This document shows, piece by piece, positions 1-64,000 of a stretch of 64,000 nucleotides of DNA (the stretch's first letter is position 1; the number at the start of each line of letters is the position of its first letter). The stretch is from a bacterium (GTDB lineage Bacteria > SAR324 > NAC60-12): the NCBI GenBank assembly GCA_965205865.1, contig CBDBHR010000028.1, positions 320,001-384,000 on the forward strand, written 5' to 3'. Both the position numbers and the translations under genes were made by a program. The notes under the pieces were generated by a model. The model did not search any database and had not been told where the DNA came from. It was given only the letters and a program-made list of their open reading frames with translations.

Positions 1-69
1 ATGCTTTCGGGAATCAAAGCAGGTTTTAAAGCAATCCTTAATTTTGAACATGCAATCGAAAGGAAAAAG

Positions 70-1842
70 ATGAATAATCTAAAATGTAAATCAACCTTCA
101 GTGCAACCCTGCTGGCCCTCTTCCTGATGGTGGCCGCATTTTGGGTCAGTTCAGCCGTCGCGGCTGAGAAAAAGATGGTCAAAGATCCCACCACTGGTAA
201 AATGGTGAGTGCACCTGAGTATGGCGGGACACTGACCCATAGGACGGCTTTCAATTATACTGGGAGTCTTGACACTATAAATTATCATGTAGTGGGATTT
301 ATTCTCAGTGGCGTTTTAGAGAAGCTGACCATCGCGGACTGGGCAATCGATAGAGACGAATATCCTTTTGTGGGCGGCTACCAGTTGCCTCTATACGCCA
401 TGACGGGGGCGCTGGCTGAAAGCTGGGAAACGCCCGACCCACTGACTTACATCTTCCACATCCGCAAGGGCGTTCACTGGCATAACAAGGCACCTATGTT
501 CGGTCGGGAGCTGACTGCCAAGGATATCGAATATAACTATCACCGCGTATTGGGTCTGGGCAGCGGCTTCACCGAACCGAGTATAGCCCCAGGTCAGTTC
601 CAAACCCTGCCATTCGAGTCGATAACAGCCACCGACAATTGGACAGTGGTTTTTAAGATGAAAAAGCCATACCTTTCTGCCCCGATCCATATCCAGGACT
701 CGAATATTTCGTATATATACCCCCCAGAGGTAATCGAGCAATACGGCGGTATGAATGATTGGAGGAACGTGGTCGGTACAGGCCCCTTTGAGCTGACTGA
801 CCGTGTCGAGGGTAGCTCCTGGACCTGGACCAAGAATCCTGATTACTGGGGCCACGACGAAAAATACCCGGAGAACCGTCTGCCTTATATCGACGAGCTT
901 AGGATGCTGATCATACCCGAGGAAGCAGCAGCTGTGGCGGCAATACGCTCCGGTAAGATTGACTTCATGGGCTGGCAGGGCTTCTCCCCAGTAAGAAATA
1001 TCGATTTGAAAGAGAGACTCAAGCAGACAAATCCCGAGCTTGTGATATACCCATGGGCGGAACGGTCGGAAAATAGTTTTGCTCTCAACACGAGTAGGCC
1101 GCCCTTTGACGACGTCAGGGTGCGAAAGGCCATGCAGATGGCACTGGACCTCGAGACAGTGAACGAGACCTTCCTTAAGGGTTTAGGAGACCCAATACCC
1201 AAGGGGACGGTAGGATTGCCAGGGTATTTCATCCCGTATGACGAGTGGCCTCAGCAAGTCAAGGATGGTTTTGCTTATAACCCTGAAGGTGCCAAAGCGT
1301 TGCTTGATGCGGCTGGATTAACTCGCGGCGCGGACGGAATTAGATTCACGGTCACGCTTCACTACAGCGGGGATGTGAGCTATAAAGAATTGGCCCAAGC
1401 ATACTGGAGTGATATTGGCGTCGATGTGAAGTTGAAGATGACTACAGGTACCGAACACCATGCTCTTGTTAGAGAAAGAAGTCATGACATGATTTCTACG
1501 GTATTGGGTATTAAGGCTGATCCATTTTATACTGTAAGTTTCGCTCACTCGGAAGACGTCGATAACAAACCTGCAGTCAATGACCCGGTGTATGACGCCA
1601 TGTACGAGGCAGCCGAGAACGCCACCTCCTTTGAGCAGCTGAAGGAGATGATAAAAGAGATGGATATGTACTCGATAGAGAGGTTCTGGCGAATATGGGG
1701 TCCTGAGGCCCCACTGTTTACTGTGACCCAGCCATGGGTCACAGGGTATGGCGGCGAAGGTGGTATGGGAGGACTGCAAGTGCAAACTATTTTCGCCCGC
1801 CTCTGGATTGATAGTGAGATGAAGAAAGAAATGGGTCATTAG
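70..1842 (+). CDS. ABC transporter substrate-binding protein, family 5 (peptide/nickel-type)
   Basis: Signal peptide; LAESW, GTGPF and PPFDDVRVRKAM motifs. ATG at 70 follows an AGGA RBS, although the frame is open from position 1. Paralog of the genes at 40507 and 58354. Confidence 0.9.
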   Translation: MNNLKCKSTFSATLLALFLMVAAFWVSSAVAAEKKMVKDPTTGKMVSAPEYGGTLTHRTAFNYTGSLDTINYHVVGFILSGVLEKLTIADWAIDRDEYPFVGGYQLPLYAMTGALAESWETPDPLTYIFHIRKGVHWHNKAPMFGRELTAKDIEYNYHRVLGLGSGFTEPSIAPGQFQTLPFESITATDNWTVVFKMKKPYLSAPIHIQDSNISYIYPPEVIEQYGGMNDWRNVVGTGPFELTDRVEGSSWTWTKNPDYWGHDEKYPENRLPYIDELRMLIIPEEAAAVAAIRSGKIDFMGWQGFSPVRNIDLKERLKQTNPELVIYPWAERSENSFALNTSRPPFDDVRVRKAMQMALDLETVNETFLKGLGDPIPKGTVGLPGYFIPYDEWPQQVKDGFAYNPEGAKALLDAAGLTRGADGIRFTVTLHYSGDVSYKELAQAYWSDIGVDVKLKMTTGTEHHALVRERSHDMISTVLGIKADPFYTVSFAHSEDVDNKPAVNDPVYDAMYEAAENATSFEQLKEMIKEMDMYSIERFWRIWGPEAPLFTVTQPWVTGYGGEGGMGGLQVQTIFARLWIDSEMKKEMGH

Positions 1843-1960
1843 GCGTTTCACCCCTTCTGGCTTAGCTCAGGGAAAAAGGGGGTCGGGGGGTCCTTGGCGC
1901 GGGAGCTCAAGCTTCCCAGCTCCCATACTCCTCAACTAATGAGAGGAGCGCTTTCTCACT

Positions 1961-2039
1961 GTCATTCCGGGCGGAGACCCGGAATCCAGGAAACGCAACC
2001 ATTTGAAATTTCGCTGGATTCCGCCTTTCGGCGGAATGA
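1961..2039. repeat. REP-like double hairpin (GTCATTCCG...GGAATCCAG / CTGGATTCC...CGGAATGA)
   Basis: Inverted arms are visible; the right arm is cut by a GTGCG intron start at 2040. Confidence 0.7.
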
Positions 2040-2270
2040 GTGCGCCTGGGAAGGCGCTTAACCAGCACGGTGGAAATCCGTGCCATGGTAAACCACAGCC
2101 ATGTAGACGAAGGTAACTGCGTCGCCATGAGGCGGGGTGGAGAGCAACCGGAGGCGAAATGGTGGTCCGTAGGATAACGAACCCGATTCGGCGGCATGTT
2201 TGCGACGAGCTTGCTCATTCGTGGCGAAGTCTGAAACTCACTGATCCCGTTGCGGTGGTGGATAAAACGA
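2040..2270 (+). ncRNA. Group II intron family D, 5' fragment (partial domain 1)
   Basis: Starts GTGCG right after a hairpin. Shares D1-like motifs (ACGAACC, GAGCTTGC..TGGCGAA) with the intron at 6612. No matching D5/D6 downstream. Confidence 0.6.
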
Positions 2271-3040
2271 GGGTCAGGCCGTGCGCCAGGAAAGCTGGCA
2301 AGAAATAGAGAGTGAAAGTCTCTTACTCGGTAAGGCAGTAACGACCCGCCGAGTCCCCGAGTCATGAGTGGTTATTCGCAAGGATAGGCGCTAAGCGTTG
2401 ACAGGGGAGAACATAGGCTCGGTATTGAGCTCCGAAATCATAGTTTCAGGTGCTGACCTTGTAGTCTGGTGGGGAAGGCAACATCAACCGAAGGCGTTAG
2501 CGTGAGTCCCGGTCGAGCCTGGCGGAGTCAAAGACCCGGTGCATGTGTGGAAGTTTCTTGATCGGAACCTGGGAGATCCTGAAGACGACTGTCAACATTC
2601 TATTGGTAGTCGGATCGGGAAAATTAATAAATAACCCCGATATCTACGTCTTCAGGAAGTCGGACAAGTTCGTAGTAGCGATGAAGCGGCGAACAATGAG
2701 ATCATTTGTAGAGAGTAATAATGCAAAGGAAATCAACGGAGCCTGTGGAGCAAAGGGACTTGGCTGAGAGGAATTCTGCTTGCCCTCCTGTGTTCGGAAC
2801 TCAGAGGCCGGTAAAATCAGAGAGCGGTTTAAGCAGGGTGCGCCAAACGGCAACGTCTGAGCGTCTGACTCGAAGCAGGAGCCGGATGCGTTAGCAGCGC
2901 ATGTCCGGATCTGTACCGGAGGAATGACGAAAGGTGGCTGGAAACCACTATAAGTCAGTTCTTTACGGTGACTTTGATTAAATGAAAAGGGAGCAAAAAA
3001 ACTAGACTCGTTCCTAATCAAACAATCAAAGGCCTGACCC
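2271..3040. repeat. ~78-bp palindromic element (17-bp IR GGGTCAGGCCTTTGATT / AATCAAAGGCCTGACCC) split by intron A
   Basis: Removing 2281-2972 restores a perfect 17-bp inverted repeat. The same element flanks copies 2-4. Confidence 0.85.
2281..2972 (+). ncRNA. ORF-less group II intron family A, copy 1
   Basis: GTGCG 5' end; D3-like AAGTCGGAC..GTAGTA..GAAG; D5 GAGCCGGATGCG..CGCATGTCCGG; ends GGTGAC. The 3' boundary is confirmed by the different flank of copy 5. Confidence 0.9.
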
Positions 3041-3337
3041 TGTTTCAAATCCCATCCATTGCCCTCTGCGCGTATTGGATTGCCGATCTTTCCTCACGTC
3101 CTCGGCCATACAAAGAATACGGTTTGCACTTCCCTTGAGGACGTCTTCATAATCTCGTAACATGTATGAAGACGGAATAGGACCAGAATATGAAACCTCC
3201 TTGATAACCCGAACAATATCACTACGAAATTCCTCAGGCAAAGAGTCGACGACTTTTTGTTGTGTCAAACTCAGTTTTTTTTCAGGAAAGTTATTACTCT
3301 GTGGTGTTTTCTCGTGTTTTTTTGAATTGCTCATCAT
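3026..3337 (-). pseudogene. DUF2335-like membrane protein, 3'-truncated
   Basis: YSGPIP..L..YE....GSANRI..MAE motif; runs into the palindrome after RRGQWMGF, before the expected transmembrane helices. Confidence 0.7.
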
Positions 3338-3736
3338 ATTTATGGATTGCTGTAAACATGTCTTTTCCTACTTGACCCCAAACATCAGATATATCTTCTT
3401 CCTTGGAAGCCGGGAAATAATTATTTATCTCAATAGCATTAAATCCCTCTACAGCCATTTAAGAATCCGGCCCAGAATGCATCCGGTGTATAACTAGATA
3501 ATTTTGCGCGATCCCATTTTATTTTTTCCATAACATCATCTCCAAGATTATTAATCTCCCTATTATATTATGAATAATTCAAGATCATGATTATACAATA
3601 TTTGTCAACAACGCAAAAGTTATGCCATCACATATTAGTGTAATGAATGCGAGAATAAATGTATTAATATTTAAATCCATTTTCATTAAAAAGCTTGAGG
3701 ATATTTACACTCCACACCCTCAAGCCTATTCATTAA

Positions 3737-4153
3737 TCAATCACACCAGGATTCTCGTTTACCACCATCATATTTTCTAGTATAGTCATTTTCCAATAAA
3801 ATATCGGAGAGGTTCTCACCATCAAGAAAAACATCACAGACCAAGCGAAAATATTTACCACGTTCGCAGTCTTTCAAATCGATCTTTGTTGCTTGAGAAT
3901 GTAATTCTTCGACAAAGTCCCTGACTTGTTTCGCACGTGATTTTTCAATATCACACTTTCCTCGTATTTCAGGAGTATCAATTCCCCTGATGCGGACACT
4001 GATTTTATCTCCAAAAATTGCAAGAATATTTGCAATACTATATGTACAAGTATCTCCATCATAACATCGGTGCCATCGAACGTCGTAAAAATCCGCGGCA
4101 TCAACCATTAATGGAAATGGAAGTGCTAGTAAAAATAAAAGGAACATTCTCAT
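3737..4153 (-). CDS. Secreted thermonuclease (SNase family)
   Basis: Signal peptide; YDGDT, RIRGIDTPE and GKYFRL motifs. Confidence 0.9.
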   Translation of the reverse strand: MRMFLLFLLALPFPLMVDAADFYDVRWHRCYDGDTCTYSIANILAIFGDKISVRIRGIDTPEIRGKCDIEKSRAKQVRDFVEELHSQATKIDLKDCERGKYFRLVCDVFLDGENLSDILLENDYTRKYDGGKRESWCD

Positions 4154-4330
4154 AACACATCTTTGATTGGGGTTGCAATTTCGACGCGCTTCTTCCGAAG
4201 GGCGTCGGGTTATTGCAACATGACCTAATCATAGGCGAAATGTCCCGATTATTTGTCCGAACCAAAGTGGCCAAACTTCAGTTCGAAATTGGACTTTTCT
4301 ATTCATCAGGTAACCCGACAAACTGACTAA

Positions 4331-5256
4331 GAACTTATCCTTTAATAACTTGAAAATTGGTATTTCCTGCATTATTTTTGTCATCATGTTCAACCATAAA
4401 CGCATGGAGGCTATATGGCAAAAGTACAGTCGTGGGAAGTATCTGATTCATTTTGGGCCAGAGTGGAGCCACTGATACCAAAACCCAAACGTGACCCGAA
4501 CAAGACCTACAAGCGCAAACCCGGTGGTGGTAGAAAGCCAATGCCTGCGCGCCAAATTTTCGAGGGAATTGTATATGTTTTGCGCACCGGTTGTCAATGG
4601 AGAGCCCTTCCCAAGGAAAAATATGGGAGTCCTAGTGCCATCCATGCTCATTTCATGCGTTGGAATGAAGCGGGTTTCTTTTTGTCGCTTTGGCAAGCCG
4701 GACTTGCCGAATATGATGAGATGGAAGGGATCTCCTGGAAATGGCAAAGCATAGACGGCACGACTGTCAAAGCCCCACTGGCTCAGGAAACCGTTGGTCG
4801 AAACCCGACTGACAGGGGAAAAAAAAGGGAGCAAGCGTCATTTGCTGGTTGACGGCCGTGGTGTCCCGCTGTCCCTCGTCGTAACCGGGGCGAACCGGCA
4901 TGATGTGACACAGTTGGAATTGGTCTTGGAGGAAATCGTCATTGCGCGGCCTGAGGGCATTGAACAACACCTGTGCGCAGACAAAGGCTACCACGGTGAG
5001 CCAGCATCACAGATCATTCGATCCAATGATTATGTGCCACATGTGAAAAAACGGGGTGAAGAGATTCAAGAAAAAAAAGCAAATCCCCAATACAGACCCA
5101 GAAGATGGGTCGTCGAGGTGAGCCATTCATGGTTCAACAGATTTCGCAAGATAATGGTCCGATTCGAAAAATATAATCAAACTTATCTCGCACTGCTTCA
5201 ATTGGCTGCAGCTATCATAACTTACAGGAAAGTTAATGTTATTTAAGGATAAGTTC
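4331..5256 (+). mobile_element. IS5-family insertion sequence
   Basis: IRs GAACTTATCCTTTAATAAC / GTTATTTAAGGATAAGTTC, flanked by TAA on both sides. Confidence 0.9.
4415..5246 (+). CDS. IS5-family transposase in two frames (probable frameshift at GGGGAAAAAAAAGGG ~4815-4829)
   Basis: YVLRTGCQW, IDGTTVKAP, KRHLLVD, ADKGY and RWVVE motifs spread over ORFs 4415-4852 and 4794-5246. Confidence 0.88.
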
Positions 5257-5393
5257 TAAGTCATATTGCAATTTTAAACCTATGTTACGGACAGAGAGTG
5301 TCAAGGGATTATCTTCAGCAGGATACTAGAAGATATTCTGTAGGGATTCAGGTCTCTCCTACTGCGACCCATGCATTCCATTGAGCATTGTAA

Positions 5394-5627
5394 AGAGACT
5401 TGGGAATCACAAAAAAATCAGCTTGGCATCTTGCCCATCGACTCCGGAAGACGTGGCAGGAAGATCAAGCGTTGTTCAAAGGGCCAGTTGAAGTGGATGA
5501 ATCCTAAATTTGCGGCAAAGAAAAGAATAAGCATGCTTCCAAGAAATTGAAGAAAGGACGCGGCCCTGTTGGTAAAAGTGCCGTCGCGGGCATCAAAGAC
5601 CGGAGTACCAACAAAGTGACAGCCTAA
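5394..5627 (+). pseudogene. IS1595-family transposase fragment
   Basis: Manual translation RDLGITKKSAWHLAHRLR..GPVEVDES*ICGKEKNKHASKK..GRGPVGK, with an internal stop. Confidence 0.8.
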
Positions 5628-5680
5628 AAAACAGAAAGTTTATTGTTTGAAATTATTTATTTTTTGAAGGAGGATTTGAA

Positions 5681-6082
5681 ATGGATTTAAGGAAAATATG
5701 TCAAAAATTGTATCTCATAATTTTTTTTTCGCTCATATTTATTTATCCGGTTTATTCTAATGAGGGGTTTATCGATTATAAAAATGAAATAACTGAATTT
5801 TCTGTTGTTGTCACTGAAGAATCAGAATTTATTGAATTTCATGTTGAAAATGACAGTTATTTTATCAAACTGCCAATCTCTGAATTGAGAAAGACAGAAC
5901 TCACATTGAGTGAAAATGGAATATCTGATGAGAACTTATCGAAAGTTGTGGAATATATCCTGATACAAACCTTCGACTCGGTTCGTGAGGAGTCATGGGT
6001 GGGAGTCAATGATACCGAACGCTTTCAGTTTCATGTTGGTTATTTCATAGAATATGAAATACAAGGTAGGAAAGGAAATTAG
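5681..6082 (+). CDS. Hypothetical exported protein
   Basis: AAGGAGG RBS and a hydrophobic N-terminus. The frame stays open past the TAG up to the palindrome at ~6207. Confidence 0.55.
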   Translation: MDLRKICQKLYLIIFFSLIFIYPVYSNEGFIDYKNEITEFSVVVTEESEFIEFHVENDSYFIKLPISELRKTELTLSENGISDENLSKVVEYILIQTFDSVREESWVGVNDTERFQFHVGYFIEYEIQGRKGN

Positions 6083-6611
6083 AGGATTCAATTCATTGAA
6101 GCTTACACGAATGCGATTCTGATTGAGGATCATTCAATTGATAATTACGGAAATTTTGTTACGACTCCAGAAAAAAAGAGTCGTTATGATGCAAAATTAA
6201 AGAAAGGGAGTCAGGCCGTGCGCCAGGAAAGCTGGCAAGAAATAGAGAGTGAAAGTCTCTTACTCGGTAAGGCAGTAACGACCCGCCGAGTCCCCGAGTC
6301 ATGAGTGGTTATTCGCAAGGATAGGCGCTAAGCGTTGACAGGGGAGAACATAGGCTCGGTATTGAGCTCCGAAATCATAGTTTCAGGCGCTGACCTTGTG
6401 GTCTGGTGGGGAAGGCAATATCAACCGAAGGCGTTAGCGTGAGTCCCGGCTGAGCCTGGCGGAGTCAAAGACCCGGTGCATGTGTGGAAGTTTCTTGATC
6501 GGAACCTGGGAGATCCTGAAGACGACTGTCAACATTCTATTGGTAGTCGGATCGGGAAAATTAATAAATAACCCCGATATCTACGTCTTCAGGAAGTCGG
6601 ACGAGTTCGTA

Positions 6612-7516
6612 GTGCGCACTGGGCAGCGCATGATTCAGGTGGGTTCAAGTTCCACTCAGCCTGAGATCCCAGGCTGATATCCAAAAGCGGGGGTAATGCC
6701 TCGCTGGCCGGAATGTTTACCAGGGCGCCATCCTGGGCGCTTTAAGCACAATGGGAGGTCGAAAGGGCCAAATGCACCGAAGTGAACTTCCGGAGGACAG
6801 GGTGTCCACCGTGAGGTGGAATCTGAAGGGTTTGCGGAGAATCACCGGGTCGTAGTCAAGGAGGCTACTCCAGAGACGAACCGGTCGGCCAACAGCAGGG
6901 AATGGTTGAGCTTGCACTATGATGGCGAAAGCAGTTGGATTCCCCCCTGCAATACCAAGGTGTGTGCGGACGACACGGTGAGGAAGAATCATGAGTGACC
7001 CCAGGAGGACTCAGGGCGTTCTTAGGTGGCACTAGGATAAGGGACCCTATAAGCGAAAGCGAAGTGGAAACCGAAGCGTGTTGAGTAGTCGGACCATCGA
7101 ATAGTACCTGAAGCGTAGTGAGAGCTACGTGACCGAGGGATCGGCAGCAGAGTGAGCTGGGGAAGGCGATGGGCAGAGAAGGTTGGAATGAGAAAGGAAG
7201 TCAGATGAGTAAGGACAGTGAGGTGGAAAGTTCGGTAAGTGAAAGACCCAGAACTCATGGCCCGAGGAGACTGGCTGACTGGATCAATCTAACGGGAGCA
7301 AAGAAGGTTCACTCCTTAGTGGACAAGATTTACAAGAAGCTCTCCCCGAAACAAGATTATATGGGGAGTATCGGTTAGTAAATCTGATCTCACTAATTCC
7401 TTCGATTGGTCCCTTCGGCAAACGGACTTCTCTGTGAAAGCCGGATGCGGGAAAACTGCACGTCCGGTTTGGGCGGCGGACGGTGGCTAGCGGAAACGCG
7501 CCTCCTCCGACCCGAC
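6612..7516 (+). ncRNA. Group II intron family B nested in D3 of intron A, IEP internally deleted
   Basis: GTGCG start; D5 AAAGCCGGATGCGGGAAAACTGCACGTCCGGTTT; ends CCCGAC, after which the host intron resumes at AGCGATGAAG. Confidence 0.88.
7205..7437 (+). pseudogene. Intron-encoded RT/maturase remnant (N- and C-termini only)
   Basis: MSKD..KKVHSLVDKIYKK (RT0-like) is joined out of frame to LPETRLYGEYRLVNLISLIPS..*, immediately before D5. Confidence 0.75.
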
Positions 7517-7934
7517 AGCGATGAAGCGGCGAACAATGAGATCATTTGTAGAGAGTAACAACGCAAAGGAAATCAACGGAGCCTGTGGAGCAAAGGGACT
7601 TGGCTGAGAGGAATTCTGCTTGCCTTCCTGTGTTCGGAACTCAGAGGCCGGTAAAATCAGAGAGCGGTTTAAGCAGGGTGCGCCAAACGGCGAATCCGAA
7701 TCAACGTTTGAGCGTCTGACTCGAAGCAGGAGCCGGATGCGTTAGCAGCGCACGTCCGGATCTGTACCGGAGGAATGACGAAAGGTGGCTGGAAACCACT
7801 ATAAGTCAGTTCTTTACGGTGACTTTGATTAAATGAAAAGGGAGCAAAAAAACTAGACTCGTTCTTAATCAAATAATCAAAGGCCTGACCCCCTTCCTCA
7901 TAATTCCTCCTTGGAAATAATTTTACCCAAAGGG

Positions 7935-7963
7935 TTGACAAAGGAGGAAACTTATGAGATAAT
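7935..7963 (+). promoter_or_regulatory. Sigma70-like promoter
   Basis: TTGACA-17 nt-GATAAT. Confidence 0.6.
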
Positions 7964-8014
7964 AGAAATTAGTTAATTATTTACCCGCTCGTCTTTCCCT
8001 TGAGCGTTAAAAGT

Positions 8015-8055
8015 AAACGCTATGAAATCTCCAAATTTCATAGCGTTTTTTATTT
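8015..8055 (+). terminator. Intrinsic terminator
   Basis: AAACGCTATGAAAT / ATTTCATAGCGTTT stem followed by a T-tract. Confidence 0.75.
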
Positions 8056-8189
8056 GTCCGGTCACTCTACAATAAAATACTGAACAATACGAGTCATTTC
8101 TTTATCCTGTTATTCAGCATCTTGTCCTTGTTCAATCGAAGTTGATGCAATCTTAGAGATAGTCAGGCAATGATTACGACCTCTAGCTA

Positions 8190-10059
8190 GACCCTAGCCG
8201 AAAAGGGTTTCGAGAAATAGTAAATGTAACCAATTTGATTCTATTTGATTCTCTATTTGATTCAATATGACGAGAATAACGATTTATTTTGTTTTTTATT
8301 CGCCCACATGAAACAGTTTTTATAGGGAAAAAATCTTTTTTTGGACATACTTTCCTCGCCCCTGCTCATATTTCACACTTCCCCCATTGAATATTCAGGC
8401 CGCTTGTTTGAGTTGTCTTTTTTTCAACTCAATCATTTTGCAAAAATTATAGGTTAAGAGCTTTTTCCAGCAACTCTGCCCGAACGTTTTCAATCCCTCT
8501 GCGCATAACTTGTCCGAAATGGAAACGATGCTTAAGATGAAACATCAACGACTCTGCAGCAGATCTTCCATTTCGTGATTCCAAATAGATTTCACTTTCC
8601 CATTCTTCAATCGGGGTCATCTTTTTTCCCAAACGCCCCACTAATACTAAAAACCTTAACGCCTTTGCCCATCCACTTTTCTCTGATCGCCTGATTGGCA
8701 TATCCATCATCAAGGCTCACTTCAGAGGGAATGGTGATGGTGCATCGCAAATGTTCAACAAGGGCAGGGTCGAGTTGCCCTGAATCAGCAGCATGGCCCT
8801 CCGGAGTAATTAACACGGAAATAAAACCATTTCCGCTCCTTCCTAATTGAGGCTTATATCCGATAAGCGCTTCTCGATCTCTTTTGAATATAAGCCGAGC
8901 TCTGATCGGAAAGACTCAATACTTTCTCAGTCGAAGGAACCTTCTTTTCTTCAAAAACTCTTTGATGACAGTAGATGATTCCGTTGCAAATTAGAAATAT
9001 CTTCATTCATCATTTCAATGAGGCGAATAACGCGTTTTCCGAGAAGGGGGGAGAAGAGCTTTTTGAGGCACGGTAATAAGGACAGTTTGCGATTTCTTTT
9101 AAAAATTTCCCAAAGCGCTATTGAGCTTTCTCAATAGCGGTCATTTGAAATGTTTTTAAAAGCTTCGTTTTACTGTCCTTTTTACCGTGTCTCAAAAGCC
9201 ATCATCCCCCCTTAGAAAAGCTTATTCATCTCCTTGATGAGGAAATCAAAATTTCTTTCACTGATCTCAGCGATTCCAAATGTATCAAGGGAACGCCCTC
9301 GATGGTAGCTTCGCTCCGATCGAGACGAGTCATATTCGAGGGAATCGAGTAGGCCAAGCTGATATTTCCTTTTACAGAGGTGCTATCCAGTTTTTAATAT
9401 CAAAATCGTCCAACTCTTCATCGAGAACCATTCTGAATTCAGAGCAATCGAAAATAAACTGTTGAACTCTCGTTGATGACAGCATTGACCATTATCTGAA
9501 GGAGCCTTGTACTCGATCCCGGCATTGCCAATCCACGGTTGAGCAAAAGCAGATGCAAAGTGTGATTGACTCTGAAAGAATTATTTGGGCCGTTTGGGAT
9601 TTGATACTTCCTAAATGATCCCCGAATCATGATAAAAAGGTAAACTAAAAAAGCCGAATCCGAGGACAGATCTATTTCCAGTCCTGAGTTCTTCGGCTTC
9701 AATTCCTCATCTTCCATTACGGGAAGATGAGGAAGCCATGGATTCCGGGCTTCCTGCCAGTTTATCCTCTAAACGCTCTTTCTTTTTATTTCTTGCGTAT
9801 TTCTCCAAATCCTGTTCAATTTTGTCCAATATCTCCGGCTCTCGCTCAGACAATTGATCAAGTTCTGATAAGAAATTTTCAAATTCTGTATCAGGAGCGC
9901 TTAAAATAAGATGTTTTTCTGCTCGAATGAATGGTTTCATTTTGGGTGCCATAATTCTTAATATTGAAGTTATTCACAGTCATTTCAATGAATTATGGCA
10001 CTTTCAATAACCTCAAGTTTAAAGATATAATTCTAAAAAATACCTTTTCGGCTAGGATC
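8190..10059 (-). mobile_element. DDE IS (ISNCY/IS5-like), degenerate copy
   Basis: IRs GACCCTAGCCGAAAAGG / CCTTTTCGGCTAGGATC with a TAGCTA duplication; the transposase is broken by many indels. Confidence 0.88.
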
Positions 10060-10267
10060 TAGCTAAGTAATCCCGTAGAACTTTATCACAATATCACGCA
10101 ATTTTCTGTGAATTGTTCCCAAGTATTAAGAAAAATGTAGGATCCCAGTCATTTCTTTACGATCTGGCACATATATTGCCTTGTTGACAACTCCTGTATA
10201 ATATTCTGCATTTGTAAACCCTCAAAAGGATAAAATATAAGGATCACAAAAAACTATAAGGGGTGAC

Positions 10268-10429
10268 ATGACAGAAAAAAAAATTACAAAAATTAAAATT
10301 CATAATATGCCATTCGGAGGATTTTGGATTGATCCCAAAGACATCATCTTAAGTGATGAAGGTCAAAAAATAATCAAGCAAATAGCAAAAATATCTATTA
10401 AAAAAACTAAAGATAAATCTGAAGATTAA
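10268..10429 (+). CDS. Small hypothetical protein (53 aa)
   Basis: ORF read manually (MTEKKITKIKIHNMPFGGFWIDPKD...), with an RBS-like AAGGGGTG, ending 5 nt before the next gene. Confidence 0.45.
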   Translation: MTEKKITKIKIHNMPFGGFWIDPKDIILSDEGQKIIKQIAKISIKKTKDKSED

Positions 10430-10434
10430 AACAA

Positions 10435-11133
10435 ATGGGATTCGGATTATTTTTTCTCTCTTTGCTGGGAGGATACATATTCAATAGATGGTGCAAACTA
10501 ACCTCTTACTTCATTTATCGAGATACCGGTTACAATCTACTTTTCAAATCAGCATCAACTGGTGCTATATTAGCAATTATTTCTTACTTCATAATTCAAG
10601 GCTTCAATTTATCTCAATATAATATTTATGAATTAGAAAGAAACTTAGACATACCCAAATATACAATACTCTCTCTTCTATCATTTTTATTAGGACCAAT
10701 TTTATCAACACTCATCAATTCATTGAGTAAAATTAAAGAGATTGAAAAAAAAGCAATCTACAAATCCGAAAATTGGTTAGAAATATTATTCAGAGAATCT
10801 TCTGAAAATGGATTATTAATTGAGGTAACTCTAGAAAACGAGAAAGTATATGTGGGATGGATAATAAAAACTACCGATCCACGATTTAACAGACAATATT
10901 TTCAAATGCAGCTCATCTTAAGTGGATACCGAAACGATGAACTCAAAATAGAATTCACCACCAATTATGCGAGTGTCTACAACAAATTAAATAAGTTGAT
11001 AGAAGAACAAAAAATACAAATCAATGAACAAATTCCAGACTTTAAAATAATTATCTCTATCTCATCCTTAAGAAGCGCCAGACCGTTCAACTACGAAATA
11101 TACGAATTATTTGAAAATTTACATAATGAATAA
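10435..11133 (+). CDS. Hypothetical membrane protein
   Basis: 232-aa AT-rich ORF with three hydrophobic segments, then a VTLENEKVYVGWI beta-rich domain. Confidence 0.7.
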   Translation: MGFGLFFLSLLGGYIFNRWCKLTSYFIYRDTGYNLLFKSASTGAILAIISYFIIQGFNLSQYNIYELERNLDIPKYTILSLLSFLLGPILSTLINSLSKIKEIEKKAIYKSENWLEILFRESSENGLLIEVTLENEKVYVGWIIKTTDPRFNRQYFQMQLILSGYRNDELKIEFTTNYASVYNKLNKLIEEQKIQINEQIPDFKIIISISSLRSARPFNYEIYELFENLHNE

Positions 11134-11238
11134 ATCCCTAAATCTCCAACCGGCCGAAGCCATATAAGCCGTGAATTTCAAACTAACTCGACGCCTTCAA
11201 AAAGGCGCCATTGCAACCATAAATGTGAGCAATGTGCT

Positions 11239-11649
11239 ATGAAAAAGATTATTTTTTGTTTAACTATATTTGTGTGTTTTAATTTATTCTTTTCACCAGT
11301 TGTTTTATCGAACCCTAAAAAATTATGCTCAGATGTACTAGAGAGTCTTGGTTATAAACTGTTGTCCTATTCTTTTAAAAAAAAAGGTCTCGTCGCAAGA
11401 GAAAGACATACATTTAATGGCGATTTGTTTTGTTACATAGATAGTGGGGGGAATATTCACTCCATAAAAGACAATAAAATTTTAATTGCCGAGGATGGAT
11501 TCTATGGACAATCTGCTCTAGAAGAACGAGATATATTAGATGCCGCACGAGAAGTTGCCATTAAACTGGCAAAGGGAAAGATCAACCAGGAATATAAGAC
11601 AAAATTACAAGTTGTGAGAAAGAAGTCCAGACCTGAAAAATGGGATTAA
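11239..11649 (+). CDS. Hypothetical exported protein
   Basis: Signal-peptide-like MKKIIFCLTIF N-terminus. Confidence 0.65.
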   Translation: MKKIIFCLTIFVCFNLFFSPVVLSNPKKLCSDVLESLGYKLLSYSFKKKGLVARERHTFNGDLFCYIDSGGNIHSIKDNKILIAEDGFYGQSALEERDILDAAREVAIKLAKGKINQEYKTKLQVVRKKSRPEKWD

Positions 11650-11777
11650 TATTATGGGAGCATCACAAAAAATATCCACCGCATATCGTAGGTGCTATGC
11701 GGTTCAGATAAGCCCCTAAATACATCATTCCGTTAAATTTTAACCTTTTTCAATTTGCGAGATATATTAGATGCAAG

Positions 11778-12049
11778 ATGTCTCGGAAAACGCGTTTGTA
11801 CGACCCTGGTACGCTTTGTCATGTGCTTCGAGGCAATGGGGACCAACGTATTTTTTTCGATGACAGCGACTCTCGTAGCCTTTATCAGTCTTCGATTGGA
11901 AATCTGCAACAATTCGGGAAGTGGCAAATGCTCTCAATCGAGATGATGCTACTTTCAGTCGTGGAGTGCATAAGTTGTGAGAAAGATTGAAGGAATCCAC
12001 AAATCTCCAAAAGCGGTTAAAAAAACTTAACCTAAAAATGTTTTCTTAA
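11778..12049 (+). pseudogene. RAYT-like (Y1 HUH) transposase, internally deleted
   Basis: N-terminus MSRKTRLYDPGTLCHVLRGNGDQRIFFDDSD is fused to an HTH-like tail (TIREVANALNRDDATFSRGVHKL). Followed by TTGCAAGCCTGACCCC at 12060-12075. Confidence 0.75.
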
Positions 12050-12076
12050 ATTCGCAAACTTGCAAGCCTGACCCCC

Positions 12077-12268
12077 TCACAAAAATGCAGTTTTCAAACC
12101 ATTCTCAACCATTTCCCAATCATACTCGATTCCATCTATTTGATTAAGAGAGTTTCCCTGACTTTTAATCTTGTCATGAGAATCGACGGAATTAAATGGA
12201 TTGATGCAAACAATTGAGCCTACACCAGCAAGTATATGTTGAATAATAGCATTCATATTTGTCTCCAA
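12077..12268 (-). CDS. Small hypothetical protein with a DWxxV motif, possibly truncated
   Basis: Resembles the broken ORF upstream of the DUF2335 gene (SDVWGQVGKDM). Its stop abuts the CTGACCCC end. Confidence 0.45.
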   Translation of the reverse strand: METNMNAIIQHILAGVGSIVCINPFNSVDSHDKIKSQGNSLNQIDGIEYDWEMVENGLKTAFL

Positions 12269-12330
12269 AGTTACTGAGTCTTATCTAACGATTTTTGAAG
12301 ATAGTCAATTTAACCTATTAATATTTAGTG

Positions 12331-12891
12331 ATGGAAGCCATGCTCATTGATCATCAACGTGAAAAATTGATTAATCTAATCATATACTTTGCTACCCATA
12401 CTAAACGATTTCATAAAGTAAAGTTATTCAAACTTCTATATTTTTTAGATTTTGAACATTATTCTTTAACAGGCCGAAATGTCACTGGATTAGATTACTA
12501 TGCTTGGGATAATGGGCCATGTCCAAAAGATCTACATGAAGAAATTGATGATCCTCGATCAGATATGAAAGAGAGTATCACATTTAGTTCAATTTCATAC
12601 AAGAATGGAGATAGGTTAGATATCAAGCCACTTAAAAAATTTGACCCAAAACATTTCTCAAAGAGAGAGCTTCGCATTTTAGAAGGACTTGCAGAAGAAT
12701 ATAAAAATACCTTAGCAAAAGATATGATTGAAGAGACTCACTTAGAGAATCTTCCTTGGCATCAAATTTATAATGTGCAGAAAAATAAATATGCGCATAT
12801 CCCATATGAACTTACACTCAAAAGGCAAGAACAAGAGGAGATGAAACAATATATCGAGGGAACCCGTGATTTTTGGCAGGGATATGAATGA
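12331..12891 (+). CDS. Panacea/SocA-like (DUF4065) antitoxin
   Basis: KLFKLLYFLDF..TG..Y.AWDNGP and TH...PW motifs. Confidence 0.82.
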   Translation: MEAMLIDHQREKLINLIIYFATHTKRFHKVKLFKLLYFLDFEHYSLTGRNVTGLDYYAWDNGPCPKDLHEEIDDPRSDMKESITFSSISYKNGDRLDIKPLKKFDPKHFSKRELRILEGLAEEYKNTLAKDMIEETHLENLPWHQIYNVQKNKYAHIPYELTLKRQEQEEMKQYIEGTRDFWQGYE

Positions 12892-13304
12892 CACCGGGTT
12901 CAATTCTACTCGATAGAAAATATGCTTTCCAGTCAGGAGATTCTGGCCAGAAATTTGTTATTGTACTGAATGATGGAAGTGATTATCCTTACATTATAGT
13001 AAGAACTACCTCTCAACAAAAAAATAGAGGAACAATCTTTGGATGTCAGTCAAACGATAGATTCCCCAATTTTTTCCTTCCTCAAGGCAGTTGTTATTTT
13101 TCTAAACATACTTGGATACAATTAGAGGATTTTCGTGAGTTTCACATTGGTGACTTGCTTGATAAATTAAAGGCAGGTGAAATATTCAGAGCAGCAGAGC
13201 TTCCAAAAGACCTCACTATTAAGCTCTTAAGATGTGCTATATCATGTGATGATATTAGCCATGCACAAGCAGGAATTCTTCAAAAAATTCTAGCTATACT
13301 GTGA
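12888..13304 (+). CDS. Putative toxin, PemK/MazF-like fold
   Basis: ATGA overlap with the antitoxin; G.I....Y.F.....K..IVL...IIV.TTS pattern. Confidence 0.55.
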   Translation: MTPGSILLDRKYAFQSGDSGQKFVIVLNDGSDYPYIIVRTTSQQKNRGTIFGCQSNDRFPNFFLPQGSCYFSKHTWIQLEDFREFHIGDLLDKLKAGEIFRAAELPKDLTIKLLRCAISCDDISHAQAGILQKILAIL

Positions 13305-13443
13305 ACGGATGTTTTCTTCATTTTTTGTCATCCTGTGGGAACCGAATGATCTTCTTGATTCCCATGAGTTTCTTGCTTAGGTAGCCCCCTTAGCTCAGAA
13401 TGACAGGTTTTTTGAAAAGTGAAATTTAAACCCGTTCAGAGTA
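13297..13443. mobile_element. ~147-bp MITE, copy 1
   Basis: TIRs TACTGTGAACGG / CCGTTCAGAGTA with TA flanks; an inverted near-identical copy lies at 44725. Confidence 0.8.
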
Positions 13444-13526
13444 TAATCTTGAACAGTAATTTGAAATGTAATCAGAACAAAACGCTTCATCTGACTTACA
13501 CCAAGAATATAGAAAGGGGTCAGGCT

Positions 13527-14228
13527 GTGCGCCAGGAAAGCTGGCAAGAAATAGAGAGTGAAAGTCTCTTACTCGGTAAGGCAGTAACGACCCGCCGAGT
13601 CCCCGAGTCATGAGTGGTTATTCGCAAGGATAGGCGCTAAGCGTTGACAGGGGAGAACATAGGCTCGGTATTGAGCTCCGAAATCATAGTTTCAAGTGCT
13701 GACCTTGTAGTCTGGTGGGGAAGGCAACATCAACCGAAGGCGTTAGCGTGAGTCCCGGTCGAGCCTGGCGGAGTCAAAGACCCGGCGCATGTGTGGAAGT
13801 TTCTTGATCGGAACCTGGGAGATCCTGAAGACGACTGTCAACATTCTATTGGTAGTCGGATCGGGAAAATTAATAAATAACCCCGATATCTACGTCTTCA
13901 GGAAGTCGGACAAGTTCGTAGTAGCGATGAAGCGGCGAACAATGAGATCATTTGTAGAGAGTAACAATGCAAAGGAAATCAACGGAGCCTGTGGAGCAAA
14001 GGGACTTGGCTGAGAGGAATTCTGCTTGCCCTCCTGTGTTCGGAACTCAGAGGCCGGTAAAATCAGAGAGCGGTTCAAGCAGGGTGCGCCAAACGGCAAT
14101 CCGAATCAACGTTTGAGCGTCTGACTCGAAGCAGGAGCCGGATGCGTTAGCAGCGCACGTCCGGATCTGTACCGGAGGAATGACGAAAGGTGGCTGGAAA
14201 CCACTATAAATCAGTTCTTTACGGTGAC
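13527..14228 (+). ncRNA. ORF-less group II intron family A, copy 3
   Basis: Same as copy 1. Flanks are GGGGTCAGGCT| and |TTTGATT...AAAGGCCTGACCCC (to 14296), followed by a duplicated CTGACCCCTTTT. Confidence 0.9.
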
Positions 14229-14325
14229 TTTGATTAAATGAAAAGGGAGCAAAAAACTGGACTCGTTCCTAATCAAATAATTAAAGGCCTGACCCCTTTT
14301 CTGACCCCTTTTTAGGAGAGCAGTT

Positions 14326-15692
14326 ATGCGTAAGCCTAATTTGAATAAAGTACGGAATTATTCAAATCGATGTTTGTTTGCTCTTATTTTTCTATCAGTT
14401 TTGAGCAGTTGCGACAGACTTAAAAACTTGGCCGGGCAACCGGAATCCGTATATGTTCAGCAAATTGAAGCCCTCTCCGCTCGGTTGAACGCGCTCGAAA
14501 GCGTGATTCAGCAACAGATACCTGTCTTGCAACAGATACGTGAAAACGTTACCCCGGCCGAGATATCCCCGCAGTGGGAGAATCAGCTCGAGCAACTGGA
14601 AAGCCAGCTTGCAAGCAGCGATAAATGGCCAAAGGATGCTGGTGAAGCAGGACAATTTTTCGAACAAACATCCAAACTCGTCACCGGTCTGCCGGTTTGG
14701 GCCGAGGCGAAGTACCTCCCGCGGCTTTCCGTGGTCCGTTGGGCTGCGATGTCTTTCAACAGTCTCAATCACCCGCGAGATGATAGCCAGTCTCTGGATC
14801 AACTCGAACAACTCATCGACGGCATGCGCGATCTGGCTGATGTCAGTCCCGAGGGAGGTTCAGTGGATCTGGTTAGGCGATTGCGCGAAAATGCCGTAGA
14901 AATTGAGGACAAGACTACCAGACGGAGGGTCAAAGAAGTTGTTGAACAGGCGATTCAATACGTGGGAGATATCCCGGCTGACACTACAGATATTGCCGGC
15001 CTTTACGAGTTTCTGGAGTTGTATGAGAAGGACAATGATCATGCTGACGTCATCGATGTCGATGTCTCAGCCCTGCGGAAAAAGTTGTATGAAAAAATTG
15101 TAACACGTCAAGCCAATGACCGGGCAGCCAGTCTGCGCTCTCAATGGAAGAACGTAAAAGAATTGGCAAATGATCAACCTCAACCAGCGGTTTATGAAGT
15201 TGCCACCAGGACGCTGCTTCAACAGGTGATGTCAGCCCAGGCGGCCCTTGTTCTGGAAAGTATCGAGACACCAGTCTACAACGAGTTGCAGAAAGAACTA
15301 CGCGCTGCTGTGGAGACAATTGAATCCCAAGCTGAAGAGCGTCAAGCACTGGCCATGCGCGACTATCAACGCTGGGCCCTTGAGAAAATCAAGGTCTTTG
15401 AGGACCTCGAATATCAGGCGATCTCGGAAAAAGCGGACGATGAAGCCGATCGATGGCGCTGCGACGTGATGATGGCGGATGGATTGACTACTATCTGGAA
15501 GTTCAAGAAGCCATGATCAAGCATCTCCTGCCAATCAACGTTGTTTTATTGGATCTGCCCGTTCAAGAACGCTACCATCAAGCATTTCAAACAGGGTGGA
15601 AGAAATTGGATGGACGTGAAAATCAGACAACCGTGGCGGTATCTTCTGCTACCACCAAGAAGAAATCGCTCCGGGACATTCTGGAGGAATAA
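14326..15692 (+). pseudogene. Hypothetical alpha-helical lipoprotein, probable frameshift near 15455
   Basis: AGGAGA RBS and LSSC lipobox; the overlapping ORF 15453-15692 appears to continue it. Confidence 0.55.
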
Positions 15693-15694
15693 TC

Positions 15695-16921
15695 ATGAGA
15701 ATCCGTCAGATTACGAGCATCACGATCTTGTTGCTGTTGGCTGCAACGGCTTCTAATCTCGTTTGGGCTCTCACCCCCACTTCATCAATGGAGTTGCCCC
15801 TGACGCAGGGGGAGCAGGCCGCAAGACTCTGGCGGATTGCCAGTGCGGAGGTCGCTCGCAAGCTCTATCCGACTTTCGGTAGAGACGATCGAACCAAAGT
15901 TTTATTACCAGCGCAACTATCGCCTCCTGTGGATTGAAGCAACCCTCAATCAACGGATACTGTTGGCAGAAAAGATTGGTGTTACAAGGTGCCGCCAGGT
16001 TCGCTGCGGAACGAGGTTGGATTAAGATACTCGGTTTTCGGTATCGTGGCATCCAACAAGGGCCAGACTCCGTGTATTGGGATCAACGATCAGGTCGTCT
16101 CCGCGTACTGGAAGCGAAAGGAGGAACTGCCAAACCAATAAAGGCTTTCAATAGCTTGCAGGGTACGAATAAAAACGCGATCAGGTCTGCTAGATTTGTT
16201 CTTCGGTCATTAAAAGCAACCCTTATGGAAAAACATGCGGCTGCACTTGTAATTGTGGCTGCTCAGCAGGGTCGACTCGTTACAGGTGTAATAAATACTC
16301 TTCACAAGTTGGGAACTCCGGACACCCCCAAGCTGGCAGGCAATTGGGATTACGATTATGTAGGAAGGGAAGCAAGCACGATCGAGCAGAAATTAATCCG
16401 TAATAAACCCGAGGTTCGATCAGTCTTTCGGCATGCGCATAAGGAGCAATCATTTGCCATGCTGAAATACTGGGAAACCCGAAGACCGGCGAACATTGGA
16501 TTTGCTAGGAATGCGTACCAGCAGTCACTGATTGCCTGGTCCAAGTTCAACAATCCTCCCCTGAAAGGAAACGTTTTACCCTACATAAGGACTGGCTCGT
16601 CGATTCACAGAATAACACAGTCAACTACTCAACCAGGTATTTTGAGACTTTCCAAGGAGGGAGTTAGTAAGTTTGCCGGCAGATTGATTCTACCGGTCAT
16701 CCTTGGTGTGGAGGGATTACAATTTGCCATAGCATATCACCAATACGGCTTGGGTCGTATCAGTCAGCGTGATTTCTACCGTCGCACTACCGGACCCGCG
16801 ATCGTCGCGGTTTTCACAGTCGGCGGAGCTATAGTTGGTGGGATTATTGGAATGCAAGGCGGAGGGATCACGGCAATCCCAGTTGCCTACACTGGTGCCA
16901 AAATAGGCGCGATCCTAGCTA
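15695..16921 (+). pseudogene. Exported protein with a REase-fold-like motif, frameshifted and IS-interrupted (5' part)
   Basis: Signal peptide; AEKIG..GAARF and GPDSVY..VLEAKGG motifs over three frames; continues after the IS pair. Confidence 0.6.
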
Positions 16922-18754
16922 GACCCTAGCCGAAAAGGGTTTCGAAAATAGTAAATGTAACCAATTTGATTCTATTTGATTCTCTATTTGATTCAATATG
17001 ACGAGAAAACGATTTTTTTGTTTTTTATTCGCCCACAGCACAGTTTTTATAGGGAAAAAATCTTTTTTGGACATACTTTCCTCGCCCCTGCTCATATTTC
17101 ACACTCCCCCATTGAATATTCAGGCCGCTTGTTTGAGTTGTCTTTTTTTCAACTCAATCATTTTGCAAAAATTATAGGTTAATGCTTTTTCCAGCAACTC
17201 TGCCCGAACGTTTTCAATCCCTCTGCGCATAACTTGTCCGAAATGGAAACGATGCTTAAGATGAAACATCAACGACTCTGCAGCAGATCTTCCATTTCGT
17301 GATTCCAAATAGATTTCACTTTCCCATTCTTCAATCGGGGTCATCTTTTTTCCCTTTGCCCCACTAATACTAAAAACCTTAACGCCTTTGCCCATCCACT
17401 TTTCTCTGATCGCCTGATTGGCATATCCATCATCAAGGCTCACTTCAGAGGGAATGGTGATGGTGCATCGCAAATGTTCAACAAGGGCAGGGTCGAGTTG
17501 CCCTGAATCAGCAGCATTGCCCTCCGGAGTAATTAACACGGAAATAAAACCATTTCCGCTCCTTCCTAATTGAGGCTTATATCCGATAAGCGCTTCTCGA
17601 TCTCCCTTTTGAATATAAGCCGAGCTCTGATCGGAAAGACTCAATACTTTCTCAGTAGAAGGAACCTTCTTTTCTTCAAAAACTCTTTGATGACAGTAGA
17701 TGATTACCCGTTGCAAATTAGAAATATCTTCATTCATCATTTCAATGAGGCGAATCAAACGCGTTTTCCGAGAAGGGGGGAGAAGAGCTTTTTGGGCACG
17801 GATATCCACCTTTGCCATTTCTTTTAAAAATTTCCCATGAGCGCTTTGAGCTTTCTTCAATAGGGTTTTGTAATGTTTTTTTCGCTTCGTTTTACTGTCC
17901 TTTTTACCTGTCTCAAAAGCCATCATCTTAGAGAGCTTATTCATCTCCTTGATGAGGAAATCAAAATTTCTTTCACTGATCTCAGCGATTCCAAATGTAT
18001 CAAGGGAACGCCCTCGATGGTAGCTTCGCTCCACGAGACGAGTCAATATCGACGAATCAGTAGGCCAAGCTGTATTTCCTTTTACAGAGGTGCTATCCAG
18101 TTTTAAAATATCAAAATCGTCCAACTCTTCATCGAGAACCATTCGAATTTGAGCATCGAAAATAAACTGTCTGCTCTCGTTGCTGACAGCATTGACATTA
18201 TCAAGGATTGTACTCGCTCCCGGCATTTTCAATCCACGGTTGAGCAGAAGCAGATGCAGTGTGATTGACTCTGAAAGAAATATTTGGGCCGTTTGGGATT
18301 TGATACTTCCTAAATATCCCCGAATCATCATAAAAAGGTAGACTAAAAAAGCCGACATCCGAGGACACCCTATTTCCAGCCTCAGTTCTTCCGGCTTCAA
18401 TTCCTCATCTTCTACGGGAAGATGAGGAAGCCATGGATTCCGGGCTTCCTGCCATCGTTTATCCTCTAAACGCTCTTTCTTTTTATTTCTTGCGTATTTC
18501 TCCAAATCCTGTTCAATTTTGTCCAATATCTCCGGCTCTCGCTCAGACAATTGATCAAGTTCTGATAAGAAATTTTCAAATTCTGTATCAGGAGCGCTTA
18601 AAATAAGATGTTTTTCTGCTCGAATGAATGGTTTCATTTTGGGTGCCATAATTCTTAATATTGAAGTTATTCACAGTTATTTCAATGAATTATGGCACTT
18701 TTTAACCTCAAGTTTAAAGATATAATTCTAAAAAATACCTTTTCGGCTAGGATC
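16922..18754 (-). mobile_element. DDE IS (ISNCY/IS5-like), intact copy, 1833 bp
   Basis: IRs as at 8190, with TAGCTA on both sides. Confidence 0.92.
17120..18649 (-). CDS. DDE transposase (509 aa)
   Basis: LDSTSV...WPTDS, DDGY and R...E....LK motifs. Confidence 0.9.
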   Translation of the reverse strand: MAPKMKPFIRAEKHLILSAPDTEFENFLSELDQLSEREPEILDKIEQDLEKYARNKKKERLEDKRWQEARNPWLPHLPVEDEELKPEELRLEIGCPRMSAFLVYLFMMIRGYLGSIKSQTAQIFLSESITLHLLLLNRGLKMPGASTILDNVNAVSNESRQFIFDAQIRMVLDEELDDFDILKLDSTSVKGNTAWPTDSSILTRLVERSYHRGRSLDTFGIAEISERNFDFLIKEMNKLSKMMAFETGKKDSKTKRKKHYKTLLKKAQSAHGKFLKEMAKVDIRAQKALLPPSRKTRLIRLIEMMNEDISNLQRVIIYCHQRVFEEKKVPSTEKVLSLSDQSSAYIQKGDREALIGYKPQLGRSGNGFISVLITPEGNAADSGQLDPALVEHLRCTITIPSEVSLDDGYANQAIREKWMGKGVKVFSISGAKGKKMTPIEEWESEIYLESRNGRSAAESLMFHLKHRFHFGQVMRRGIENVRAELLEKALTYNFCKMIELKKRQLKQAA

Positions 18755-18760
18755 TAGCTA

Positions 18761-20593
18761 GACCCTAGCCGAAAAGGGTTTCGAAAATAGTAAATGTAAC
18801 CAATTTGATTCTATTTGATTCTCTATTTGATTCAATATGACGAGAAAACGATTTTTTTGTTTTTTATTCGCCCACAGCACAGTTTTTATAGGGAAAAAAT
18901 CTTTTTTGGACATACTTTCCTCGCTCCTGCTCATATTTCACACTCCCCCATTGAATATTCAGGCCGCTTGTTTGAGTTGTCTTTTTTTCAACTCAATCAT
19001 TTTGCAAAAATTATAGGTTAATGCTTTTTCCAGCAACTCTGCCCGAACGTTTTCAATCCCTCTGCGCATAACTTGTCCGAAATGGAAACGATGCTTAAGA
19101 TGAAACATCAACGACTCTGCAGCAGATCTTCCATTTCGTGATTCCAAATAGATTTCACTTTCCCATTCTTCAATCGGGGTCATCTTTTTTCCCTTTGCCC
19201 CACTAATACTAAAAACCTTAACGCCTTTGCCCATCCACTTTTCTCTGATCGCCTGATTGGCATATCCATCATCAAGGCTCACTTCAGAGGGAATGGTGAT
19301 GGTGCATCGCAAATGTTCAACAAGGGCAGGGTCGAGTTGCCCTGAATCAGCAGCATTGCCCTCCGGAGTAATTAACACGGAAATAAAACCATTTCCGCTC
19401 CTTCCTAATTGAGGCTTATATCCGATAAGCGCTTCTCGATCTCCCTTTTGAATATAAGCCGAGCTCTGATCGGAAAGACTCAATACTTTCTCAGTAGAAG
19501 GAACCTTCTTTTCTTCAAAAACTCTTTGATGACAGTAGATGATTACCCGTTGCAAATTAGAAATATCTTCATTCATCATTTCAATGAGGCGAATCAAACG
19601 CGTTTTCCGAGAAGGGGGGAGAAGAGCTTTTTGGGCACGGATATCCACCTTTGCCATTTCTTTTAAAAATTTCCCATGAGCGCTTTGAGCTTTCTTCAAT
19701 AGGGTTTTGTAATGTTTTTTTCGCTTCGTTTTACTGTCCTTTTTACCTGTCTCAAAAGCCATCATCTTAGAGAGCTTATTCATCTCCTTGATGAGGAAAT
19801 CAAAATTTCTTTCACTGATCTCAGCGATTCCAAATGTATCAAGGGAACGCCCTCGATGGTAGCTTCGCTCCACGAGACGAGTCAATATCGACGAATCAGT
19901 AGGCCAAGCTGTATTTCCTTTTACAGAGGTGCTATCCAGTTTTAAAATATCAAAATCGTCCAACTCTTCATCGAGAACCATTCGAATTTGAGCATCGAAA
20001 ATAAACTGTCTGCTCTCGTTGCTGACAGCATTGACATTATCAAGGATTGTACTCGCTCCCGGCATTTTCAATCCACGGTTGAGCAGAAGCAGATGCAGTG
20101 TGATTGACTCTGAAAGAAATATTTGGGCCGTTTGGGATTTGATACTTCCTAAATATCCCCGAATCATCATAAAAAGGTAGACTAAAAAAGCCGACATCCG
20201 AGGACACCCTATTTCCAGCCTCAGTTCTTCCGGCTTCAATTCCTCATCTTCCACGGGAAGATGAGGAAGCCATGGATTCCGGGCTTCCTGCCATCGTTTA
20301 TCCTCTAAACGCTCTTTCTTTTTATTTCTTGCGTATTTCTCCAAATCCTGTTCAATTTTGTCCAATATCTCCGGCTCTCGCTCAGACAATTGATCAAGTT
20401 CTGATAAGAAATTTTCAAATTCTGTATCAGGAGCGCTTAAAAAAAGATGTTTTTCTGCTCGAATGAATGGTTTCATTTTGGGTGCCATAATTCTTAATAT
20501 TGAAGTTATTCACAGTGATTTCAATGAATTATGGCACTTTTTAACCTCAAGTTTAAAGATATAATTCTAAAAAATACCTTTTCGGCTAGGATC
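18761..20593 (-). mobile_element. DDE IS, second tandem copy, 1833 bp
   Basis: Separated from the previous copy by one TAGCTA; right flank GAGCTA. Confidence 0.92.
18959..20488 (-). CDS. DDE transposase (509 aa)
   Basis: Nearly identical to 17120-18649. Confidence 0.9.
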   Translation of the reverse strand: MAPKMKPFIRAEKHLFLSAPDTEFENFLSELDQLSEREPEILDKIEQDLEKYARNKKKERLEDKRWQEARNPWLPHLPVEDEELKPEELRLEIGCPRMSAFLVYLFMMIRGYLGSIKSQTAQIFLSESITLHLLLLNRGLKMPGASTILDNVNAVSNESRQFIFDAQIRMVLDEELDDFDILKLDSTSVKGNTAWPTDSSILTRLVERSYHRGRSLDTFGIAEISERNFDFLIKEMNKLSKMMAFETGKKDSKTKRKKHYKTLLKKAQSAHGKFLKEMAKVDIRAQKALLPPSRKTRLIRLIEMMNEDISNLQRVIIYCHQRVFEEKKVPSTEKVLSLSDQSSAYIQKGDREALIGYKPQLGRSGNGFISVLITPEGNAADSGQLDPALVEHLRCTITIPSEVSLDDGYANQAIREKWMGKGVKVFSISGAKGKKMTPIEEWESEIYLESRNGRSAAESLMFHLKHRFHFGQVMRRGIENVRAELLEKALTYNFCKMIELKKRQLKQAA

Positions 20594-20599
20594 GAGCTA

Positions 20600-20721
20600 T
20601 TCCTGTTCATTTTGCAGCCGATTATATGTTGGATTGGCATTACCGGGAATTCGATGAACATCAACGTCTGGTCGTTAATGCGGCAGTTGAAAAACACTAT
20701 GGCTTGAACCCCGGATCATAG
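20600..20721 (+). pseudogene. 3' remainder of the IS-interrupted gene 15695-16921
   Basis: Removing the IS pair and one TAGCTA gives in-frame GAILA-IPVHFAADYMLDW...NPGS*. Confidence 0.7.
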
Positions 20722-20770
20722 TTCAACACTGACTCGTGATCATACCTTTACCCTGAAACGGGGACAGGCC

Positions 20771-21462
20771 GTGCGCCAGGAAAGCTGGCAAGAAATAGAG
20801 AGTGAAAGTCTCTTACTCGGTAAGGCAGTAACGACCCGCCGAGTCCCCGAGTCATGAGTGGTTATTCGCAAGGATAGGCGCTAAGCGTTGACAGGGGAGA
20901 ACATAGGCTCGGTATTGAGCTCCGAAATCATAGTTTCAGGCGCTGACCTTGTGGTCTGGTGGGGAAGGCAATATCAACCGAAGGCGTTAGCGTGAGTCTC
21001 GGCTGAGCCTGGCGCAGTCAAAGACCCGGTGCATGTGTGGAAGTTTCTTGATCGGAACCTGGGAGATCCTGAAGACGACTGTCAACATTCTATTGGTAGT
21101 CGGATCGGGAAAATTAATAAATAACCCCGATATCTACGTCTTCAGGAAGTCGGACAAGTTCGTAGTAGCGATGAAGCGGCGAACAATGAGATCATTTGCA
21201 GAGAGTAACAATGCAAAGGAAATCAACGGAGCCTGTGGAGCAAAAGGACTTGGCTGAGAGGAATTCTGCTTGCCCTCCTGTGTTCGGAACTCAGAGGCCG
21301 GTAAAATCAGAGAGCGGTTTAAGCAGGGTGCGCCAAACGGCAACGTTTGAGCGTCTGACTCGAAGCAGGAGCCGGATGCGTTAGCAGCGCACGTCCGGAT
21401 CTGTACCGGAGGAATGACGAAAGGTGGCTGGAAACCACTATAAGTCAGTTTTTTACGGTGAC
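20771..21462 (+). ncRNA. ORF-less group II intron family A, copy 4
   Basis: Same as copy 1. Flanks are GGGGACAGGCC| and |TTTGATT...AATCAATGGCCTGACCCC. Confidence 0.9.
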
Positions 21463-21775
21463 TTTGATTAAATGAAAAGGGAGCAAAAAAATTGGACTCG
21501 TTCCTAATCAAATAATCAATGGCCTGACCCCCTTCCAAGTTCGTGAAAGTTTGGGTCAAATATTTTCTCATCTTTTCGATCAGAAGGAAAAGATGAAGAT
21601 AAGTTTTAGGAATTTGAATCGAGAAGATTTTCATTTTTTACCACGTTGACATCCATTGCCTCCCCTTTGAATGCCGGTCGTCTTTTCAGGCGGCCGGGTT
21701 TAGGTTATTCTTTTTTTGGTGATATAGTAAACTCTCCTGTTCTTTAAGAGTCAAGTCGTAATTTGTTTGTAAGGA

Positions 21776-22114
21776 ATGCCTTTGAAGAATTTAACAAATA
21801 GCGCCGTCATTTTGCTGTTTGTCATGCTGGCCTGCTTTGCTTGCTCAGGGGAGACGGTGAGCGATGCGTGCCGCGTTGATAGGTTTTCCTGGTATGTTGT
21901 CCAAGAATATTTTTTCCAAGACGCCATACGGGTGGCCGGTTCCACAACATGCAAAGAAGGTTACGTCACCTTTCGATTTTTCGATGCGGGAAATGGGAAT
22001 TATTTGGGACGCTTGATCGTTGAAATTGACAATTATACTTTTGACGGTACCGATCGTGACATCATTTATATTCCTGAAGATTTGTCTATTGAGTACGGAA
22101 TTGAGGAGACGTGA
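21776..22114 (+). CDS. Hypothetical exported/lipoprotein
   Basis: Hydrophobic leader ending LACFAC. Confidence 0.55.
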   Translation: MPLKNLTNSAVILLFVMLACFACSGETVSDACRVDRFSWYVVQEYFFQDAIRVAGSTTCKEGYVTFRFFDAGNGNYLGRLIVEIDNYTFDGTDRDIIYIPEDLSIEYGIEET

Positions 22115-22194
22115 GAATGGGAATTGGAGGTTCAATTTCAAATGGAGACACTACCAGCCATTACATCCAGTGGTTATTGACCTTTGAGCACCTG

Positions 22195-25100
22195 TCACTG
22201 CGGTAATTCTTTGATCAGCTTGACGGTTTCCAGACTGACGGTGATTACCTTGCCAATCAGTTTGACGATATACTGCGGGTCGTCCGGGCGGTTTGGGTCG
22301 TTGGTGATGCCGCTTCGTTTGTCGGTCTTGACGCGGTACTGATCGATCACCCATGCCAAGGCTGAGCGATTGCCCAGCCGGTAGTCAAACGCATCGGGTG
22401 GGATGCCAGCCAGGGTGAGGAAATCATTGTAGCGGATGCAAGTCTTGTCTTTGGAGAGTCTCATCTTTTCGACGCGCCAATCGAGGGACATACCGGGAGT
22501 CTCGATGAAGTCGAGGTGGTATTCAGGTTGGTCTTCGTAGGAAACATGGATGTCCCCCAAGCGCCTTCCTGTTTTGACGAAGCTCCAAAAATCCAGGAGG
22601 AGGGGGACACGAGGCAATTCCCGTTTGAGATTCGCCTTATACTTTTCACAATAGTCGGTTTGGTGTAATACCGCGTAAACGTAGTGAAAAATATCCCACT
22701 TGCTGATGGTCTCGTCCTGATACTGTGAACGGAATGCCTGCAAAGCCCAACCGGTGATGTTCTCCCGCCGGTTCGTCCCACCTTCTGTGTAAGTGTAGAA
22801 GGGGAAGCATTGGGAATCTCCAGTAAGGTGAAAATCCGATAGCAGATTTGTCATCAAGCAATGAAATGGCTTTTTATTTCCCACAGCAGTGACGCAAATA
22901 ACCCGATTTTCGATTTCCGTCTCCGGTGTGGGAAAAATGACCGGGAAGCTACCTCTTATATCGATCATAAGATGATCAAAGAAGAGGTTTGATTTGGTAA
23001 AGGGACGATAGATAGAATTTCGCACCTTATGTTCCGTGTATTCGGCACTTTTGTTTCGCTTCAATTTCAATTTTAAGTCACGACTCCAACTAATTTTCGT
23101 GTCATCGTAAACCGCAAAATCATCAACGTTGGTATTGAGATATTCGGATCGTTCCCATTTGAACACTTGTTCATTGTAGCACTCGATCGTCCGCTGCATG
23201 TTTTCGGCGAGCATGTTCCGGTTGAAATTGTATGCCCAAGCATCACGATTGGTTTTGACCCCATTACTATAGTGTTTGAAGATCACCTCCATCGTTTTAT
23301 CTTTTCCCCGTCTTGAGTCTTTGCTTCCCATAGGGATAAAGTTCTCGAATTCGGTGCGCAGTCCCTCCGTGAGCCATGTATGATTTTTATCCGGTCTCAG
23401 TTCCTGCCACTGCATTCCATCAACTGTACGGGCATTTTCGATCAGGTTGAATTTATCTCGTCTTGTGGCTCTCCAATACACGTCGCTATAATAAATTTTA
23501 TGGTCTTGATTTTGGGGGTTTTTCACAAAGAAGGTCACAGCAATCCCAACCATCGCCGCAAGACCGAAAACGGTATGCTTTTCTCCAATGGGGATCCCCT
23601 CTCTCATCGAGTCCTTACGTACGTTGCCTTTCAAATCCAGAACATAGACACGGTTAAAATCCTGATAAAGATGTTTCCGCATGCCATCAAAGGCGATACC
23701 TTCAAGGAAACTGTTGTTGGTGACGAAAGCGACAATTCCCTGATCTCCAATGCGGTCGCATGCCCAGCGTATGGCTTTCACGTATGGATCAGACAATTGG
23801 GCTTTCAAGGTCGCTCGTGAATCTCTGGCAAAGGTTCCCGAAACCCGTTGATCCAACGTCTCGTATTTTCGATTCTTATTATTGTCGTTCTCGTTTACCT
23901 GACCGACGTTGTAGGGAGGATTGCCGATAATCACAAACATCGGCGTCTCCTTTTGTTTTTCTACGCGCTTAGTGTTTTCAGGGGCAAAAAAATCAGTTTG
24001 TTCGTTGTTTTTCACTTTCGCCAGGTCGAAAGTATCCACGAGGCAGATGCCTTCGAAGGGCTGGTAAGAGCCCGTTGCCTGGTAAAACTCGTGTTCGATG
24101 TTCATCGAAGCAACGTAATAAGGCAGCAGCATCACCTCATTGCAGTGAAGCTCGCAAGCATACTTGTCCGGCAGCGCTGTCCTGCGGATCTCCCGCATGA
24201 TGCGGACGATGAAATTGCCGGTGCCCACGAAGGGGTCGATGATGTGTACTCCCTCGTCTGAAAGTGACGTATCAAATTCGCTCTGCAGGATCTGCTCCAC
24301 GCTTTTGACCATGAAATCCACAATGGGTTGCGGCGTGTAGACGATGCCGTGCGTATCGGCGACCTTGACTGAAAATCCCTGGAAAAACTGCTCGTAGACC
24401 GTGTTGAGGAAATGCTGTTTCTGTGAAAAATTGTTGATGGTTGCCGCCGTTCTTTCGATTGCGAGATAGAAGTGATCAAGACTACTTAGAAACTCATGAC
24501 GATTGAAGGATTGCGAGGTAAGAGCTTGGATCACTATTTCTATTTCCCTGGCAATGACGTTACGGTTAGTGAAATCAGGATTGTTGAAGACCCTGCGGAA
24601 GATCCGTTCTGTCAAAAGGTGTTGTATCAGCATCTCCTCAACTGCCGACTCAGAGAGGTTGGGATTGATCGAGGCGTGACATTTCTCCAGAAAGACTGCA
24701 AAGGCATTCTTAAAATGGTTGTTGTTTTTTCGTTCCCTTTGGATTAACTGAGCCACTTCACGTCCGATTTCGGGAACTTTGTCTTTGAACTGCGCAACCG
24801 CATCCTGCCATTCGGCGTATTCTTGCGGACGGTAGGAAAAAAAGGTCTGCAGCGTCTCGATCAATTGTTTCGGGTCGTTCAAGTCTTTATCGAGCACCCG
24901 CTGCTCATTTTGCCAGAGAATAGCTCGTTTTGGGGTTTGGAAGAGGATGTTCGTCTGTGGATACCCTGCCTCGAATTTGCGAAGCGCTTCTTTAGGTAAA
25001 TCGTCGTGGATGTCCTTGGCCTCCCAGTAGCCCTGCGGCAATTTGAATTTGTCGATCAAGGCGCCATCGACGACAATCCGTTTGTTCCGACCGAGGTTGA

Positions 25101-25275
25101 TGGAATCTTCAGGAATAAGCTTCCAGCCGCGCTGTTTTCCACACCCTTCGAGCAACGATTGAAATGCCGACCTCACTGCGCTTTCATGGGTAACGCCAAA
25201 ATGATCAAATTGCGCCAGGGAATGATAGTAATCTTTGATGACCTTGTGGCTGGGTTTGAGATTGAGTGCAAGCAT
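22195..25275 (-). CDS. Single-chain restriction-modification enzyme (REase + N6-adenine MTase + type ISP-like C-terminal specificity domain)
   Basis: VDG..WEAK nuclease motif, HGIVYTP, DPFVGTGNF (motif I), GNPPY (motif IV), YRPF; no helicase motifs. Confidence 0.85.
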   Translation of the reverse strand: MLALNLKPSHKVIKDYYHSLAQFDHFGVTHESAVRSAFQSLLEGCGKQRGWKLIPEDSINLGRNKRIVVDGALIDKFKLPQGYWEAKDIHDDLPKEALRKFEAGYPQTNILFQTPKRAILWQNEQRVLDKDLNDPKQLIETLQTFFSYRPQEYAEWQDAVAQFKDKVPEIGREVAQLIQRERKNNNHFKNAFAVFLEKCHASINPNLSESAVEEMLIQHLLTERIFRRVFNNPDFTNRNVIAREIEIVIQALTSQSFNRHEFLSSLDHFYLAIERTAATINNFSQKQHFLNTVYEQFFQGFSVKVADTHGIVYTPQPIVDFMVKSVEQILQSEFDTSLSDEGVHIIDPFVGTGNFIVRIMREIRRTALPDKYACELHCNEVMLLPYYVASMNIEHEFYQATGSYQPFEGICLVDTFDLAKVKNNEQTDFFAPENTKRVEKQKETPMFVIIGNPPYNVGQVNENDNNKNRKYETLDQRVSGTFARDSRATLKAQLSDPYVKAIRWACDRIGDQGIVAFVTNNSFLEGIAFDGMRKHLYQDFNRVYVLDLKGNVRKDSMREGIPIGEKHTVFGLAAMVGIAVTFFVKNPQNQDHKIYYSDVYWRATRRDKFNLIENARTVDGMQWQELRPDKNHTWLTEGLRTEFENFIPMGSKDSRRGKDKTMEVIFKHYSNGVKTNRDAWAYNFNRNMLAENMQRTIECYNEQVFKWERSEYLNTNVDDFAVYDDTKISWSRDLKLKLKRNKSAEYTEHKVRNSIYRPFTKSNLFFDHLMIDIRGSFPVIFPTPETEIENRVICVTAVGNKKPFHCLMTNLLSDFHLTGDSQCFPFYTYTEGGTNRRENITGWALQAFRSQYQDETISKWDIFHYVYAVLHQTDYCEKYKANLKRELPRVPLLLDFWSFVKTGRRLGDIHVSYEDQPEYHLDFIETPGMSLDWRVEKMRLSKDKTCIRYNDFLTLAGIPPDAFDYRLGNRSALAWVIDQYRVKTDKRSGITNDPNRPDDPQYIVKLIGKVITVSLETVKLIKELPQ

Positions 25276-25484
25276 GAAACGATTATGCTGAAACGGGAAA
25301 AGCAATGAATAAATTTTACCATAGCGTTTGTAATCCCTCATTTCAATAAATTTGGCTCAAATGACCCGACGGGAGGAATCAAGATCTCACAGTCCTCTCT
25401 CTGGTTTTTCAAAGCCAGAACGAAATTCCTCTAAAAGACGCGCCGTCATGGAATATCTGCTTGCATCCTGCTGAAGTTAATCTC

Positions 25485-25513
25485 TTGACACTCTCCAGTC
25501 CCTAACATAGGTT
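25485..25513 (+). promoter_or_regulatory. Sigma70-like promoter of the thermonuclease leader
   Basis: TTGACA-17-TAGGTT; a homologous TTGACA-16-TAGGTT lies on the minus strand at ~5277-5304. Confidence 0.55.
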
Positions 25514-25707
25514 TAAAAACGCAATAAAACTTACGTCAATTTGTCGGGTTACCCGATGAATAGAAAAGTCCAATTTCGAACCGAAGTTTGGCCACTTTGG
25601 TTCGGGCAAATAATCGGGACATTTTCACGTCCTTGATGTGAGTTTTGTTGCAACAACCCGACGCCTTAAAAAGGCGTCATGCAACACACATCAAAGAGGA
25701 GAATGTC

Positions 25708-26121
25708 ATGAAAAAGATTATTTGCGTTTTACTGTTTTTGTTCCCATTTTTACTTCTTGCAACCGAATTCAAAGACGTGATATGGCATCGTTGCTATGAT
25801 GGCGATACCTGCACCTACACTATTGCAAATGTTCCAGATATTTTTGGATACAAAATCCCTGTCCGAGTCAGAGGGATTGATACTCCTGAAATACGAGGAA
25901 AGTGTGATATTGAAAAATCACGTGCAAAACAAGTCAGAGACTTCGTCAGGGATTTACATTCACAAGCAACAACAATCGAATTGAAAAACTGCGAACGTGG
26001 TAAATATTTTCGCTTGGTTTGCAATGTGATTCTTGATGGAGAAAATTTATCTGAAATTCTAATCGAACGAGCTTATGCCAGAAAGTATGATGGTGGCAAA
26101 CGAGAATCCTGGTGTAACTGA
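25708..26121 (+). CDS. Secreted thermonuclease (SNase family)
   Basis: GAGGAG RBS; YDGDT and RVRGIDTPE motifs; paralog of 3737-4153. Confidence 0.9.
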   Translation: MKKIICVLLFLFPFLLLATEFKDVIWHRCYDGDTCTYTIANVPDIFGYKIPVRVRGIDTPEIRGKCDIEKSRAKQVRDFVRDLHSQATTIELKNCERGKYFRLVCNVILDGENLSEILIERAYARKYDGGKRESWCN

Positions 26122-27476
26122 ATAATCACTTAGCATGTGCTGATGTAAAAATGGAAATCGCATATCCATCCTCCCATTGGCACATGGCTACTTTGGGTAT
26201 GAAAATTGATGATCGTGCAGATCAAACTGACCATAATGTTTGCCACAATTAGCAGAACATCGAAAAGAAATGAACCAAAAATTATCTGACTTTCGTAAAG
26301 AAATTATTACAGGTTCAACATCATAAATTTGTAGTAACTATGGTACTAAAACTTAGTTGTAAAATGTCACCAAACAGTTTAACTGAACCAATTCAGATTG
26401 CTGTGCTTATTTCAAAAAATGGTGGACTTTGCGCTTTTAGACTTAGTGAAAATGAACTTTCAGAATATATAAAAAATTTCGCTGATTCTATTAAATATTT
26501 AAAGGAATACTTCCACAATTTACAATCCAGTAATTAAATTCTCATACTTGAATCATTTCCAATCATTCTTCTGGTAATCTCTGCCTTCTGATCAATCGTA
26601 TCTTTTTCACGCATATTTTTAAGATCTGCAAATATCGTCACCGCGCTCGTCGCTAAATGCACCCTCACCGATTTCATCGTGTTCTTCCTCATCGTCGTAT
26701 GAAAAAGGTAAGCAAACCCCGAGAAAGAAGCAAAGCGAAAGATCGAGTGGAGGCGTATAAAGAATTAGTGCAGGGCGATTTTGAGTTTTAGCAGGGAAAT
26801 CACCCGGTTAACATTGATTCAACAGTTGATACCTTCAGGACTGATGGCAGTCGAGCAGATACTGCAAGAAGAAGTGACTCACTTAGCCAGGGAACCCCAC
26901 AACCGCGGGAGGACACGACAACGCGGGGTGGCAACTGCTTTATAGGAGATTGAAGGTAATCCCAGGAGAGTGAAGGAATATAAACATCTCGTTCAACTCA
27001 TCTCCGAACCCTTCCCGGTTACCTAAATTATCATGTAATGAGCACGCTTCAATCCTATAAAAGCCCCTCGAACAAAATATATACCAATATGCAAACCCGA
27101 CCTTCAACCTTCGGAGCGAAGTTTGCGATTTTCTAAAGAGTTGAAATAATTTTCTTTTTTTTTTCGTCCATGCAATAAATAGAGACGGAACTGGATGCGG
27201 CAAGGGTCAATGAAAACCTTGGCTTTGAAATGAGGAAGCAGTCACGATAAGCAAAATTTGAGCCATCATAGAAAAATAGTTGATCTTTTCAGAAATTTGT
27301 GTATTATAAGTTATCAATTCTTATGATCGAGATAAGAATGCCGGTAAAAAACCGGGGAACCCGTTGCAATACTGCGAAATTCATTGCAGGAGTGGAGTGG
27401 GACGAAAGACAGACGAATGGATGAAAAGTTTGAAGTTTCCCTGGTAGTATATGAATTTTTTTAAGGAAGAAAAAAC

Positions 27477-27899
27477 ATGGCACGAAATTCGAAATTGACC
27501 CTGTACTTGCAAAAAAATATTTGCGAAGGTTTGAAGCGAGGACACTATCTGAAGACCGCGGCTCCGTTGGCCGGCGTGTCCGCGAGGAGCGCGCAATGCT
27601 GGCTGGCGAGAGGACGTGACGAGGAAAAAAGTCAGGAGAGGGGGAAAGCGGCGAACAAAAGAGAAGCAATCTATCTGAATTTTCTGCACGCGACCGAAGA
27701 AGCCACTTCGCATGCGGTGGATAGAGCCCTACAGACATTGGAATCCGAGATTTCGCAAAGTGCCAGGGCGGCACAATGGTATTTGTCCCACCGTTTCTCC
27801 GGAAGCTGGGGTGGGAACGAAGAGTTGGAGGAGCGGATTGAGGCGCTCGAAGAGGTTTTAGCGAAGATGGAAGAAGAAAACAATGGCAAAAAAACATGA
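27477..27899 (+). CDS. Phage terminase small-subunit-like HTH protein
   Basis: SKLT......I...L..G.....AA..AGVS......WL..G and AAQWYL..R....WG pattern. Confidence 0.6.
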   Translation: MARNSKLTLYLQKNICEGLKRGHYLKTAAPLAGVSARSAQCWLARGRDEEKSQERGKAANKREAIYLNFLHATEEATSHAVDRALQTLESEISQSARAAQWYLSHRFSGSWGGNEELEERIEALEEVLAKMEEENNGKKT

Positions 27900-28431
27900 A
27901 TTGTTAAAGCGCGTGAAATTGCTGGAAGAGAAGATTGCGACAAAGACGGAACCGCAATCAATAATTTTATGAAAATGAAGTGCTATCATGCCGACGTCGA
28001 GTGTGAATGTACCTGCGATAAACATGATTCGCTGAGTGAAGAAGAGGTCTTTGCGGGAGCGGAAAAGTGCATTTGTAGGCAATTTCACAAACCCCCAAAA
28101 ATACCTTGCGGATGCCTGAGTGAGGAAGACCTGAAAAGTATTAAAGAAATTTTTAATCCCGCAGTCACATTTGATTTTCATAGTGGCATGTCGCCGAAGA
28201 TGTTTCGAAAGGTACCGGGTATGTTCAAGCTTGTATGCAGTCAAGGGAAACAAAAATTTGAGATATTGAAAAGGGGTGAGCAGATAGTAAGATCGAGTGA
28301 AGAAACTGAAGAAATAATCGGCATTGCTCATGCTTCAACTCAAGACTCGAGAGAAGCGAAAAGGACAACGCATCGGACCGGTGGGGACGGGTCTCTTGAA
28401 ATAGTGATAGAATCTCCATTAGGAGTCATCC

Positions 28432-29685
28432 ATGAAAATACAAGACGCAAAAACATTCATCGTCGGCAATCCTCCGCCTTCCCGGGGAGGTCCTTATTTT
28501 GTTTTCGTCAAACTCATTACGGACAATAATATCGCAGGGTACGGCGAAGTTTACGGAGTCCCTTTCCATCCTTCAAAGGTGGCCATGCTGGTGGAGGACG
28601 TGGTGGCGCGACACGTGATCGATTGGGACCCTTTCAACATTGAACGCCTGTGGCGCATTATCTATTCGGATGGGTACACCCAGCATCCCGACCTGACAAC
28701 GTCAGGGATATTGAGCGGTATCGAGATGGCATGTTGGGACATTGTGGGAAAAGCGCTGGTACAGCCCGTCTACAACTTACTTGGGGGGAAAGCCCATGAA
28801 AAACTGAGATCGTACACTTATTTGTATGACGACGCATTGGATGAAGGGCAGTCTGAAGCGGCGGGTGTGAGTTCGAAAGAAATGATCCTCCAGCATTCGA
28901 GATTTTTCCAGGACCCGGCACGAGCATGCGCAAGGGCTTTGAAATACGTGAAGCAGGGATTCACGGCAGTCAAATTCGATCCGGTAATGCCCATGACCGT
29001 TTACGATCCAAGGCAATTGACTCTGGAGGAACTTGAAACCGCTGAAATAGTTACGCGCAGTCTGAGAGAGGCGGTTGGCAGTAAATGTGATCTGTTGTTC
29101 GGCACTCACGGACAGATGACCACTGCCAGCGCAATCCGCCTCGCCAGACGATTGGAACCCTTTGATCCGCTATGGTTTGAAGAACCGGTACCACCGGAGA
29201 ATCGAACCGAAATGGCCCGCGTTGCGCATGCCACGAGCATCCCGGTAGCCTGTGGGGAACGACTGGCAACCAAGTACGATTTTGCCGAGGTGCTGGAGAA
29301 AAAGTCAGCAGCAATCCTGCAACCGGCGCTGGGAAGAGTGGGGGGCATCCTGGAAGCGAAGAAGATCGCCGGTATGGCCGAAGCCCATTACGCGCAGTTG
29401 GCGCCGCATTTGTATTGCGGTCCTCTGGAAGCGGCCGCCAACATCCAAGTGGCAACCTGCAGCCCTAATTTTCTGATCCTGGAGAGCATCGAACGCTTCG
29501 GAGGGATGCACGCGAAGCTCTTGAAAAAACCGATTCTCTGGCAAGACGGCTATGTTATTCCGTCAACAGAGCCCGGGCTCGGGTATGAACTGGACGAAAG
29601 CGTTGCGCTCGAATACGCCTATGATATTTCAGACAATACGGTGTGGCCGCCTCTTATGGATGAGCCGCTGATCCGAGAAAGATAA
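28432..29685 (+). CDS. Mandelate racemase/muconate lactonizing family enzyme
   Basis: GFTAVKFD, WFEEP, ACGE and APH motifs. Confidence 0.92.
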   Translation: MKIQDAKTFIVGNPPPSRGGPYFVFVKLITDNNIAGYGEVYGVPFHPSKVAMLVEDVVARHVIDWDPFNIERLWRIIYSDGYTQHPDLTTSGILSGIEMACWDIVGKALVQPVYNLLGGKAHEKLRSYTYLYDDALDEGQSEAAGVSSKEMILQHSRFFQDPARACARALKYVKQGFTAVKFDPVMPMTVYDPRQLTLEELETAEIVTRSLREAVGSKCDLLFGTHGQMTTASAIRLARRLEPFDPLWFEEPVPPENRTEMARVAHATSIPVACGERLATKYDFAEVLEKKSAAILQPALGRVGGILEAKKIAGMAEAHYAQLAPHLYCGPLEAAANIQVATCSPNFLILESIERFGGMHAKLLKKPILWQDGYVIPSTEPGLGYELDESVALEYAYDISDNTVWPPLMDEPLIRER

Positions 29686-29688
29686 CTT

Positions 29689-30759
29689 TCAATCCTCCCA
29701 GGGATGGAGGACGATTTTTCCGCATTCTCCACGTGATTGCAGCTCGAAGGCATCCGGGGTACGGGACATGGGCAGACGGTGGGTGATTTGCCTGTCCAGT
29801 AACGGGCTGCAATCGCGGATCACCTGCATCAGTTTCGGGGCGTCGTATATATTGTACATCCAGGCACCACACAGAGTCAGACCCTTAAAGATAAAATTGG
29901 GTTCGACTGCCAGCTTTATGTAATCTTTGTCTTTGTTAAAATACTGGCCTCCCAACAATGCCAGTTTTCCCAGACGGCGGAGGGCGTCGAGGGCCAGTTG
30001 CAACCCCTCGGGATTGTTTGAACTGCAATCGATTGCAGCATCCACTCCTCTCCCTTTCGTGAGATCCATAATTTGCTCCAATGCGCCCTCACGGGTAGGA
30101 TCGAGCGCTGCCATTGCTCCCAAATCGGAAGCCAACCGTCTTCGATAGGGATGGGGTTCCAAGGCGATGGCATGAGCACGGCGATGCGTGGCGTTGACAA
30201 CCGCTCCGAGACCCACGGCGCCTGCTCCGATGACCAGCACCGTCTCCCCTTCGTTCAATTCGATGCGTTGCATGGCTCCGAAAGAAGGTCCCAATCCGCA
30301 ACACATCATGCCGCCATGATCGATGGAGACGTCCTCGGGAATGGGGGTCAGCATCCAATCTTCTTTGAGCATGTACTGGGCCCAGGTCCCGCTTACATCG
30401 TTTGCCTCAGAGTTCCCATCCTCATCAAAGTTGATGACTTTCCGGATGTGATCCACGTTATTTTGACAGTAAAGAACATCACCGGATCGACAATATTCGC
30501 AAGTTCCACATAAATTTGCGCTCGCTAGGATGGCCACCCGATCTCCCACCTTCACTTTAGCAGAGCGGTCGACCTCCACCACTTCACCCGCCGCCTCGTG
30601 TCCCAACGAAGCAAGTTTGAGTCCGGCTTTAAACGTTCTGTGTTCGGAGCACATGGGGGCGCTGAGCACTTTCACCACCACCCATTCATCTTTTGCCCGG
30701 GGGTCGGGTTGATTCACCAACTCGAATTGATAGGGTTCGGTAATTTTCGCGACTTTCAT
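29689..30759 (-). CDS. Zinc-binding alcohol dehydrogenase family protein
   Basis: GHE, C..C..C.......C and GAGAVG motifs. Confidence 0.92.
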   Translation of the reverse strand: MKVAKITEPYQFELVNQPDPRAKDEWVVVKVLSAPMCSEHRTFKAGLKLASLGHEAAGEVVEVDRSAKVKVGDRVAILASANLCGTCEYCRSGDVLYCQNNVDHIRKVINFDEDGNSEANDVSGTWAQYMLKEDWMLTPIPEDVSIDHGGMMCCGLGPSFGAMQRIELNEGETVLVIGAGAVGLGAVVNATHRRAHAIALEPHPYRRRLASDLGAMAALDPTREGALEQIMDLTKGRGVDAAIDCSSNNPEGLQLALDALRRLGKLALLGGQYFNKDKDYIKLAVEPNFIFKGLTLCGAWMYNIYDAPKLMQVIRDCSPLLDRQITHRLPMSRTPDAFELQSRGECGKIVLHPWED

Positions 30760-31751
30760 TATTTCTCCTTTTTTTTGTGGAGTACCTCGGGATTGACTGC
30801 AGTGGGCAGTTTTTCACCGAGGACTCCGTTCAACAGGTTTTTGACAGCCAACTCACGCATGGCCCGGCGGGTTTCATGAGTAGCGCTGCCTATATGGGGG
30901 AAACAGACCACATTTGGCAACCGCACGATGGGATCGTCCGGATCATGTGGTTCCCTTTCAAAGACGTCGAGTGCCGCTCCGGAAATCTGACCGCTTTCCA
31001 GTGCTTTGGTCAAGGCGCCTTGATCTACCAATCCTCCCCGTGCCGTATTGACCAGGAAGGCGCTGGGTTTCATCTTACTCAATTCTGCTGCTCCAATGAG
31101 GTGACGGGTCGATTCGTCCAGGTTGGTATGCAGGCTGACAAAGTCGGACTCAGCCAACAAATCGTCCAAGGATCTGTATTCACTTTCGGGAGCGCCCGTC
31201 GGTAAACTATCAAACACGTCGTACCAGATGGTGCGCATTTTCAACGCCTGCATGCGACGAGTGACCTCTTGTCCGATACGGCCAAAGCCAATTACTCCCA
31301 GGGTTTTCCCTTGAATATCGATTCCGAGGCTTGGAGGGGTTTCGTTGCGAGCCCAACTCCCACTGCGCACGAAGGGTTCGTGCTGAAACAGTTTTTGAGC
31401 CAGACCGAGAATCATCGTCATGGTTAAATTCGCCACCGCGTCATTGAGCACGCCCGGCGTGTGACCGATAACCACCCCGCGACGGGTTGCCTCGGGGACG
31501 TCGACGGGGTCATATCCTACGCTTTGGGTGGAAAAGACTTTTAATTCAGGCGCGGCGTCCAAAAATTCGGCATTGACGGTGATCCGGGGCGTGCCCAGCA
31601 CCCCTACGACATCCTGAATTGCTGCCAGCAATTCGGCGCGTGGCGCCCGGATATCGACATAATTGACTTCGCAGACTTCCTCAATTTGAGACTTGAGGTC
31701 ATCTTCGAGGGGCAACGAAACAACTACCTTTGGTTTTTCCTTCGAACTCAT
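30759..31751 (-). CDS. D-2-hydroxyacid dehydrogenase (glyoxylate reductase-like)
   Basis: GFGRIG, NTARG, LDVFERE and PHIGS motifs. Confidence 0.93.
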   Translation of the reverse strand: MSSKEKPKVVVSLPLEDDLKSQIEEVCEVNYVDIRAPRAELLAAIQDVVGVLGTPRITVNAEFLDAAPELKVFSTQSVGYDPVDVPEATRRGVVIGHTPGVLNDAVANLTMTMILGLAQKLFQHEPFVRSGSWARNETPPSLGIDIQGKTLGVIGFGRIGQEVTRRMQALKMRTIWYDVFDSLPTGAPESEYRSLDDLLAESDFVSLHTNLDESTRHLIGAAELSKMKPSAFLVNTARGGLVDQGALTKALESGQISGAALDVFEREPHDPDDPIVRLPNVVCFPHIGSATHETRRAMRELAVKNLLNGVLGEKLPTAVNPEVLHKKKEK

Positions 31752-31898
31752 TGATTCCTTTCTTCTTTCGTTAATAAATTTTTTGTGAGAATTTTCTTAT
31801 CGACTCTGACAAACATCCCAATCAACTCTGACAAAAACGACAATCCCGCTTCCCTGGCCGTTCCATTGACGAATCGTTGGGCAAACTCAATTTTATTT

Positions 31899-32297
31899 CT
31901 ATTTTATGGCGGTTTCACTATACCACTCTGCTCCTTCCTGGCCTGGTTCCGGTAATATCTTTCCATCTTCCATCGACCAGGAAGCAGGGCCTTCGGAAAT
32001 CTTTCCGTCAATGGAATCCAGGGAAAGATCGCCAATTTTAGTAAGCGCCTCCTTCAAACCATCGAGGATGGTTGCTTTCGTCTCGGGATGTCGTCCGGCG
32101 CGATTGCCACCATCGATATAACAGGGGGTCGGGTATCCGTTGTCGTCCCCCGCCGGAGTTTCTGAAAAGAGGACGTGCACGAATTTTCGAGGCGCGTTGG
32201 TAATATTGCAATGTACGTCGGTAAAGGCATGGGCGATTTGATTACGCTGTTCTTGCGAAAGCGTTCCCGTGGGAGTGTTGCAGCGATAGACAGGCAT
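31899..32297 (-). CDS. Tautomerase superfamily protein (cis-CaaD-like)
   Basis: N-terminal Pro (MPVYRC), H...T.AP..FV.V.F, RAGR and E.G..LPEPG.E motifs. Confidence 0.8.
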   Translation of the reverse strand: MPVYRCNTPTGTLSQEQRNQIAHAFTDVHCNITNAPRKFVHVLFSETPAGDDNGYPTPCYIDGGNRAGRHPETKATILDGLKEALTKIGDLSLDSIDGKISEGPASWSMEDGKILPEPGQEGAEWYSETAIK

Positions 32298-32328
32298 TTT
32301 CTTTCCATTCTGAATGAGATTTTATTCA

Positions 32329-32658
32329 TCAGCCCAGGTAATGGCGATCTCTGACTGATACAACGATTTCGTCTGGGGAACAACTGGTGATTGCGCACCA
32401 CATGTCCCCTATCTTACGTAATAGTTTGACACGAACTGCTTGCTCGCATCCGTCGATACTTCCCCTGACCAATGACGTGCCGGAAAGCTCACCGCCCCGA
32501 AAGCCGAACCCTTTGGGAATCTCGTTGAAATCGACCTCCACGTCATGGAGTGATCCACCGAGGATTGAAGTACTTATGCGAGCCAACTCTGCGGCCAACC
32601 CGGGTCGAACTTCCTCCGGGACAAATCCTTCTTGCACGATACAATTAAAATCAATCAT
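32329..32658 (-). CDS. Tautomerase-like hypothetical protein lacking Pro-1
   Basis: GGAG RBS overlapping the upstream stop; similar beta-alpha-beta pattern to its neighbour. Confidence 0.55.
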   Translation of the reverse strand: MIDFNCIVQEGFVPEEVRPGLAAELARISTSILGGSLHDVEVDFNEIPKGFGFRGGELSGTSLVRGSIDGCEQAVRVKLLRKIGDMWCAITSCSPDEIVVSVRDRHYLG

Positions 32659-33677
32659 TGTCTCTCCTCCATGCGGTAGAGTCGCACGGCAGTACCCCGT
32701 AAGAGAGCATCTTGTTCGGATTCGGAAAAGCGGGCCGCAATCTTCTTGAATGCATTCCACAGCACGTGATAAGAAACCGAGACTTTTTCTACGGGGAAAT
32801 TACTTTCGAACATACAGCGCTCGGGGCCGAAGTGTTCGATCATATGCAAATAATAAGGACTGTGCGCTGACACGATTTCGTTCGAAGTGGCTGGTTTTTC
32901 CGCGCTGTCCCAGCCAAAACCATTGATGGGCATGGCCATTCCTCCCAGTTTGGCGACCACGTTGGGGCAACGAGCAAGACTGGCAATGTCCTGTCTCCAT
33001 TTATAAAAAACTTCATCGCGATATCCGGCATAGGGACCAATGCCCAGAGGACCTCCCAAGTGGTCAAGAATGATCGTCGTTTCCGGAAACTTGTGGGCCA
33101 GCTCAGTCAAATCGGGTATATCGGGATGATACAACCAGGCGTCGAAGCTCAGTCCCAGTGGAGCCAGACAAGCAAACCCTTCATGAAATTTCGGATTGGT
33201 ATAGAGATTGGGAGGGGGAGCGATGCGAGAATTTTCAATGGCTTCACTGGCACTCCAACTGCCATGGTGGCGAATGCCTCGAAACCACCCTTTACTCGCG
33301 TCGATGTGAGCTTGCAAAACGTCTTGAATTGGCGTTCCCTGAGATAAATCGGCATGACTGACTATGGCGCCGATATGGGCCGCATTGACATTGCGCCGGG
33401 TTTGCTCGATCGATTCTACGACAAAACGGGTCTCACCCACTGGCCTCATCATTGCGGGACCGCCGGTGAAATAGTCTGCCACGCAGTCGATGAACACGGT
33501 TTGCTCGATGTGATGGCCACTACCCGTATCTTCCCACAAGTCTTCCACCAGGTATTGTTCACGGCGGTGATCCTTACGCCACAGATGATGATGGGCATCC
33601 ACCAAAGGTCGCTCGGGATCGACAATCTCTTCTTTAACTCGAGCTAACCAACTTTTCAGTTCTTTCACGGTTTTCAT
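32655..33677 (-). CDS. Amidohydrolase family protein
   Basis: DAHHHLW, LDHLGGP and MFESNFPV motifs. Confidence 0.9.
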   Translation of the reverse strand: MKTVKELKSWLARVKEEIVDPERPLVDAHHHLWRKDHRREQYLVEDLWEDTGSGHHIEQTVFIDCVADYFTGGPAMMRPVGETRFVVESIEQTRRNVNAAHIGAIVSHADLSQGTPIQDVLQAHIDASKGWFRGIRHHGSWSASEAIENSRIAPPPNLYTNPKFHEGFACLAPLGLSFDAWLYHPDIPDLTELAHKFPETTIILDHLGGPLGIGPYAGYRDEVFYKWRQDIASLARCPNVVAKLGGMAMPINGFGWDSAEKPATSNEIVSAHSPYYLHMIEHFGPERCMFESNFPVEKVSVSYHVLWNAFKKIAARFSESEQDALLRGTAVRLYRMEERQ

Positions 33678-33720
33678 AAATTTATTTATAGTAAAGGTCG
33701 TATTGAATACGCTTCCCAAT

Positions 33721-34989
33721 TCAATCAACAATGGCTTGATAGGCCAGTACGCGGAAATCATCACTGACAGCATAATACCCTTCCGGCATCAATTGGGAAA
33801 GGACGATGCCGATAAACTCTTCCACGGGATCGATCCAAAAGTAGGTCGAGGCCGCACCACCCCAGCCATATTCACCCAATGATCCGGGTACTTGACTTCG
33901 TCCCAAATCAATAAGGACTCGCACACCCAAACCATAACCATAACCCTTAAATACATTGCCGTTGATATCGAAGGGCAATAGAGACTGAGGGAGATGATTG
34001 GTGGTCATCAATTCAATGGTTTTTCTCCCCAAAATCCTTTCTCCTTCCAACTCTCCGTGATTGAGAAGCATTCGGCAGAATTGCAGATAATCGGCTGCTG
34101 TGGAGACCAAGCCGTGACCGCCTCGGAAAGTCCCATGCTTGTGGAATTCCAAATCTTTCTCCGGGTTGGATAACCTGCGAAATTGATTTTGATCCGCCAA
34201 TTCCCATGTCCTGCTCGATTTGGGATTCTCTGAGTCGCCCGCGCCAATTAATGAGACAAATCGATCGTGTTTTTCCGCAGGGACGTAATAGGCAGTGTCA
34301 GGCATGTTCAAGGGTTGGAAGATCTTTTCATCGAGAAATTGGTCCAAAGGCTGATCGCCCAGCACTTCAATCAAGCGGGCAATCACGTCATGAGAAAAGC
34401 TGTAGCGCCATTCGGAACCCGGATGAAAAGCCAAGGGCATCTGCAGTAAATCTGCTACGAATTCTTCCAGAGGTTTATTGGAAGTAATCTCATTTTCCCG
34501 GTACATATCTTCGACCGGACCATTTTCCAAAAAAGAATATGTCAATCCGGAAGTATGGGTCAGCAAATCGCAGACAGTCACTTCCCGGATAGGATCGACC
34601 AAATTCGAGGCGCGGAACACGGTTCGCTTGTTGACCTGATTTCGGCGGCGCGTCATTTCGTCGCAGAAAACTTTTAACTTACTGAAACCGGGAATGTACC
34701 AGGAAACCGGATCGAAAAGTTGGAATTTTCCTTGCTCATAAAGCGTTAACAGGGCTGCGCAGATGACAGGTTTTGTCATGGAATAAAGGCGAAATATGGC
34801 ATCGATGGCCAAGGGATGACGCTGTTCGGGGTCCAAGTAACCAAATGCATGATGGTACGCCAATTCTCCCTTGCGATAAAGCAGAGTTACTATTCCCGGT
34901 AAGCGCGTGTTGGCTACATAATTTTCCATGAGGGGATTGATCTGCCGGAGCCGTTGCGAAGCCAGTCCCCCTTTGATCTTTTCATTCAT
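33721..34989 (-). CDS. Serine hydrolase, beta-lactamase family
   Basis: SMTK, LLTHTSG, YS and WGG motifs. Confidence 0.92.
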   Translation of the reverse strand: MNEKIKGGLASQRLRQINPLMENYVANTRLPGIVTLLYRKGELAYHHAFGYLDPEQRHPLAIDAIFRLYSMTKPVICAALLTLYEQGKFQLFDPVSWYIPGFSKLKVFCDEMTRRRNQVNKRTVFRASNLVDPIREVTVCDLLTHTSGLTYSFLENGPVEDMYRENEITSNKPLEEFVADLLQMPLAFHPGSEWRYSFSHDVIARLIEVLGDQPLDQFLDEKIFQPLNMPDTAYYVPAEKHDRFVSLIGAGDSENPKSSRTWELADQNQFRRLSNPEKDLEFHKHGTFRGGHGLVSTAADYLQFCRMLLNHGELEGERILGRKTIELMTTNHLPQSLLPFDINGNVFKGYGYGLGVRVLIDLGRSQVPGSLGEYGWGGAASTYFWIDPVEEFIGIVLSQLMPEGYYAVSDDFRVLAYQAIVD

Positions 34990-35240
34990 GCGGATGGTCT
35001 CTGTTTATTTATTATAAAATGGATTTGGTTCGAAAGACCTTCTTTGATATCTCCCCGACTGAGAGAAGTCAAGAAAATATTTGGACAGAGCAATTGAATC
35101 GCCATCGAATTGGACGGAGTTGAAGCAGATATTTAAAAGAAAATCGTTCTACCCGGTTGTCTTTTCTTGACATCTCTGATGGAGGGGGCTATTACAACAA
35201 AGTTTCTATAGAAATTTTTAACAAATTACAGGAGAAGAAA

Positions 35241-36221
35241 ATGAATGACAATACCCGAGTATATATGGGCGGCATTGGTCAATCCGTATGGCGCAGCGTG
35301 AATGGGGGACACAACTGGAATATGAGTTGGTATCCTGACATGTACGTAGAATGCGAAGTACGGGCGTTGGCGGTTCATCCGGACAATCCTCAGATACTTT
35401 TCGCAGGTACCAATGATGGTTGCCTGCGTACCACGGACGGAGGGGAAACGTGGTACCGGCTCGACAGTGGCATGGACGACCGGGCGATCTGGTCCCTGGC
35501 CATCTTACCGGACGATCCTCAGATAGTTCTGGCAGGAACCTGGCCGCCGGATTTGTTTCGTTCTACCGATGGGGGCGATACCTGGGAGTGTCTCGACGTT
35601 GGAATGAACCAGCGTTGCGATGGAATCGTATACAACCGGGTGACCGTCCTGAAGCCCGACCCGTATATCCCGGGTCGGGTCTGGGCCGGGGTGGAAATCG
35701 ACGGCATGTACCGCAGTGACGACAGCGGTAAAACATGGACCCGATTCGTCGACGGCTTGTCCTCGCTGGACGTCCACGGGATGGCTATCGTGCCGGGCAA
35801 TGGCAGTGCCCAGTCGGTATTGGTGGTGACGGATAACAATTTGAATCTGAGCACGGACGATGGAGAAAACTGGCATCCGCAAAACGTCAATAAGAACTTC
35901 CCCTGGACTTATTGCCGGGGAATCAAAGAAATGCCGGGCCGGCCGGAAGTGCTTTTCATGGGAAATGGGGACGCGCCCCCAGGTTCTTTTGGAGCTGGTT
36001 GGCGTTCGCAAGATGGCGGAAAAAGCTGGCAGAAACTTGCCCTGCCCGTCGAACCGAATTCAACCGTTTGGGATTTCGCCGTCCATCCTGCCGATCCGAA
36101 TCGAATTTATGCCTATACCTTGTTTGGACAAATATTCCTCTCCACGGATGGAGGTGACAGTTGGGAATTACTGCGGCGCACATTCGGTGAAATCCGCGCC
36201 CTGGCCTGGGCTCCCGCTTAA
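35241..36221 (+). CDS. BNR/Asp-box repeat beta-propeller protein
   Basis: Repeated S.DGG.TW; AGGAG RBS. Confidence 0.85.
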   Translation: MNDNTRVYMGGIGQSVWRSVNGGHNWNMSWYPDMYVECEVRALAVHPDNPQILFAGTNDGCLRTTDGGETWYRLDSGMDDRAIWSLAILPDDPQIVLAGTWPPDLFRSTDGGDTWECLDVGMNQRCDGIVYNRVTVLKPDPYIPGRVWAGVEIDGMYRSDDSGKTWTRFVDGLSSLDVHGMAIVPGNGSAQSVLVVTDNNLNLSTDDGENWHPQNVNKNFPWTYCRGIKEMPGRPEVLFMGNGDAPPGSFGAGWRSQDGGKSWQKLALPVEPNSTVWDFAVHPADPNRIYAYTLFGQIFLSTDGGDSWELLRRTFGEIRALAWAPA

Positions 36222-36344
36222 GCATTCGACTCCTTCTTGGAAAAGCAATTCTCTTTTAACCAGTTTTGCCACAGTCTCCGGAGACAGTCGAGCTACTATC
36301 ACTTGGAGAGTGTGGCAATGTCATACCGCACTTTCGATTGCGCC

Positions 36345-37356
36345 TTAGAATCGTATTCCGAGATTGACCACTGCGGAGTATTCCTGGTTCTCGGCATTCA
36401 GCCCAGCCATAGAAAATTCGGCGCTGAGCGAGAGGCGGCCTTGGTGATAGGCGCCGCCGAGACCGATCAGAATGCGGGTTTTCCCGGATTCCGACTCGAT
36501 CTTCTCACCCGAGACCTCGACGGTATTAACCTCGCCGTCGAAGATATGTTCGACGTCCAACGATCCATGCAAGGAGAGATTCCCTCTCTCCCACGCGCGC
36601 CCGGTCTTCGCTACCACCCCGAGGCCGCCTGTAAGGCGATTCGCGTCCGGGAATGAGGCTCGAGCGTTCACCGCGTCTACGAATTTTTCGACGGAAACCC
36701 CCGAACGAGACATCCACACGCGGGAGGTGAACTCCTTTTGCTCGTCCATCACGGTGCTCTGGCCTGCCTCGACATAGAGGGAATGGGCGTATCCGTTAAC
36801 GTCCTCCTTGAGCAGCCCCCTCTTGCGCGAGGAGAGGCTTATGGTGTAGTCCGTCAGTGAGAAACGACTGACTGCATAAGCATTGTCCGCACTTCTCCAG
36901 TGGACGCCAAGCGAGGCACCCGTTCCCGATACGCTAATCTCCTCTTATGCTGACGTCAAACGCGACATTCGGAGCCGAATTACCTGTTGCTCCGGTTGCA
37001 CCGTCGTGGAGCTTCACGTCGTTGACCACGATGGTGGTCTGACCAGCGTCGTTGATGATCCAGGAGTTACCGATTACTTTATGCAACTGGCGACCATCGA
37101 GATTCATGTCGACATAGAGCTTAGGATTATCGCCCGTCGTGCGAATGGCGATGCCGGAATCCGCGCCCACGGTTCCCCGCGGTCCGATGTAGACCCGGCC
37201 GCCGCCCACGAGAAACACACCTGCCGCGTCGCCGGAGCCGCCGAACACTCGGCCGTTCAGATTGACCATCTGCCGGCGGTAGCCCTCATCGTCTACTCCG
37301 GCCACGCGCTCCACCATGCCATCCGCGTTAACCACTCCCACATGGACGCCGCTCGC
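36345..37356 (-). pseudogene. Autotransporter remnant (passenger and beta-barrel fragments)
   Basis: C-terminal ..VNLGIRF beta-strand signature; broken frames; 5' end replaced by an intron scar. Confidence 0.6.
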
Positions 37357-37373
37357 GCCCATGCCGGGCACAC
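37357..37373 (-). other. 17-nt 5' scar of a class IIC intron
   Basis: Minus strand TTGT|GTGTGCCCGGCATGGGC, identical to the starts at 46703 and 50646. Confidence 0.75.
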
Positions 37374-37494
37374 ACAATTGAATTGAGAATGATGTGAGAC
37401 CCTACGCTTTTTTCCAAGATTCTGCAAGATTGATATTTCATCTCAATTTCAAAATTCAGTGTTGGTCTCACGCCTCTCATTCAGGTCGATAGCC
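37374..37494 (+). repeat. attC-like site (left end lost at the intron scar)
   Basis: TGAATTGAGA..GTGAGACC / GGTCTCAC..TCTCATTCA arms, ending in the non-canonical core GATAGCC. Confidence 0.5.
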
Positions 37495-37514
37495 TAAAAT
37501 CGCTCGCGATTTTA

Positions 37515-37673
37515 GGCTATCGCCTGCTGTTGAGGGCTTCGCTCTCTCACGACTTGATAGCCGGACGCTCCGCTAAAATCGGCTATCAAGTCGTTCGAGC
37601 CGCTCCGGTGGTACCTTCCACGAACAAGTTCGTTCCGGAGCTCATCCTCGAGGCTCAACAGCAGGCGTTATTT
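37515..37673 (+). repeat. attC-like site upstream of hicBA
   Basis: GCCTGCTGTTGAG / CTCAACAGCAGGC arms ending GTTATTT, complementary to AAATAAC after hicA. Confidence 0.55.
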
Positions 37674-37770
37674 GCTCGATTCATCGCTGCAATAAGCTAT
37701 TTGAATTCTGAACCCAGTCCGTTAAAGTCAATCATGTTAAACTATCAGAAAACTCTTAATAGGAGACTCT

Positions 37771-37977
37771 ATGAAACAAAACTTTTCAGCAAGTGTATGG
37801 AAAGAAGGAAATTGGTTTATTGCCCAATGTTTACAAGTTGATGTCGCCAGTCAGGGTGAAACAGAGCAAGACGCATTACAAAATCTCAGCGAAGCCTTAG
37901 CATTACACTTTGAATCATCCACTGCTACTCAAATTCCTGATATCCATACATTAGAAATTGAAATCGATGGCGCTTAG
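37771..37977 (+). CDS. hicB: HicB-family antitoxin
   Basis: EGNWFIA.C....VASQGET...AL.NL.EAL.L motif. Confidence 0.85.
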   Translation: MKQNFSASVWKEGNWFIAQCLQVDVASQGETEQDALQNLSEALALHFESSTATQIPDIHTLEIEIDGA

Positions 37978-38188
37978 TCCCCTACCTTATCGCGTTATTA
38001 AAAGTAAACTCGAAGCGGCTGGTTTCGTTGAAGTCAGTCAAAAAGGAAGTCATGTCAAGTTTGTAAAAGAAACGGAACAAGAGATTTGGACAACTATCGT
38101 TCCTCATCACAAAGAAGTTTCCGTTGGGACGCTTCGTAGTATCCTGAGACAAGCTGGAATCAGTCCGGATGAGTTTGAAGATTTATAG
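37967..38188 (+). CDS. hicA: HicA-family toxin
   Basis: GF....QKGSH.K and VP.H.E...GTL.SIL.QAG motifs. Confidence 0.88.
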   Translation: MALSPLPYRVIKSKLEAAGFVEVSQKGSHVKFVKETEQEIWTTIVPHHKEVSVGTLRSILRQAGISPDEFEDL

Positions 38189-38200
38189 AAGCAGGGACGC

Positions 38201-38288
38201 AAATAACAAGCCAGTCCAGTGTATTTCGGGGGTGCCGGTCGTTCCTCCCTCTGCTCCGCTCAAACACTGACAAATTGGCTGGTTTTAT
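38201..38288 (+). repeat. attC-like site closing the hicBA cassette
   Basis: AAATAAC..AGCCAGTCCAGTG / CACTGACAAATTGGCT..GTTTTAT. Confidence 0.6.
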
Positions 38289-38327
38289 TGGTAAAATGAA
38301 AGAGATAGATGATCCATCTGGAGAATA

Positions 38328-38411
38328 GGTCAATTCATGAACTACCGGATGGCCTTACAACATGAAGATCCTGAACGCATCCTTTATCTTGCTGTTCCTC
38401 TAGATACTTAT
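38328..38411 (+). pseudogene. XisH-like fragment
   Basis: Manual translation GQFMNYRMALQHEDPERILYLAVPLDTY. Confidence 0.65.
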
Positions 38412-38664
38412 GAGTCATTTTAATAGCCGCTTAGCCAGAAAAACACTCGCTTTCTCCAAAGACCTGCGCATGTACCAGGCTTCCGCTGCTTGGGAAGACC
38501 TCTATTTTAAGCTGGGGCGTTCTCTGAAAACCTTACGACTCAAAGTGCTCGACGATCCAAGACGGCGATGGCAACCTCGCACACCCGCAATGGCTGCTAG
38601 CTTAACAAATCATATCTGGACTGTCAAAGAACTTTTAACCGTTATTGCCCCTCCCAACACTTGA
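38410..38664 (+). pseudogene. IS1-like transposase C-terminal fragment
   Basis: RLARKTLAFSK and RTPAMAA.LT.H.W motifs. Confidence 0.7.
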
Positions 38665-38766
38665 GAGGGAGACTATCCCCATTTCCACTAGCAGAAAACA
38701 GGGGAAATCCATGCTCGAGTTGCTCACTCGGGCTTTGCATCCCCCGGATCAAGTCCGGGACAGGCT

Positions 38767-39456
38767 GTGCGCCAGGAAAGCTGGCAAGAAATAGAGAGTG
38801 AAAGTCTCTTACTCGGTAAGGCAGTAACGACCCGCCGAGTCCCCGAGTCATGAGTGGTTATTCGCAAGGATAGGCGCTAAGCGTTGACAGGGGAGAACAT
38901 AGGCTCGGTATTGAGCTCCGAAATCATAGTTTCAGGTGCTGACCTTGTAGTCTGGTGGGGAAGGCAACATCAACCGAAGGCGTTAGCGTGAGTCCCGGTC
39001 GAGCCTGGCGGAGTCGAAGACCCGGCGCATGTGTGGAAGTTTCTTGATCGGAACCTGGGAGATCCTGAAGACGACTGTCAACATTCTATTGGTAGTCGGA
39101 TCGGGAAAATTAATAAATAACCCCGATATCTACGTCTTCAGGAAGTCGGACAAGTTCGTAGTAGCGATGAAGCGGCGAACAATGAGATCGTTTGTAGAGT
39201 AACAATGCAAAGGAAATCAACGGAGCCTGTGGAGCAAAGGGACTTGGCTGAGAGGAATTCTGCTTGCCCTCCTGTGTTCGGAACTCAGAGGCCGGTAAAA
39301 TCAGAGAGCGGTTCAAGCAGGGTGCGCCAAACGGCAACGTTTGAGCGTCTGACTCGAAGCAGGAGCCGGATGCGTTAGCAGCGCACGTCCGGATCTGTAC
39401 CGGAGGAATGACGAAAGGTGGCTGGAAACCACTATAAGTCAGTTCTTTACGGTGAC
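38767..39456 (+). ncRNA. ORF-less group II intron family A, copy 5
   Basis: Same intron with different exons: GGATCAAGTCCGGGACAGGCT| and |TCACC. Confidence 0.9.
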
Positions 39457-39787
39457 TCACCTGCTCCTCCTTGTTACTGAAACTCTCCTTTTTTTTAAAC
39501 GTTCCGCCCCCTGCGTGGCCAAAAGTATTCATAGCAAACGTAGCATCGTCAATGCGATTTTGTATGTCCTGAAAACAGGTTGTCAGTGGAGCATGCTTGC
39601 TCATGATTTACCTCCCTGGCAAAGCGTTTACGATCATTATCGCCGTTGGAAAAACGCTGGACTGTGGAGCGAACATTCGCTTTTTGGCTCATGCCGAAGA
39701 TGGACCACAATATATCTTTTTATAGCTGATCACCATTGTTGCGCAATTCTCCTGATCCAAACTTGCTATAGGCTTTGCGCCGCGTAG
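39457..39787 (+). pseudogene. IS5-family transposase remnant, internally deleted
   Basis: NAILYVLKTGCQW..L.HDLPPW..VY is joined almost directly to VERTFA in another frame. Confidence 0.75.
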
Positions 39788-39859
39788 TAGTGCTGAAATC
39801 ATGCCATGTTGTTTCCGGGAAAGAGAGAATTTCCGCTCGTTTGATTCAAAATTAGCTGT

Positions 39860-40223
39860 GGAGGGTTCCCGCTTGATCGATTGAACAATACCCTGGGAGG
39901 ATGTGAAAACGATGGATCCTTGCCGGGAATCTTTTTTAAACGTTATTGAACTGAACGGCTTCTGACTGTCCCCGGATTTGAGCAGATTTATTGATTTTTT
40001 ATTTTTTTTTGCGAATCCCGCATTTATTTTGCCTTGGGGGGTTGACATTGGGTTGTTGTTGTTGTGCTAGGATCATGCCTTCGCTAAGTTGTTTTAGTGA
40101 ATGAGAGGGTTCCCGATCGATTGAGCAATATCGTGAGAGGAATTGAAAACGATCGATCCTCCCCGGGAATCTTTTTTCAATGTTATTGAAATGAACGGAT
40201 TTTTCTGAGACCTGAATAGTTAC
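39860..40223 (+). repeat. Two copies of a ~110-bp non-coding repeat (third copy at 46558-46655)
   Basis: CAATA...GAGGA..TGAAAACGAT.GAT....CCGGGAATCTTTTTT...TATTGAA at ~39860, ~40105 and ~46558. Confidence 0.75.
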
Positions 40224-40506
40224 CCCTCAGTAAAAAAAGGACCCTATGTATCTTAAGAATTTTCTGGCCCCGGTCATGGGGCTGCCCGTGGCAAGCGTCG
40301 TGTCTGCTGCGAAAACCCGATTCGCCCCATGTCGGGTGAATCGTTCTCAAAACCCTCAATTTAGAGAGGTTCTTATGTATTGTATTATGAAGAAATTTGT
40401 CGCTCCCCTCATGGGGCTAAACGTGGCAGGCAACTTGTCTGCGGCGAAAACCCGATTCGCCCCATGGGTGAATCGTTCTTTCCATCCTCAATCAAAAGAG
40501 ATTACT

Positions 40507-42354
40507 ATGGGTATTATAAAGAAACTTGTTGCCTCCATCGCGAGGCTGGACCCGGCAGGCTCTTTGTCTGCTGCAAAACTCATCTCGGTGCTGTTGGCCC
40601 TCCTCCTGGGTACGTTTGTTCTTGGAATGGGTCCGACTAACGCGGCTGAGAAGAAAATGCTCAAAGACCCTACCACTGGCCAGATGGTGACCGCGCCCGA
40701 GTATGGCGGGACAGTAAATCTCCCCCAGCAGGACTGGTGGGCTGACCAGTGGGACGTCTATTATGCGCACGTGCGGCATTCTGCTGGCGTTCTCGAGCAC
40801 CTGGGCATGAGGAACTGGGGCATAGATAGAGACGAATTCGACTTTCAGGGTGTCACACCTGTATCTGCCCTCACGGGGATGCTGGCGGAAAGCTGGTCGC
40901 AACCCAATCCACTGACTTATGTCTTTAAAATCCGCCAGGGCGTTTACTGGCATAAGAAGGCCCCTATGCACGGTCGAGAATTAACGGCCGATGACATCGT
41001 ATACAACTATCAGCGTCTGGCGGGTCTGGGCAAGTTCAGTGACGCCGAACCTTCCCCGATGCGTGAGTGGGCTACTCTGCCATTCGAATCAATAACGACC
41101 ACCGACAAATGGACGGTCGTTTTTAAGTTGACGGAGCCAAATCTCGCTATGCTGGAGACTCTCTTGGACGACTATATGGCTCAGATATACCCACCCGAGG
41201 TAATCGAGGAAACAAGGACTGCTGAAGCGCCGGTGGGCAAGCTTGTGGATGTGATGGACCTGGTCGGCACCGGGCCCTATGAGCTGAGCGACCTGGTCGT
41301 TGGCAGCTCGGTTCTCTATACCAAGAATCCTAATTACTGGGGTTATGACGAAAAATATCCGGAGAACCGCCTGCCCTATATCGACGAGATCAGGACACTG
41401 GTTATAAAAGACATGGCAACACTTCTGTCCGCACTGCGCACGGGCAAGGTTGATTACATCGGTTGGCCGGCCGCCTCCTCAACAATAAGTAACCTCGACG
41501 ATGTAGACAGCCTCCGCCGGACCCGCCCCGAAATCCAGCTGTGGCCGATAAAGTTTCGGAACTTGAACGCTTATGCCATGGACGTACGCCAGCCGCCCTT
41601 TGACGACATCCGGGTGCGCCATGCCATGCAGATGGCACTGGACCGTGAGAGCATAAACAATTCGCAATATAAGGGTCTGGGGGACAACACACCATACGGG
41701 ATATCTGCGGTCAAAGGGTATACCATCCCATTTGCGCAGTGGCCCGAAGAGCTCAAGAAGACCTATAACTATGACCCGGAAGGGGCAGAGGCGTTGCTCG
41801 ATGCGGCTGGATATCCGCGCGGTGCCGACGGCACCAGGTTCAAGACCAAGGTCCATATACCGGATTGGTTCGATGCCACCTACACAGAAATAGCCAGCTC
41901 CTACTGGGGTGAGATTGGCGTTGACGTAGAGATTCTCCTCCATGATGGTCTTACATATAACGCTATGGTGCGTGAACATACTTATGAAGGTCTCGCCATG
42001 GCCAATTCGGCTGCCCAATTTTCCCCTGGCATAACGGTGAATTGGGCTCATTCGACCGATAATTTTGGCGTGAACGCGCCCGGATGGCAGGACCTCAAGC
42101 TGGACGCCATGGTTGAAGCCGCTTTAGCCGCAGACAGCATTGAGGAGCAGAAGAGGCTGATCACAGAGGTGGACATGTACCAGATAGAGAATCGTGGCTG
42201 GGTATACGGTACGCTCGTTCCAATCTTCTTCGCGAACTGGCCATGGCTCAAAGGCTACAATGGTGAGCTTGGTTTGGGACAGCACGGCGATTTGGGCACC
42301 CTATTCTCCCGCCTCTGGCTTGATCCGGACCTGAAGAAAGAAATGGGGTATTAG
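40507..42354 (+). CDS. ABC transporter substrate-binding protein, family 5
   Basis: Paralog of 70-1842. The start is uncertain because the frame is open from 40246 through duplicated leader units. Confidence 0.88.
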   Translation: MGIIKKLVASIARLDPAGSLSAAKLISVLLALLLGTFVLGMGPTNAAEKKMLKDPTTGQMVTAPEYGGTVNLPQQDWWADQWDVYYAHVRHSAGVLEHLGMRNWGIDRDEFDFQGVTPVSALTGMLAESWSQPNPLTYVFKIRQGVYWHKKAPMHGRELTADDIVYNYQRLAGLGKFSDAEPSPMREWATLPFESITTTDKWTVVFKLTEPNLAMLETLLDDYMAQIYPPEVIEETRTAEAPVGKLVDVMDLVGTGPYELSDLVVGSSVLYTKNPNYWGYDEKYPENRLPYIDEIRTLVIKDMATLLSALRTGKVDYIGWPAASSTISNLDDVDSLRRTRPEIQLWPIKFRNLNAYAMDVRQPPFDDIRVRHAMQMALDRESINNSQYKGLGDNTPYGISAVKGYTIPFAQWPEELKKTYNYDPEGAEALLDAAGYPRGADGTRFKTKVHIPDWFDATYTEIASSYWGEIGVDVEILLHDGLTYNAMVREHTYEGLAMANSAAQFSPGITVNWAHSTDNFGVNAPGWQDLKLDAMVEAALAADSIEEQKRLITEVDMYQIENRGWVYGTLVPIFFANWPWLKGYNGELGLGQHGDLGTLFSRLWLDPDLKKEMGY

Positions 42355-42363
42355 GGGTTTCCC

Positions 42364-43329
42364 GTGAGAGTCTATCTCATCAGGCGGTTATTGCTGATCA
42401 TCCCCACCCTGTTCATCTCGAGCATCCTGGTCTTTCTCTCGGTGCGCTTCATCCCGGGCGATGCAATAAACTTAATCATGGATAGGATGGTCAATGTGGC
42501 GGGTGGCGGAGGCGCGATTGACCGTGAAGCTATTGAGCGCATGCTGGGACTGGACGTGCCCGTCTACGTGCAGTATGGACGCTGGCTGGGAGATATCCTC
42601 CGGCACGGCATCCTTGGCGAATCACTGTGGGGCGCCGGGTCGGTAGAAGAGGAGATATTTGATAGGTTGCCGGTCACCCTTCAGCTGGGTGTCATGGCAA
42701 TCGTCATCGGGCTCGTGATCGCGCTGCCCGTGGGCGTCTACTCGGCGATTCGTCAGGATACGGCTGCCGACTACCTGGGGCGCAGCATCGCCATCATCGG
42801 TCTGGCCACGCCGAACTTCTGGCTGGCCATTATGGTCATGCTCTACCCCTCACTCTGGTGGAACTGGTCGCCCTCGATGCTGCTGATTCCGTTCTCCGAA
42901 GACCCGCTGGGCAATCTGGGGATGTTCCTCATTCCCAGCCTGATTCTGGGAACGGCCACGGCTGCCAGCACCATGCGCCTGACGCGCACCATGATGCTGG
43001 AGGTGCTCCGGCAGGATTATATCCGCACCGCCTGGGCCAAGGGGCTCAAGGAGCGGGTCGTCGTTCTGGGACACGCCCTCAAGAATGCCTTCATCCCGGT
43101 CGTGACCCTGATCGGCATGGAGTTGCCTCTCCTGGTCGGGGGTTCCGTAATCATGGAGAACATCTTTAACCTGCCGGGGCTCGGTCGTCTCTTTCTGAAT
43201 GCCCTGCAAAACAGAGACTACCCGGTGGTCTCCGGAGTCAACCTGTTTTTCGCCGCCGGGGTGATGCTGTTCAATCTCCTCATCGACCTGATTTATCCCT
43301 ATTTGGACCCGAGGGTAAGGTATGAATAG
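42364..43329 (+). CDS. ABC transporter permease (DppB/OppB-like)
   Basis: DYIRTA.AKG EAA loop and RDYP motif. Confidence 0.93.
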   Translation: MRVYLIRRLLLIIPTLFISSILVFLSVRFIPGDAINLIMDRMVNVAGGGGAIDREAIERMLGLDVPVYVQYGRWLGDILRHGILGESLWGAGSVEEEIFDRLPVTLQLGVMAIVIGLVIALPVGVYSAIRQDTAADYLGRSIAIIGLATPNFWLAIMVMLYPSLWWNWSPSMLLIPFSEDPLGNLGMFLIPSLILGTATAASTMRLTRTMMLEVLRQDYIRTAWAKGLKERVVVLGHALKNAFIPVVTLIGMELPLLVGGSVIMENIFNLPGLGRLFLNALQNRDYPVVSGVNLFFAAGVMLFNLLIDLIYPYLDPRVRYE

Positions 43330-43414
43330 TCGTTATGCTTCTGGTAAATATAGGTTTGAGATTCGTATGTAAGAAGAAGTCCCTGCGGGACTGTATTATA
43401 GAACAATCCGCAAA

Positions 43415-44383
43415 ATGAATAACACCCAAGAAACACAATCAGCAGTCAGTGAGCCCAAGCGACGGGGCCGGTTTGCGGATTTCTTGATCAGACTGGCCAG
43501 GGAGAAGCCCCTGGGGACTGCCTGCGGGATGATCGTCTTGCTCTTGATTGTGGTGGCGATTTTTGCCGATGTTTTGGCTCCTTATCCCCATCGTGAAATA
43601 CACATGGCCGACCGGCTGACTGGCCCATCAGCCCGGTATCTCCTGGGGACCGACCACGTGGGGCGAGACTTCTTGAGCCGTATCCTCTATGGGGCTCGTC
43701 ATTCCTTAACGGTCGGTCTGGCCGCCACCACGCTCAATGTGGTGATCGCACTCCTCATCGGCGGCACTTCCGGATTCTTTGGGGGGAAAGTGGACCTGGC
43801 GGTGCAGCGCTTTGTCGATGCCTGGATTACTTTCCCGGGGCTGCTGCTCTTGTTAACCCTCATGTCCCTCGCGGGACGGGGTTTGATCCAGATCATCCTG
43901 GTCCTGGGGATATCCGGAGGCATCGGCGCCTCGAGAGTCATCAGAGGCGCCGTGATCGGTATTAAAGAGAATGATTACTTTCTGGCAGCCAGGGCCGTGG
44001 GCACCTCGACAAGCCAAATCCTGATCCGCCATGTCCTGCCCAATATTATACCGCCCCTCCTCATCATCTTTTCCATCAACATCGGCGGGGTCATCATTGC
44101 CGAGGCATCGCTGAGCTTTCTCGGATTCGGTCTGCCCCTCGACATTCCCAGCTGGGGAGGTCTGCTCAGCCGGGAAGGGCGCAGATACATGGAGCAGGCG
44201 CCCTGGCTGGCTCTCTGGCCGGGGCTGTGCCTGACGATTACCGTCTACAGCCTCAACATGTTCGGCGATGCTGTGAGAGACCTGCTCGATCCCCGGCTGA
44301 AGGGTGGGCAGGGAAGTTACAGCGCCGCAGGGAAACGCAAAAGAGGTCTCTTTGCCCGGCTGATCAACCCTTTCAAATGGTGA
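43415..44383 (+). CDS. ABC transporter permease (DppC/OppC-like)
   Basis: LGTD..GRD, RH.LPN and GD..RD.LDP motifs. Confidence 0.93.
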   Translation: MNNTQETQSAVSEPKRRGRFADFLIRLAREKPLGTACGMIVLLLIVVAIFADVLAPYPHREIHMADRLTGPSARYLLGTDHVGRDFLSRILYGARHSLTVGLAATTLNVVIALLIGGTSGFFGGKVDLAVQRFVDAWITFPGLLLLLTLMSLAGRGLIQIILVLGISGGIGASRVIRGAVIGIKENDYFLAARAVGTSTSQILIRHVLPNIIPPLLIIFSINIGGVIIAEASLSFLGFGLPLDIPSWGGLLSREGRRYMEQAPWLALWPGLCLTITVYSLNMFGDAVRDLLDPRLKGGQGSYSAAGKRKRGLFARLINPFKW

Positions 44384-44724
44384 GCGCACAAAACATGTCC
44401 ACGTGAAAACGGGGAGGAACCCGTCCCTTTTTCTTTCCTCCTACCCCGCTGATACGATGGACTTCATCTTTGACATCTTGCTGAATTCCAATCGATTTGA
44501 CTTGGCTATATTTGGAAAAGAAAGGTCTCGTAAAAACGGTTTCGCAAGTTGCTCAATCTCGAAGATGTCTGGGGCTACGAGGATAGTCGAGGACCGCTCC
44601 CCTGGCGTGAACGAGCCTCCGGAAAGACTTGATCCCGCATTTTTGAGGAACTGCTCACCTTCAATAGACAACAGTATCGCATTGTGAACGACCCTACCAC
44701 CAAAGACCATATGTATTTGAACTA

Positions 44725-44870
44725 TACTCTGAACGGGTTTAAATTTCACTTTTCAAAGACCTGTCATTCTGAGCTAAGGGGGCTGCCTAAGCAAGAATCT
44801 CATGGGAATCAAGAAGATCCTTCGGTTCCCTCAGGATGACAAAAAATGAAGAAAACATCCGTTCACAGTA
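44725..44870. mobile_element. ~146-bp MITE, copy 2 (inverted)
   Basis: Reverse complement of 13297-13443, with TA flanks. Confidence 0.8.
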
Positions 44871-44886
44871 TATGTTTCCGTCGAGG

Positions 44887-46557
44887 CATCCTAGTTAATC
44901 AGTGTTATTTATTTGAAAAGGATTATATTCTGGGTGATCTTTGAGAAACTGCATCCGATAGGAGATCGGCATGTTATTCCAGTAATTTTCAAAAGCCGGA
45001 GCCCAAAACAAGTTGCATACCGAATTGAGCATCACGACATGGGATTTTGCTCCTTGTATGGATTTGTATCGCACTTTATCCTCAGAAAAATGATGATCTT
45101 TTGTTCCAAAAGTACCGGTTTCAGTATCCCAGTGCAGTAAAACGCGGTTGATAATGTTCTCAACGTTCCAGTTTGCAGAGGGATAACTAGAGAGAAAGTA
45201 CTGAGTTTCGAGGTGTTGTGTCTCCAGATTGGTCTTGTCGATTACGAAAGCTTCTCTCACCCCGGGATAGCCAGAAAATTTGAGTCCTACTATTCTACAA
45301 AGACGACGAGAATGAATCGCCCCTCCTGCCAACCGTGCCTGTTCAAAATAGTGACCATCGGGATGTTTTTCTTTGGCAAAGGAGGTCCAATCCAGCAGAC
45401 GATCAAAGATCTCTCCAGCATTTTGTTTGATTCTAAAAATAAAAAAAGCCAACGACGGTCAGCCATTTGCAGAATTCACGAACACAAAATCCCGCATCCC
45501 CACTAACAAGAATATCACCCTGTTGAGGAAGGGGCGCTAAGGCATCGAGCACCGATAAAGCCGCTCCCCACTCTCCCTTACGATCGAGCTGAGTTTCTCT
45601 GGCTCCGATTATATGGCGATGCCGATTGCCATCGGAATCTAGCTGGGTCTGTGTTACATGAACAAAGCGTTCTTGGACTTCCATATTGTAGGAGGCTTTG
45701 ACGACCTTGCCATCCAATAACAAATCTATTCTCTCTTGCTTTTGAAGCGATTCGGTTGTGCCTGAAGCATTCGACTCCTTCGAGACAGAAGGTTCTGAAG
45801 GTTTGGATAAATTTTGCTTTGAGGCAAGGGGCTTGCTCTTGGATACCCCGGTTCGTTTTGCTGCTGCCGCACTCATTCCTTGAGCTTTTTCTTGGGCTTC
45901 TCGCTCTTGCTTGATCTGTTGCATACGAGTTTGATCCTTCTTTTGTTGCTCCTGACGAAATTCATCCAAAATGACTTGGGGATCTCGCAGTTTTCGTTGA
46001 ACTACCAGTTCAGGAACATAGCCCAAACGTTTCCACAGGGGAGCCAAAACCACGTTGGCCTCATCCCAATCGATGCGTCTGAGTAAAGCGTACACCGCTG
46101 GACGGGTCGGGAGAACTCCTAATTGACGAGTCACCTCCGGATCACGTTGACTTTGTTTTTTGGGAAAGAGAATACCGATATGCCGGGTCCCTGAAAGAAG
46201 ACCTGAAATAATACGATGAAGAATCAAAGACAACGGATAGATACTCAAGGACTCCTGGCGAGGATCTTTTACACCTTTGAGACAATTCCAGTAAATCTCT
46301 GATAGATCAGAAAATAACTCTGGCGCTAACGGAGAGGGAAGAATTTATTCAAAACTTCCATCTTCAAGGCTGGCTTTGTGGACCATCCGTAACTCACTGC
46401 GTTCACGGCGATGCAAGGAAACTGCTCCGCTTCCACCTCGACCTGGACGAATAAACATAGGCTGTTAAATGGACAATTGGTTAATCATGCTTTACAAAAA
46501 ACAAATATGCTGGCAAATGAGAAAGATGTCAAGCAAATGTAGTGATTAACTCGGATG
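44887..46557 (-). mobile_element. ISAs1-like element with a disrupted transposase
   Basis: IRs CATCCTAGTTAATCA / TGATTAACTCGGATG; DPR..YPL, DGK, GDA and HW..E motifs; an internal stop and a frameshift near 45440. Confidence 0.72.
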
Positions 46558-46702
46558 AGCAATATCGTGGGAGGACGTGAAAACGATTGATATTCCCCGG
46601 GAATCTTTTTTAATGATATTGAACTAAACGGGTTTTTCAGAGACCTGAATAGTTACATCGAAAGTACTAAAAGGATCGGATAAAACGTTCAACTTATTTT
46701 GT

Positions 46703-47415
46703 GTGTGCCCGGCATGGGCATGAACTTATGGGGTGTGAGTTCCCTGTACATTATCCGAAAAGTATACTAGTCAGCTTATGATTACAACTTTAAAAAGTAC
46801 TAGCCGAGGGCAAGTGCGGGGAGGTGACGAGCCGTGCGGAGGAAGCCTGAGCGCAAACCTACGAGTCGACGGACAGAAACAGCATATAAGGCTGAACTTC
46901 GGGGCGAGCAAGCACAACATTGCGATGTCCACTCGGATTAAGGAGGATGGTAAATGCTGCGATTGTGTAGGGAAAGTTCATGCTCTTACCCGGGGAGATC
47001 TGCTTTACATGCGGAATACCGGGGGAACCAAGAGACTAGAAGACCGTGGAAAACGGAACACTCTCCTCTTGGTTTCAATGGAATTCAGCGCCTTTGGTGG
47101 TAACATCGAAGGTGATGATGCAGAAGTCAGCCGAGGGTGAGAAAATCTCATTTATGAGATAGAAGGCCTGAGCGCAGTGTGGACAGGGAGGTATTTGTGA
47201 GTTCTGTTTCTCAATTATCCTCGAACCGAGGAGTTGGAAATGGGCACGTCGCAGAAGAACCGTCTGTCAATCTAAGATTCATTACCCCGCTTCGGTGCGG
47301 TAGACACTTGGTATCGTTTAGATACCTCTACCTGATAGTAGGCGAGGCGCCACTTACGGACCCGTATGAGTGGTGCTGTGGGAGGAAGGGGAGAAAACCC
47401 CCTTCCTATCCCGAT
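46703..47415 (+). ncRNA. ORF-less class IIC (attC-targeting) group II intron, copy 1
   Basis: TTGT|GTGTGCCCGGCATGGG start; short D5 with CGC triad (GGCGCCACTTACGGACCCGTATGAGTGGTGC); ends ATCCCGAT; excision restores GTTGGAT. Confidence 0.88.
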
Positions 47416-48293
47416 TGGATTGTGTTCAGTTCTTTTCGGTACGGGATGGAATCCGAAGCACCTGCCCTGGTTACACAGATTGAAGCAGCATGGCATCCAA
47501 GTGACAAAGCCTTGCTCGGATCATTGTTGTGCATGAGTTCAGCAAGAAAGTAGCCGATAAACGTGTCGCCGGCTGCGGTAGTATCAACGGCCTCCACCGG
47601 GAAGGCGGGTTGCCGATGATGGGTATCAGCATCGAAATACAAAACCCTTTCCTTCCCCAGGGTCAGAACAGTGACAGCGTTCGGAAATTGCCTGCACATT
47701 TCAATACGGACATCTTCTACCGTAGTCTTGCCCGTCATCCCCTCCGCTTCGGTCTCATTGAGAATAAAAATATCAACGGATTGCAGCGGATAATCGAGAA
47801 CAGCCGAGGTCATTGGAGCAGGATTAAATACAATTCGCAATCCATGCTGTTTGCCCATTAGAATTGCCTCCGCCACCGAACTGGTCTCGTTCTGAAGGAG
47901 GAGATAGTCATCTCGTGAGCAGGATGATAGCGCACGTGCGATGGTGGGTGGACTCACGGTGTGATTCGCTCCGCTATAGAGTAAGATAGCGTTCTCGCCG
48001 GTGGGAACCACCTGGATAATTGCATGCCCCATCGCGGTTTCTGCCACTTCCACATGTGTGATATCAACGCCCTCTTTTGCAAGGCGATCGAGTAGCCATT
48101 CGGCATCCTTGCCTACCATTCCTGTGTGCCGTGTTACCGCCCCTGCTCGAGCCAATGCGATTGATTGGTTGAATCCCTTGCCACCAGCAAAGATTTCATA
48201 CCGGGAGCTGGCAAGGGTCTCTCCCGGACGAACGAAGTGCTCGACCGCATATACATGATCAACGTTAATTGATCCGACATTCACTATCTGCAT
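47406..48293 (-). CDS. rbsK: Ribokinase (PfkB family), carried as an integron cassette
   Basis: GSINVD, GGKG.NQ, NETE and DTTAAGDTF motifs. Confidence 0.9.
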   Translation of the reverse strand: MQIVNVGSINVDHVYAVEHFVRPGETLASSRYEIFAGGKGFNQSIALARAGAVTRHTGMVGKDAEWLLDRLAKEGVDITHVEVAETAMGHAIIQVVPTGENAILLYSGANHTVSPPTIARALSSCSRDDYLLLQNETSSVAEAILMGKQHGLRIVFNPAPMTSAVLDYPLQSVDIFILNETEAEGMTGKTTVEDVRIEMCRQFPNAVTVLTLGKERVLYFDADTHHRQPAFPVEAVDTTAAGDTFIGYFLAELMHNNDPSKALSLGCHAASICVTRAGASDSIPYRKELNTIQSG

Positions 48294-48305
48294 CTTTTTC
48301 TTTCA

Positions 48306-48429
48306 ATCCAACGTTCAGCGTGAGAGCGGCAGACCAGAGATGAAGTTTAGCAAAAAAAGGAGGTCTCGATTTACCAAAGAAGTTGGAAAAAAGCACAGGT
48401 CTGCCGTTACTTCAACGCACTTGTTAGGC
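48306..48429 (-). repeat. attC site
   Basis: Minus strand GCCTAAC..GCGTTGAAGTAACGGCAGACC / GGTCTGCCGCTCTCACGC..GTTGGAT. Confidence 0.82.
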
Positions 48430-48701
48430 AGTCAAACGCTTGACATTTAGTATATTACGATGTTGCTCCGCTGCCATAAGTCATATTGCATTTGCTGGTT
48501 TAACCAGCTTTCGGAGGTTGAATCAAATGCGATTGACAATCGTACTGCCATTTCCGGACTAATTTTAGTTTGCCCATTAATGATAGTAGATAAAGTCTTA
48601 TGGCTGACACCTAATGCCTTAGCTGCTTCAGAAATACTCAACCCTAATGGTTCAAGGCATAATTCTTTAATAATTTCACCAGGATGAAGGGGATTGTGCA
48701 T
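48424..48701 (-). pseudogene. higA: HigA-family antitoxin, C-terminal frameshift, no higB
   Basis: HPGE.I, AA.ALGVS and WL..Q..YDLW motifs. An alternative frame [15 protein letters not shown] ends inside the attC GCCTAAC. Confidence 0.8.
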
Positions 48702-48753
48702 GGTGGTTTTGAAAATAGGCTTTCACAGAGAGACCGGACTCTTCAACCTTTTG

Positions 48754-49033
48754 AAAGAGTTTAAGAATGGCTGCTGGTCTTTCTTTTTCTTTTGTGATAG
48801 TTCTCAACGAAATCGCCTTTGGCTGAAGGTTTTATTTCAATTTTGCTAATATTTTAGCCGAAAGTCATGTAAAACCTCATTTCCTCCCCAGAGGATTTTT
48901 AGAAACGGTCAACGGGGAATTGAAAAGTGCCAAAAATGTTGACTGCTTTCTCTCAATATGAAAAAAATATTTTCGTTGATCATCAGAAGACATTCATGAA
49001 TGAATGAGTCGCCCTATTTAAAAATATCTTGAC
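48754..49033 (+). repeat. Dispersed non-coding upstream repeat, copy 1
   Basis: Homologous to 56973-57205; contains the palindrome CATTCATGAATG. Confidence 0.75.
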
Positions 49034-49159
49034 AACCATTTGTAGATCGAATATATATCTTAAATTCCAAAAACGGAAGAGCAATACGGACCCAAGAATC
49101 CGAGAACTCTAAGCCCAAGAGCGGCTAAACTCTTGGTTCATTTAAAAAGGAGAACCTTT

Positions 49160-50212
49160 ATGTCAGCAATACAGAAGGGCGGCACCGTCGCAGTCACGGG
49201 TGCCGCCGGATTTATCGGCAGCTGGGTAGTGCGGCGGCTGCTGGACAAGGGCTACCGCGTGCGTGCGTGCGTGCGCAACGCCGATGATGCAGCTCGCACC
49301 ACGTTCCTGCGGCAGATGTCCGGCTACGCGTCCGGGCGGCTTACCATCCACAGCGCCGACCTGGACCTGGCCGGCTGTTTCGACGAGGCCTTCGCCGGCT
49401 GTCATGGCGTGTGTCACGTGTCACATGTCAGCAAGTACAACGACATGGACTACGTGCAGATGGTGTGCGATCACACCATCGCCAGTATCGACAAGTCCGA
49501 GAGCGTCGGCCGGGTGATCGTCACCTCCAGCCTGGCCACCGTGCTGACCGAGGCGGATCCACAGGAGTGGGCGCGCCGGCCGGTGCTCTACGAAGACCGC
49601 TACCCCAACGAGCAGCATCCAGACTGGGGTCCGAAGCACCACGGCTACGCGATGAGTAAGCTCATCGCCGAGCGATCGTTCGCCCAGGCCGCGGTGCGCA
49701 GCGGCAGGTGGGAATCGATTGCCTGCCTGCCCTCCGACAACGTCGGGCCGATCCAGTCCGCGCATCAGAAGGACATGGGGCCGTGGCAGCACCGCATCGA
49801 GATGATGCTGCTGGGTGAGTACCCGCAGACCGAAGTGTATCGACCATGGATGCCGGTCGACGTGCGAGACGACGCCGACTGTCACATCGGCCTGCTCGAG
49901 AGCGTGCAGGTGCGCAGCGGCGAGCGCTACCTGGCCTGGGCGGCCGAAATGCGCAAGGTGGAAGCGATCGACCGTCGAATAGGCCAGCTGCTGCCCGAGA
50001 TCGGGCGGGCCGAAGCTTCGGTCGCCGATAGTCAATCTGCCGAGATCAAGGCGCAGGAGGTTGAGCTGCGGGCAATCTGGGCCGGCTGCGACCCGCGCAA
50101 CGACCGCATCCGCGCCGTTACCGGCGTTGAGTTCCGTCCGTTCGACGAGTCGCTGCGCGACTGCGTCGAGTCACTGCTTGCCGTCGCCAAGGTGCAGCCG
50201 CACGTGGCCTGA
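49160..50212 (+). CDS. NAD-dependent epimerase/dehydratase (dihydroflavonol-reductase-like SDR)
   Basis: TGAAGFIG and Y..SK motifs; AAGGAG RBS; visibly more GC-rich than its flanks. Confidence 0.9.
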   Translation: MSAIQKGGTVAVTGAAGFIGSWVVRRLLDKGYRVRACVRNADDAARTTFLRQMSGYASGRLTIHSADLDLAGCFDEAFAGCHGVCHVSHVSKYNDMDYVQMVCDHTIASIDKSESVGRVIVTSSLATVLTEADPQEWARRPVLYEDRYPNEQHPDWGPKHHGYAMSKLIAERSFAQAAVRSGRWESIACLPSDNVGPIQSAHQKDMGPWQHRIEMMLLGEYPQTEVYRPWMPVDVRDDADCHIGLLESVQVRSGERYLAWAAEMRKVEAIDRRIGQLLPEIGRAEASVADSQSAEIKAQEVELRAIWAGCDPRNDRIRAVTGVEFRPFDESLRDCVESLLAVAKVQPHVA

Positions 50213-50529
50213 CTCCTGACGTATTGCACACGGCGAGTGCCAGTGCGACCCAGCTGCGCCACGATGCGTTGCGGTTATATATCGCCAATGATAAATCGGG
50301 AGTGACCCGCTGGAGTGTTGGTGTCTGTCCTCAGCAAGATTCGCTATTGTGATTTTGCTAATAGGGCGTTTCCTGGCGTGTTCCCTCTGGCCCGTGTCAA
50401 GGATTTCCTTTTTCAGCCTTTGTTCGTTTTTGCTTTTCTGTCATGGTACCTTGCTATCTTAAGCTTCAGGAGCTTCGTTTTTAGCCAACTGTTGAAAAAA
50501 GGTGTATAGATTTGTATTTGAGTCAGAGT

Positions 50530-51162
50530 GCTAAACGTTACGCTCAGTTACCGCCATCTCTAGAAAAAATAAGAAACCAGACAAAATCTTGAACGAGACT
50601 TTTAGAGGCAAAGCGGCGTGATGGCGGTCAACTGAAGCATCTTGTGTGTGCCCGGCATGGGCATGAACTTATGGGGTGTGAGTCCCCTGTACATTATCCG
50701 AAAAGTATACTAGTCAGCTTATGATTACAACTTTAAAAAGTACTAGCCGAGGGCAAGTGCGGGGAGGTGACGAGCCGTGCGGAGGAAGCCTAAGCGCAAA
50801 CCTACGAGTCGACGGACAGAAACAGCATATAAGGCTGAACTTCGGGGCGAGCAAGCACAACATTGCGATGTCCACTCGGATTAAGGAGGATGGTAAATGC
50901 TGCGATTGTGTAGGGAAAGTTCATGCTCTTACCCGGGGAGATCTGATCGTGATGCGGTCGGAGATAGTGCTCTGTACCTGATGAAGCCGACCGGTGGAGA
51001 TGATTAAAATAGGTGCGTTGTGGGACGAATAAACGTACAGGTTTGTGGTTGCAAATCTGGTCCGGCTACGGCCCGACACTCTTTGGGAATCGCCCCGTAC
51101 GGACCCGTATGTGGGGTTGATGGGAGGGAGGGGAGAAAAACCCCTTCCGATCCCGATTAACT
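50530..51162 (-). repeat. attC site interrupted by a IIC intron
   Basis: After excision the minus strand reads AGTTAAC..GCTTCAGTTGACCGCCATC / GATGGCGGTAACTGAGC..GTTTAGC. Confidence 0.82.
50646..51157 (+). ncRNA. ORF-less class IIC group II intron, copy 2
   Basis: First ~300 nt nearly identical to 46703; different D5 (ATCGCCCCGTACGGACCCGTATGTGGGG); ends ATCCCGAT. Confidence 0.85.
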
Positions 51163-51609
51163 GCTTTTTTGATCAAATGCTAGTTTTCCTAATTCTTGAT
51201 ACAACTCAGCTAATTTATTCTCAGCTTGGTCATAAATTTCCTTTAGATTATCATGTTTTCTTAAAACAGGATGGCTTCCTAAAAATTGATAAATATAATC
51301 AACTGCTACTGAAGCACGATCCATTGCCTCAAAATAATGCCCATCATTAATTTCTGATTCTTCTTCATCTGGAACTAATATGATTGGTTCTTCTTTCTTT
51401 TCTTTTAGAATAGGTTTTCTAAAGGCATTCAGTTGATATCTAATATCTTCACGCAGTTCTTCTGGAGTAGCTCCAAATGGTGAGATAGGTGATTCTGTCC
51501 ATCCTTCAATATTACCTTGTTCATCATAGTAAACCTCATGGATCTGATATGCTTTTTCCTCAGATTCCAATATTTCTTTTTTGATGATTCTATAATTCCA
51601 GTGTGACAT
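51157..51609 (-). CDS. Hypothetical protein, integron cassette
   Basis: WNYRII...IHEVYYD motif; the cassette starts GTTAACT and its stop lies in AGTTAAC. Confidence 0.75.
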   Translation of the reverse strand: MSHWNYRIIKKEILESEEKAYQIHEVYYDEQGNIEGWTESPISPFGATPEELREDIRYQLNAFRKPILKEKKEEPIILVPDEEESEINDGHYFEAMDRASVAVDYIYQFLGSHPVLRKHDNLKEIYDQAENKLAELYQELGKLAFDQKSS

Positions 51610-51625
51610 TTTAGTTTTTCTTGGC

Positions 51626-51722
51626 AGTTAACGAATAGCATTTTATCAGTAATGGCCTGATCGCACAGCCGTTTATCCTTCTCTGGATGTCGGCGGCCAT
51701 TTCGGATAAAATGTGGTTGAAC
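51626..51722 (-). repeat. attC site
   Basis: Minus strand GTTCAAC..CATTTTATCCGAAATGGCC / GGCCATTACTGATAAAATG..GTTAACT. Confidence 0.78.
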
Positions 51723-51852
51723 TGAGCCGCGTTGACGGAGTTCAGCGGTGTTTTTTGCTATGGGTATTGTATAAGGGAGGCAGAGTAGGAAGGCAAGGAA
51801 AAAGGAATGGTCGTTGGCATGCCATCTCCTCGAAAAAGGGTTGTTCTAGCTA

Positions 51853-53686
51853 GACCCTAGCCGAAAAGGGTTTCGAAAATAGTAAATATAACCGATTGGA
51901 TTCTATTTGATTCTCTATTTGATTCAATATGACGAGAAAACGATTTATTTTTGTTTTTTATTCGCCCACAGCACAGTTTTTATAGGGAAAAAATCTTTTT
52001 TGGACATACTTTCCTCGCCCCTGCTCATATTTCACACTCCCCCATTGAATATTCAGGCCGCTTGTTTGAGTTGTCTTTTTTTCAACTCAATCATTTTGCA
52101 AAAATTATAGGTTAATGCTTTTTCCAGCAACTCTGCCCGAACGTTTTCAATCCCTCTGCGCATAACTTGTCCGAAATGGAAACGATGCTTAAGATGAAAC
52201 ATCAACGACTCTGCAGCAGATCTTCCATTTCGTGATTCCAAATAGATTTCACTTTCCCATTCTTCAATCGGGGTCATCTTTTTTCCCTTTGCCCCACTAA
52301 TACTAAAAACCTTAACGCCTTTGCCCATCCACTTTTCTCTGATCGCCTGATTGGCATATCCATCATCAAGGCTCACTTCAGAGGGAATGGTGATGGTGCA
52401 TCGCAAATGTTCAACAAGGGCAGGGTCGAGTTGCCCTGAATCAGCAGCATTGCCCTCCGGAGTAATTAACACGGAAATAAAACCATTTCCGCTCCTTCCT
52501 AATTGAGGCTTATATCCGATAAGCGCTTCTCGATCTCCCTTTTGAATATAAGCCGAACTCTGATCGGAAAGACTCAATACTTTCTCAGTAGAAGGAACCT
52601 TCTTTTCTTCAAAAACTCTTTGATGACAGTAGATGATTACCCGTTGCAAATTAGAAATATCTTCATTCATCATTTCAATGAGGCGAATCAAACGCGTTTT
52701 CCGAGAAGGGGGGAGAAGAGCTTTTTGGGCACGGATATCCACCTTTGCCATTTCTTTTAAAAATTTCCCATGAGCGCTTTGAGCTTTCTTCAATAGGGTT
52801 TTGTAATGTTTTTTTCGCTTCGTTTTACTGTCCTTTTTACCTGTCTCAAAAGCAATCATCTTAGAGAGCTTATTCATCTCCTTGATGAGGAAATCAAAAT
52901 TTCTTTCACTGATCTCAGCGATTCCAAATGTATCAAGGGAACGCCCTCGATGGTAGCTTCGCTCCACGAGACGAGTCAATATCGACGAATCAGTAGGCCA
53001 AGCTGTATTTCCTTTTACAGAGGTGCTATCCAGTTTTAAAATATCAAAATCGTCCAACTCTTCATTGAGAACCATTCGAATTTGAGCATCGAAAATAAAC
53101 TGTCTGGTCTCGTTGCTGACAGCATTGACATTATCAAGGATTGTACTCGCTCCCGGCATTTTCAATCCACGGTTGAGCAGAAGCAGATGCAGTGTGATTG
53201 ACTCTGAAAGAAATATTTGGGCCGTTTGGGATTTGATACTTCCTAAGTATCCCCGAATCATCATAAAAAGGTAGACTAAAAAAGCCGACATCCGAGGACA
53301 CCCTATTTCCAGCCTCAGTTCTTCCGGCTTCAATTCCTCATCTTCTACGGGAAGATGAGGAAGCCATGGATTCCGGGCTTCCTGCCATCGTTTATCCTCT
53401 AAACGCTCTTTCTTTTTATTTCTTGCGTATTTCTCCAAATCCTGTTCAATTTTGTCCAATATCTCCGGCTCTCGCTCAGACAATTGATCAAGTTCTGATA
53501 AGAAATTTTCAAATTCTGTATCAGGAGCGCTTAAAAAAAGATGTTTTTCTGCTCGAATGAATGGTTTCATTTTGGGTGCCATAATTCTTAATATTGAAGT
53601 TATTCACAGTTATTTCAATGAATTATGGCACTTTTTAACCTCAAGTTAAAGATATAATTCTAAAAAATACCTTTTCGGCTAGGATC
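51853..53686 (-). mobile_element. DDE IS (ISNCY/IS5-like), intact copy
   Basis: Same IRs, with a TAGCTA duplication. Confidence 0.92.
52053..53582 (-). CDS. DDE transposase (509 aa)
   Basis: Nearly identical to 17120-18649. Confidence 0.9.
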   Translation of the reverse strand: MAPKMKPFIRAEKHLFLSAPDTEFENFLSELDQLSEREPEILDKIEQDLEKYARNKKKERLEDKRWQEARNPWLPHLPVEDEELKPEELRLEIGCPRMSAFLVYLFMMIRGYLGSIKSQTAQIFLSESITLHLLLLNRGLKMPGASTILDNVNAVSNETRQFIFDAQIRMVLNEELDDFDILKLDSTSVKGNTAWPTDSSILTRLVERSYHRGRSLDTFGIAEISERNFDFLIKEMNKLSKMIAFETGKKDSKTKRKKHYKTLLKKAQSAHGKFLKEMAKVDIRAQKALLPPSRKTRLIRLIEMMNEDISNLQRVIIYCHQRVFEEKKVPSTEKVLSLSDQSSAYIQKGDREALIGYKPQLGRSGNGFISVLITPEGNAADSGQLDPALVEHLRCTITIPSEVSLDDGYANQAIREKWMGKGVKVFSISGAKGKKMTPIEEWESEIYLESRNGRSAAESLMFHLKHRFHFGQVMRRGIENVRAELLEKALTYNFCKMIELKKRQLKQAA

Positions 53687-53859
53687 TAGCTAAAATCTTC
53701 TTCATTTGATCTCTGTAAAGTGGGTTAGAAGTCTTCAAACGCTCTTGGCTCCAAGGAGGGTTCTCTTTTTGGACAAACTCCCCTTGTCTTTCCCTCAGGA
53801 GCGTGTTTTTTGACGATTTTTGCTCTAAAAGCCTCCAAGCATTTAGGAAGAATCGTTCC

Positions 53860-54904
53860 TTTCCGGCCTGGGCCCTGTCGCAGCAGGCTCTCCGAGGGCA
53901 TGAAAGGCCGGGATTGGCCGACTCCGTCGCATCGTTCCCGTCTCACAGACCGGACAGCGGTTCCACTCCTCCCCAAGCAAGGTGCTGATCAATTCAAGCG
54001 CCGTTTTCTTCGGCGGTTTGTGATAATCGCCCTGCACAGCCAAGGCCTGGCGAATGAGATTCAATTTCTCGGCTTTCTGGTTATGGGCCTGAAAGCCATA
54101 AAAGCGGATGCGCGGGGCGGCCTTCCGATGAAGCCATCGGGTAAGACAGCGGAAGGCCGCCCCTTTGCAAAAAACGTCGGATGAACTCTTCGGCGCTTAA
54201 GCGCATCGTCTCACGGGTGCCGCTTTTGCGATTCTGATAGCTGAAGACGACGTGGCCGTCTTCAATGGCGAGAATGCGATGATTGGCAATGGCGACACGA
54301 TGGGTATAACGCGCCAGATAATCGAGCACATAATCCGGCTGATCAAAGCTCTCTTTAGAAAAAACAACCCAGGCCTTGCCATAGAGCGTATCCAGCAATG
54401 ACTGAAAGGCAAGCGGATGCGCCAGATCAGCCGTCTTTCCCGGGAACTGAAGCGCTCCCTGTTGATACGCCTTTTTCAAGCCATCTAAATACTTGCCGCG
54501 AAACTTCGCAGAGAGGGCCACGACGTTAAAGAGGTAATCCCCTTTCACCCCGATCCATTGAGAACCATCAAATCAGAGGGCTCCGGCAGGAATAACCACA
54601 TGCAAATGAAAGTGAGCCAGCAGTTTCTGGTTCCAGGTATGCAGCACGGCCAGAAACCCCAATTGCCCCCCGAGATGATGCTTGGGATCAGCGGCAAATG
54701 CCTGGAGGGTTTCCGCGGTGCTCTTGAAGAGTAAATTCAACAACACCTTTTGATTAGACAAAATCAAACCATTCAACTCGTGGGGTAGCGTAAAGACATT
54801 GTGAAAATAATTCACCGGCAGCAATTCAGCTCGGCGATCCTCCAACCATCGGGCTTTAGCCAAACTCTGGCACTTGGACGGGGGCGCCTAGCCAATGGCG
54901 GTTA
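53860..54904 (-). pseudogene. IS91-family (Y2 HUH) transposase, disrupted
   Basis: YFH.VFTLP, LHTW....HFHLH, YLARY and CPVC motifs; a stop, small insertions and a 5' truncation. Confidence 0.88.
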
Positions 54905-55064
54905 CTAAGAGGGAGGGGAATAAGTTTCTATACATGCTATTATAAGAATTTCTCTTTGAAAACACAAATGATTGTCTTGACCATACAACTTATGATAAAT
55001 TTCTATGCAATGAAGTGAGCACTTAGGACTCAGGATTTAATAACTTCTGAAAGTAGCCCGTAAA

Positions 55065-55082
55065 GGGGTCTGGCCTTTGATT
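55065..55082 (+). repeat. Intron-free half of the family-A target palindrome
   Basis: GGGGTCTGGCCTTTGATT. Confidence 0.65.
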
Positions 55083-55131
55083 TGACGATTTATTGCGAAA
55101 TTGATTTTCTTGGGATGATCGTGAGAAACCC

Positions 55132-55543
55132 ATGAAAACGAAATATCAACCCCTCTTATTCAATAACCAATCCCCTTTTATCGTCAAAAAATACGAAACG
55201 GCATCTTTGCATTCTCCGACAGATGCTCCTTGGGGGCATTTTCATACTGAGTTTGAAATTCAATGGGTCACGAAGGGGGAGGGCCTGCGAAATCACTCAT
55301 CTCACTCCTGTTTCTTTTAGCCGTTATTTTAAGAAGGCCACCCAGATCTCTTTCAACCAATATGTGAAGCAGATGCGGGTTTTGAAAGCGTGCCGGCTTT
55401 TGGTGGATACTGAGGACTCCATCACAGACATTGCCTATTCCTGTGGTTTTAAAAGTCTCACCAATTTCAATCGGCAATTTTCGGAGTTAAAACAAACCAC
55501 GCCTCGTCAATTTAGAAAAAACTTCACCCTCCTCCCCAATTAG
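55132..55543 (+). pseudogene. AraC-family regulator, internally deleted
   Basis: HFHTEFEI cupin start is joined out of frame to the HTH (FSRYFKK..DIAYSCGF..NFNRQF). Confidence 0.8.
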
Positions 55544-55614
55544 CACGACGGCCTCGCCTTCATTGAAAATCCGGGGACAGTTACGAAAATCAATCACTAA
55601 AAGCAGACCCGATT

Positions 55615-56484
55615 TTAGCGGGGATAGGAATCTTTGTCTTGGAGGAGAGCACGGAGCCGTTCGACTTCCGCAAGCGCTTCTTCTTTTTGTTCTCGCTCTT
55701 GTTCTTTTTGTTCTCGCTCTTGTTCTTCTCTTTGCAAGGCGTTTTCTTTTTGTTCTCGCTCTTGCTCTTTTTCTTGTCGCTCCTGTTGGAAGCTTTTCAG
55801 GAGGAAGGGTTGGTAGAGAGGATCCTCAATTAATGTTTCAAAGGCCACCTGTTTTTCTAAATCCTCCAGACGAAAAGCGAAACGATCCAAAACCCGGGAA
55901 TGAATCACACCAGGCTCTTGGTGCTTCATCTTTTCATAAACCCCCTGCTGATTCAGAAAATAGAACGCGGTGTGCTTGCGCAAACGGTCTAAAATATAAT
56001 ATTCCGCCACTCCCACTTTGGCGTATTCTTCTTTTTTGTGGACCGTATCCCGTTTTACCTCCGCGGGAGTCGAGTCTGATAAAAACTCAATACAGAGATC
56101 ACAAACTCCCCTAAAAGAACGGTCCAGGGGTTTGGCCTCCACAGGATTGGAGTGGAGAATCACGGCCAGATCCGGTTTGCGAATACTGACCTTTTTCTTT
56201 CCCAGCTCCAAACGAAAGCCCATTTCCAATATCATGATCTGTCCGATGGGAAAGACGGTCAAATATTCTTCTAATAAGCGCGAAAACCATCGATAGAGGG
56301 AGATGCTTAAAAAATCGGGCATGGGCTTTTCCTCCAGGAGTCCATTGTTCCATTCATATTGAACATCCGGGTGTTCGTAATAAACCTTCCAATACTCTGC
56401 CTCACTGACCACGAGCGGCTCCTTGGCAGAGAGAGGCACCCGTCTTGGAGAGGAGTGGTTCTTGACAGATTCTAAAGGTGTCAT
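55615..56484 (-). CDS. Uma2-family endonuclease with a coiled-coil repeat tail
   Basis: RKPD, IEFLS and K..EYA..GV.EYYILD motifs; QEREQKE repeats. Confidence 0.85.
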   Translation of the reverse strand: MTPLESVKNHSSPRRVPLSAKEPLVVSEAEYWKVYYEHPDVQYEWNNGLLEEKPMPDFLSISLYRWFSRLLEEYLTVFPIGQIMILEMGFRLELGKKKVSIRKPDLAVILHSNPVEAKPLDRSFRGVCDLCIEFLSDSTPAEVKRDTVHKKEEYAKVGVAEYYILDRLRKHTAFYFLNQQGVYEKMKHQEPGVIHSRVLDRFAFRLEDLEKQVAFETLIEDPLYQPFLLKSFQQERQEKEQEREQKENALQREEQEREQKEQEREQKEEALAEVERLRALLQDKDSYPR

Positions 56485-56972
56485 GACGCCCTCGATGGGA
56501 ATGAGTGGTGAAATTTGTCGTCTTTTCAACAAAATAACACATTGTGCGGAGGACCGCAATATTTCAGCTGATCCCTCTTTCCCTTAAAATTGCCTACCGT
56601 TCGACTGGGATGATGAATATTCAGCAAATATTTGAAGAATCGCATTCATTTTGAGTTTTCCCAACGCCTTGCTCTGGGATTTGTTCAGCCGATGCCGGAT
56701 AGAAATTTCCCGCATTTCCGGGCAAAGGTCTTTCAGCAAAGGCAGGTCATTATTGTAAATTCTCTGTGATCCTCTGTCTCTTTGCGTCTCCGCGTTAAAT
56801 TTTAAATAGCCCTGGTTGGTTCCGGCTATGCCGGGTTAGGTATTCGTTAGCATCGGCTCCCACGCCGATGTGTTTTCATCCGGACTAAAACAGGTTGGGG
56901 CCTTCATCAGGGCATCTTGTTTTTCACAAGAGGCCAACGATCAAAATAGGCCTTGAGCTCTTCTGAGGCATC

Positions 56973-57205
56973 AAAGAGGGTTAAAGAATGGCTGCTGGTC
57001 TTTCGTTTTCTTTTGTGATCGTTTTCAAGAAATCGCCTTTTGCTTAAGGTTTTATTTTAATGTCGCGATTGTTAAAAACGGTCAACGGGGAATGGAAAAG
57101 TGTCAAAAATGATGACTTCTTTCTCTCGATATGAAAAATTATTTTCGTTGATCATCAGAAGACACTCATGAATGAATGAGTCGCCATATTTAAAAAAATC
57201 TTGAT
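56973..57205 (+). repeat. Dispersed non-coding upstream repeat, copy 2
   Basis: Homologous to 48754-49033. Confidence 0.75.
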
Positions 57206-57352
57206 ACATTTGCAGAGCGATTATACTATTTCTAGGTATGAGAAAAATTTGCTTTAAATGACTAATCGGATAGGTCTTAGAAAAAGAGTTGATTTATTGC
57301 TAGATATAAACGCAGATCGCACCCAGCCAGGTCTGCCACTGAAACCAGGGCG

Positions 57353-57717
57353 CAGAGCGATTATAATGTTTATTCCAGAAACAGAAGGGCAATCGAAGCA
57401 ATGCGATCCTTCACTTTGCGGTGAACATGGTGGAACGCGATCACTGCAGAACGGATTACCAAAATCAGGAGGACAATGAAAGTCTGAAATTAACCCGTTT
57501 CATGTATAAAAAATCTTGATATAAAATATTATCCTTCTAATTAGTCGCTGTCGTGAAATGGCTTTTTGTCCTCTGCGGTCAGCTATCAGATACAGAGCGA
57601 TTATAATATTATTCCAGAAACAGAAGGGCAATATGCGATCCTTCACTTTGCGGTCGTACCATCAGGAGGACCTGAAAGTCTGAAATTAACCCGTTTCATG
57701 TATAAAAAATCTTGATA
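57353..57717 (+). repeat. Imperfect direct repeat (57353-57521 and 57593-57717)
   Basis: CAGAGCGATTATAAT..CCAGAAACAGAAGGGCAAT..GAAAGTCTGAAATTAACCCG..TCTTGATA occurs twice. Confidence 0.8.
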
Positions 57718-57750
57718 ATGAGGTGGATATGAGAGTAAGCTTAAACACCC

Positions 57751-57834
57751 AGTTCACAGTTCACAGTTCACAGTTCACAGTTCACAGTTCACAGTTCACA
57801 GTTCACAGTTCACAGTTCACAGTTCACAGTTCAC
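57751..57834 (+). repeat. Heptamer tandem repeat (AGTTCAC)x12
   Basis: Counted directly; degenerate units follow. Confidence 0.95.
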
Positions 57835-58353
57835 AGTAATAAGTCCCAGTCACAATTCACAAATCCCAAGTTCTACCCTCTTATGTCATCTCGACGGGGC
57901 CGTCGGTACGCCCGGTCCGCGCACGGTGGTCCATATACGGCGTACCGGAAGCAACGCGGTAGCGGCGCCCAGTCCGAGAGGGAGAGATCCTTAAGATCCC
58001 TCGTTCCCAGTTCCAAATTCCAAGTTCCTGAATCGGCAATGGGGAATTTGGAAAATCATCGGCGCCTGAGTGCGTCGGTATATGGTTCATTGCCCAATCC
58101 TGGAGCCAATGAATCGGTTTTTTTATCACTCCAAAATGAAGGAGACCCAATGTGTAGAGAAATCGTCGAGAACGTGCTTTCGGGAACGAAAGCAGGTTTT
58201 AAAGCAACCCGCAATCTTGTTTTTAATCAAAAAGCAGAAAGGAGCACCATGAACCGTCAAAAAAGTAGAGGAATCGTCGAGAACGTGCTTTCGGGAATGA
58301 AGGCAGGTTTGAAAGCAATCCTTAATTATGAACATCCATTCGAAAGGAAAAAG

Positions 58354-60144
58354 ATGTTTAATCAAAAAAGCAGCTCAACCTTCAGTGCAACCCTGCTTGC
58401 CCTCATCCTGGGGGTAGCAGTCTTCATGGCTGGCCAGGTCTGGGCAGCCAAACAGATGGTGATCGATCCCGGCACCGGTAAAATGATAACTGCGCCTCAG
58501 TACGGCGGGACCCTCACCTATGCGTTGGCCTCTTTCGTCAACCACACGGACAGCTTTTTATCGCACGGGGCGGGATTGAATGTCTCTCCCGTGCTAGACA
58601 GGCTCGGCATCAGTGACTGGGCGATAGATCGGGAGAAAGTAGCGAACTACGCAGCGCCATACGTGCCTTTAGAAGCCTTAAGGGGGAACCTGGCGGAAAG
58701 CTGGTCGCAGCCCGACGACAAAACCCTGATCTTCAAGATCCGCCAGGGCGTTCACTTGCATGACAAGGCCCCGGTGAATGGCAGAGCGTTAGTGGCGGAT
58801 GATCTCGCCTATAACTATCAACGTTTATTTGGGATAGGAAGGTTCGCCGGTAAAGAGAAAGCCCCCCAGACTTTTGGGATCTTGGCGTTGCCCATCGAAT
58901 CGGTCGAGGCCACCGACAAAACGACGCTGGTTGTCAAGCTGAAGCAGCCCAGCTTTGGTGCGCTGGCGCAGCTCTTTGACGATTGCCATGGTTATGTTTA
59001 CGCCCCCGAGATCATCGAGGAACATGGCAACGCTGAGGATTGGCGGACCGTGGTGGGCACCGGGCCCTTTACGATAACTGACGTTGTCGAGGGCACTTCT
59101 GTCACCTGGGAAAAGAACCCGCACTACTGGAAAAACGACGAAAAATTCCCGCAGAACCGCTTGCCCTATCTGGACAAGTTAGTGGCTCTGATTATGACAG
59201 ATCCGGCAACAAGGCTGGCGGCCATGCGCTCCGGTAAGATTGATTACACAGGTCATCTTGGAAACAGCCAAGTACCGACTATCGATACGGCAGTGGCTCT
59301 TAAGAAGAGCAATCCCCAAATCGTGCAGTGGCCCTTTGCCTATCGGTCGTATAATTCTTTTGCCATCAGCGTCAATAAACCGCCCTTCGATGACATCCGG
59401 GTGCGCCAGGCGCTGCAGATGGCCCTGGATCTGGAGACCATCCACGAATCCTACCATCAAGGTTATGGAGAGTGGCTCCCTCAGGGGATGGTGGGCTCTG
59501 GGATGAGAGGGTATAACAACCCGTTTGAAACGTGGCCTGCCGAGGTCCAGAAGACCTATAGCTATGACCCGGAAGGGGCCGAGAAGCTCCTGGATGAGGC
59601 CGGGTACCCGCGCGGCGCCGATGGCATTCGATTCAAGACCAATTTGTACACGAGTCGAGCCTCGTCCGATACAGGCTATCGAGAATTAGCCGCCGGCTAC
59701 TGGTCTAAGATTGGGGTTGAGGTTGAGGTTAATGCCGTCGACGACCCGCAAATGGTCAATCTCGGGAAGGGACAAACTATCGAAGGGTTTATGGATTTCA
59801 CGAACATCGGGGCCGACTACGGGAATCTTGGCCAGCTCACTGGTATTCAGACGACTGGTGGATGGAACCCCGGCGCCATCAGCGACCCGGTTTATGACGC
59901 TAAGGTTGATGCCGTCAGGGCGGCGACCAGCCTCGAGGAGCAGAAGAGGCTGGTGAAAGAGGCCGATATGTACGCGATTCAGCAAAAGTGGTTTATCTGG
60001 GGTTCTAGAACGCCACAGTTTAACCTGAACCAGCCGTGGGTCGTCGGTTATAGCGGGGAAACCCAGCTGGGGAGTTGTGGATGGGGCCGTGTCTTCACCC
60101 GGTTGTGGATTGACCAGGACCTGAAGAAAGAAATGGGGCATTAG
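58354..60144 (+). CDS. ABC transporter substrate-binding protein, family 5
   Basis: Paralog of 70-1842, with the same GAAAGGAAAAAGATG start context. Confidence 0.9.
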   Translation: MFNQKSSSTFSATLLALILGVAVFMAGQVWAAKQMVIDPGTGKMITAPQYGGTLTYALASFVNHTDSFLSHGAGLNVSPVLDRLGISDWAIDREKVANYAAPYVPLEALRGNLAESWSQPDDKTLIFKIRQGVHLHDKAPVNGRALVADDLAYNYQRLFGIGRFAGKEKAPQTFGILALPIESVEATDKTTLVVKLKQPSFGALAQLFDDCHGYVYAPEIIEEHGNAEDWRTVVGTGPFTITDVVEGTSVTWEKNPHYWKNDEKFPQNRLPYLDKLVALIMTDPATRLAAMRSGKIDYTGHLGNSQVPTIDTAVALKKSNPQIVQWPFAYRSYNSFAISVNKPPFDDIRVRQALQMALDLETIHESYHQGYGEWLPQGMVGSGMRGYNNPFETWPAEVQKTYSYDPEGAEKLLDEAGYPRGADGIRFKTNLYTSRASSDTGYRELAAGYWSKIGVEVEVNAVDDPQMVNLGKGQTIEGFMDFTNIGADYGNLGQLTGIQTTGGWNPGAISDPVYDAKVDAVRAATSLEEQKRLVKEADMYAIQQKWFIWGSRTPQFNLNQPWVVGYSGETQLGSCGWGRVFTRLWIDQDLKKEMGH

Positions 60145-60166
60145 GATTTCTGATGAGGTCTGTTCC

Positions 60167-61126
60167 ATGAGAACCTATATCATCCGTCGGGTATTGCTGC
60201 TCATCCCCACCTTGTTGATTTTGAGCATCATCGTCTTTCTCACGGTCCGCTTGCTGCCAGGCGATGTGATCGACGCCATGCTGACGGATTTGCAATACTA
60301 TGCGGGTGATGTAGACCGGGAGGCGCTTGAGCGGATGCTGGGACTGGATGTGCCTGTCCCTATCCAGTATGCCCGCTGGATCGGCAGGCTTCTCCTGCAA
60401 GGCACCCTGGGCGAATCCCTGCTTCGCGGCCATTTGACGGTAGAGCAAAAGATCATCGGTAGATTGTCCGTCACCCTTCAGCTGGGGCTGGTGGCCATCG
60501 TCATCGGACTGGTAATCGCCCTGCCGGTGGGCATCTACTCGGCGGTGCGTCAGGATACGGCCACCGACTACCTGGGACGCAGCATCGCCATCATCGGGCT
60601 GGCCACGCCCAATTTCTGGCTGGCCCTGATGGTGATGATCTTCCCGTCCATCTGGTGGGGTTGGTCGCCCCCGATGTTCGTGATTCCCTTCACGGAAGAT
60701 CCGCTGGGCAGTCTCGGGGTGTTCGTCATCCCGGGTTTGATTCTGGGGACGTACAATTCTGCCGCCACGATGCGGATGACGCGCACCATGATGCTGGAAG
60801 TGCTGCGGCAGGACTATATCCGCACCGCCTGGTCCAAGGGGCTCCAGGAGCGGCTCATTGTGCTCCGACACGCTATCAAAAATGCGCTCATCCCGGTCGT
60901 GTCCCTGATCGGCCTGCAGTTGCCAATCCTGGTCGGGGGGTCCGTGATCATCGAGAACATCTTCAACCTGCCCGGGTTGGGGCAACTGATGGTGAACTCG
61001 CTCTCTAGCCGAGACTACCCGGTGGTCTCCGGAATCAACCTGTTTTTTGGCACCTTCATTGTGTTCAACAACCTCTTCATCGACCTGCTTTATGCCTATT
61101 TGGACCCGAGAGTAAGGTATGAATGA
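60167..61126 (+). CDS. ABC transporter permease (DppB/OppB-like)
   Basis: Paralog of 42364-43329. Confidence 0.93.
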   Translation: MRTYIIRRVLLLIPTLLILSIIVFLTVRLLPGDVIDAMLTDLQYYAGDVDREALERMLGLDVPVPIQYARWIGRLLLQGTLGESLLRGHLTVEQKIIGRLSVTLQLGLVAIVIGLVIALPVGIYSAVRQDTATDYLGRSIAIIGLATPNFWLALMVMIFPSIWWGWSPPMFVIPFTEDPLGSLGVFVIPGLILGTYNSAATMRMTRTMMLEVLRQDYIRTAWSKGLQERLIVLRHAIKNALIPVVSLIGLQLPILVGGSVIIENIFNLPGLGQLMVNSLSSRDYPVVSGINLFFGTFIVFNNLFIDLLYAYLDPRVRYE

Positions 61127-62078
61127 GACACCCTCCCCCATCCGTGAAACCAAGCGTCGGCATGTGGTGTCCAATTTCTTTATCCGATTGGTCAAGGAGA
61201 AACCTCTGGGCACCGTCGGCGGGGTGATCATCTTGATCTTTGTCCTGGTCAGTGTCTTTGCCGATGTGCTGGCGCCTTACCACTATGATGAACAAGATGT
61301 GGTGATCCGGCTCCAGGGCTCTTCAGCCGAGCATCTCCTGGGAACCGACCATGTGGGCCGAGACTTCTTGAGCCGCAACATTTACGGGGCGCGGATTTCC
61401 TTACTGGTCGGTGTGGCCGCGACCAGTGTGGATGTGATCGTAGCGCTCCTGATCGGTGCCCTTTCCGGATACATTGGAGGGCGATTGGACCTGACGGTAC
61501 AGCGTTTTGTCGACGCCTGGATGGCGTTCCCGGGACTGCTCCTCTTGTTGACCATCATGTCCATCGTGGGACAGGGGGTGTTGCAGATCATCGTGGTCCT
61601 GGGGGTCACGGGTGGCATCAGTAACTCACGGGTCATCCGGGGAGCGGTGATTGGCGTCAAAGAGAATGTGTATTTTGAGGCCGCCAAGGCGCTGGGCTGC
61701 TCCCAATGGAGAATCCTGATCCGTCATGTCCTGCCCAATATTTTACCGCCTGCCATCATCATCTTCAGCATCACCATCGGCACCGTGATTATCGCGGAAG
61801 CCTCTCTGAGCTTCCTCGGATTCGGACTGCCCGTCAGAACTCCCAGTTGGGGGGGATTGCTCAGCCGGGAAGGACGCAAGTACATGGAAGTGGCCCCCTG
61901 GCTGGCCATTTGGCCCGGGCTGTTCCTGACAATAGTCGTTTATGGGCTCAACATGTTCGGAGATGCGGTTCGGGACCTGCTGGATCCGCGGCTGCGGGGC
62001 GGAGGAGGCCGCTACGGGGCGACAATCAAACAAAGAGGCCCTCTGGCCCGACTCTTCCTGCCCGGTTTCAAGCGGTAG
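61119..62078 (+). CDS. ABC transporter permease (DppC/OppC-like)
   Basis: Paralog of 43415-44383. Confidence 0.93.
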   Translation: MNETPSPIRETKRRHVVSNFFIRLVKEKPLGTVGGVIILIFVLVSVFADVLAPYHYDEQDVVIRLQGSSAEHLLGTDHVGRDFLSRNIYGARISLLVGVAATSVDVIVALLIGALSGYIGGRLDLTVQRFVDAWMAFPGLLLLLTIMSIVGQGVLQIIVVLGVTGGISNSRVIRGAVIGVKENVYFEAAKALGCSQWRILIRHVLPNILPPAIIIFSITIGTVIIAEASLSFLGFGLPVRTPSWGGLLSREGRKYMEVAPWLAIWPGLFLTIVVYGLNMFGDAVRDLLDPRLRGGGGRYGATIKQRGPLARLFLPGFKR

Positions 62079-62234
62079 GGAAACGCAAACGAGACCTTCT
62101 GGCCCGACTGATCAACCCGTTCCATCAGTAGGGTTCCACTGATTCCAGGGAGCGGATCGAAAGCGAATGAACCTCTTAGACAGGGCGGCAAGCGAATGTT
62201 TTTGCCATGTTGCGCTTGTCCGATATTTTTGCTT

Positions 62235-63782
62235 TTAATAGAGCGCTTCAATGAGATAAGGACCGTCTTGCGAGAAACTGCGCTGGAGATGATCAGCCAA
62301 CTCGTCTACGGTGGCTACGCTGCTTCCGGAGATGCCCATGCTTTTTCCTAAACTTACCCAGTCGATGTCAGGGTTTTGGAGGCTGAACATGTTGGCCGCC
62401 CGTGCTCCCACTTCATTGACTCCCAAACGCCAGTATTCGGTTTCCAAGATGCCATAAGAACGATTGGAATAGATAATCGTGGTCACATCCAGCCCTTCCC
62501 GGGCCTGGGTCCAGAAGGCTTGATTGGTATACATCCCCCCCCCATCGCCCACGAGTGCCACCAAACGACGGTCGGGTGCCGCAACCGCCGCACCCACCGC
62601 GACCGGCCCCCCTTGCCCAATGGCCCCCCCGGTGATGTTCAACCAGGTGTGGGGCGCGGCTTGTTGAACAGGGGCAAAGCAAACGCGTCCTCCTCCGGAA
62701 TCCAGAGAGAAGATCAAATTTTCCGGCATCACGGCGGCGATCGTTGCTGCTATTTTGTCAGGATTGAGTTGCCCGGAGGGAAGGTTGGGGCGATTATAGG
62801 GATGCCGGGGACCCGAGTCTGTCGGAGCTTTCAAGGCATCCGCCAGAGATTGCAGCGCGCCGACAACGTCTTCTTCAGTTTTGGCCAAAGTGCTCAATTC
62901 ACAGTTGTCGGGGACCATATAACCTGGCGTATTGGGATAGGCAAACATGGTGGCCGGGGGTTGACTACCGACGAGAACCAATTTCTTGAACCCTCGCAGG
63001 GCTTGTTGGATTTGCTCCGGAAAGTAAGGCAGCCGACTCAGGGCTGTTTGTCCCGGCCCCCCTTCCAAGCGGGCAGGAAAACCGACACTAAGGAGTTTGC
63101 ACCCCGAAACAGCCGCAATCCGACGAGCAGCTTTCAGCCCCTCTTCCAACAGAGCGGGTCCATTGAGCAAAAGGGCGGAATGCTCATCTAAAATTTGAGC
63201 AGCGGCTTCAATCGCCTTGTCAGCTACAGAGGGTCTGATAGGAAGCGGGTTGGGAGGAACCGGCCCGGGAGATTCTCCCCAACAGGCATCCACAGGCAAG
63301 ACCAACGTTGAAATTTGTCCCTGAGAGCCGGGTTTGGCGGTGAGGGCGGCAGTCACCGCGTCCGCGCCATCCTGAGCAATGGTTTGAGCGGTGCTGGATT
63401 CTTTGTACCAACTGGAAAAATTTTTCGCCAAGGTCTCAATATTGGAAGTGAGGGGAGTATCGTAGGGAAGGTGGTAAGCGGCGTGATTGCCTACGACGTT
63501 GATGAGCGGACTAGACGCCCGGCGGGCATTGTGTAGATTGGCAATGCCATTGGCCAATCCTGCTCCCAAGTGCAACAAGGTGGTGGCAGGAGAGCCCTTC
63601 ATACGCCCGTAGCCATCAGCGGCTCCGGTGCAGACTCCTTCGAATAATGCCAGGACGACCCGCATCTCAGAAACCCCATCCAGGGCTTGTACCAGGTGCA
63701 TTTCCGAGGTTCCCGGATTGACAAAACACACCTCCACTCCGCTCCCTAAAAAGGTACGCAGGATACTTTCCGCACCATTCAT
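62235..63782 (-). CDS. Thiamine-diphosphate enzyme, acetolactate synthase large-subunit-like
   Basis: NPGTSE, GAADGY and GDG....N ThDP-binding motifs. Confidence 0.9.
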   Translation of the reverse strand: MNGAESILRTFLGSGVEVCFVNPGTSEMHLVQALDGVSEMRVVLALFEGVCTGAADGYGRMKGSPATTLLHLGAGLANGIANLHNARRASSPLINVVGNHAAYHLPYDTPLTSNIETLAKNFSSWYKESSTAQTIAQDGADAVTAALTAKPGSQGQISTLVLPVDACWGESPGPVPPNPLPIRPSVADKAIEAAAQILDEHSALLLNGPALLEEGLKAARRIAAVSGCKLLSVGFPARLEGGPGQTALSRLPYFPEQIQQALRGFKKLVLVGSQPPATMFAYPNTPGYMVPDNCELSTLAKTEEDVVGALQSLADALKAPTDSGPRHPYNRPNLPSGQLNPDKIAATIAAVMPENLIFSLDSGGGRVCFAPVQQAAPHTWLNITGGAIGQGGPVAVGAAVAAPDRRLVALVGDGGGMYTNQAFWTQAREGLDVTTIIYSNRSYGILETEYWRLGVNEVGARAANMFSLQNPDIDWVSLGKSMGISGSSVATVDELADHLQRSFSQDGPYLIEALY

Positions 63783-64000
63783 TGCGCATTCTCCGTTTCT
63801 TAAAATTGAAAAAATATAAAAAAATTTCTACACGGAAGAGCCTCTTCCAAAAGCCTTTGCCTGGTTTCTCTCCCCGTTCAACTGGTATTTCGTAACTCTC
63901 GCTCAACTTGGATTGAAATCCATACATCACGAATGTGGGAAATCTTAAAGATTTCTACCTGCGGTCGAGATGACACCAAAGCGTATAACATGATGAAGCA

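Follow-up and report, generated by a model that had tools for sequence, protein, structure and literature searches.

Group II introns without an endonuclease domain at the termini of RAYT-like palindromic elements in a SAR324 bacterium: probable repeated homing of ORF-less copies

Introduction

Group II introns have been described at repeated sites within other mobile DNA. Three ORF-less introns (family F4) occupy a conserved site in ISEL1, an element of the IS200 family (Mohr, Ghanem and Lambowitz 2010, PMC2882425), and a group II intron of P. putida KT2440 lies in REPs at two of its nine copies (Tobes and Pareja 2006, PMC1525189). Group IIC introns recognise the structure of a hairpin and insert downstream of it, and their EBS-IBS pairings are short (Gomes et al. 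2025, PMC12584367). The association of REPs with Y1 transposases is mentioned in a meeting report (PMC2936281). A first-pass annotation of the DNA studied here saw a group II intron repeated inside RAYT-type palindromes and held that no such arrangement had been described; in view of the ISEL1 and REP precedents, that statement was too strong. REP/REPIN-RAYT and IS200/IS605 elements are reportedly treated in work by Nunvar in 2010 and by Bertels and Rainey in 2011, and the latter authors are said to take a single-copy, vertically inherited (domesticated) transposase as the criterion for a RAYT.

Results

Five copies of one intron family in the window

The window, by which we mean the whole stretch of 64,000 nucleotides that was analysed, contains five copies of one intron family, termed family A (Table 1). 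RF02005 (group-II-D1D4-6) matches all five at 158.4-164.6 bits (Rfam gathering threshold, 49), and the domain I-IV ribozyme structure of a group II intron is thus present in each of them. All five begin with GTGCG and end in TTTACGGTGAC. These matches confirm that four introns lie between ...CAGGC(C/T) and one common tail of 67-68 nt, TTTGATTAAATG...AATCAAAGGCCTGACCC. The length of 690-705 nt initially given for them holds for copies 1, 3 and 4 and not for copy 2, which is 1606 nt long, and the count of four is right for copies with the tail, a fifth copy without it being present as well; its 3' exon reads TCACCTGCTCC... instead. The covariance models gave a clear answer for D1-D4. For D5/D6, the RF00029 matches stop exactly at the last nucleotide of copy 1 (30.1 bits, E 0.005) and copy 2 (31.0 bits, E 0.003), under the Rfam cut-off of 40, and D6 is unusually long in the alignment.

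Table 1. Features of the window and full-length family-A copies elsewhere in the genome.
Feature	Position	Strand	Evidence or remark
Third, ORF-less group II intron family, first 266 nt	2014..2279	+	
Copy 1 5' exon, homing-site motif GGGTCAGGCC	2271..2280	+	end of other-family intron fragment, not palindrome arm
Family-A copy 1, ORF-less, 692 nt	2281..2972	+	RF02005 (2315-2537), boundaries
Copy 1 EBS1, AGTCTG	2463-2468	+	
Copy 1 EBS2, ACCCC	2634-2638	+	
Copy 1 RT remnant	from ATG 2721	+	
Copy 1 D5/D6	2877-2972	+	RF00029 below cut-off
Copy 1 tail (3' exon), 68 nt	2973..3040	+	remainder of 78-nt element
Copy 2 5' exon motif GAGTCAGGCC	6208..6217	+	left arm of 78-nt element
Family-A copy 2, twintron, 1606 nt	6218..7823	+	RF02005 (6252-6474)
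ORF-less intron of another family, 905 nt, nested in domain IV of copy 2	6612..7516	+	RF00029, 44.2 bits (7436-7516)
Copy 2 tail, 68 nt	7824..7891	+	
RAYT-like unit remnant, N-terminal codons MSRKTRLYDPGTLCHVLRGNG... and right terminal repeat ...GCAAACTTGCAAGCCTGACCCCC	11778..12076	+	left terminus absent
Copy 3 5' exon motif GGGTCAGGCT	13517..13526	+	
Family-A copy 3, ORF-less, 702 nt	13527..14228	+	RF02005 (13561-13783)
Copy 3 tail, 67 nt	14229..14295	+	
Copy 4 5' exon motif GGGACAGGCC	20761..20770	+	
Family-A copy 4, ORF-less, 692 nt	20771..21462	+	RF02005 (20805-21027)
Copy 4 tail, 68 nt	21463..21530	+	
Fifth family-A copy, 690 nt, after CCGGGACAGGCT	38767..39456	+	RF02005 (38801-39023)
Full-length copy, 1957 nt, open 470-aa ORF	C29:631162-633118		
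Full-length copy, 1957 nt, open 470-aa ORF	C26:286295-288251		
Full-length copy, 1957 nt, open 470-aa ORF	C29:734414-732458		
Full-length copy, 1957 nt, open 470-aa ORF	C30:425540-423584		

The left flank of copy 1, originally read as a palindrome arm, is instead a fragment of the third intron family. This family natively reads GGGTCAGGC joined to GCATAACG; the window fragment stops at an internal GGGTCAGGC, and other copies run on into GCATAACGTGG... and finish with a D5-like hairpin. The fragment has four near-full matches at 94-96% and one match of 91 nt. Because of this flank, copy 1 lies outside any intact 78-nt element, and with no such element around it, it is ectopic or recombinant.

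Genome-wide, 41 family-A 5' ends were found, 37 of them with GTGCG, and the copies finish in ...GGTGAC. A full-length intron with its reverse transcriptase, which the first pass had proposed to look for, is present four times. The encoded 470-aa protein scores 339.8 bits on the group II RT/maturase model TIGR04416 (cut-off 300) and 126 bits on RVT_1; no nuclease domain was reported by the domain search, and the protein is not among the matches of the Pfam GIIM search. The ORF is deleted from the window copies. The ORF-less copies, the majority of the family, have one deletion of 1265 nt of the RT gene in common, and the 16 paired copies measure 689-703 nt, with the ORF reduced to its first and last codons. 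The claim that only terminal codons of the protein are left is borne out by the full-length siblings, whose ORF contains ...GLSRVRQRAKRNPHLQ... close to its N-terminus and finishes with ...YPNQRLSV and a stop codon. In a sister species (G001), three copies of the intron follow GGGGGTCTGGCT and precede a RAYT start codon, and the intron is also found there in a palindrome finishing in GCCTGACCCC. No spliced joint across 2281-2972 was found in contigs from four public runs (two of them RNA), a kind of record that cannot show absence.

The palindromic element and the RAYT-like units

Removal of the intron yields, as had been noticed at the outset, a palindrome of 78 nt, and intron-free 78-nt elements of the same form are present elsewhere in the genome. 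One of these, taken as ssDNA, is predicted to form an almost perfect hairpin with a folding energy of -21.4 kcal/mol (z = -8.2, equalled by 0 of 200 shuffles). The outer flanks differ at each copy, and the bases bordering the element are inverted (AAAGG...CCTTT) and not direct, so that there is no target duplication. A MITE of a DDE transposon was rejected on this account: terminal inverted repeats are present, and a direct target-site duplication is not. The 78-nt element was counted 30 times: 16 copies are empty, seven carry the intron in the forward arm and six in the reverse arm, and one is rearranged; none has both arms filled. The internal variants of the tail (GGGAGC/GGGGGC, CTAGAC/CTGGAC) are common to filled and empty elements. 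The sequence GGGGTCAGGC occurs 145 times in the genome, versus 7 expected from base composition.

The short palindromes have 22 nt of each terminus in common with a Y1 unit at C26:138255. The genome holds 15 Y1_Tnp matches, ten of which have GGGGTCAGGCY... as their left end and ...RGCCTGACCCC as their right end, inverted copies of a dispersed repeat with 164 exact ends genome-wide. In five of these ten units, an intron lies directly after the left motif, about 100 nt ahead of the start codon. The RAYT-like units span about 1.1-1.2 kb and have inverted repeats of about 25 bp at their termini, and the remnant at 11778-12076 ends in the same right terminus, as first reported; intact RAYT-like genes with matching termini also exist, which had been a point to check. 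The 312-aa protein scores 52.6 bits on Y1_Tnp (PF01797, cut-off 23) and exhibits an HVH motif (H60-V-H62) and an RYIHLNP motif (R-Y119-IHLNP), which by analogy we take to be the HUH motif and the catalytic tyrosine, respectively. On the curated RAYT model NF047646 (REP_Tyr_transpos), it reaches 72.4 bits, under the cut-off of 80, and a C-terminal DnaA-C-like helix-turn-helix scores 29 bits, below the Pfam cut-off. The gene is not single-copy, with five near-identical copies at C29:722-746 kb and other subfamilies in addition. By copy number, DnaA-C-like helix-turn-helix and sub-cut-off RAYT score, it is more IS-like than a domesticated RAYT.

The probable homing site

The target word GGGGTCAGGCY^T (^, insertion point) is complementary to EBS2 (ACCCC) and EBS1 (GGUCUG) of the intron, and it is the common outermost terminus of the RAYT-like Y1 units and of their 50-78-nt miniatures. 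Exact GGGTCAGGC followed by C or T precedes 28 of the 41 intron 5' ends, most others being off by one or two bases. Of the 164 exact sites, 136 are unoccupied, and 126 of these have T as the next base. EBS2 is found at intron positions 354-358 in 28 of 29 copies, and EBS1 reads GGTCTG in 22 and AGTCTG in 7 of the 29. Twelve of 15 distant homologue introns exhibit, at the equivalent place (positions 179-185), a stretch of at least 6 nt complementary to their own last exon bases; these bases comprise at least nine different sequences, and such complementary changes support the EBS1 position. No such stretch was found in the remaining three (L027, L042 and L041). The C/T at -1 is explained by the G at position 183, for which both C and U are pairing partners. 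Within this genome, the first base of EBS1 and the last exon base display no clean covariation (G-T 13, G-C 9, A-T 5, A-C 2). On the 3' side, about 10 of 36 exons are not recognisably of palindrome or RAYT type. Local GC skew on the sense strand is positive for 31 of the 40 copies, a bias to be expected if an intron without endonuclease uses the lagging-strand template. The skew is weak (absolute value 0.02) and patchy, and because the copies are clustered they do not count as independent observations.

Origin of the four units

Based on these observations, it is very probable that the four units are independent insertions of family A, guided by EBS2 and EBS1 to RAYT-like termini, with the ORF-less copies moved in trans. 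The intact RT/maturase copies, the common deletion, the EBS complementarity and the Y1-unit termini all point to a trans-mobilised intron specialised on RAYT/REP-type palindromes, one of the two possibilities raised initially. Family A combines an RF02005-type ribozyme with an RT/maturase without endonuclease domain. EBS2 (5'-ACCCC) and EBS1 (5'-GGUCUG or AGUCUG, intron positions 183-188) would pair with 5'-GGGGU/CAGGCY-3', the intron RNA finding the DNA by base pairing and reverse-splicing directly after Y. The short palindromes are probably internally deleted derivatives of RAYT-like Y1 units, and since the 11-nt word is the terminus of units and derivatives, every element would offer two homing sites, one at either end and on opposite strands. 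From the sequence we infer that the four full-length copies supply the protein that splices and moves the ORF-less copies in trans, and that, for a protein without endonuclease, cDNA synthesis is presumably primed at replication forks.

The other possibility was that palindrome and intron form one non-autonomous HUH element, moved as a unit by the RAYT-like transposase. Five of the seven forward-arm composites do lie on one contig, four within 20 kb of the window and on one strand; the absence of target duplication is as expected for HUH transposition, and intact RAYT-like genes with matching termini are available. However, the terminal repeat is split exactly at the GTGCG.../...GAC intron boundary, either arm may be used, 16 empty elements persist, and the same ORF-less intron is found in at least eight other types of 3' exon and in RAYT ends. 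The window copies are different haplotypes and variants (692 nt, 702 nt and the twintron), and an intron that separates the outer 11 nt from the inner repeat by 0.7-1.6 kb would be expected to hamper recognition of that end. The analysis of five forward-arm composites gave five label changes on the intron tree, the same as for shuffled labels, and constraining the five to be monophyletic lowers the lnL by 30.8 (AU p = 0.007 for a group chosen after the haplotype table was seen), although gene conversion among copies could blur this tree. The use of both arms, the existence of empty elements and intron haplotypes that are not sorted by target thus support repeated retrohoming in trans and not composite transposition, which we regard as very unlikely.

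Spread mainly by segmental duplication, homologous recombination or gene conversion between repeats appears similarly improbable. Some rearrangement is needed for copy 1, where part of another intron is combined with a palindrome tail; a 40-nt left flank is common to C28:358767 and C29:409363, and a tandem intron pair is found at C26:239009/239712. Against DNA-level processes as the main route, the outer flanks differ at nearly all 41 5' ends, the junction is always at one phosphodiester bond of the 11-nt word complementary to EBS2 and EBS1, and intact RT/maturase genes are present. It is hardly credible that the intron extends through the tail at its 3' end or that the four copies are an assembly artefact, even though the D5/D6 score is under threshold and no public contig bridges copy 1. 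The tail is found without the intron 16 times, 24 of 36 intron 3' ends lack the forward tail and six have it inverted, and the 5' boundary is fixed by EBS1/IBS1 covariation. Substitutions, a 10-nt indel and the 905-nt nested intron distinguish the copies, and their flanks are unique; for copy 1, the flanks to either side are present in public contigs, in records that cover 2108-2255 and 2993-3854.

Discussion

The closest parallel is with TeI3/TeI4 of Thermosynechococcus elongatus, as described in the relevant parts of PMC2882425: in both systems, ORF-less introns derive from an ORF-containing one by one deletion in domain IV that leaves remnants of both ORF ends, twintrons occur, and mobilisation is in trans by sibling proteins, the latter being inferred here. 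In contrast to what is described there, the site of family A is the outermost terminal repeat of several Y1-unit subfamilies and of miniature palindromes, and the sites are far more numerous (164 exact, 28 filled). Moreover, TeI4h has an endonuclease domain and the family-A protein does not, the ribozyme here is of RF02005 type, and family A is known from sequence alone.

Like the group IIC introns at terminator and attC hairpins, as portrayed in the sections of PMC12584367 considered here, family A is specialised on repeated, hairpin-forming intergenic DNA; unlike them, it has its insertion point within the 5' arm, 10-11 nt in from the end of the element, and a probable 11-bp pairing by EBS2 and EBS1. 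By this position and pairing, family A does not fit group IIC; its matches are to RF02005. Group IIC introns have a very short IBS1 and are not known to have an EBS2.

REP-type palindromes are also insertion targets of ISPpu9, ISPpu10, ISPa11, ISPsy8 and IS1397 (PMC1525189). According to the relevant part of that study, such elements are mostly DNA transposons, and the intron at REPs is there in a minority of its copies, whereas most family-A copies are at the motif and a pairing that would explain this is identified. The host elements resemble REP/REPIN-RAYT and IS200/IS605 systems in that a Y1 HUH gene lies between inverted repeats that are also dispersed as short palindromic doublets, with no target duplication. 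They differ from REP/REPIN-RAYT in that the gene is multi-copy, with five near-identical units within 25 kb of C29.

The same word precedes the intron in relatives with 53-61% protein identity: AAAGGGACAGGCA in a Psychrobium genome (three copies), CAGGGACAGGCA in a Spongiibacteraceae MAG (one copy) and GGAAGGGGGACAGGCG in a Planctomycetaceae MAG (four copies, two with an inverted partner 47 or 459 nt downstream). The introns of other relatives are found in unrelated exons. The DNA directly downstream contains a weak Y1-like ORF in three cases: in L046 it scores 31.5 bits, which is above the cut-off, in L050 it scores 19.7 bits, and in L043 it reaches 37 bits on NF047646. The motif was not found at the ends of the PF01797-detected RAYT-like genes fetched from the Planctomycetaceae MAG (0 of 6) or Psychrobium (0 of 5). 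Against a reversed control in five genomes, the word is enriched in only two (26 vs 5 and 227 vs 130), with no enrichment in G001, G043 and G044. It is conceivable, though rather doubtful, that the RF02005-type endonuclease-less lineage as a whole is a long-standing hyperparasite of one HUH/Y1 palindromic element family, with EBS2/EBS1 matched to GGG(G)[A/T]CAGGC across phyla, which would gain sites as its host element spreads and would probably disable the end that it enters. For the SAR324 genome itself, family A provides a clear new example of a homing strategy already known for group II introns.

Group II introns within a palindromic element

One group II intron, hereafter family A, occurs five times in the window, each copy matching the Rfam model RF02005 with 158-165 bits (cut-off, 49 bits). 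Copies 1 to 4 are preceded by (G)GGTCAGGC(C/T), or by a one-base variant of it, and followed by a common 67-68-nt tail. Once the intron is removed, these flanks form a 78-nt palindrome, which is present without an intron at other genome loci; for one intron-free palindrome, the single-stranded DNA fold has an energy of -21.4 kcal/mol (z = -8.2). The RF02005 matches, the common tail and the intron-free palindromes bear out the first-pass annotation, which described four introns splitting one palindrome. Its description of four repeated introns of about 700 nt holds for copies 1, 3 and 4, whereas copy 2 is a twintron and a fifth copy exists.

Features of the window and related sites (C numbers denote contigs of the same genome; positions without a contig are those of the window, which corresponds to C28:320001-384000)
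Feature	Position	Description
Family-A copy 1	2281-2972	RF02005
Family-A copy 2	6218-7823	RF02005; twintron, 1606 nt
Family-A copy 3	13527-14228	RF02005
Family-A copy 4	20771-21462	RF02005
Family-A fifth copy	38767-39456	RF02005; without palindrome tail
Nested intron	6612-7516	905 nt, ORF-less, other family, in domain IV of copy 2
Third ORF-less intron family	2014-2279	First 266 nt; left flank of copy 1
RF02001-type introns	46818-47168; 50761-50927	Further family, 111 bits
RAYT-like remnant	11778-12076	Truncated unit, TGCAAG subfamily
Partial terminal-word duplications	14290-14320; C16:11480; C26:288330; C28:31070; C29:81850; C30:789910	
IS, tandem copies	17120-18649; 18959-20488 (minus)	Two identical 1839-nt copies, 509-aa DDE_Tnp_1 transposase
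IS, third copy	about 8200-10065	Older, diverged
G/C-rich short repeat	about 1790-1880	Just 3' of the stop of a solute-binding-protein gene (1-1842)
SocA/Panacea-domain antitoxin-like ORF and 138-aa ORF	12328-13304	Overlapping; 138-aa ORF of no known family
Type ISP restriction-modification enzyme	22195-25341	1048 aa

The placement inside the palindrome, proposed for all four copies, does not extend to copy 1, whose left flank belongs to a third ORF-less intron family. Nearly complete matches to this family, which is about 1.1 kb long, lie at C23:188270, C23:121750, C29:588516 and C30:745954. GGGTCAGGC is native to domain I of the family; the other copies run on from GGGTCAGGC into GCATAACG and end with a D5-like hairpin, and the fragment in the window matched no Rfam family at gathering score. 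As the flank is a fragment of such an intron, copy 1 is an ectopic or recombinant junction rather than an intron inserted into an intact palindrome. In contigs from public runs, the flank upstream of copy 1 continues differently, pointing to part of another repeated intron. No joint across 2281-2972 was found in the contigs of four public runs (two labelled RNA) over window positions 1500-3900; these contigs break at repeats, so the result is neutral on splicing or empty sites.

The intron nested in copy 2 has three copies genome-wide, the other two being at C30:654280-655120 and C29:729062-728189. At least three other family-A copies (C29:628615, C30:1205902 and C28:262897) contain a second kind of nested intron, of about 906 nt (GTGAGCAGCC...ACCCGGC), which is unrelated to the first and inserted a few bases away from its site. 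Family A therefore forms twintrons of two kinds.

Together with the introns, the IS copies make the region a dense patch of mobile elements. The G/C-rich repeat has dozens of 48-90-nt BLAST matches genome-wide, and its summed contig depth is very high in all four public runs. The SocA/Panacea-domain ORF and the overlapping 138-aa ORF possibly constitute a toxin-antitoxin pair.

Genome-wide census and intact RT/maturase

The assembly comprises 4.74 Mb in 30 contigs and is 92% complete. With 30-nt probes and at most four mismatches, a census by which truncated copies are missed, 41 5' ends and 36 3' ends of family A were found. By paired ends, 16 copies measure 689-703 nt, four measure 1957 nt and one, whose ORF is broken, 2039 nt; in addition, there are three twintrons (1599-1606 nt), and several forms are truncated. 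Nine of the 5' ends and five of the 3' ends are unpaired, and one 3897-nt pairing is a mispair. At C26:239009-240180, two family-A introns are arranged head-to-tail, the 3' end of the first abutting the GTGCG of the second.

A full-length family-A intron with RT, for which the first-pass annotation had proposed a search, is represented by the four 1957-nt copies, which contain an open 470-aa ORF. The encoded protein is a group II RT/maturase (TIGR04416, 339.8 bits with a cut-off of 300; RVT_1, 126 bits), in which domain searches reported no nuclease domain. In the short copies, 1265 nt of the RT ORF are missing, which leaves only its first and last codons, and the few residues previously read as a reduced IEP (GLSRVRQTA-NPNQRLSV and stop) are the ORF ends left by this loss. 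The ORF was identified by comparing long and short copies; the Pfam GIIM search missed the family-A protein and matched only the 460-aa RT/maturases encoded by RF02001-type introns elsewhere in the genome.

As the 470-aa protein has no endonuclease domain, mobility should depend on replication-fork primers. In agreement, the local GC skew of the sense strand is positive at 31 of 40 copies; the skew is weak and the copies are clustered, so that this gives no more than a hint of replication-fork priming.

Target word and RAYT-like elements

The genome contains 145 occurrences of the sequence GGGGTCAGGC, where 7 would be expected. On the two strands together, exact GGGTCAGGC(C/T) is found at 164 sites; the intron follows 28 of these and is absent after the other 136, which gives an occupancy of about 17%. 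The next base is T at 126 of the 136 empty sites, whose subfamilies are distinguished by the following bases: TTTGATTA (37), TGCAAGTT (30), TGCATACT (10), TGAAAGTT (7), TGCATATT (6) and others.

Among the 15 Y1_Tnp (PF01797) matches in the genome, ten exhibit GGGGTCAGGCY and a subfamily-specific repeat at the left edge and the inverse, ending in RGCCTGACCCC, at the right edge. In five of these ten units, the left motif is directly followed by the intron, which lies about 100 nt 5' of the start codon. The 312-aa Y1 protein (Y1_Tnp, 52.6 bits) exhibits an HVH motif, RYIHLNP and a weak DnaA-C-like helix-turn-helix, and scores 72.4 bits on the NCBIfam RAYT model, under the cut-off of 80. Five near-identical units of one subfamily, with flanks that all differ, occur within 25 kb at C29:722000-746000; two hold the intron, ORF-less in one and full length in the other, and three have empty left ends. 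As the RAYT score is below the cut-off and the subfamily is multi-copy, we refer to these units as RAYT-like, with an IS-like behaviour.

The 78-nt element has 22 nt in common with the RAYT-like unit at C26:138255 at each terminus, and represents a miniature form of it. These common termini and the truncated TGCAAG unit at 11778-12076 support the link between palindrome and RAYT that had been proposed. Directly outside several element ends, partial repeats of the terminal word are observed (e.g. ...CCTGACCCCTTTTCTGACCCCTTT, or GGGGTCAGAAGGGGGTCAGGCC), which may have been left by insertion or excision of the Y1 element itself.

Predicted pairing of the intron with its target

With regard to EBS1, 15 distant homologue introns, all RF02005-positive, were each scanned for complementarity to the 5' exon of the same intron. 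Twelve of the 15, among which at least nine exon sequences are represented, have a complement of at least 6 nt to the last 6-8 exon bases at intron positions 179-185; no EBS1 complement was found in the other three (L027, L041 and L042). As the complements occupy one place across differing exons, EBS1 is located by covariation. At this position, 22 of 29 family-A copies read GGTCTG and seven read AGTCTG, both complementary to CAGGCY. The G of EBS1 can pair with either C or U, which accounts for the C/T variation noted after CAGGC. Within the genome, the EBS1 variant covaries only weakly with the final base of the exon (G/T 13, G/C 9, A/T 5, A/C 2), and comparison with the same-genus sister species G001 is uninformative, the target being different there (TCTGGCT) and the intron loop the same.

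At intron positions 354-358, 28 of 29 family-A copies exhibit ACCCC, complementary to GGGGT, and a complement of the distal exon occurs at the same place in two homologues. EBS2 and EBS1 are thus predicted to span exactly the 11-nt word common to all subfamilies, the variable part starting at +1. Through this pairing, the intron would home to transposon ends.

Homing and composite transposition

As the word common to the transposon ends is matched by both EBS2 and EBS1, each palindrome would be a double target, and as it occurs once per strand in the palindrome, homing predicts that both arms are used. A blastn-short census of the 78-nt element (n = 30), which provides the proposed count of intron-bearing and empty palindromes, yielded 16 empty copies, 13 filled in one arm (seven forward, six reverse) and one rearranged; both arms were filled in none of the 30. 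The ORF-less intron is also found in RAYT left and right ends and with at least eight other 3'-exon types, and tail variants are common to filled and empty elements. The intron tree was built from 26 copies, with C30:225276, C23:92291 and C28:58772 omitted as divergent or deleted. On this tree, the five forward-arm composites require five label changes, and shuffled labels need no more; constraining the composites to one group, chosen after the haplotype table was known, costs 30.8 lnL (AU p = 0.007).

The first-pass annotation had offered two readings. An HUH element carrying a ribozyme as one unit is not supported, given the filling of either arm, the ungrouped composites and the mixed tail variants; for the family as a whole, we reject the composite unit on the basis of both-arm use, exon diversity and the tree. 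Moreover, the window copies differ in haplotype, copies 1 and 3 belonging to one and copies 2 and 4 to another. The use of both arms, the many 3'-exon types and the match of EBS2 and EBS1 to the word favour instead a trans-mobilised intron specialised on RAYT/REP palindromes. That four copies lie on the same strand within 20 kb of each other leaves a very low probability for occasional transposition of intron and palindrome together.

Relatives in other genomes

Family-A intron DNA is present in three of the 41 related genomes searched: the genome under study, G001 and one genome of the same family. In G001, three copies follow GGGGGTCTGGCT 5' of a RAYT start codon, and another is inside a palindrome ending in GCCTGACCCC. 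Homologues with 53-61% protein identity follow nearly the same word in a Psychrobium genome (three copies), a Spongiibacteraceae MAG (one) and a Planctomycetaceae MAG (four). An inverted partner lies downstream in two of the four Planctomycetaceae copies, and the right-end partner of the Psychrobium unit is found only with two mismatches. Weak Y1-like ORFs follow the intron at three homologue loci (L043, L046 and L050). Two results speak against a lineage-wide association: the word was found at the ends of none of the 11 Pfam-detected RAYT-like genes in two of these genomes (Psychrobium, 0/5; Planctomycetaceae MAG, 0/6), and it is enriched over a reversed control in only two of five genomes. 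Based on the exons of these homologues, the target word may be conserved across phyla.

Discussion

Bacterial group II introns persist by homing into other multi-copy mobile DNA. The feature described here is real and well explained, and its strategy is already known. The closest described system is the intron set of T. elongatus, in which introns made ORF-less by one deletion are trans-mobilised and form twintrons, one family occupies a conserved site of an IS200-family element, and homing into another mobile element is named as a proliferation mechanism (PMC2882425); the short family-A copies have likewise lost the ORF by one deletion, and twintrons occur. REP-targeting IS elements have been tabulated, together with a P. 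putida intron found in REPs at two of nine copies (PMC1525189), and IS605 elements containing group II introns have been mentioned (PMC4810608). The specialised intron lineages listed in the introduction of PMC12584367 do not include any on REP/RAYT termini. In the open-access literature on group II introns, we found no description of an intron specialised on such termini. The novelty resides in the target, namely the word conserved at the outer ends of RAYT-like Y1 elements and of their miniature palindromes, which the predicted EBS2 and EBS1 match.

Regarding annotation, a long insert in a "REP-like" palindrome may be an intron that splits it, and half-palindromes beside introns can be mistaken for intron parts. 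The logic of homing into mobile DNA is very plain here, as an 11-nt word of a whole transposon family and its miniatures appears to be matched by both exon-binding sites. Three layers of parasites are present in this genome: the Y1 elements, the intron homing into them, and the introns nested in that intron. With empty, singly filled and autonomous forms all present, it constitutes a good natural system in which to study how ORF-less introns are mobilised in trans, how introns without an endonuclease depend on the replication fork, and whether an HUH element can be disabled when an intron splits its end.
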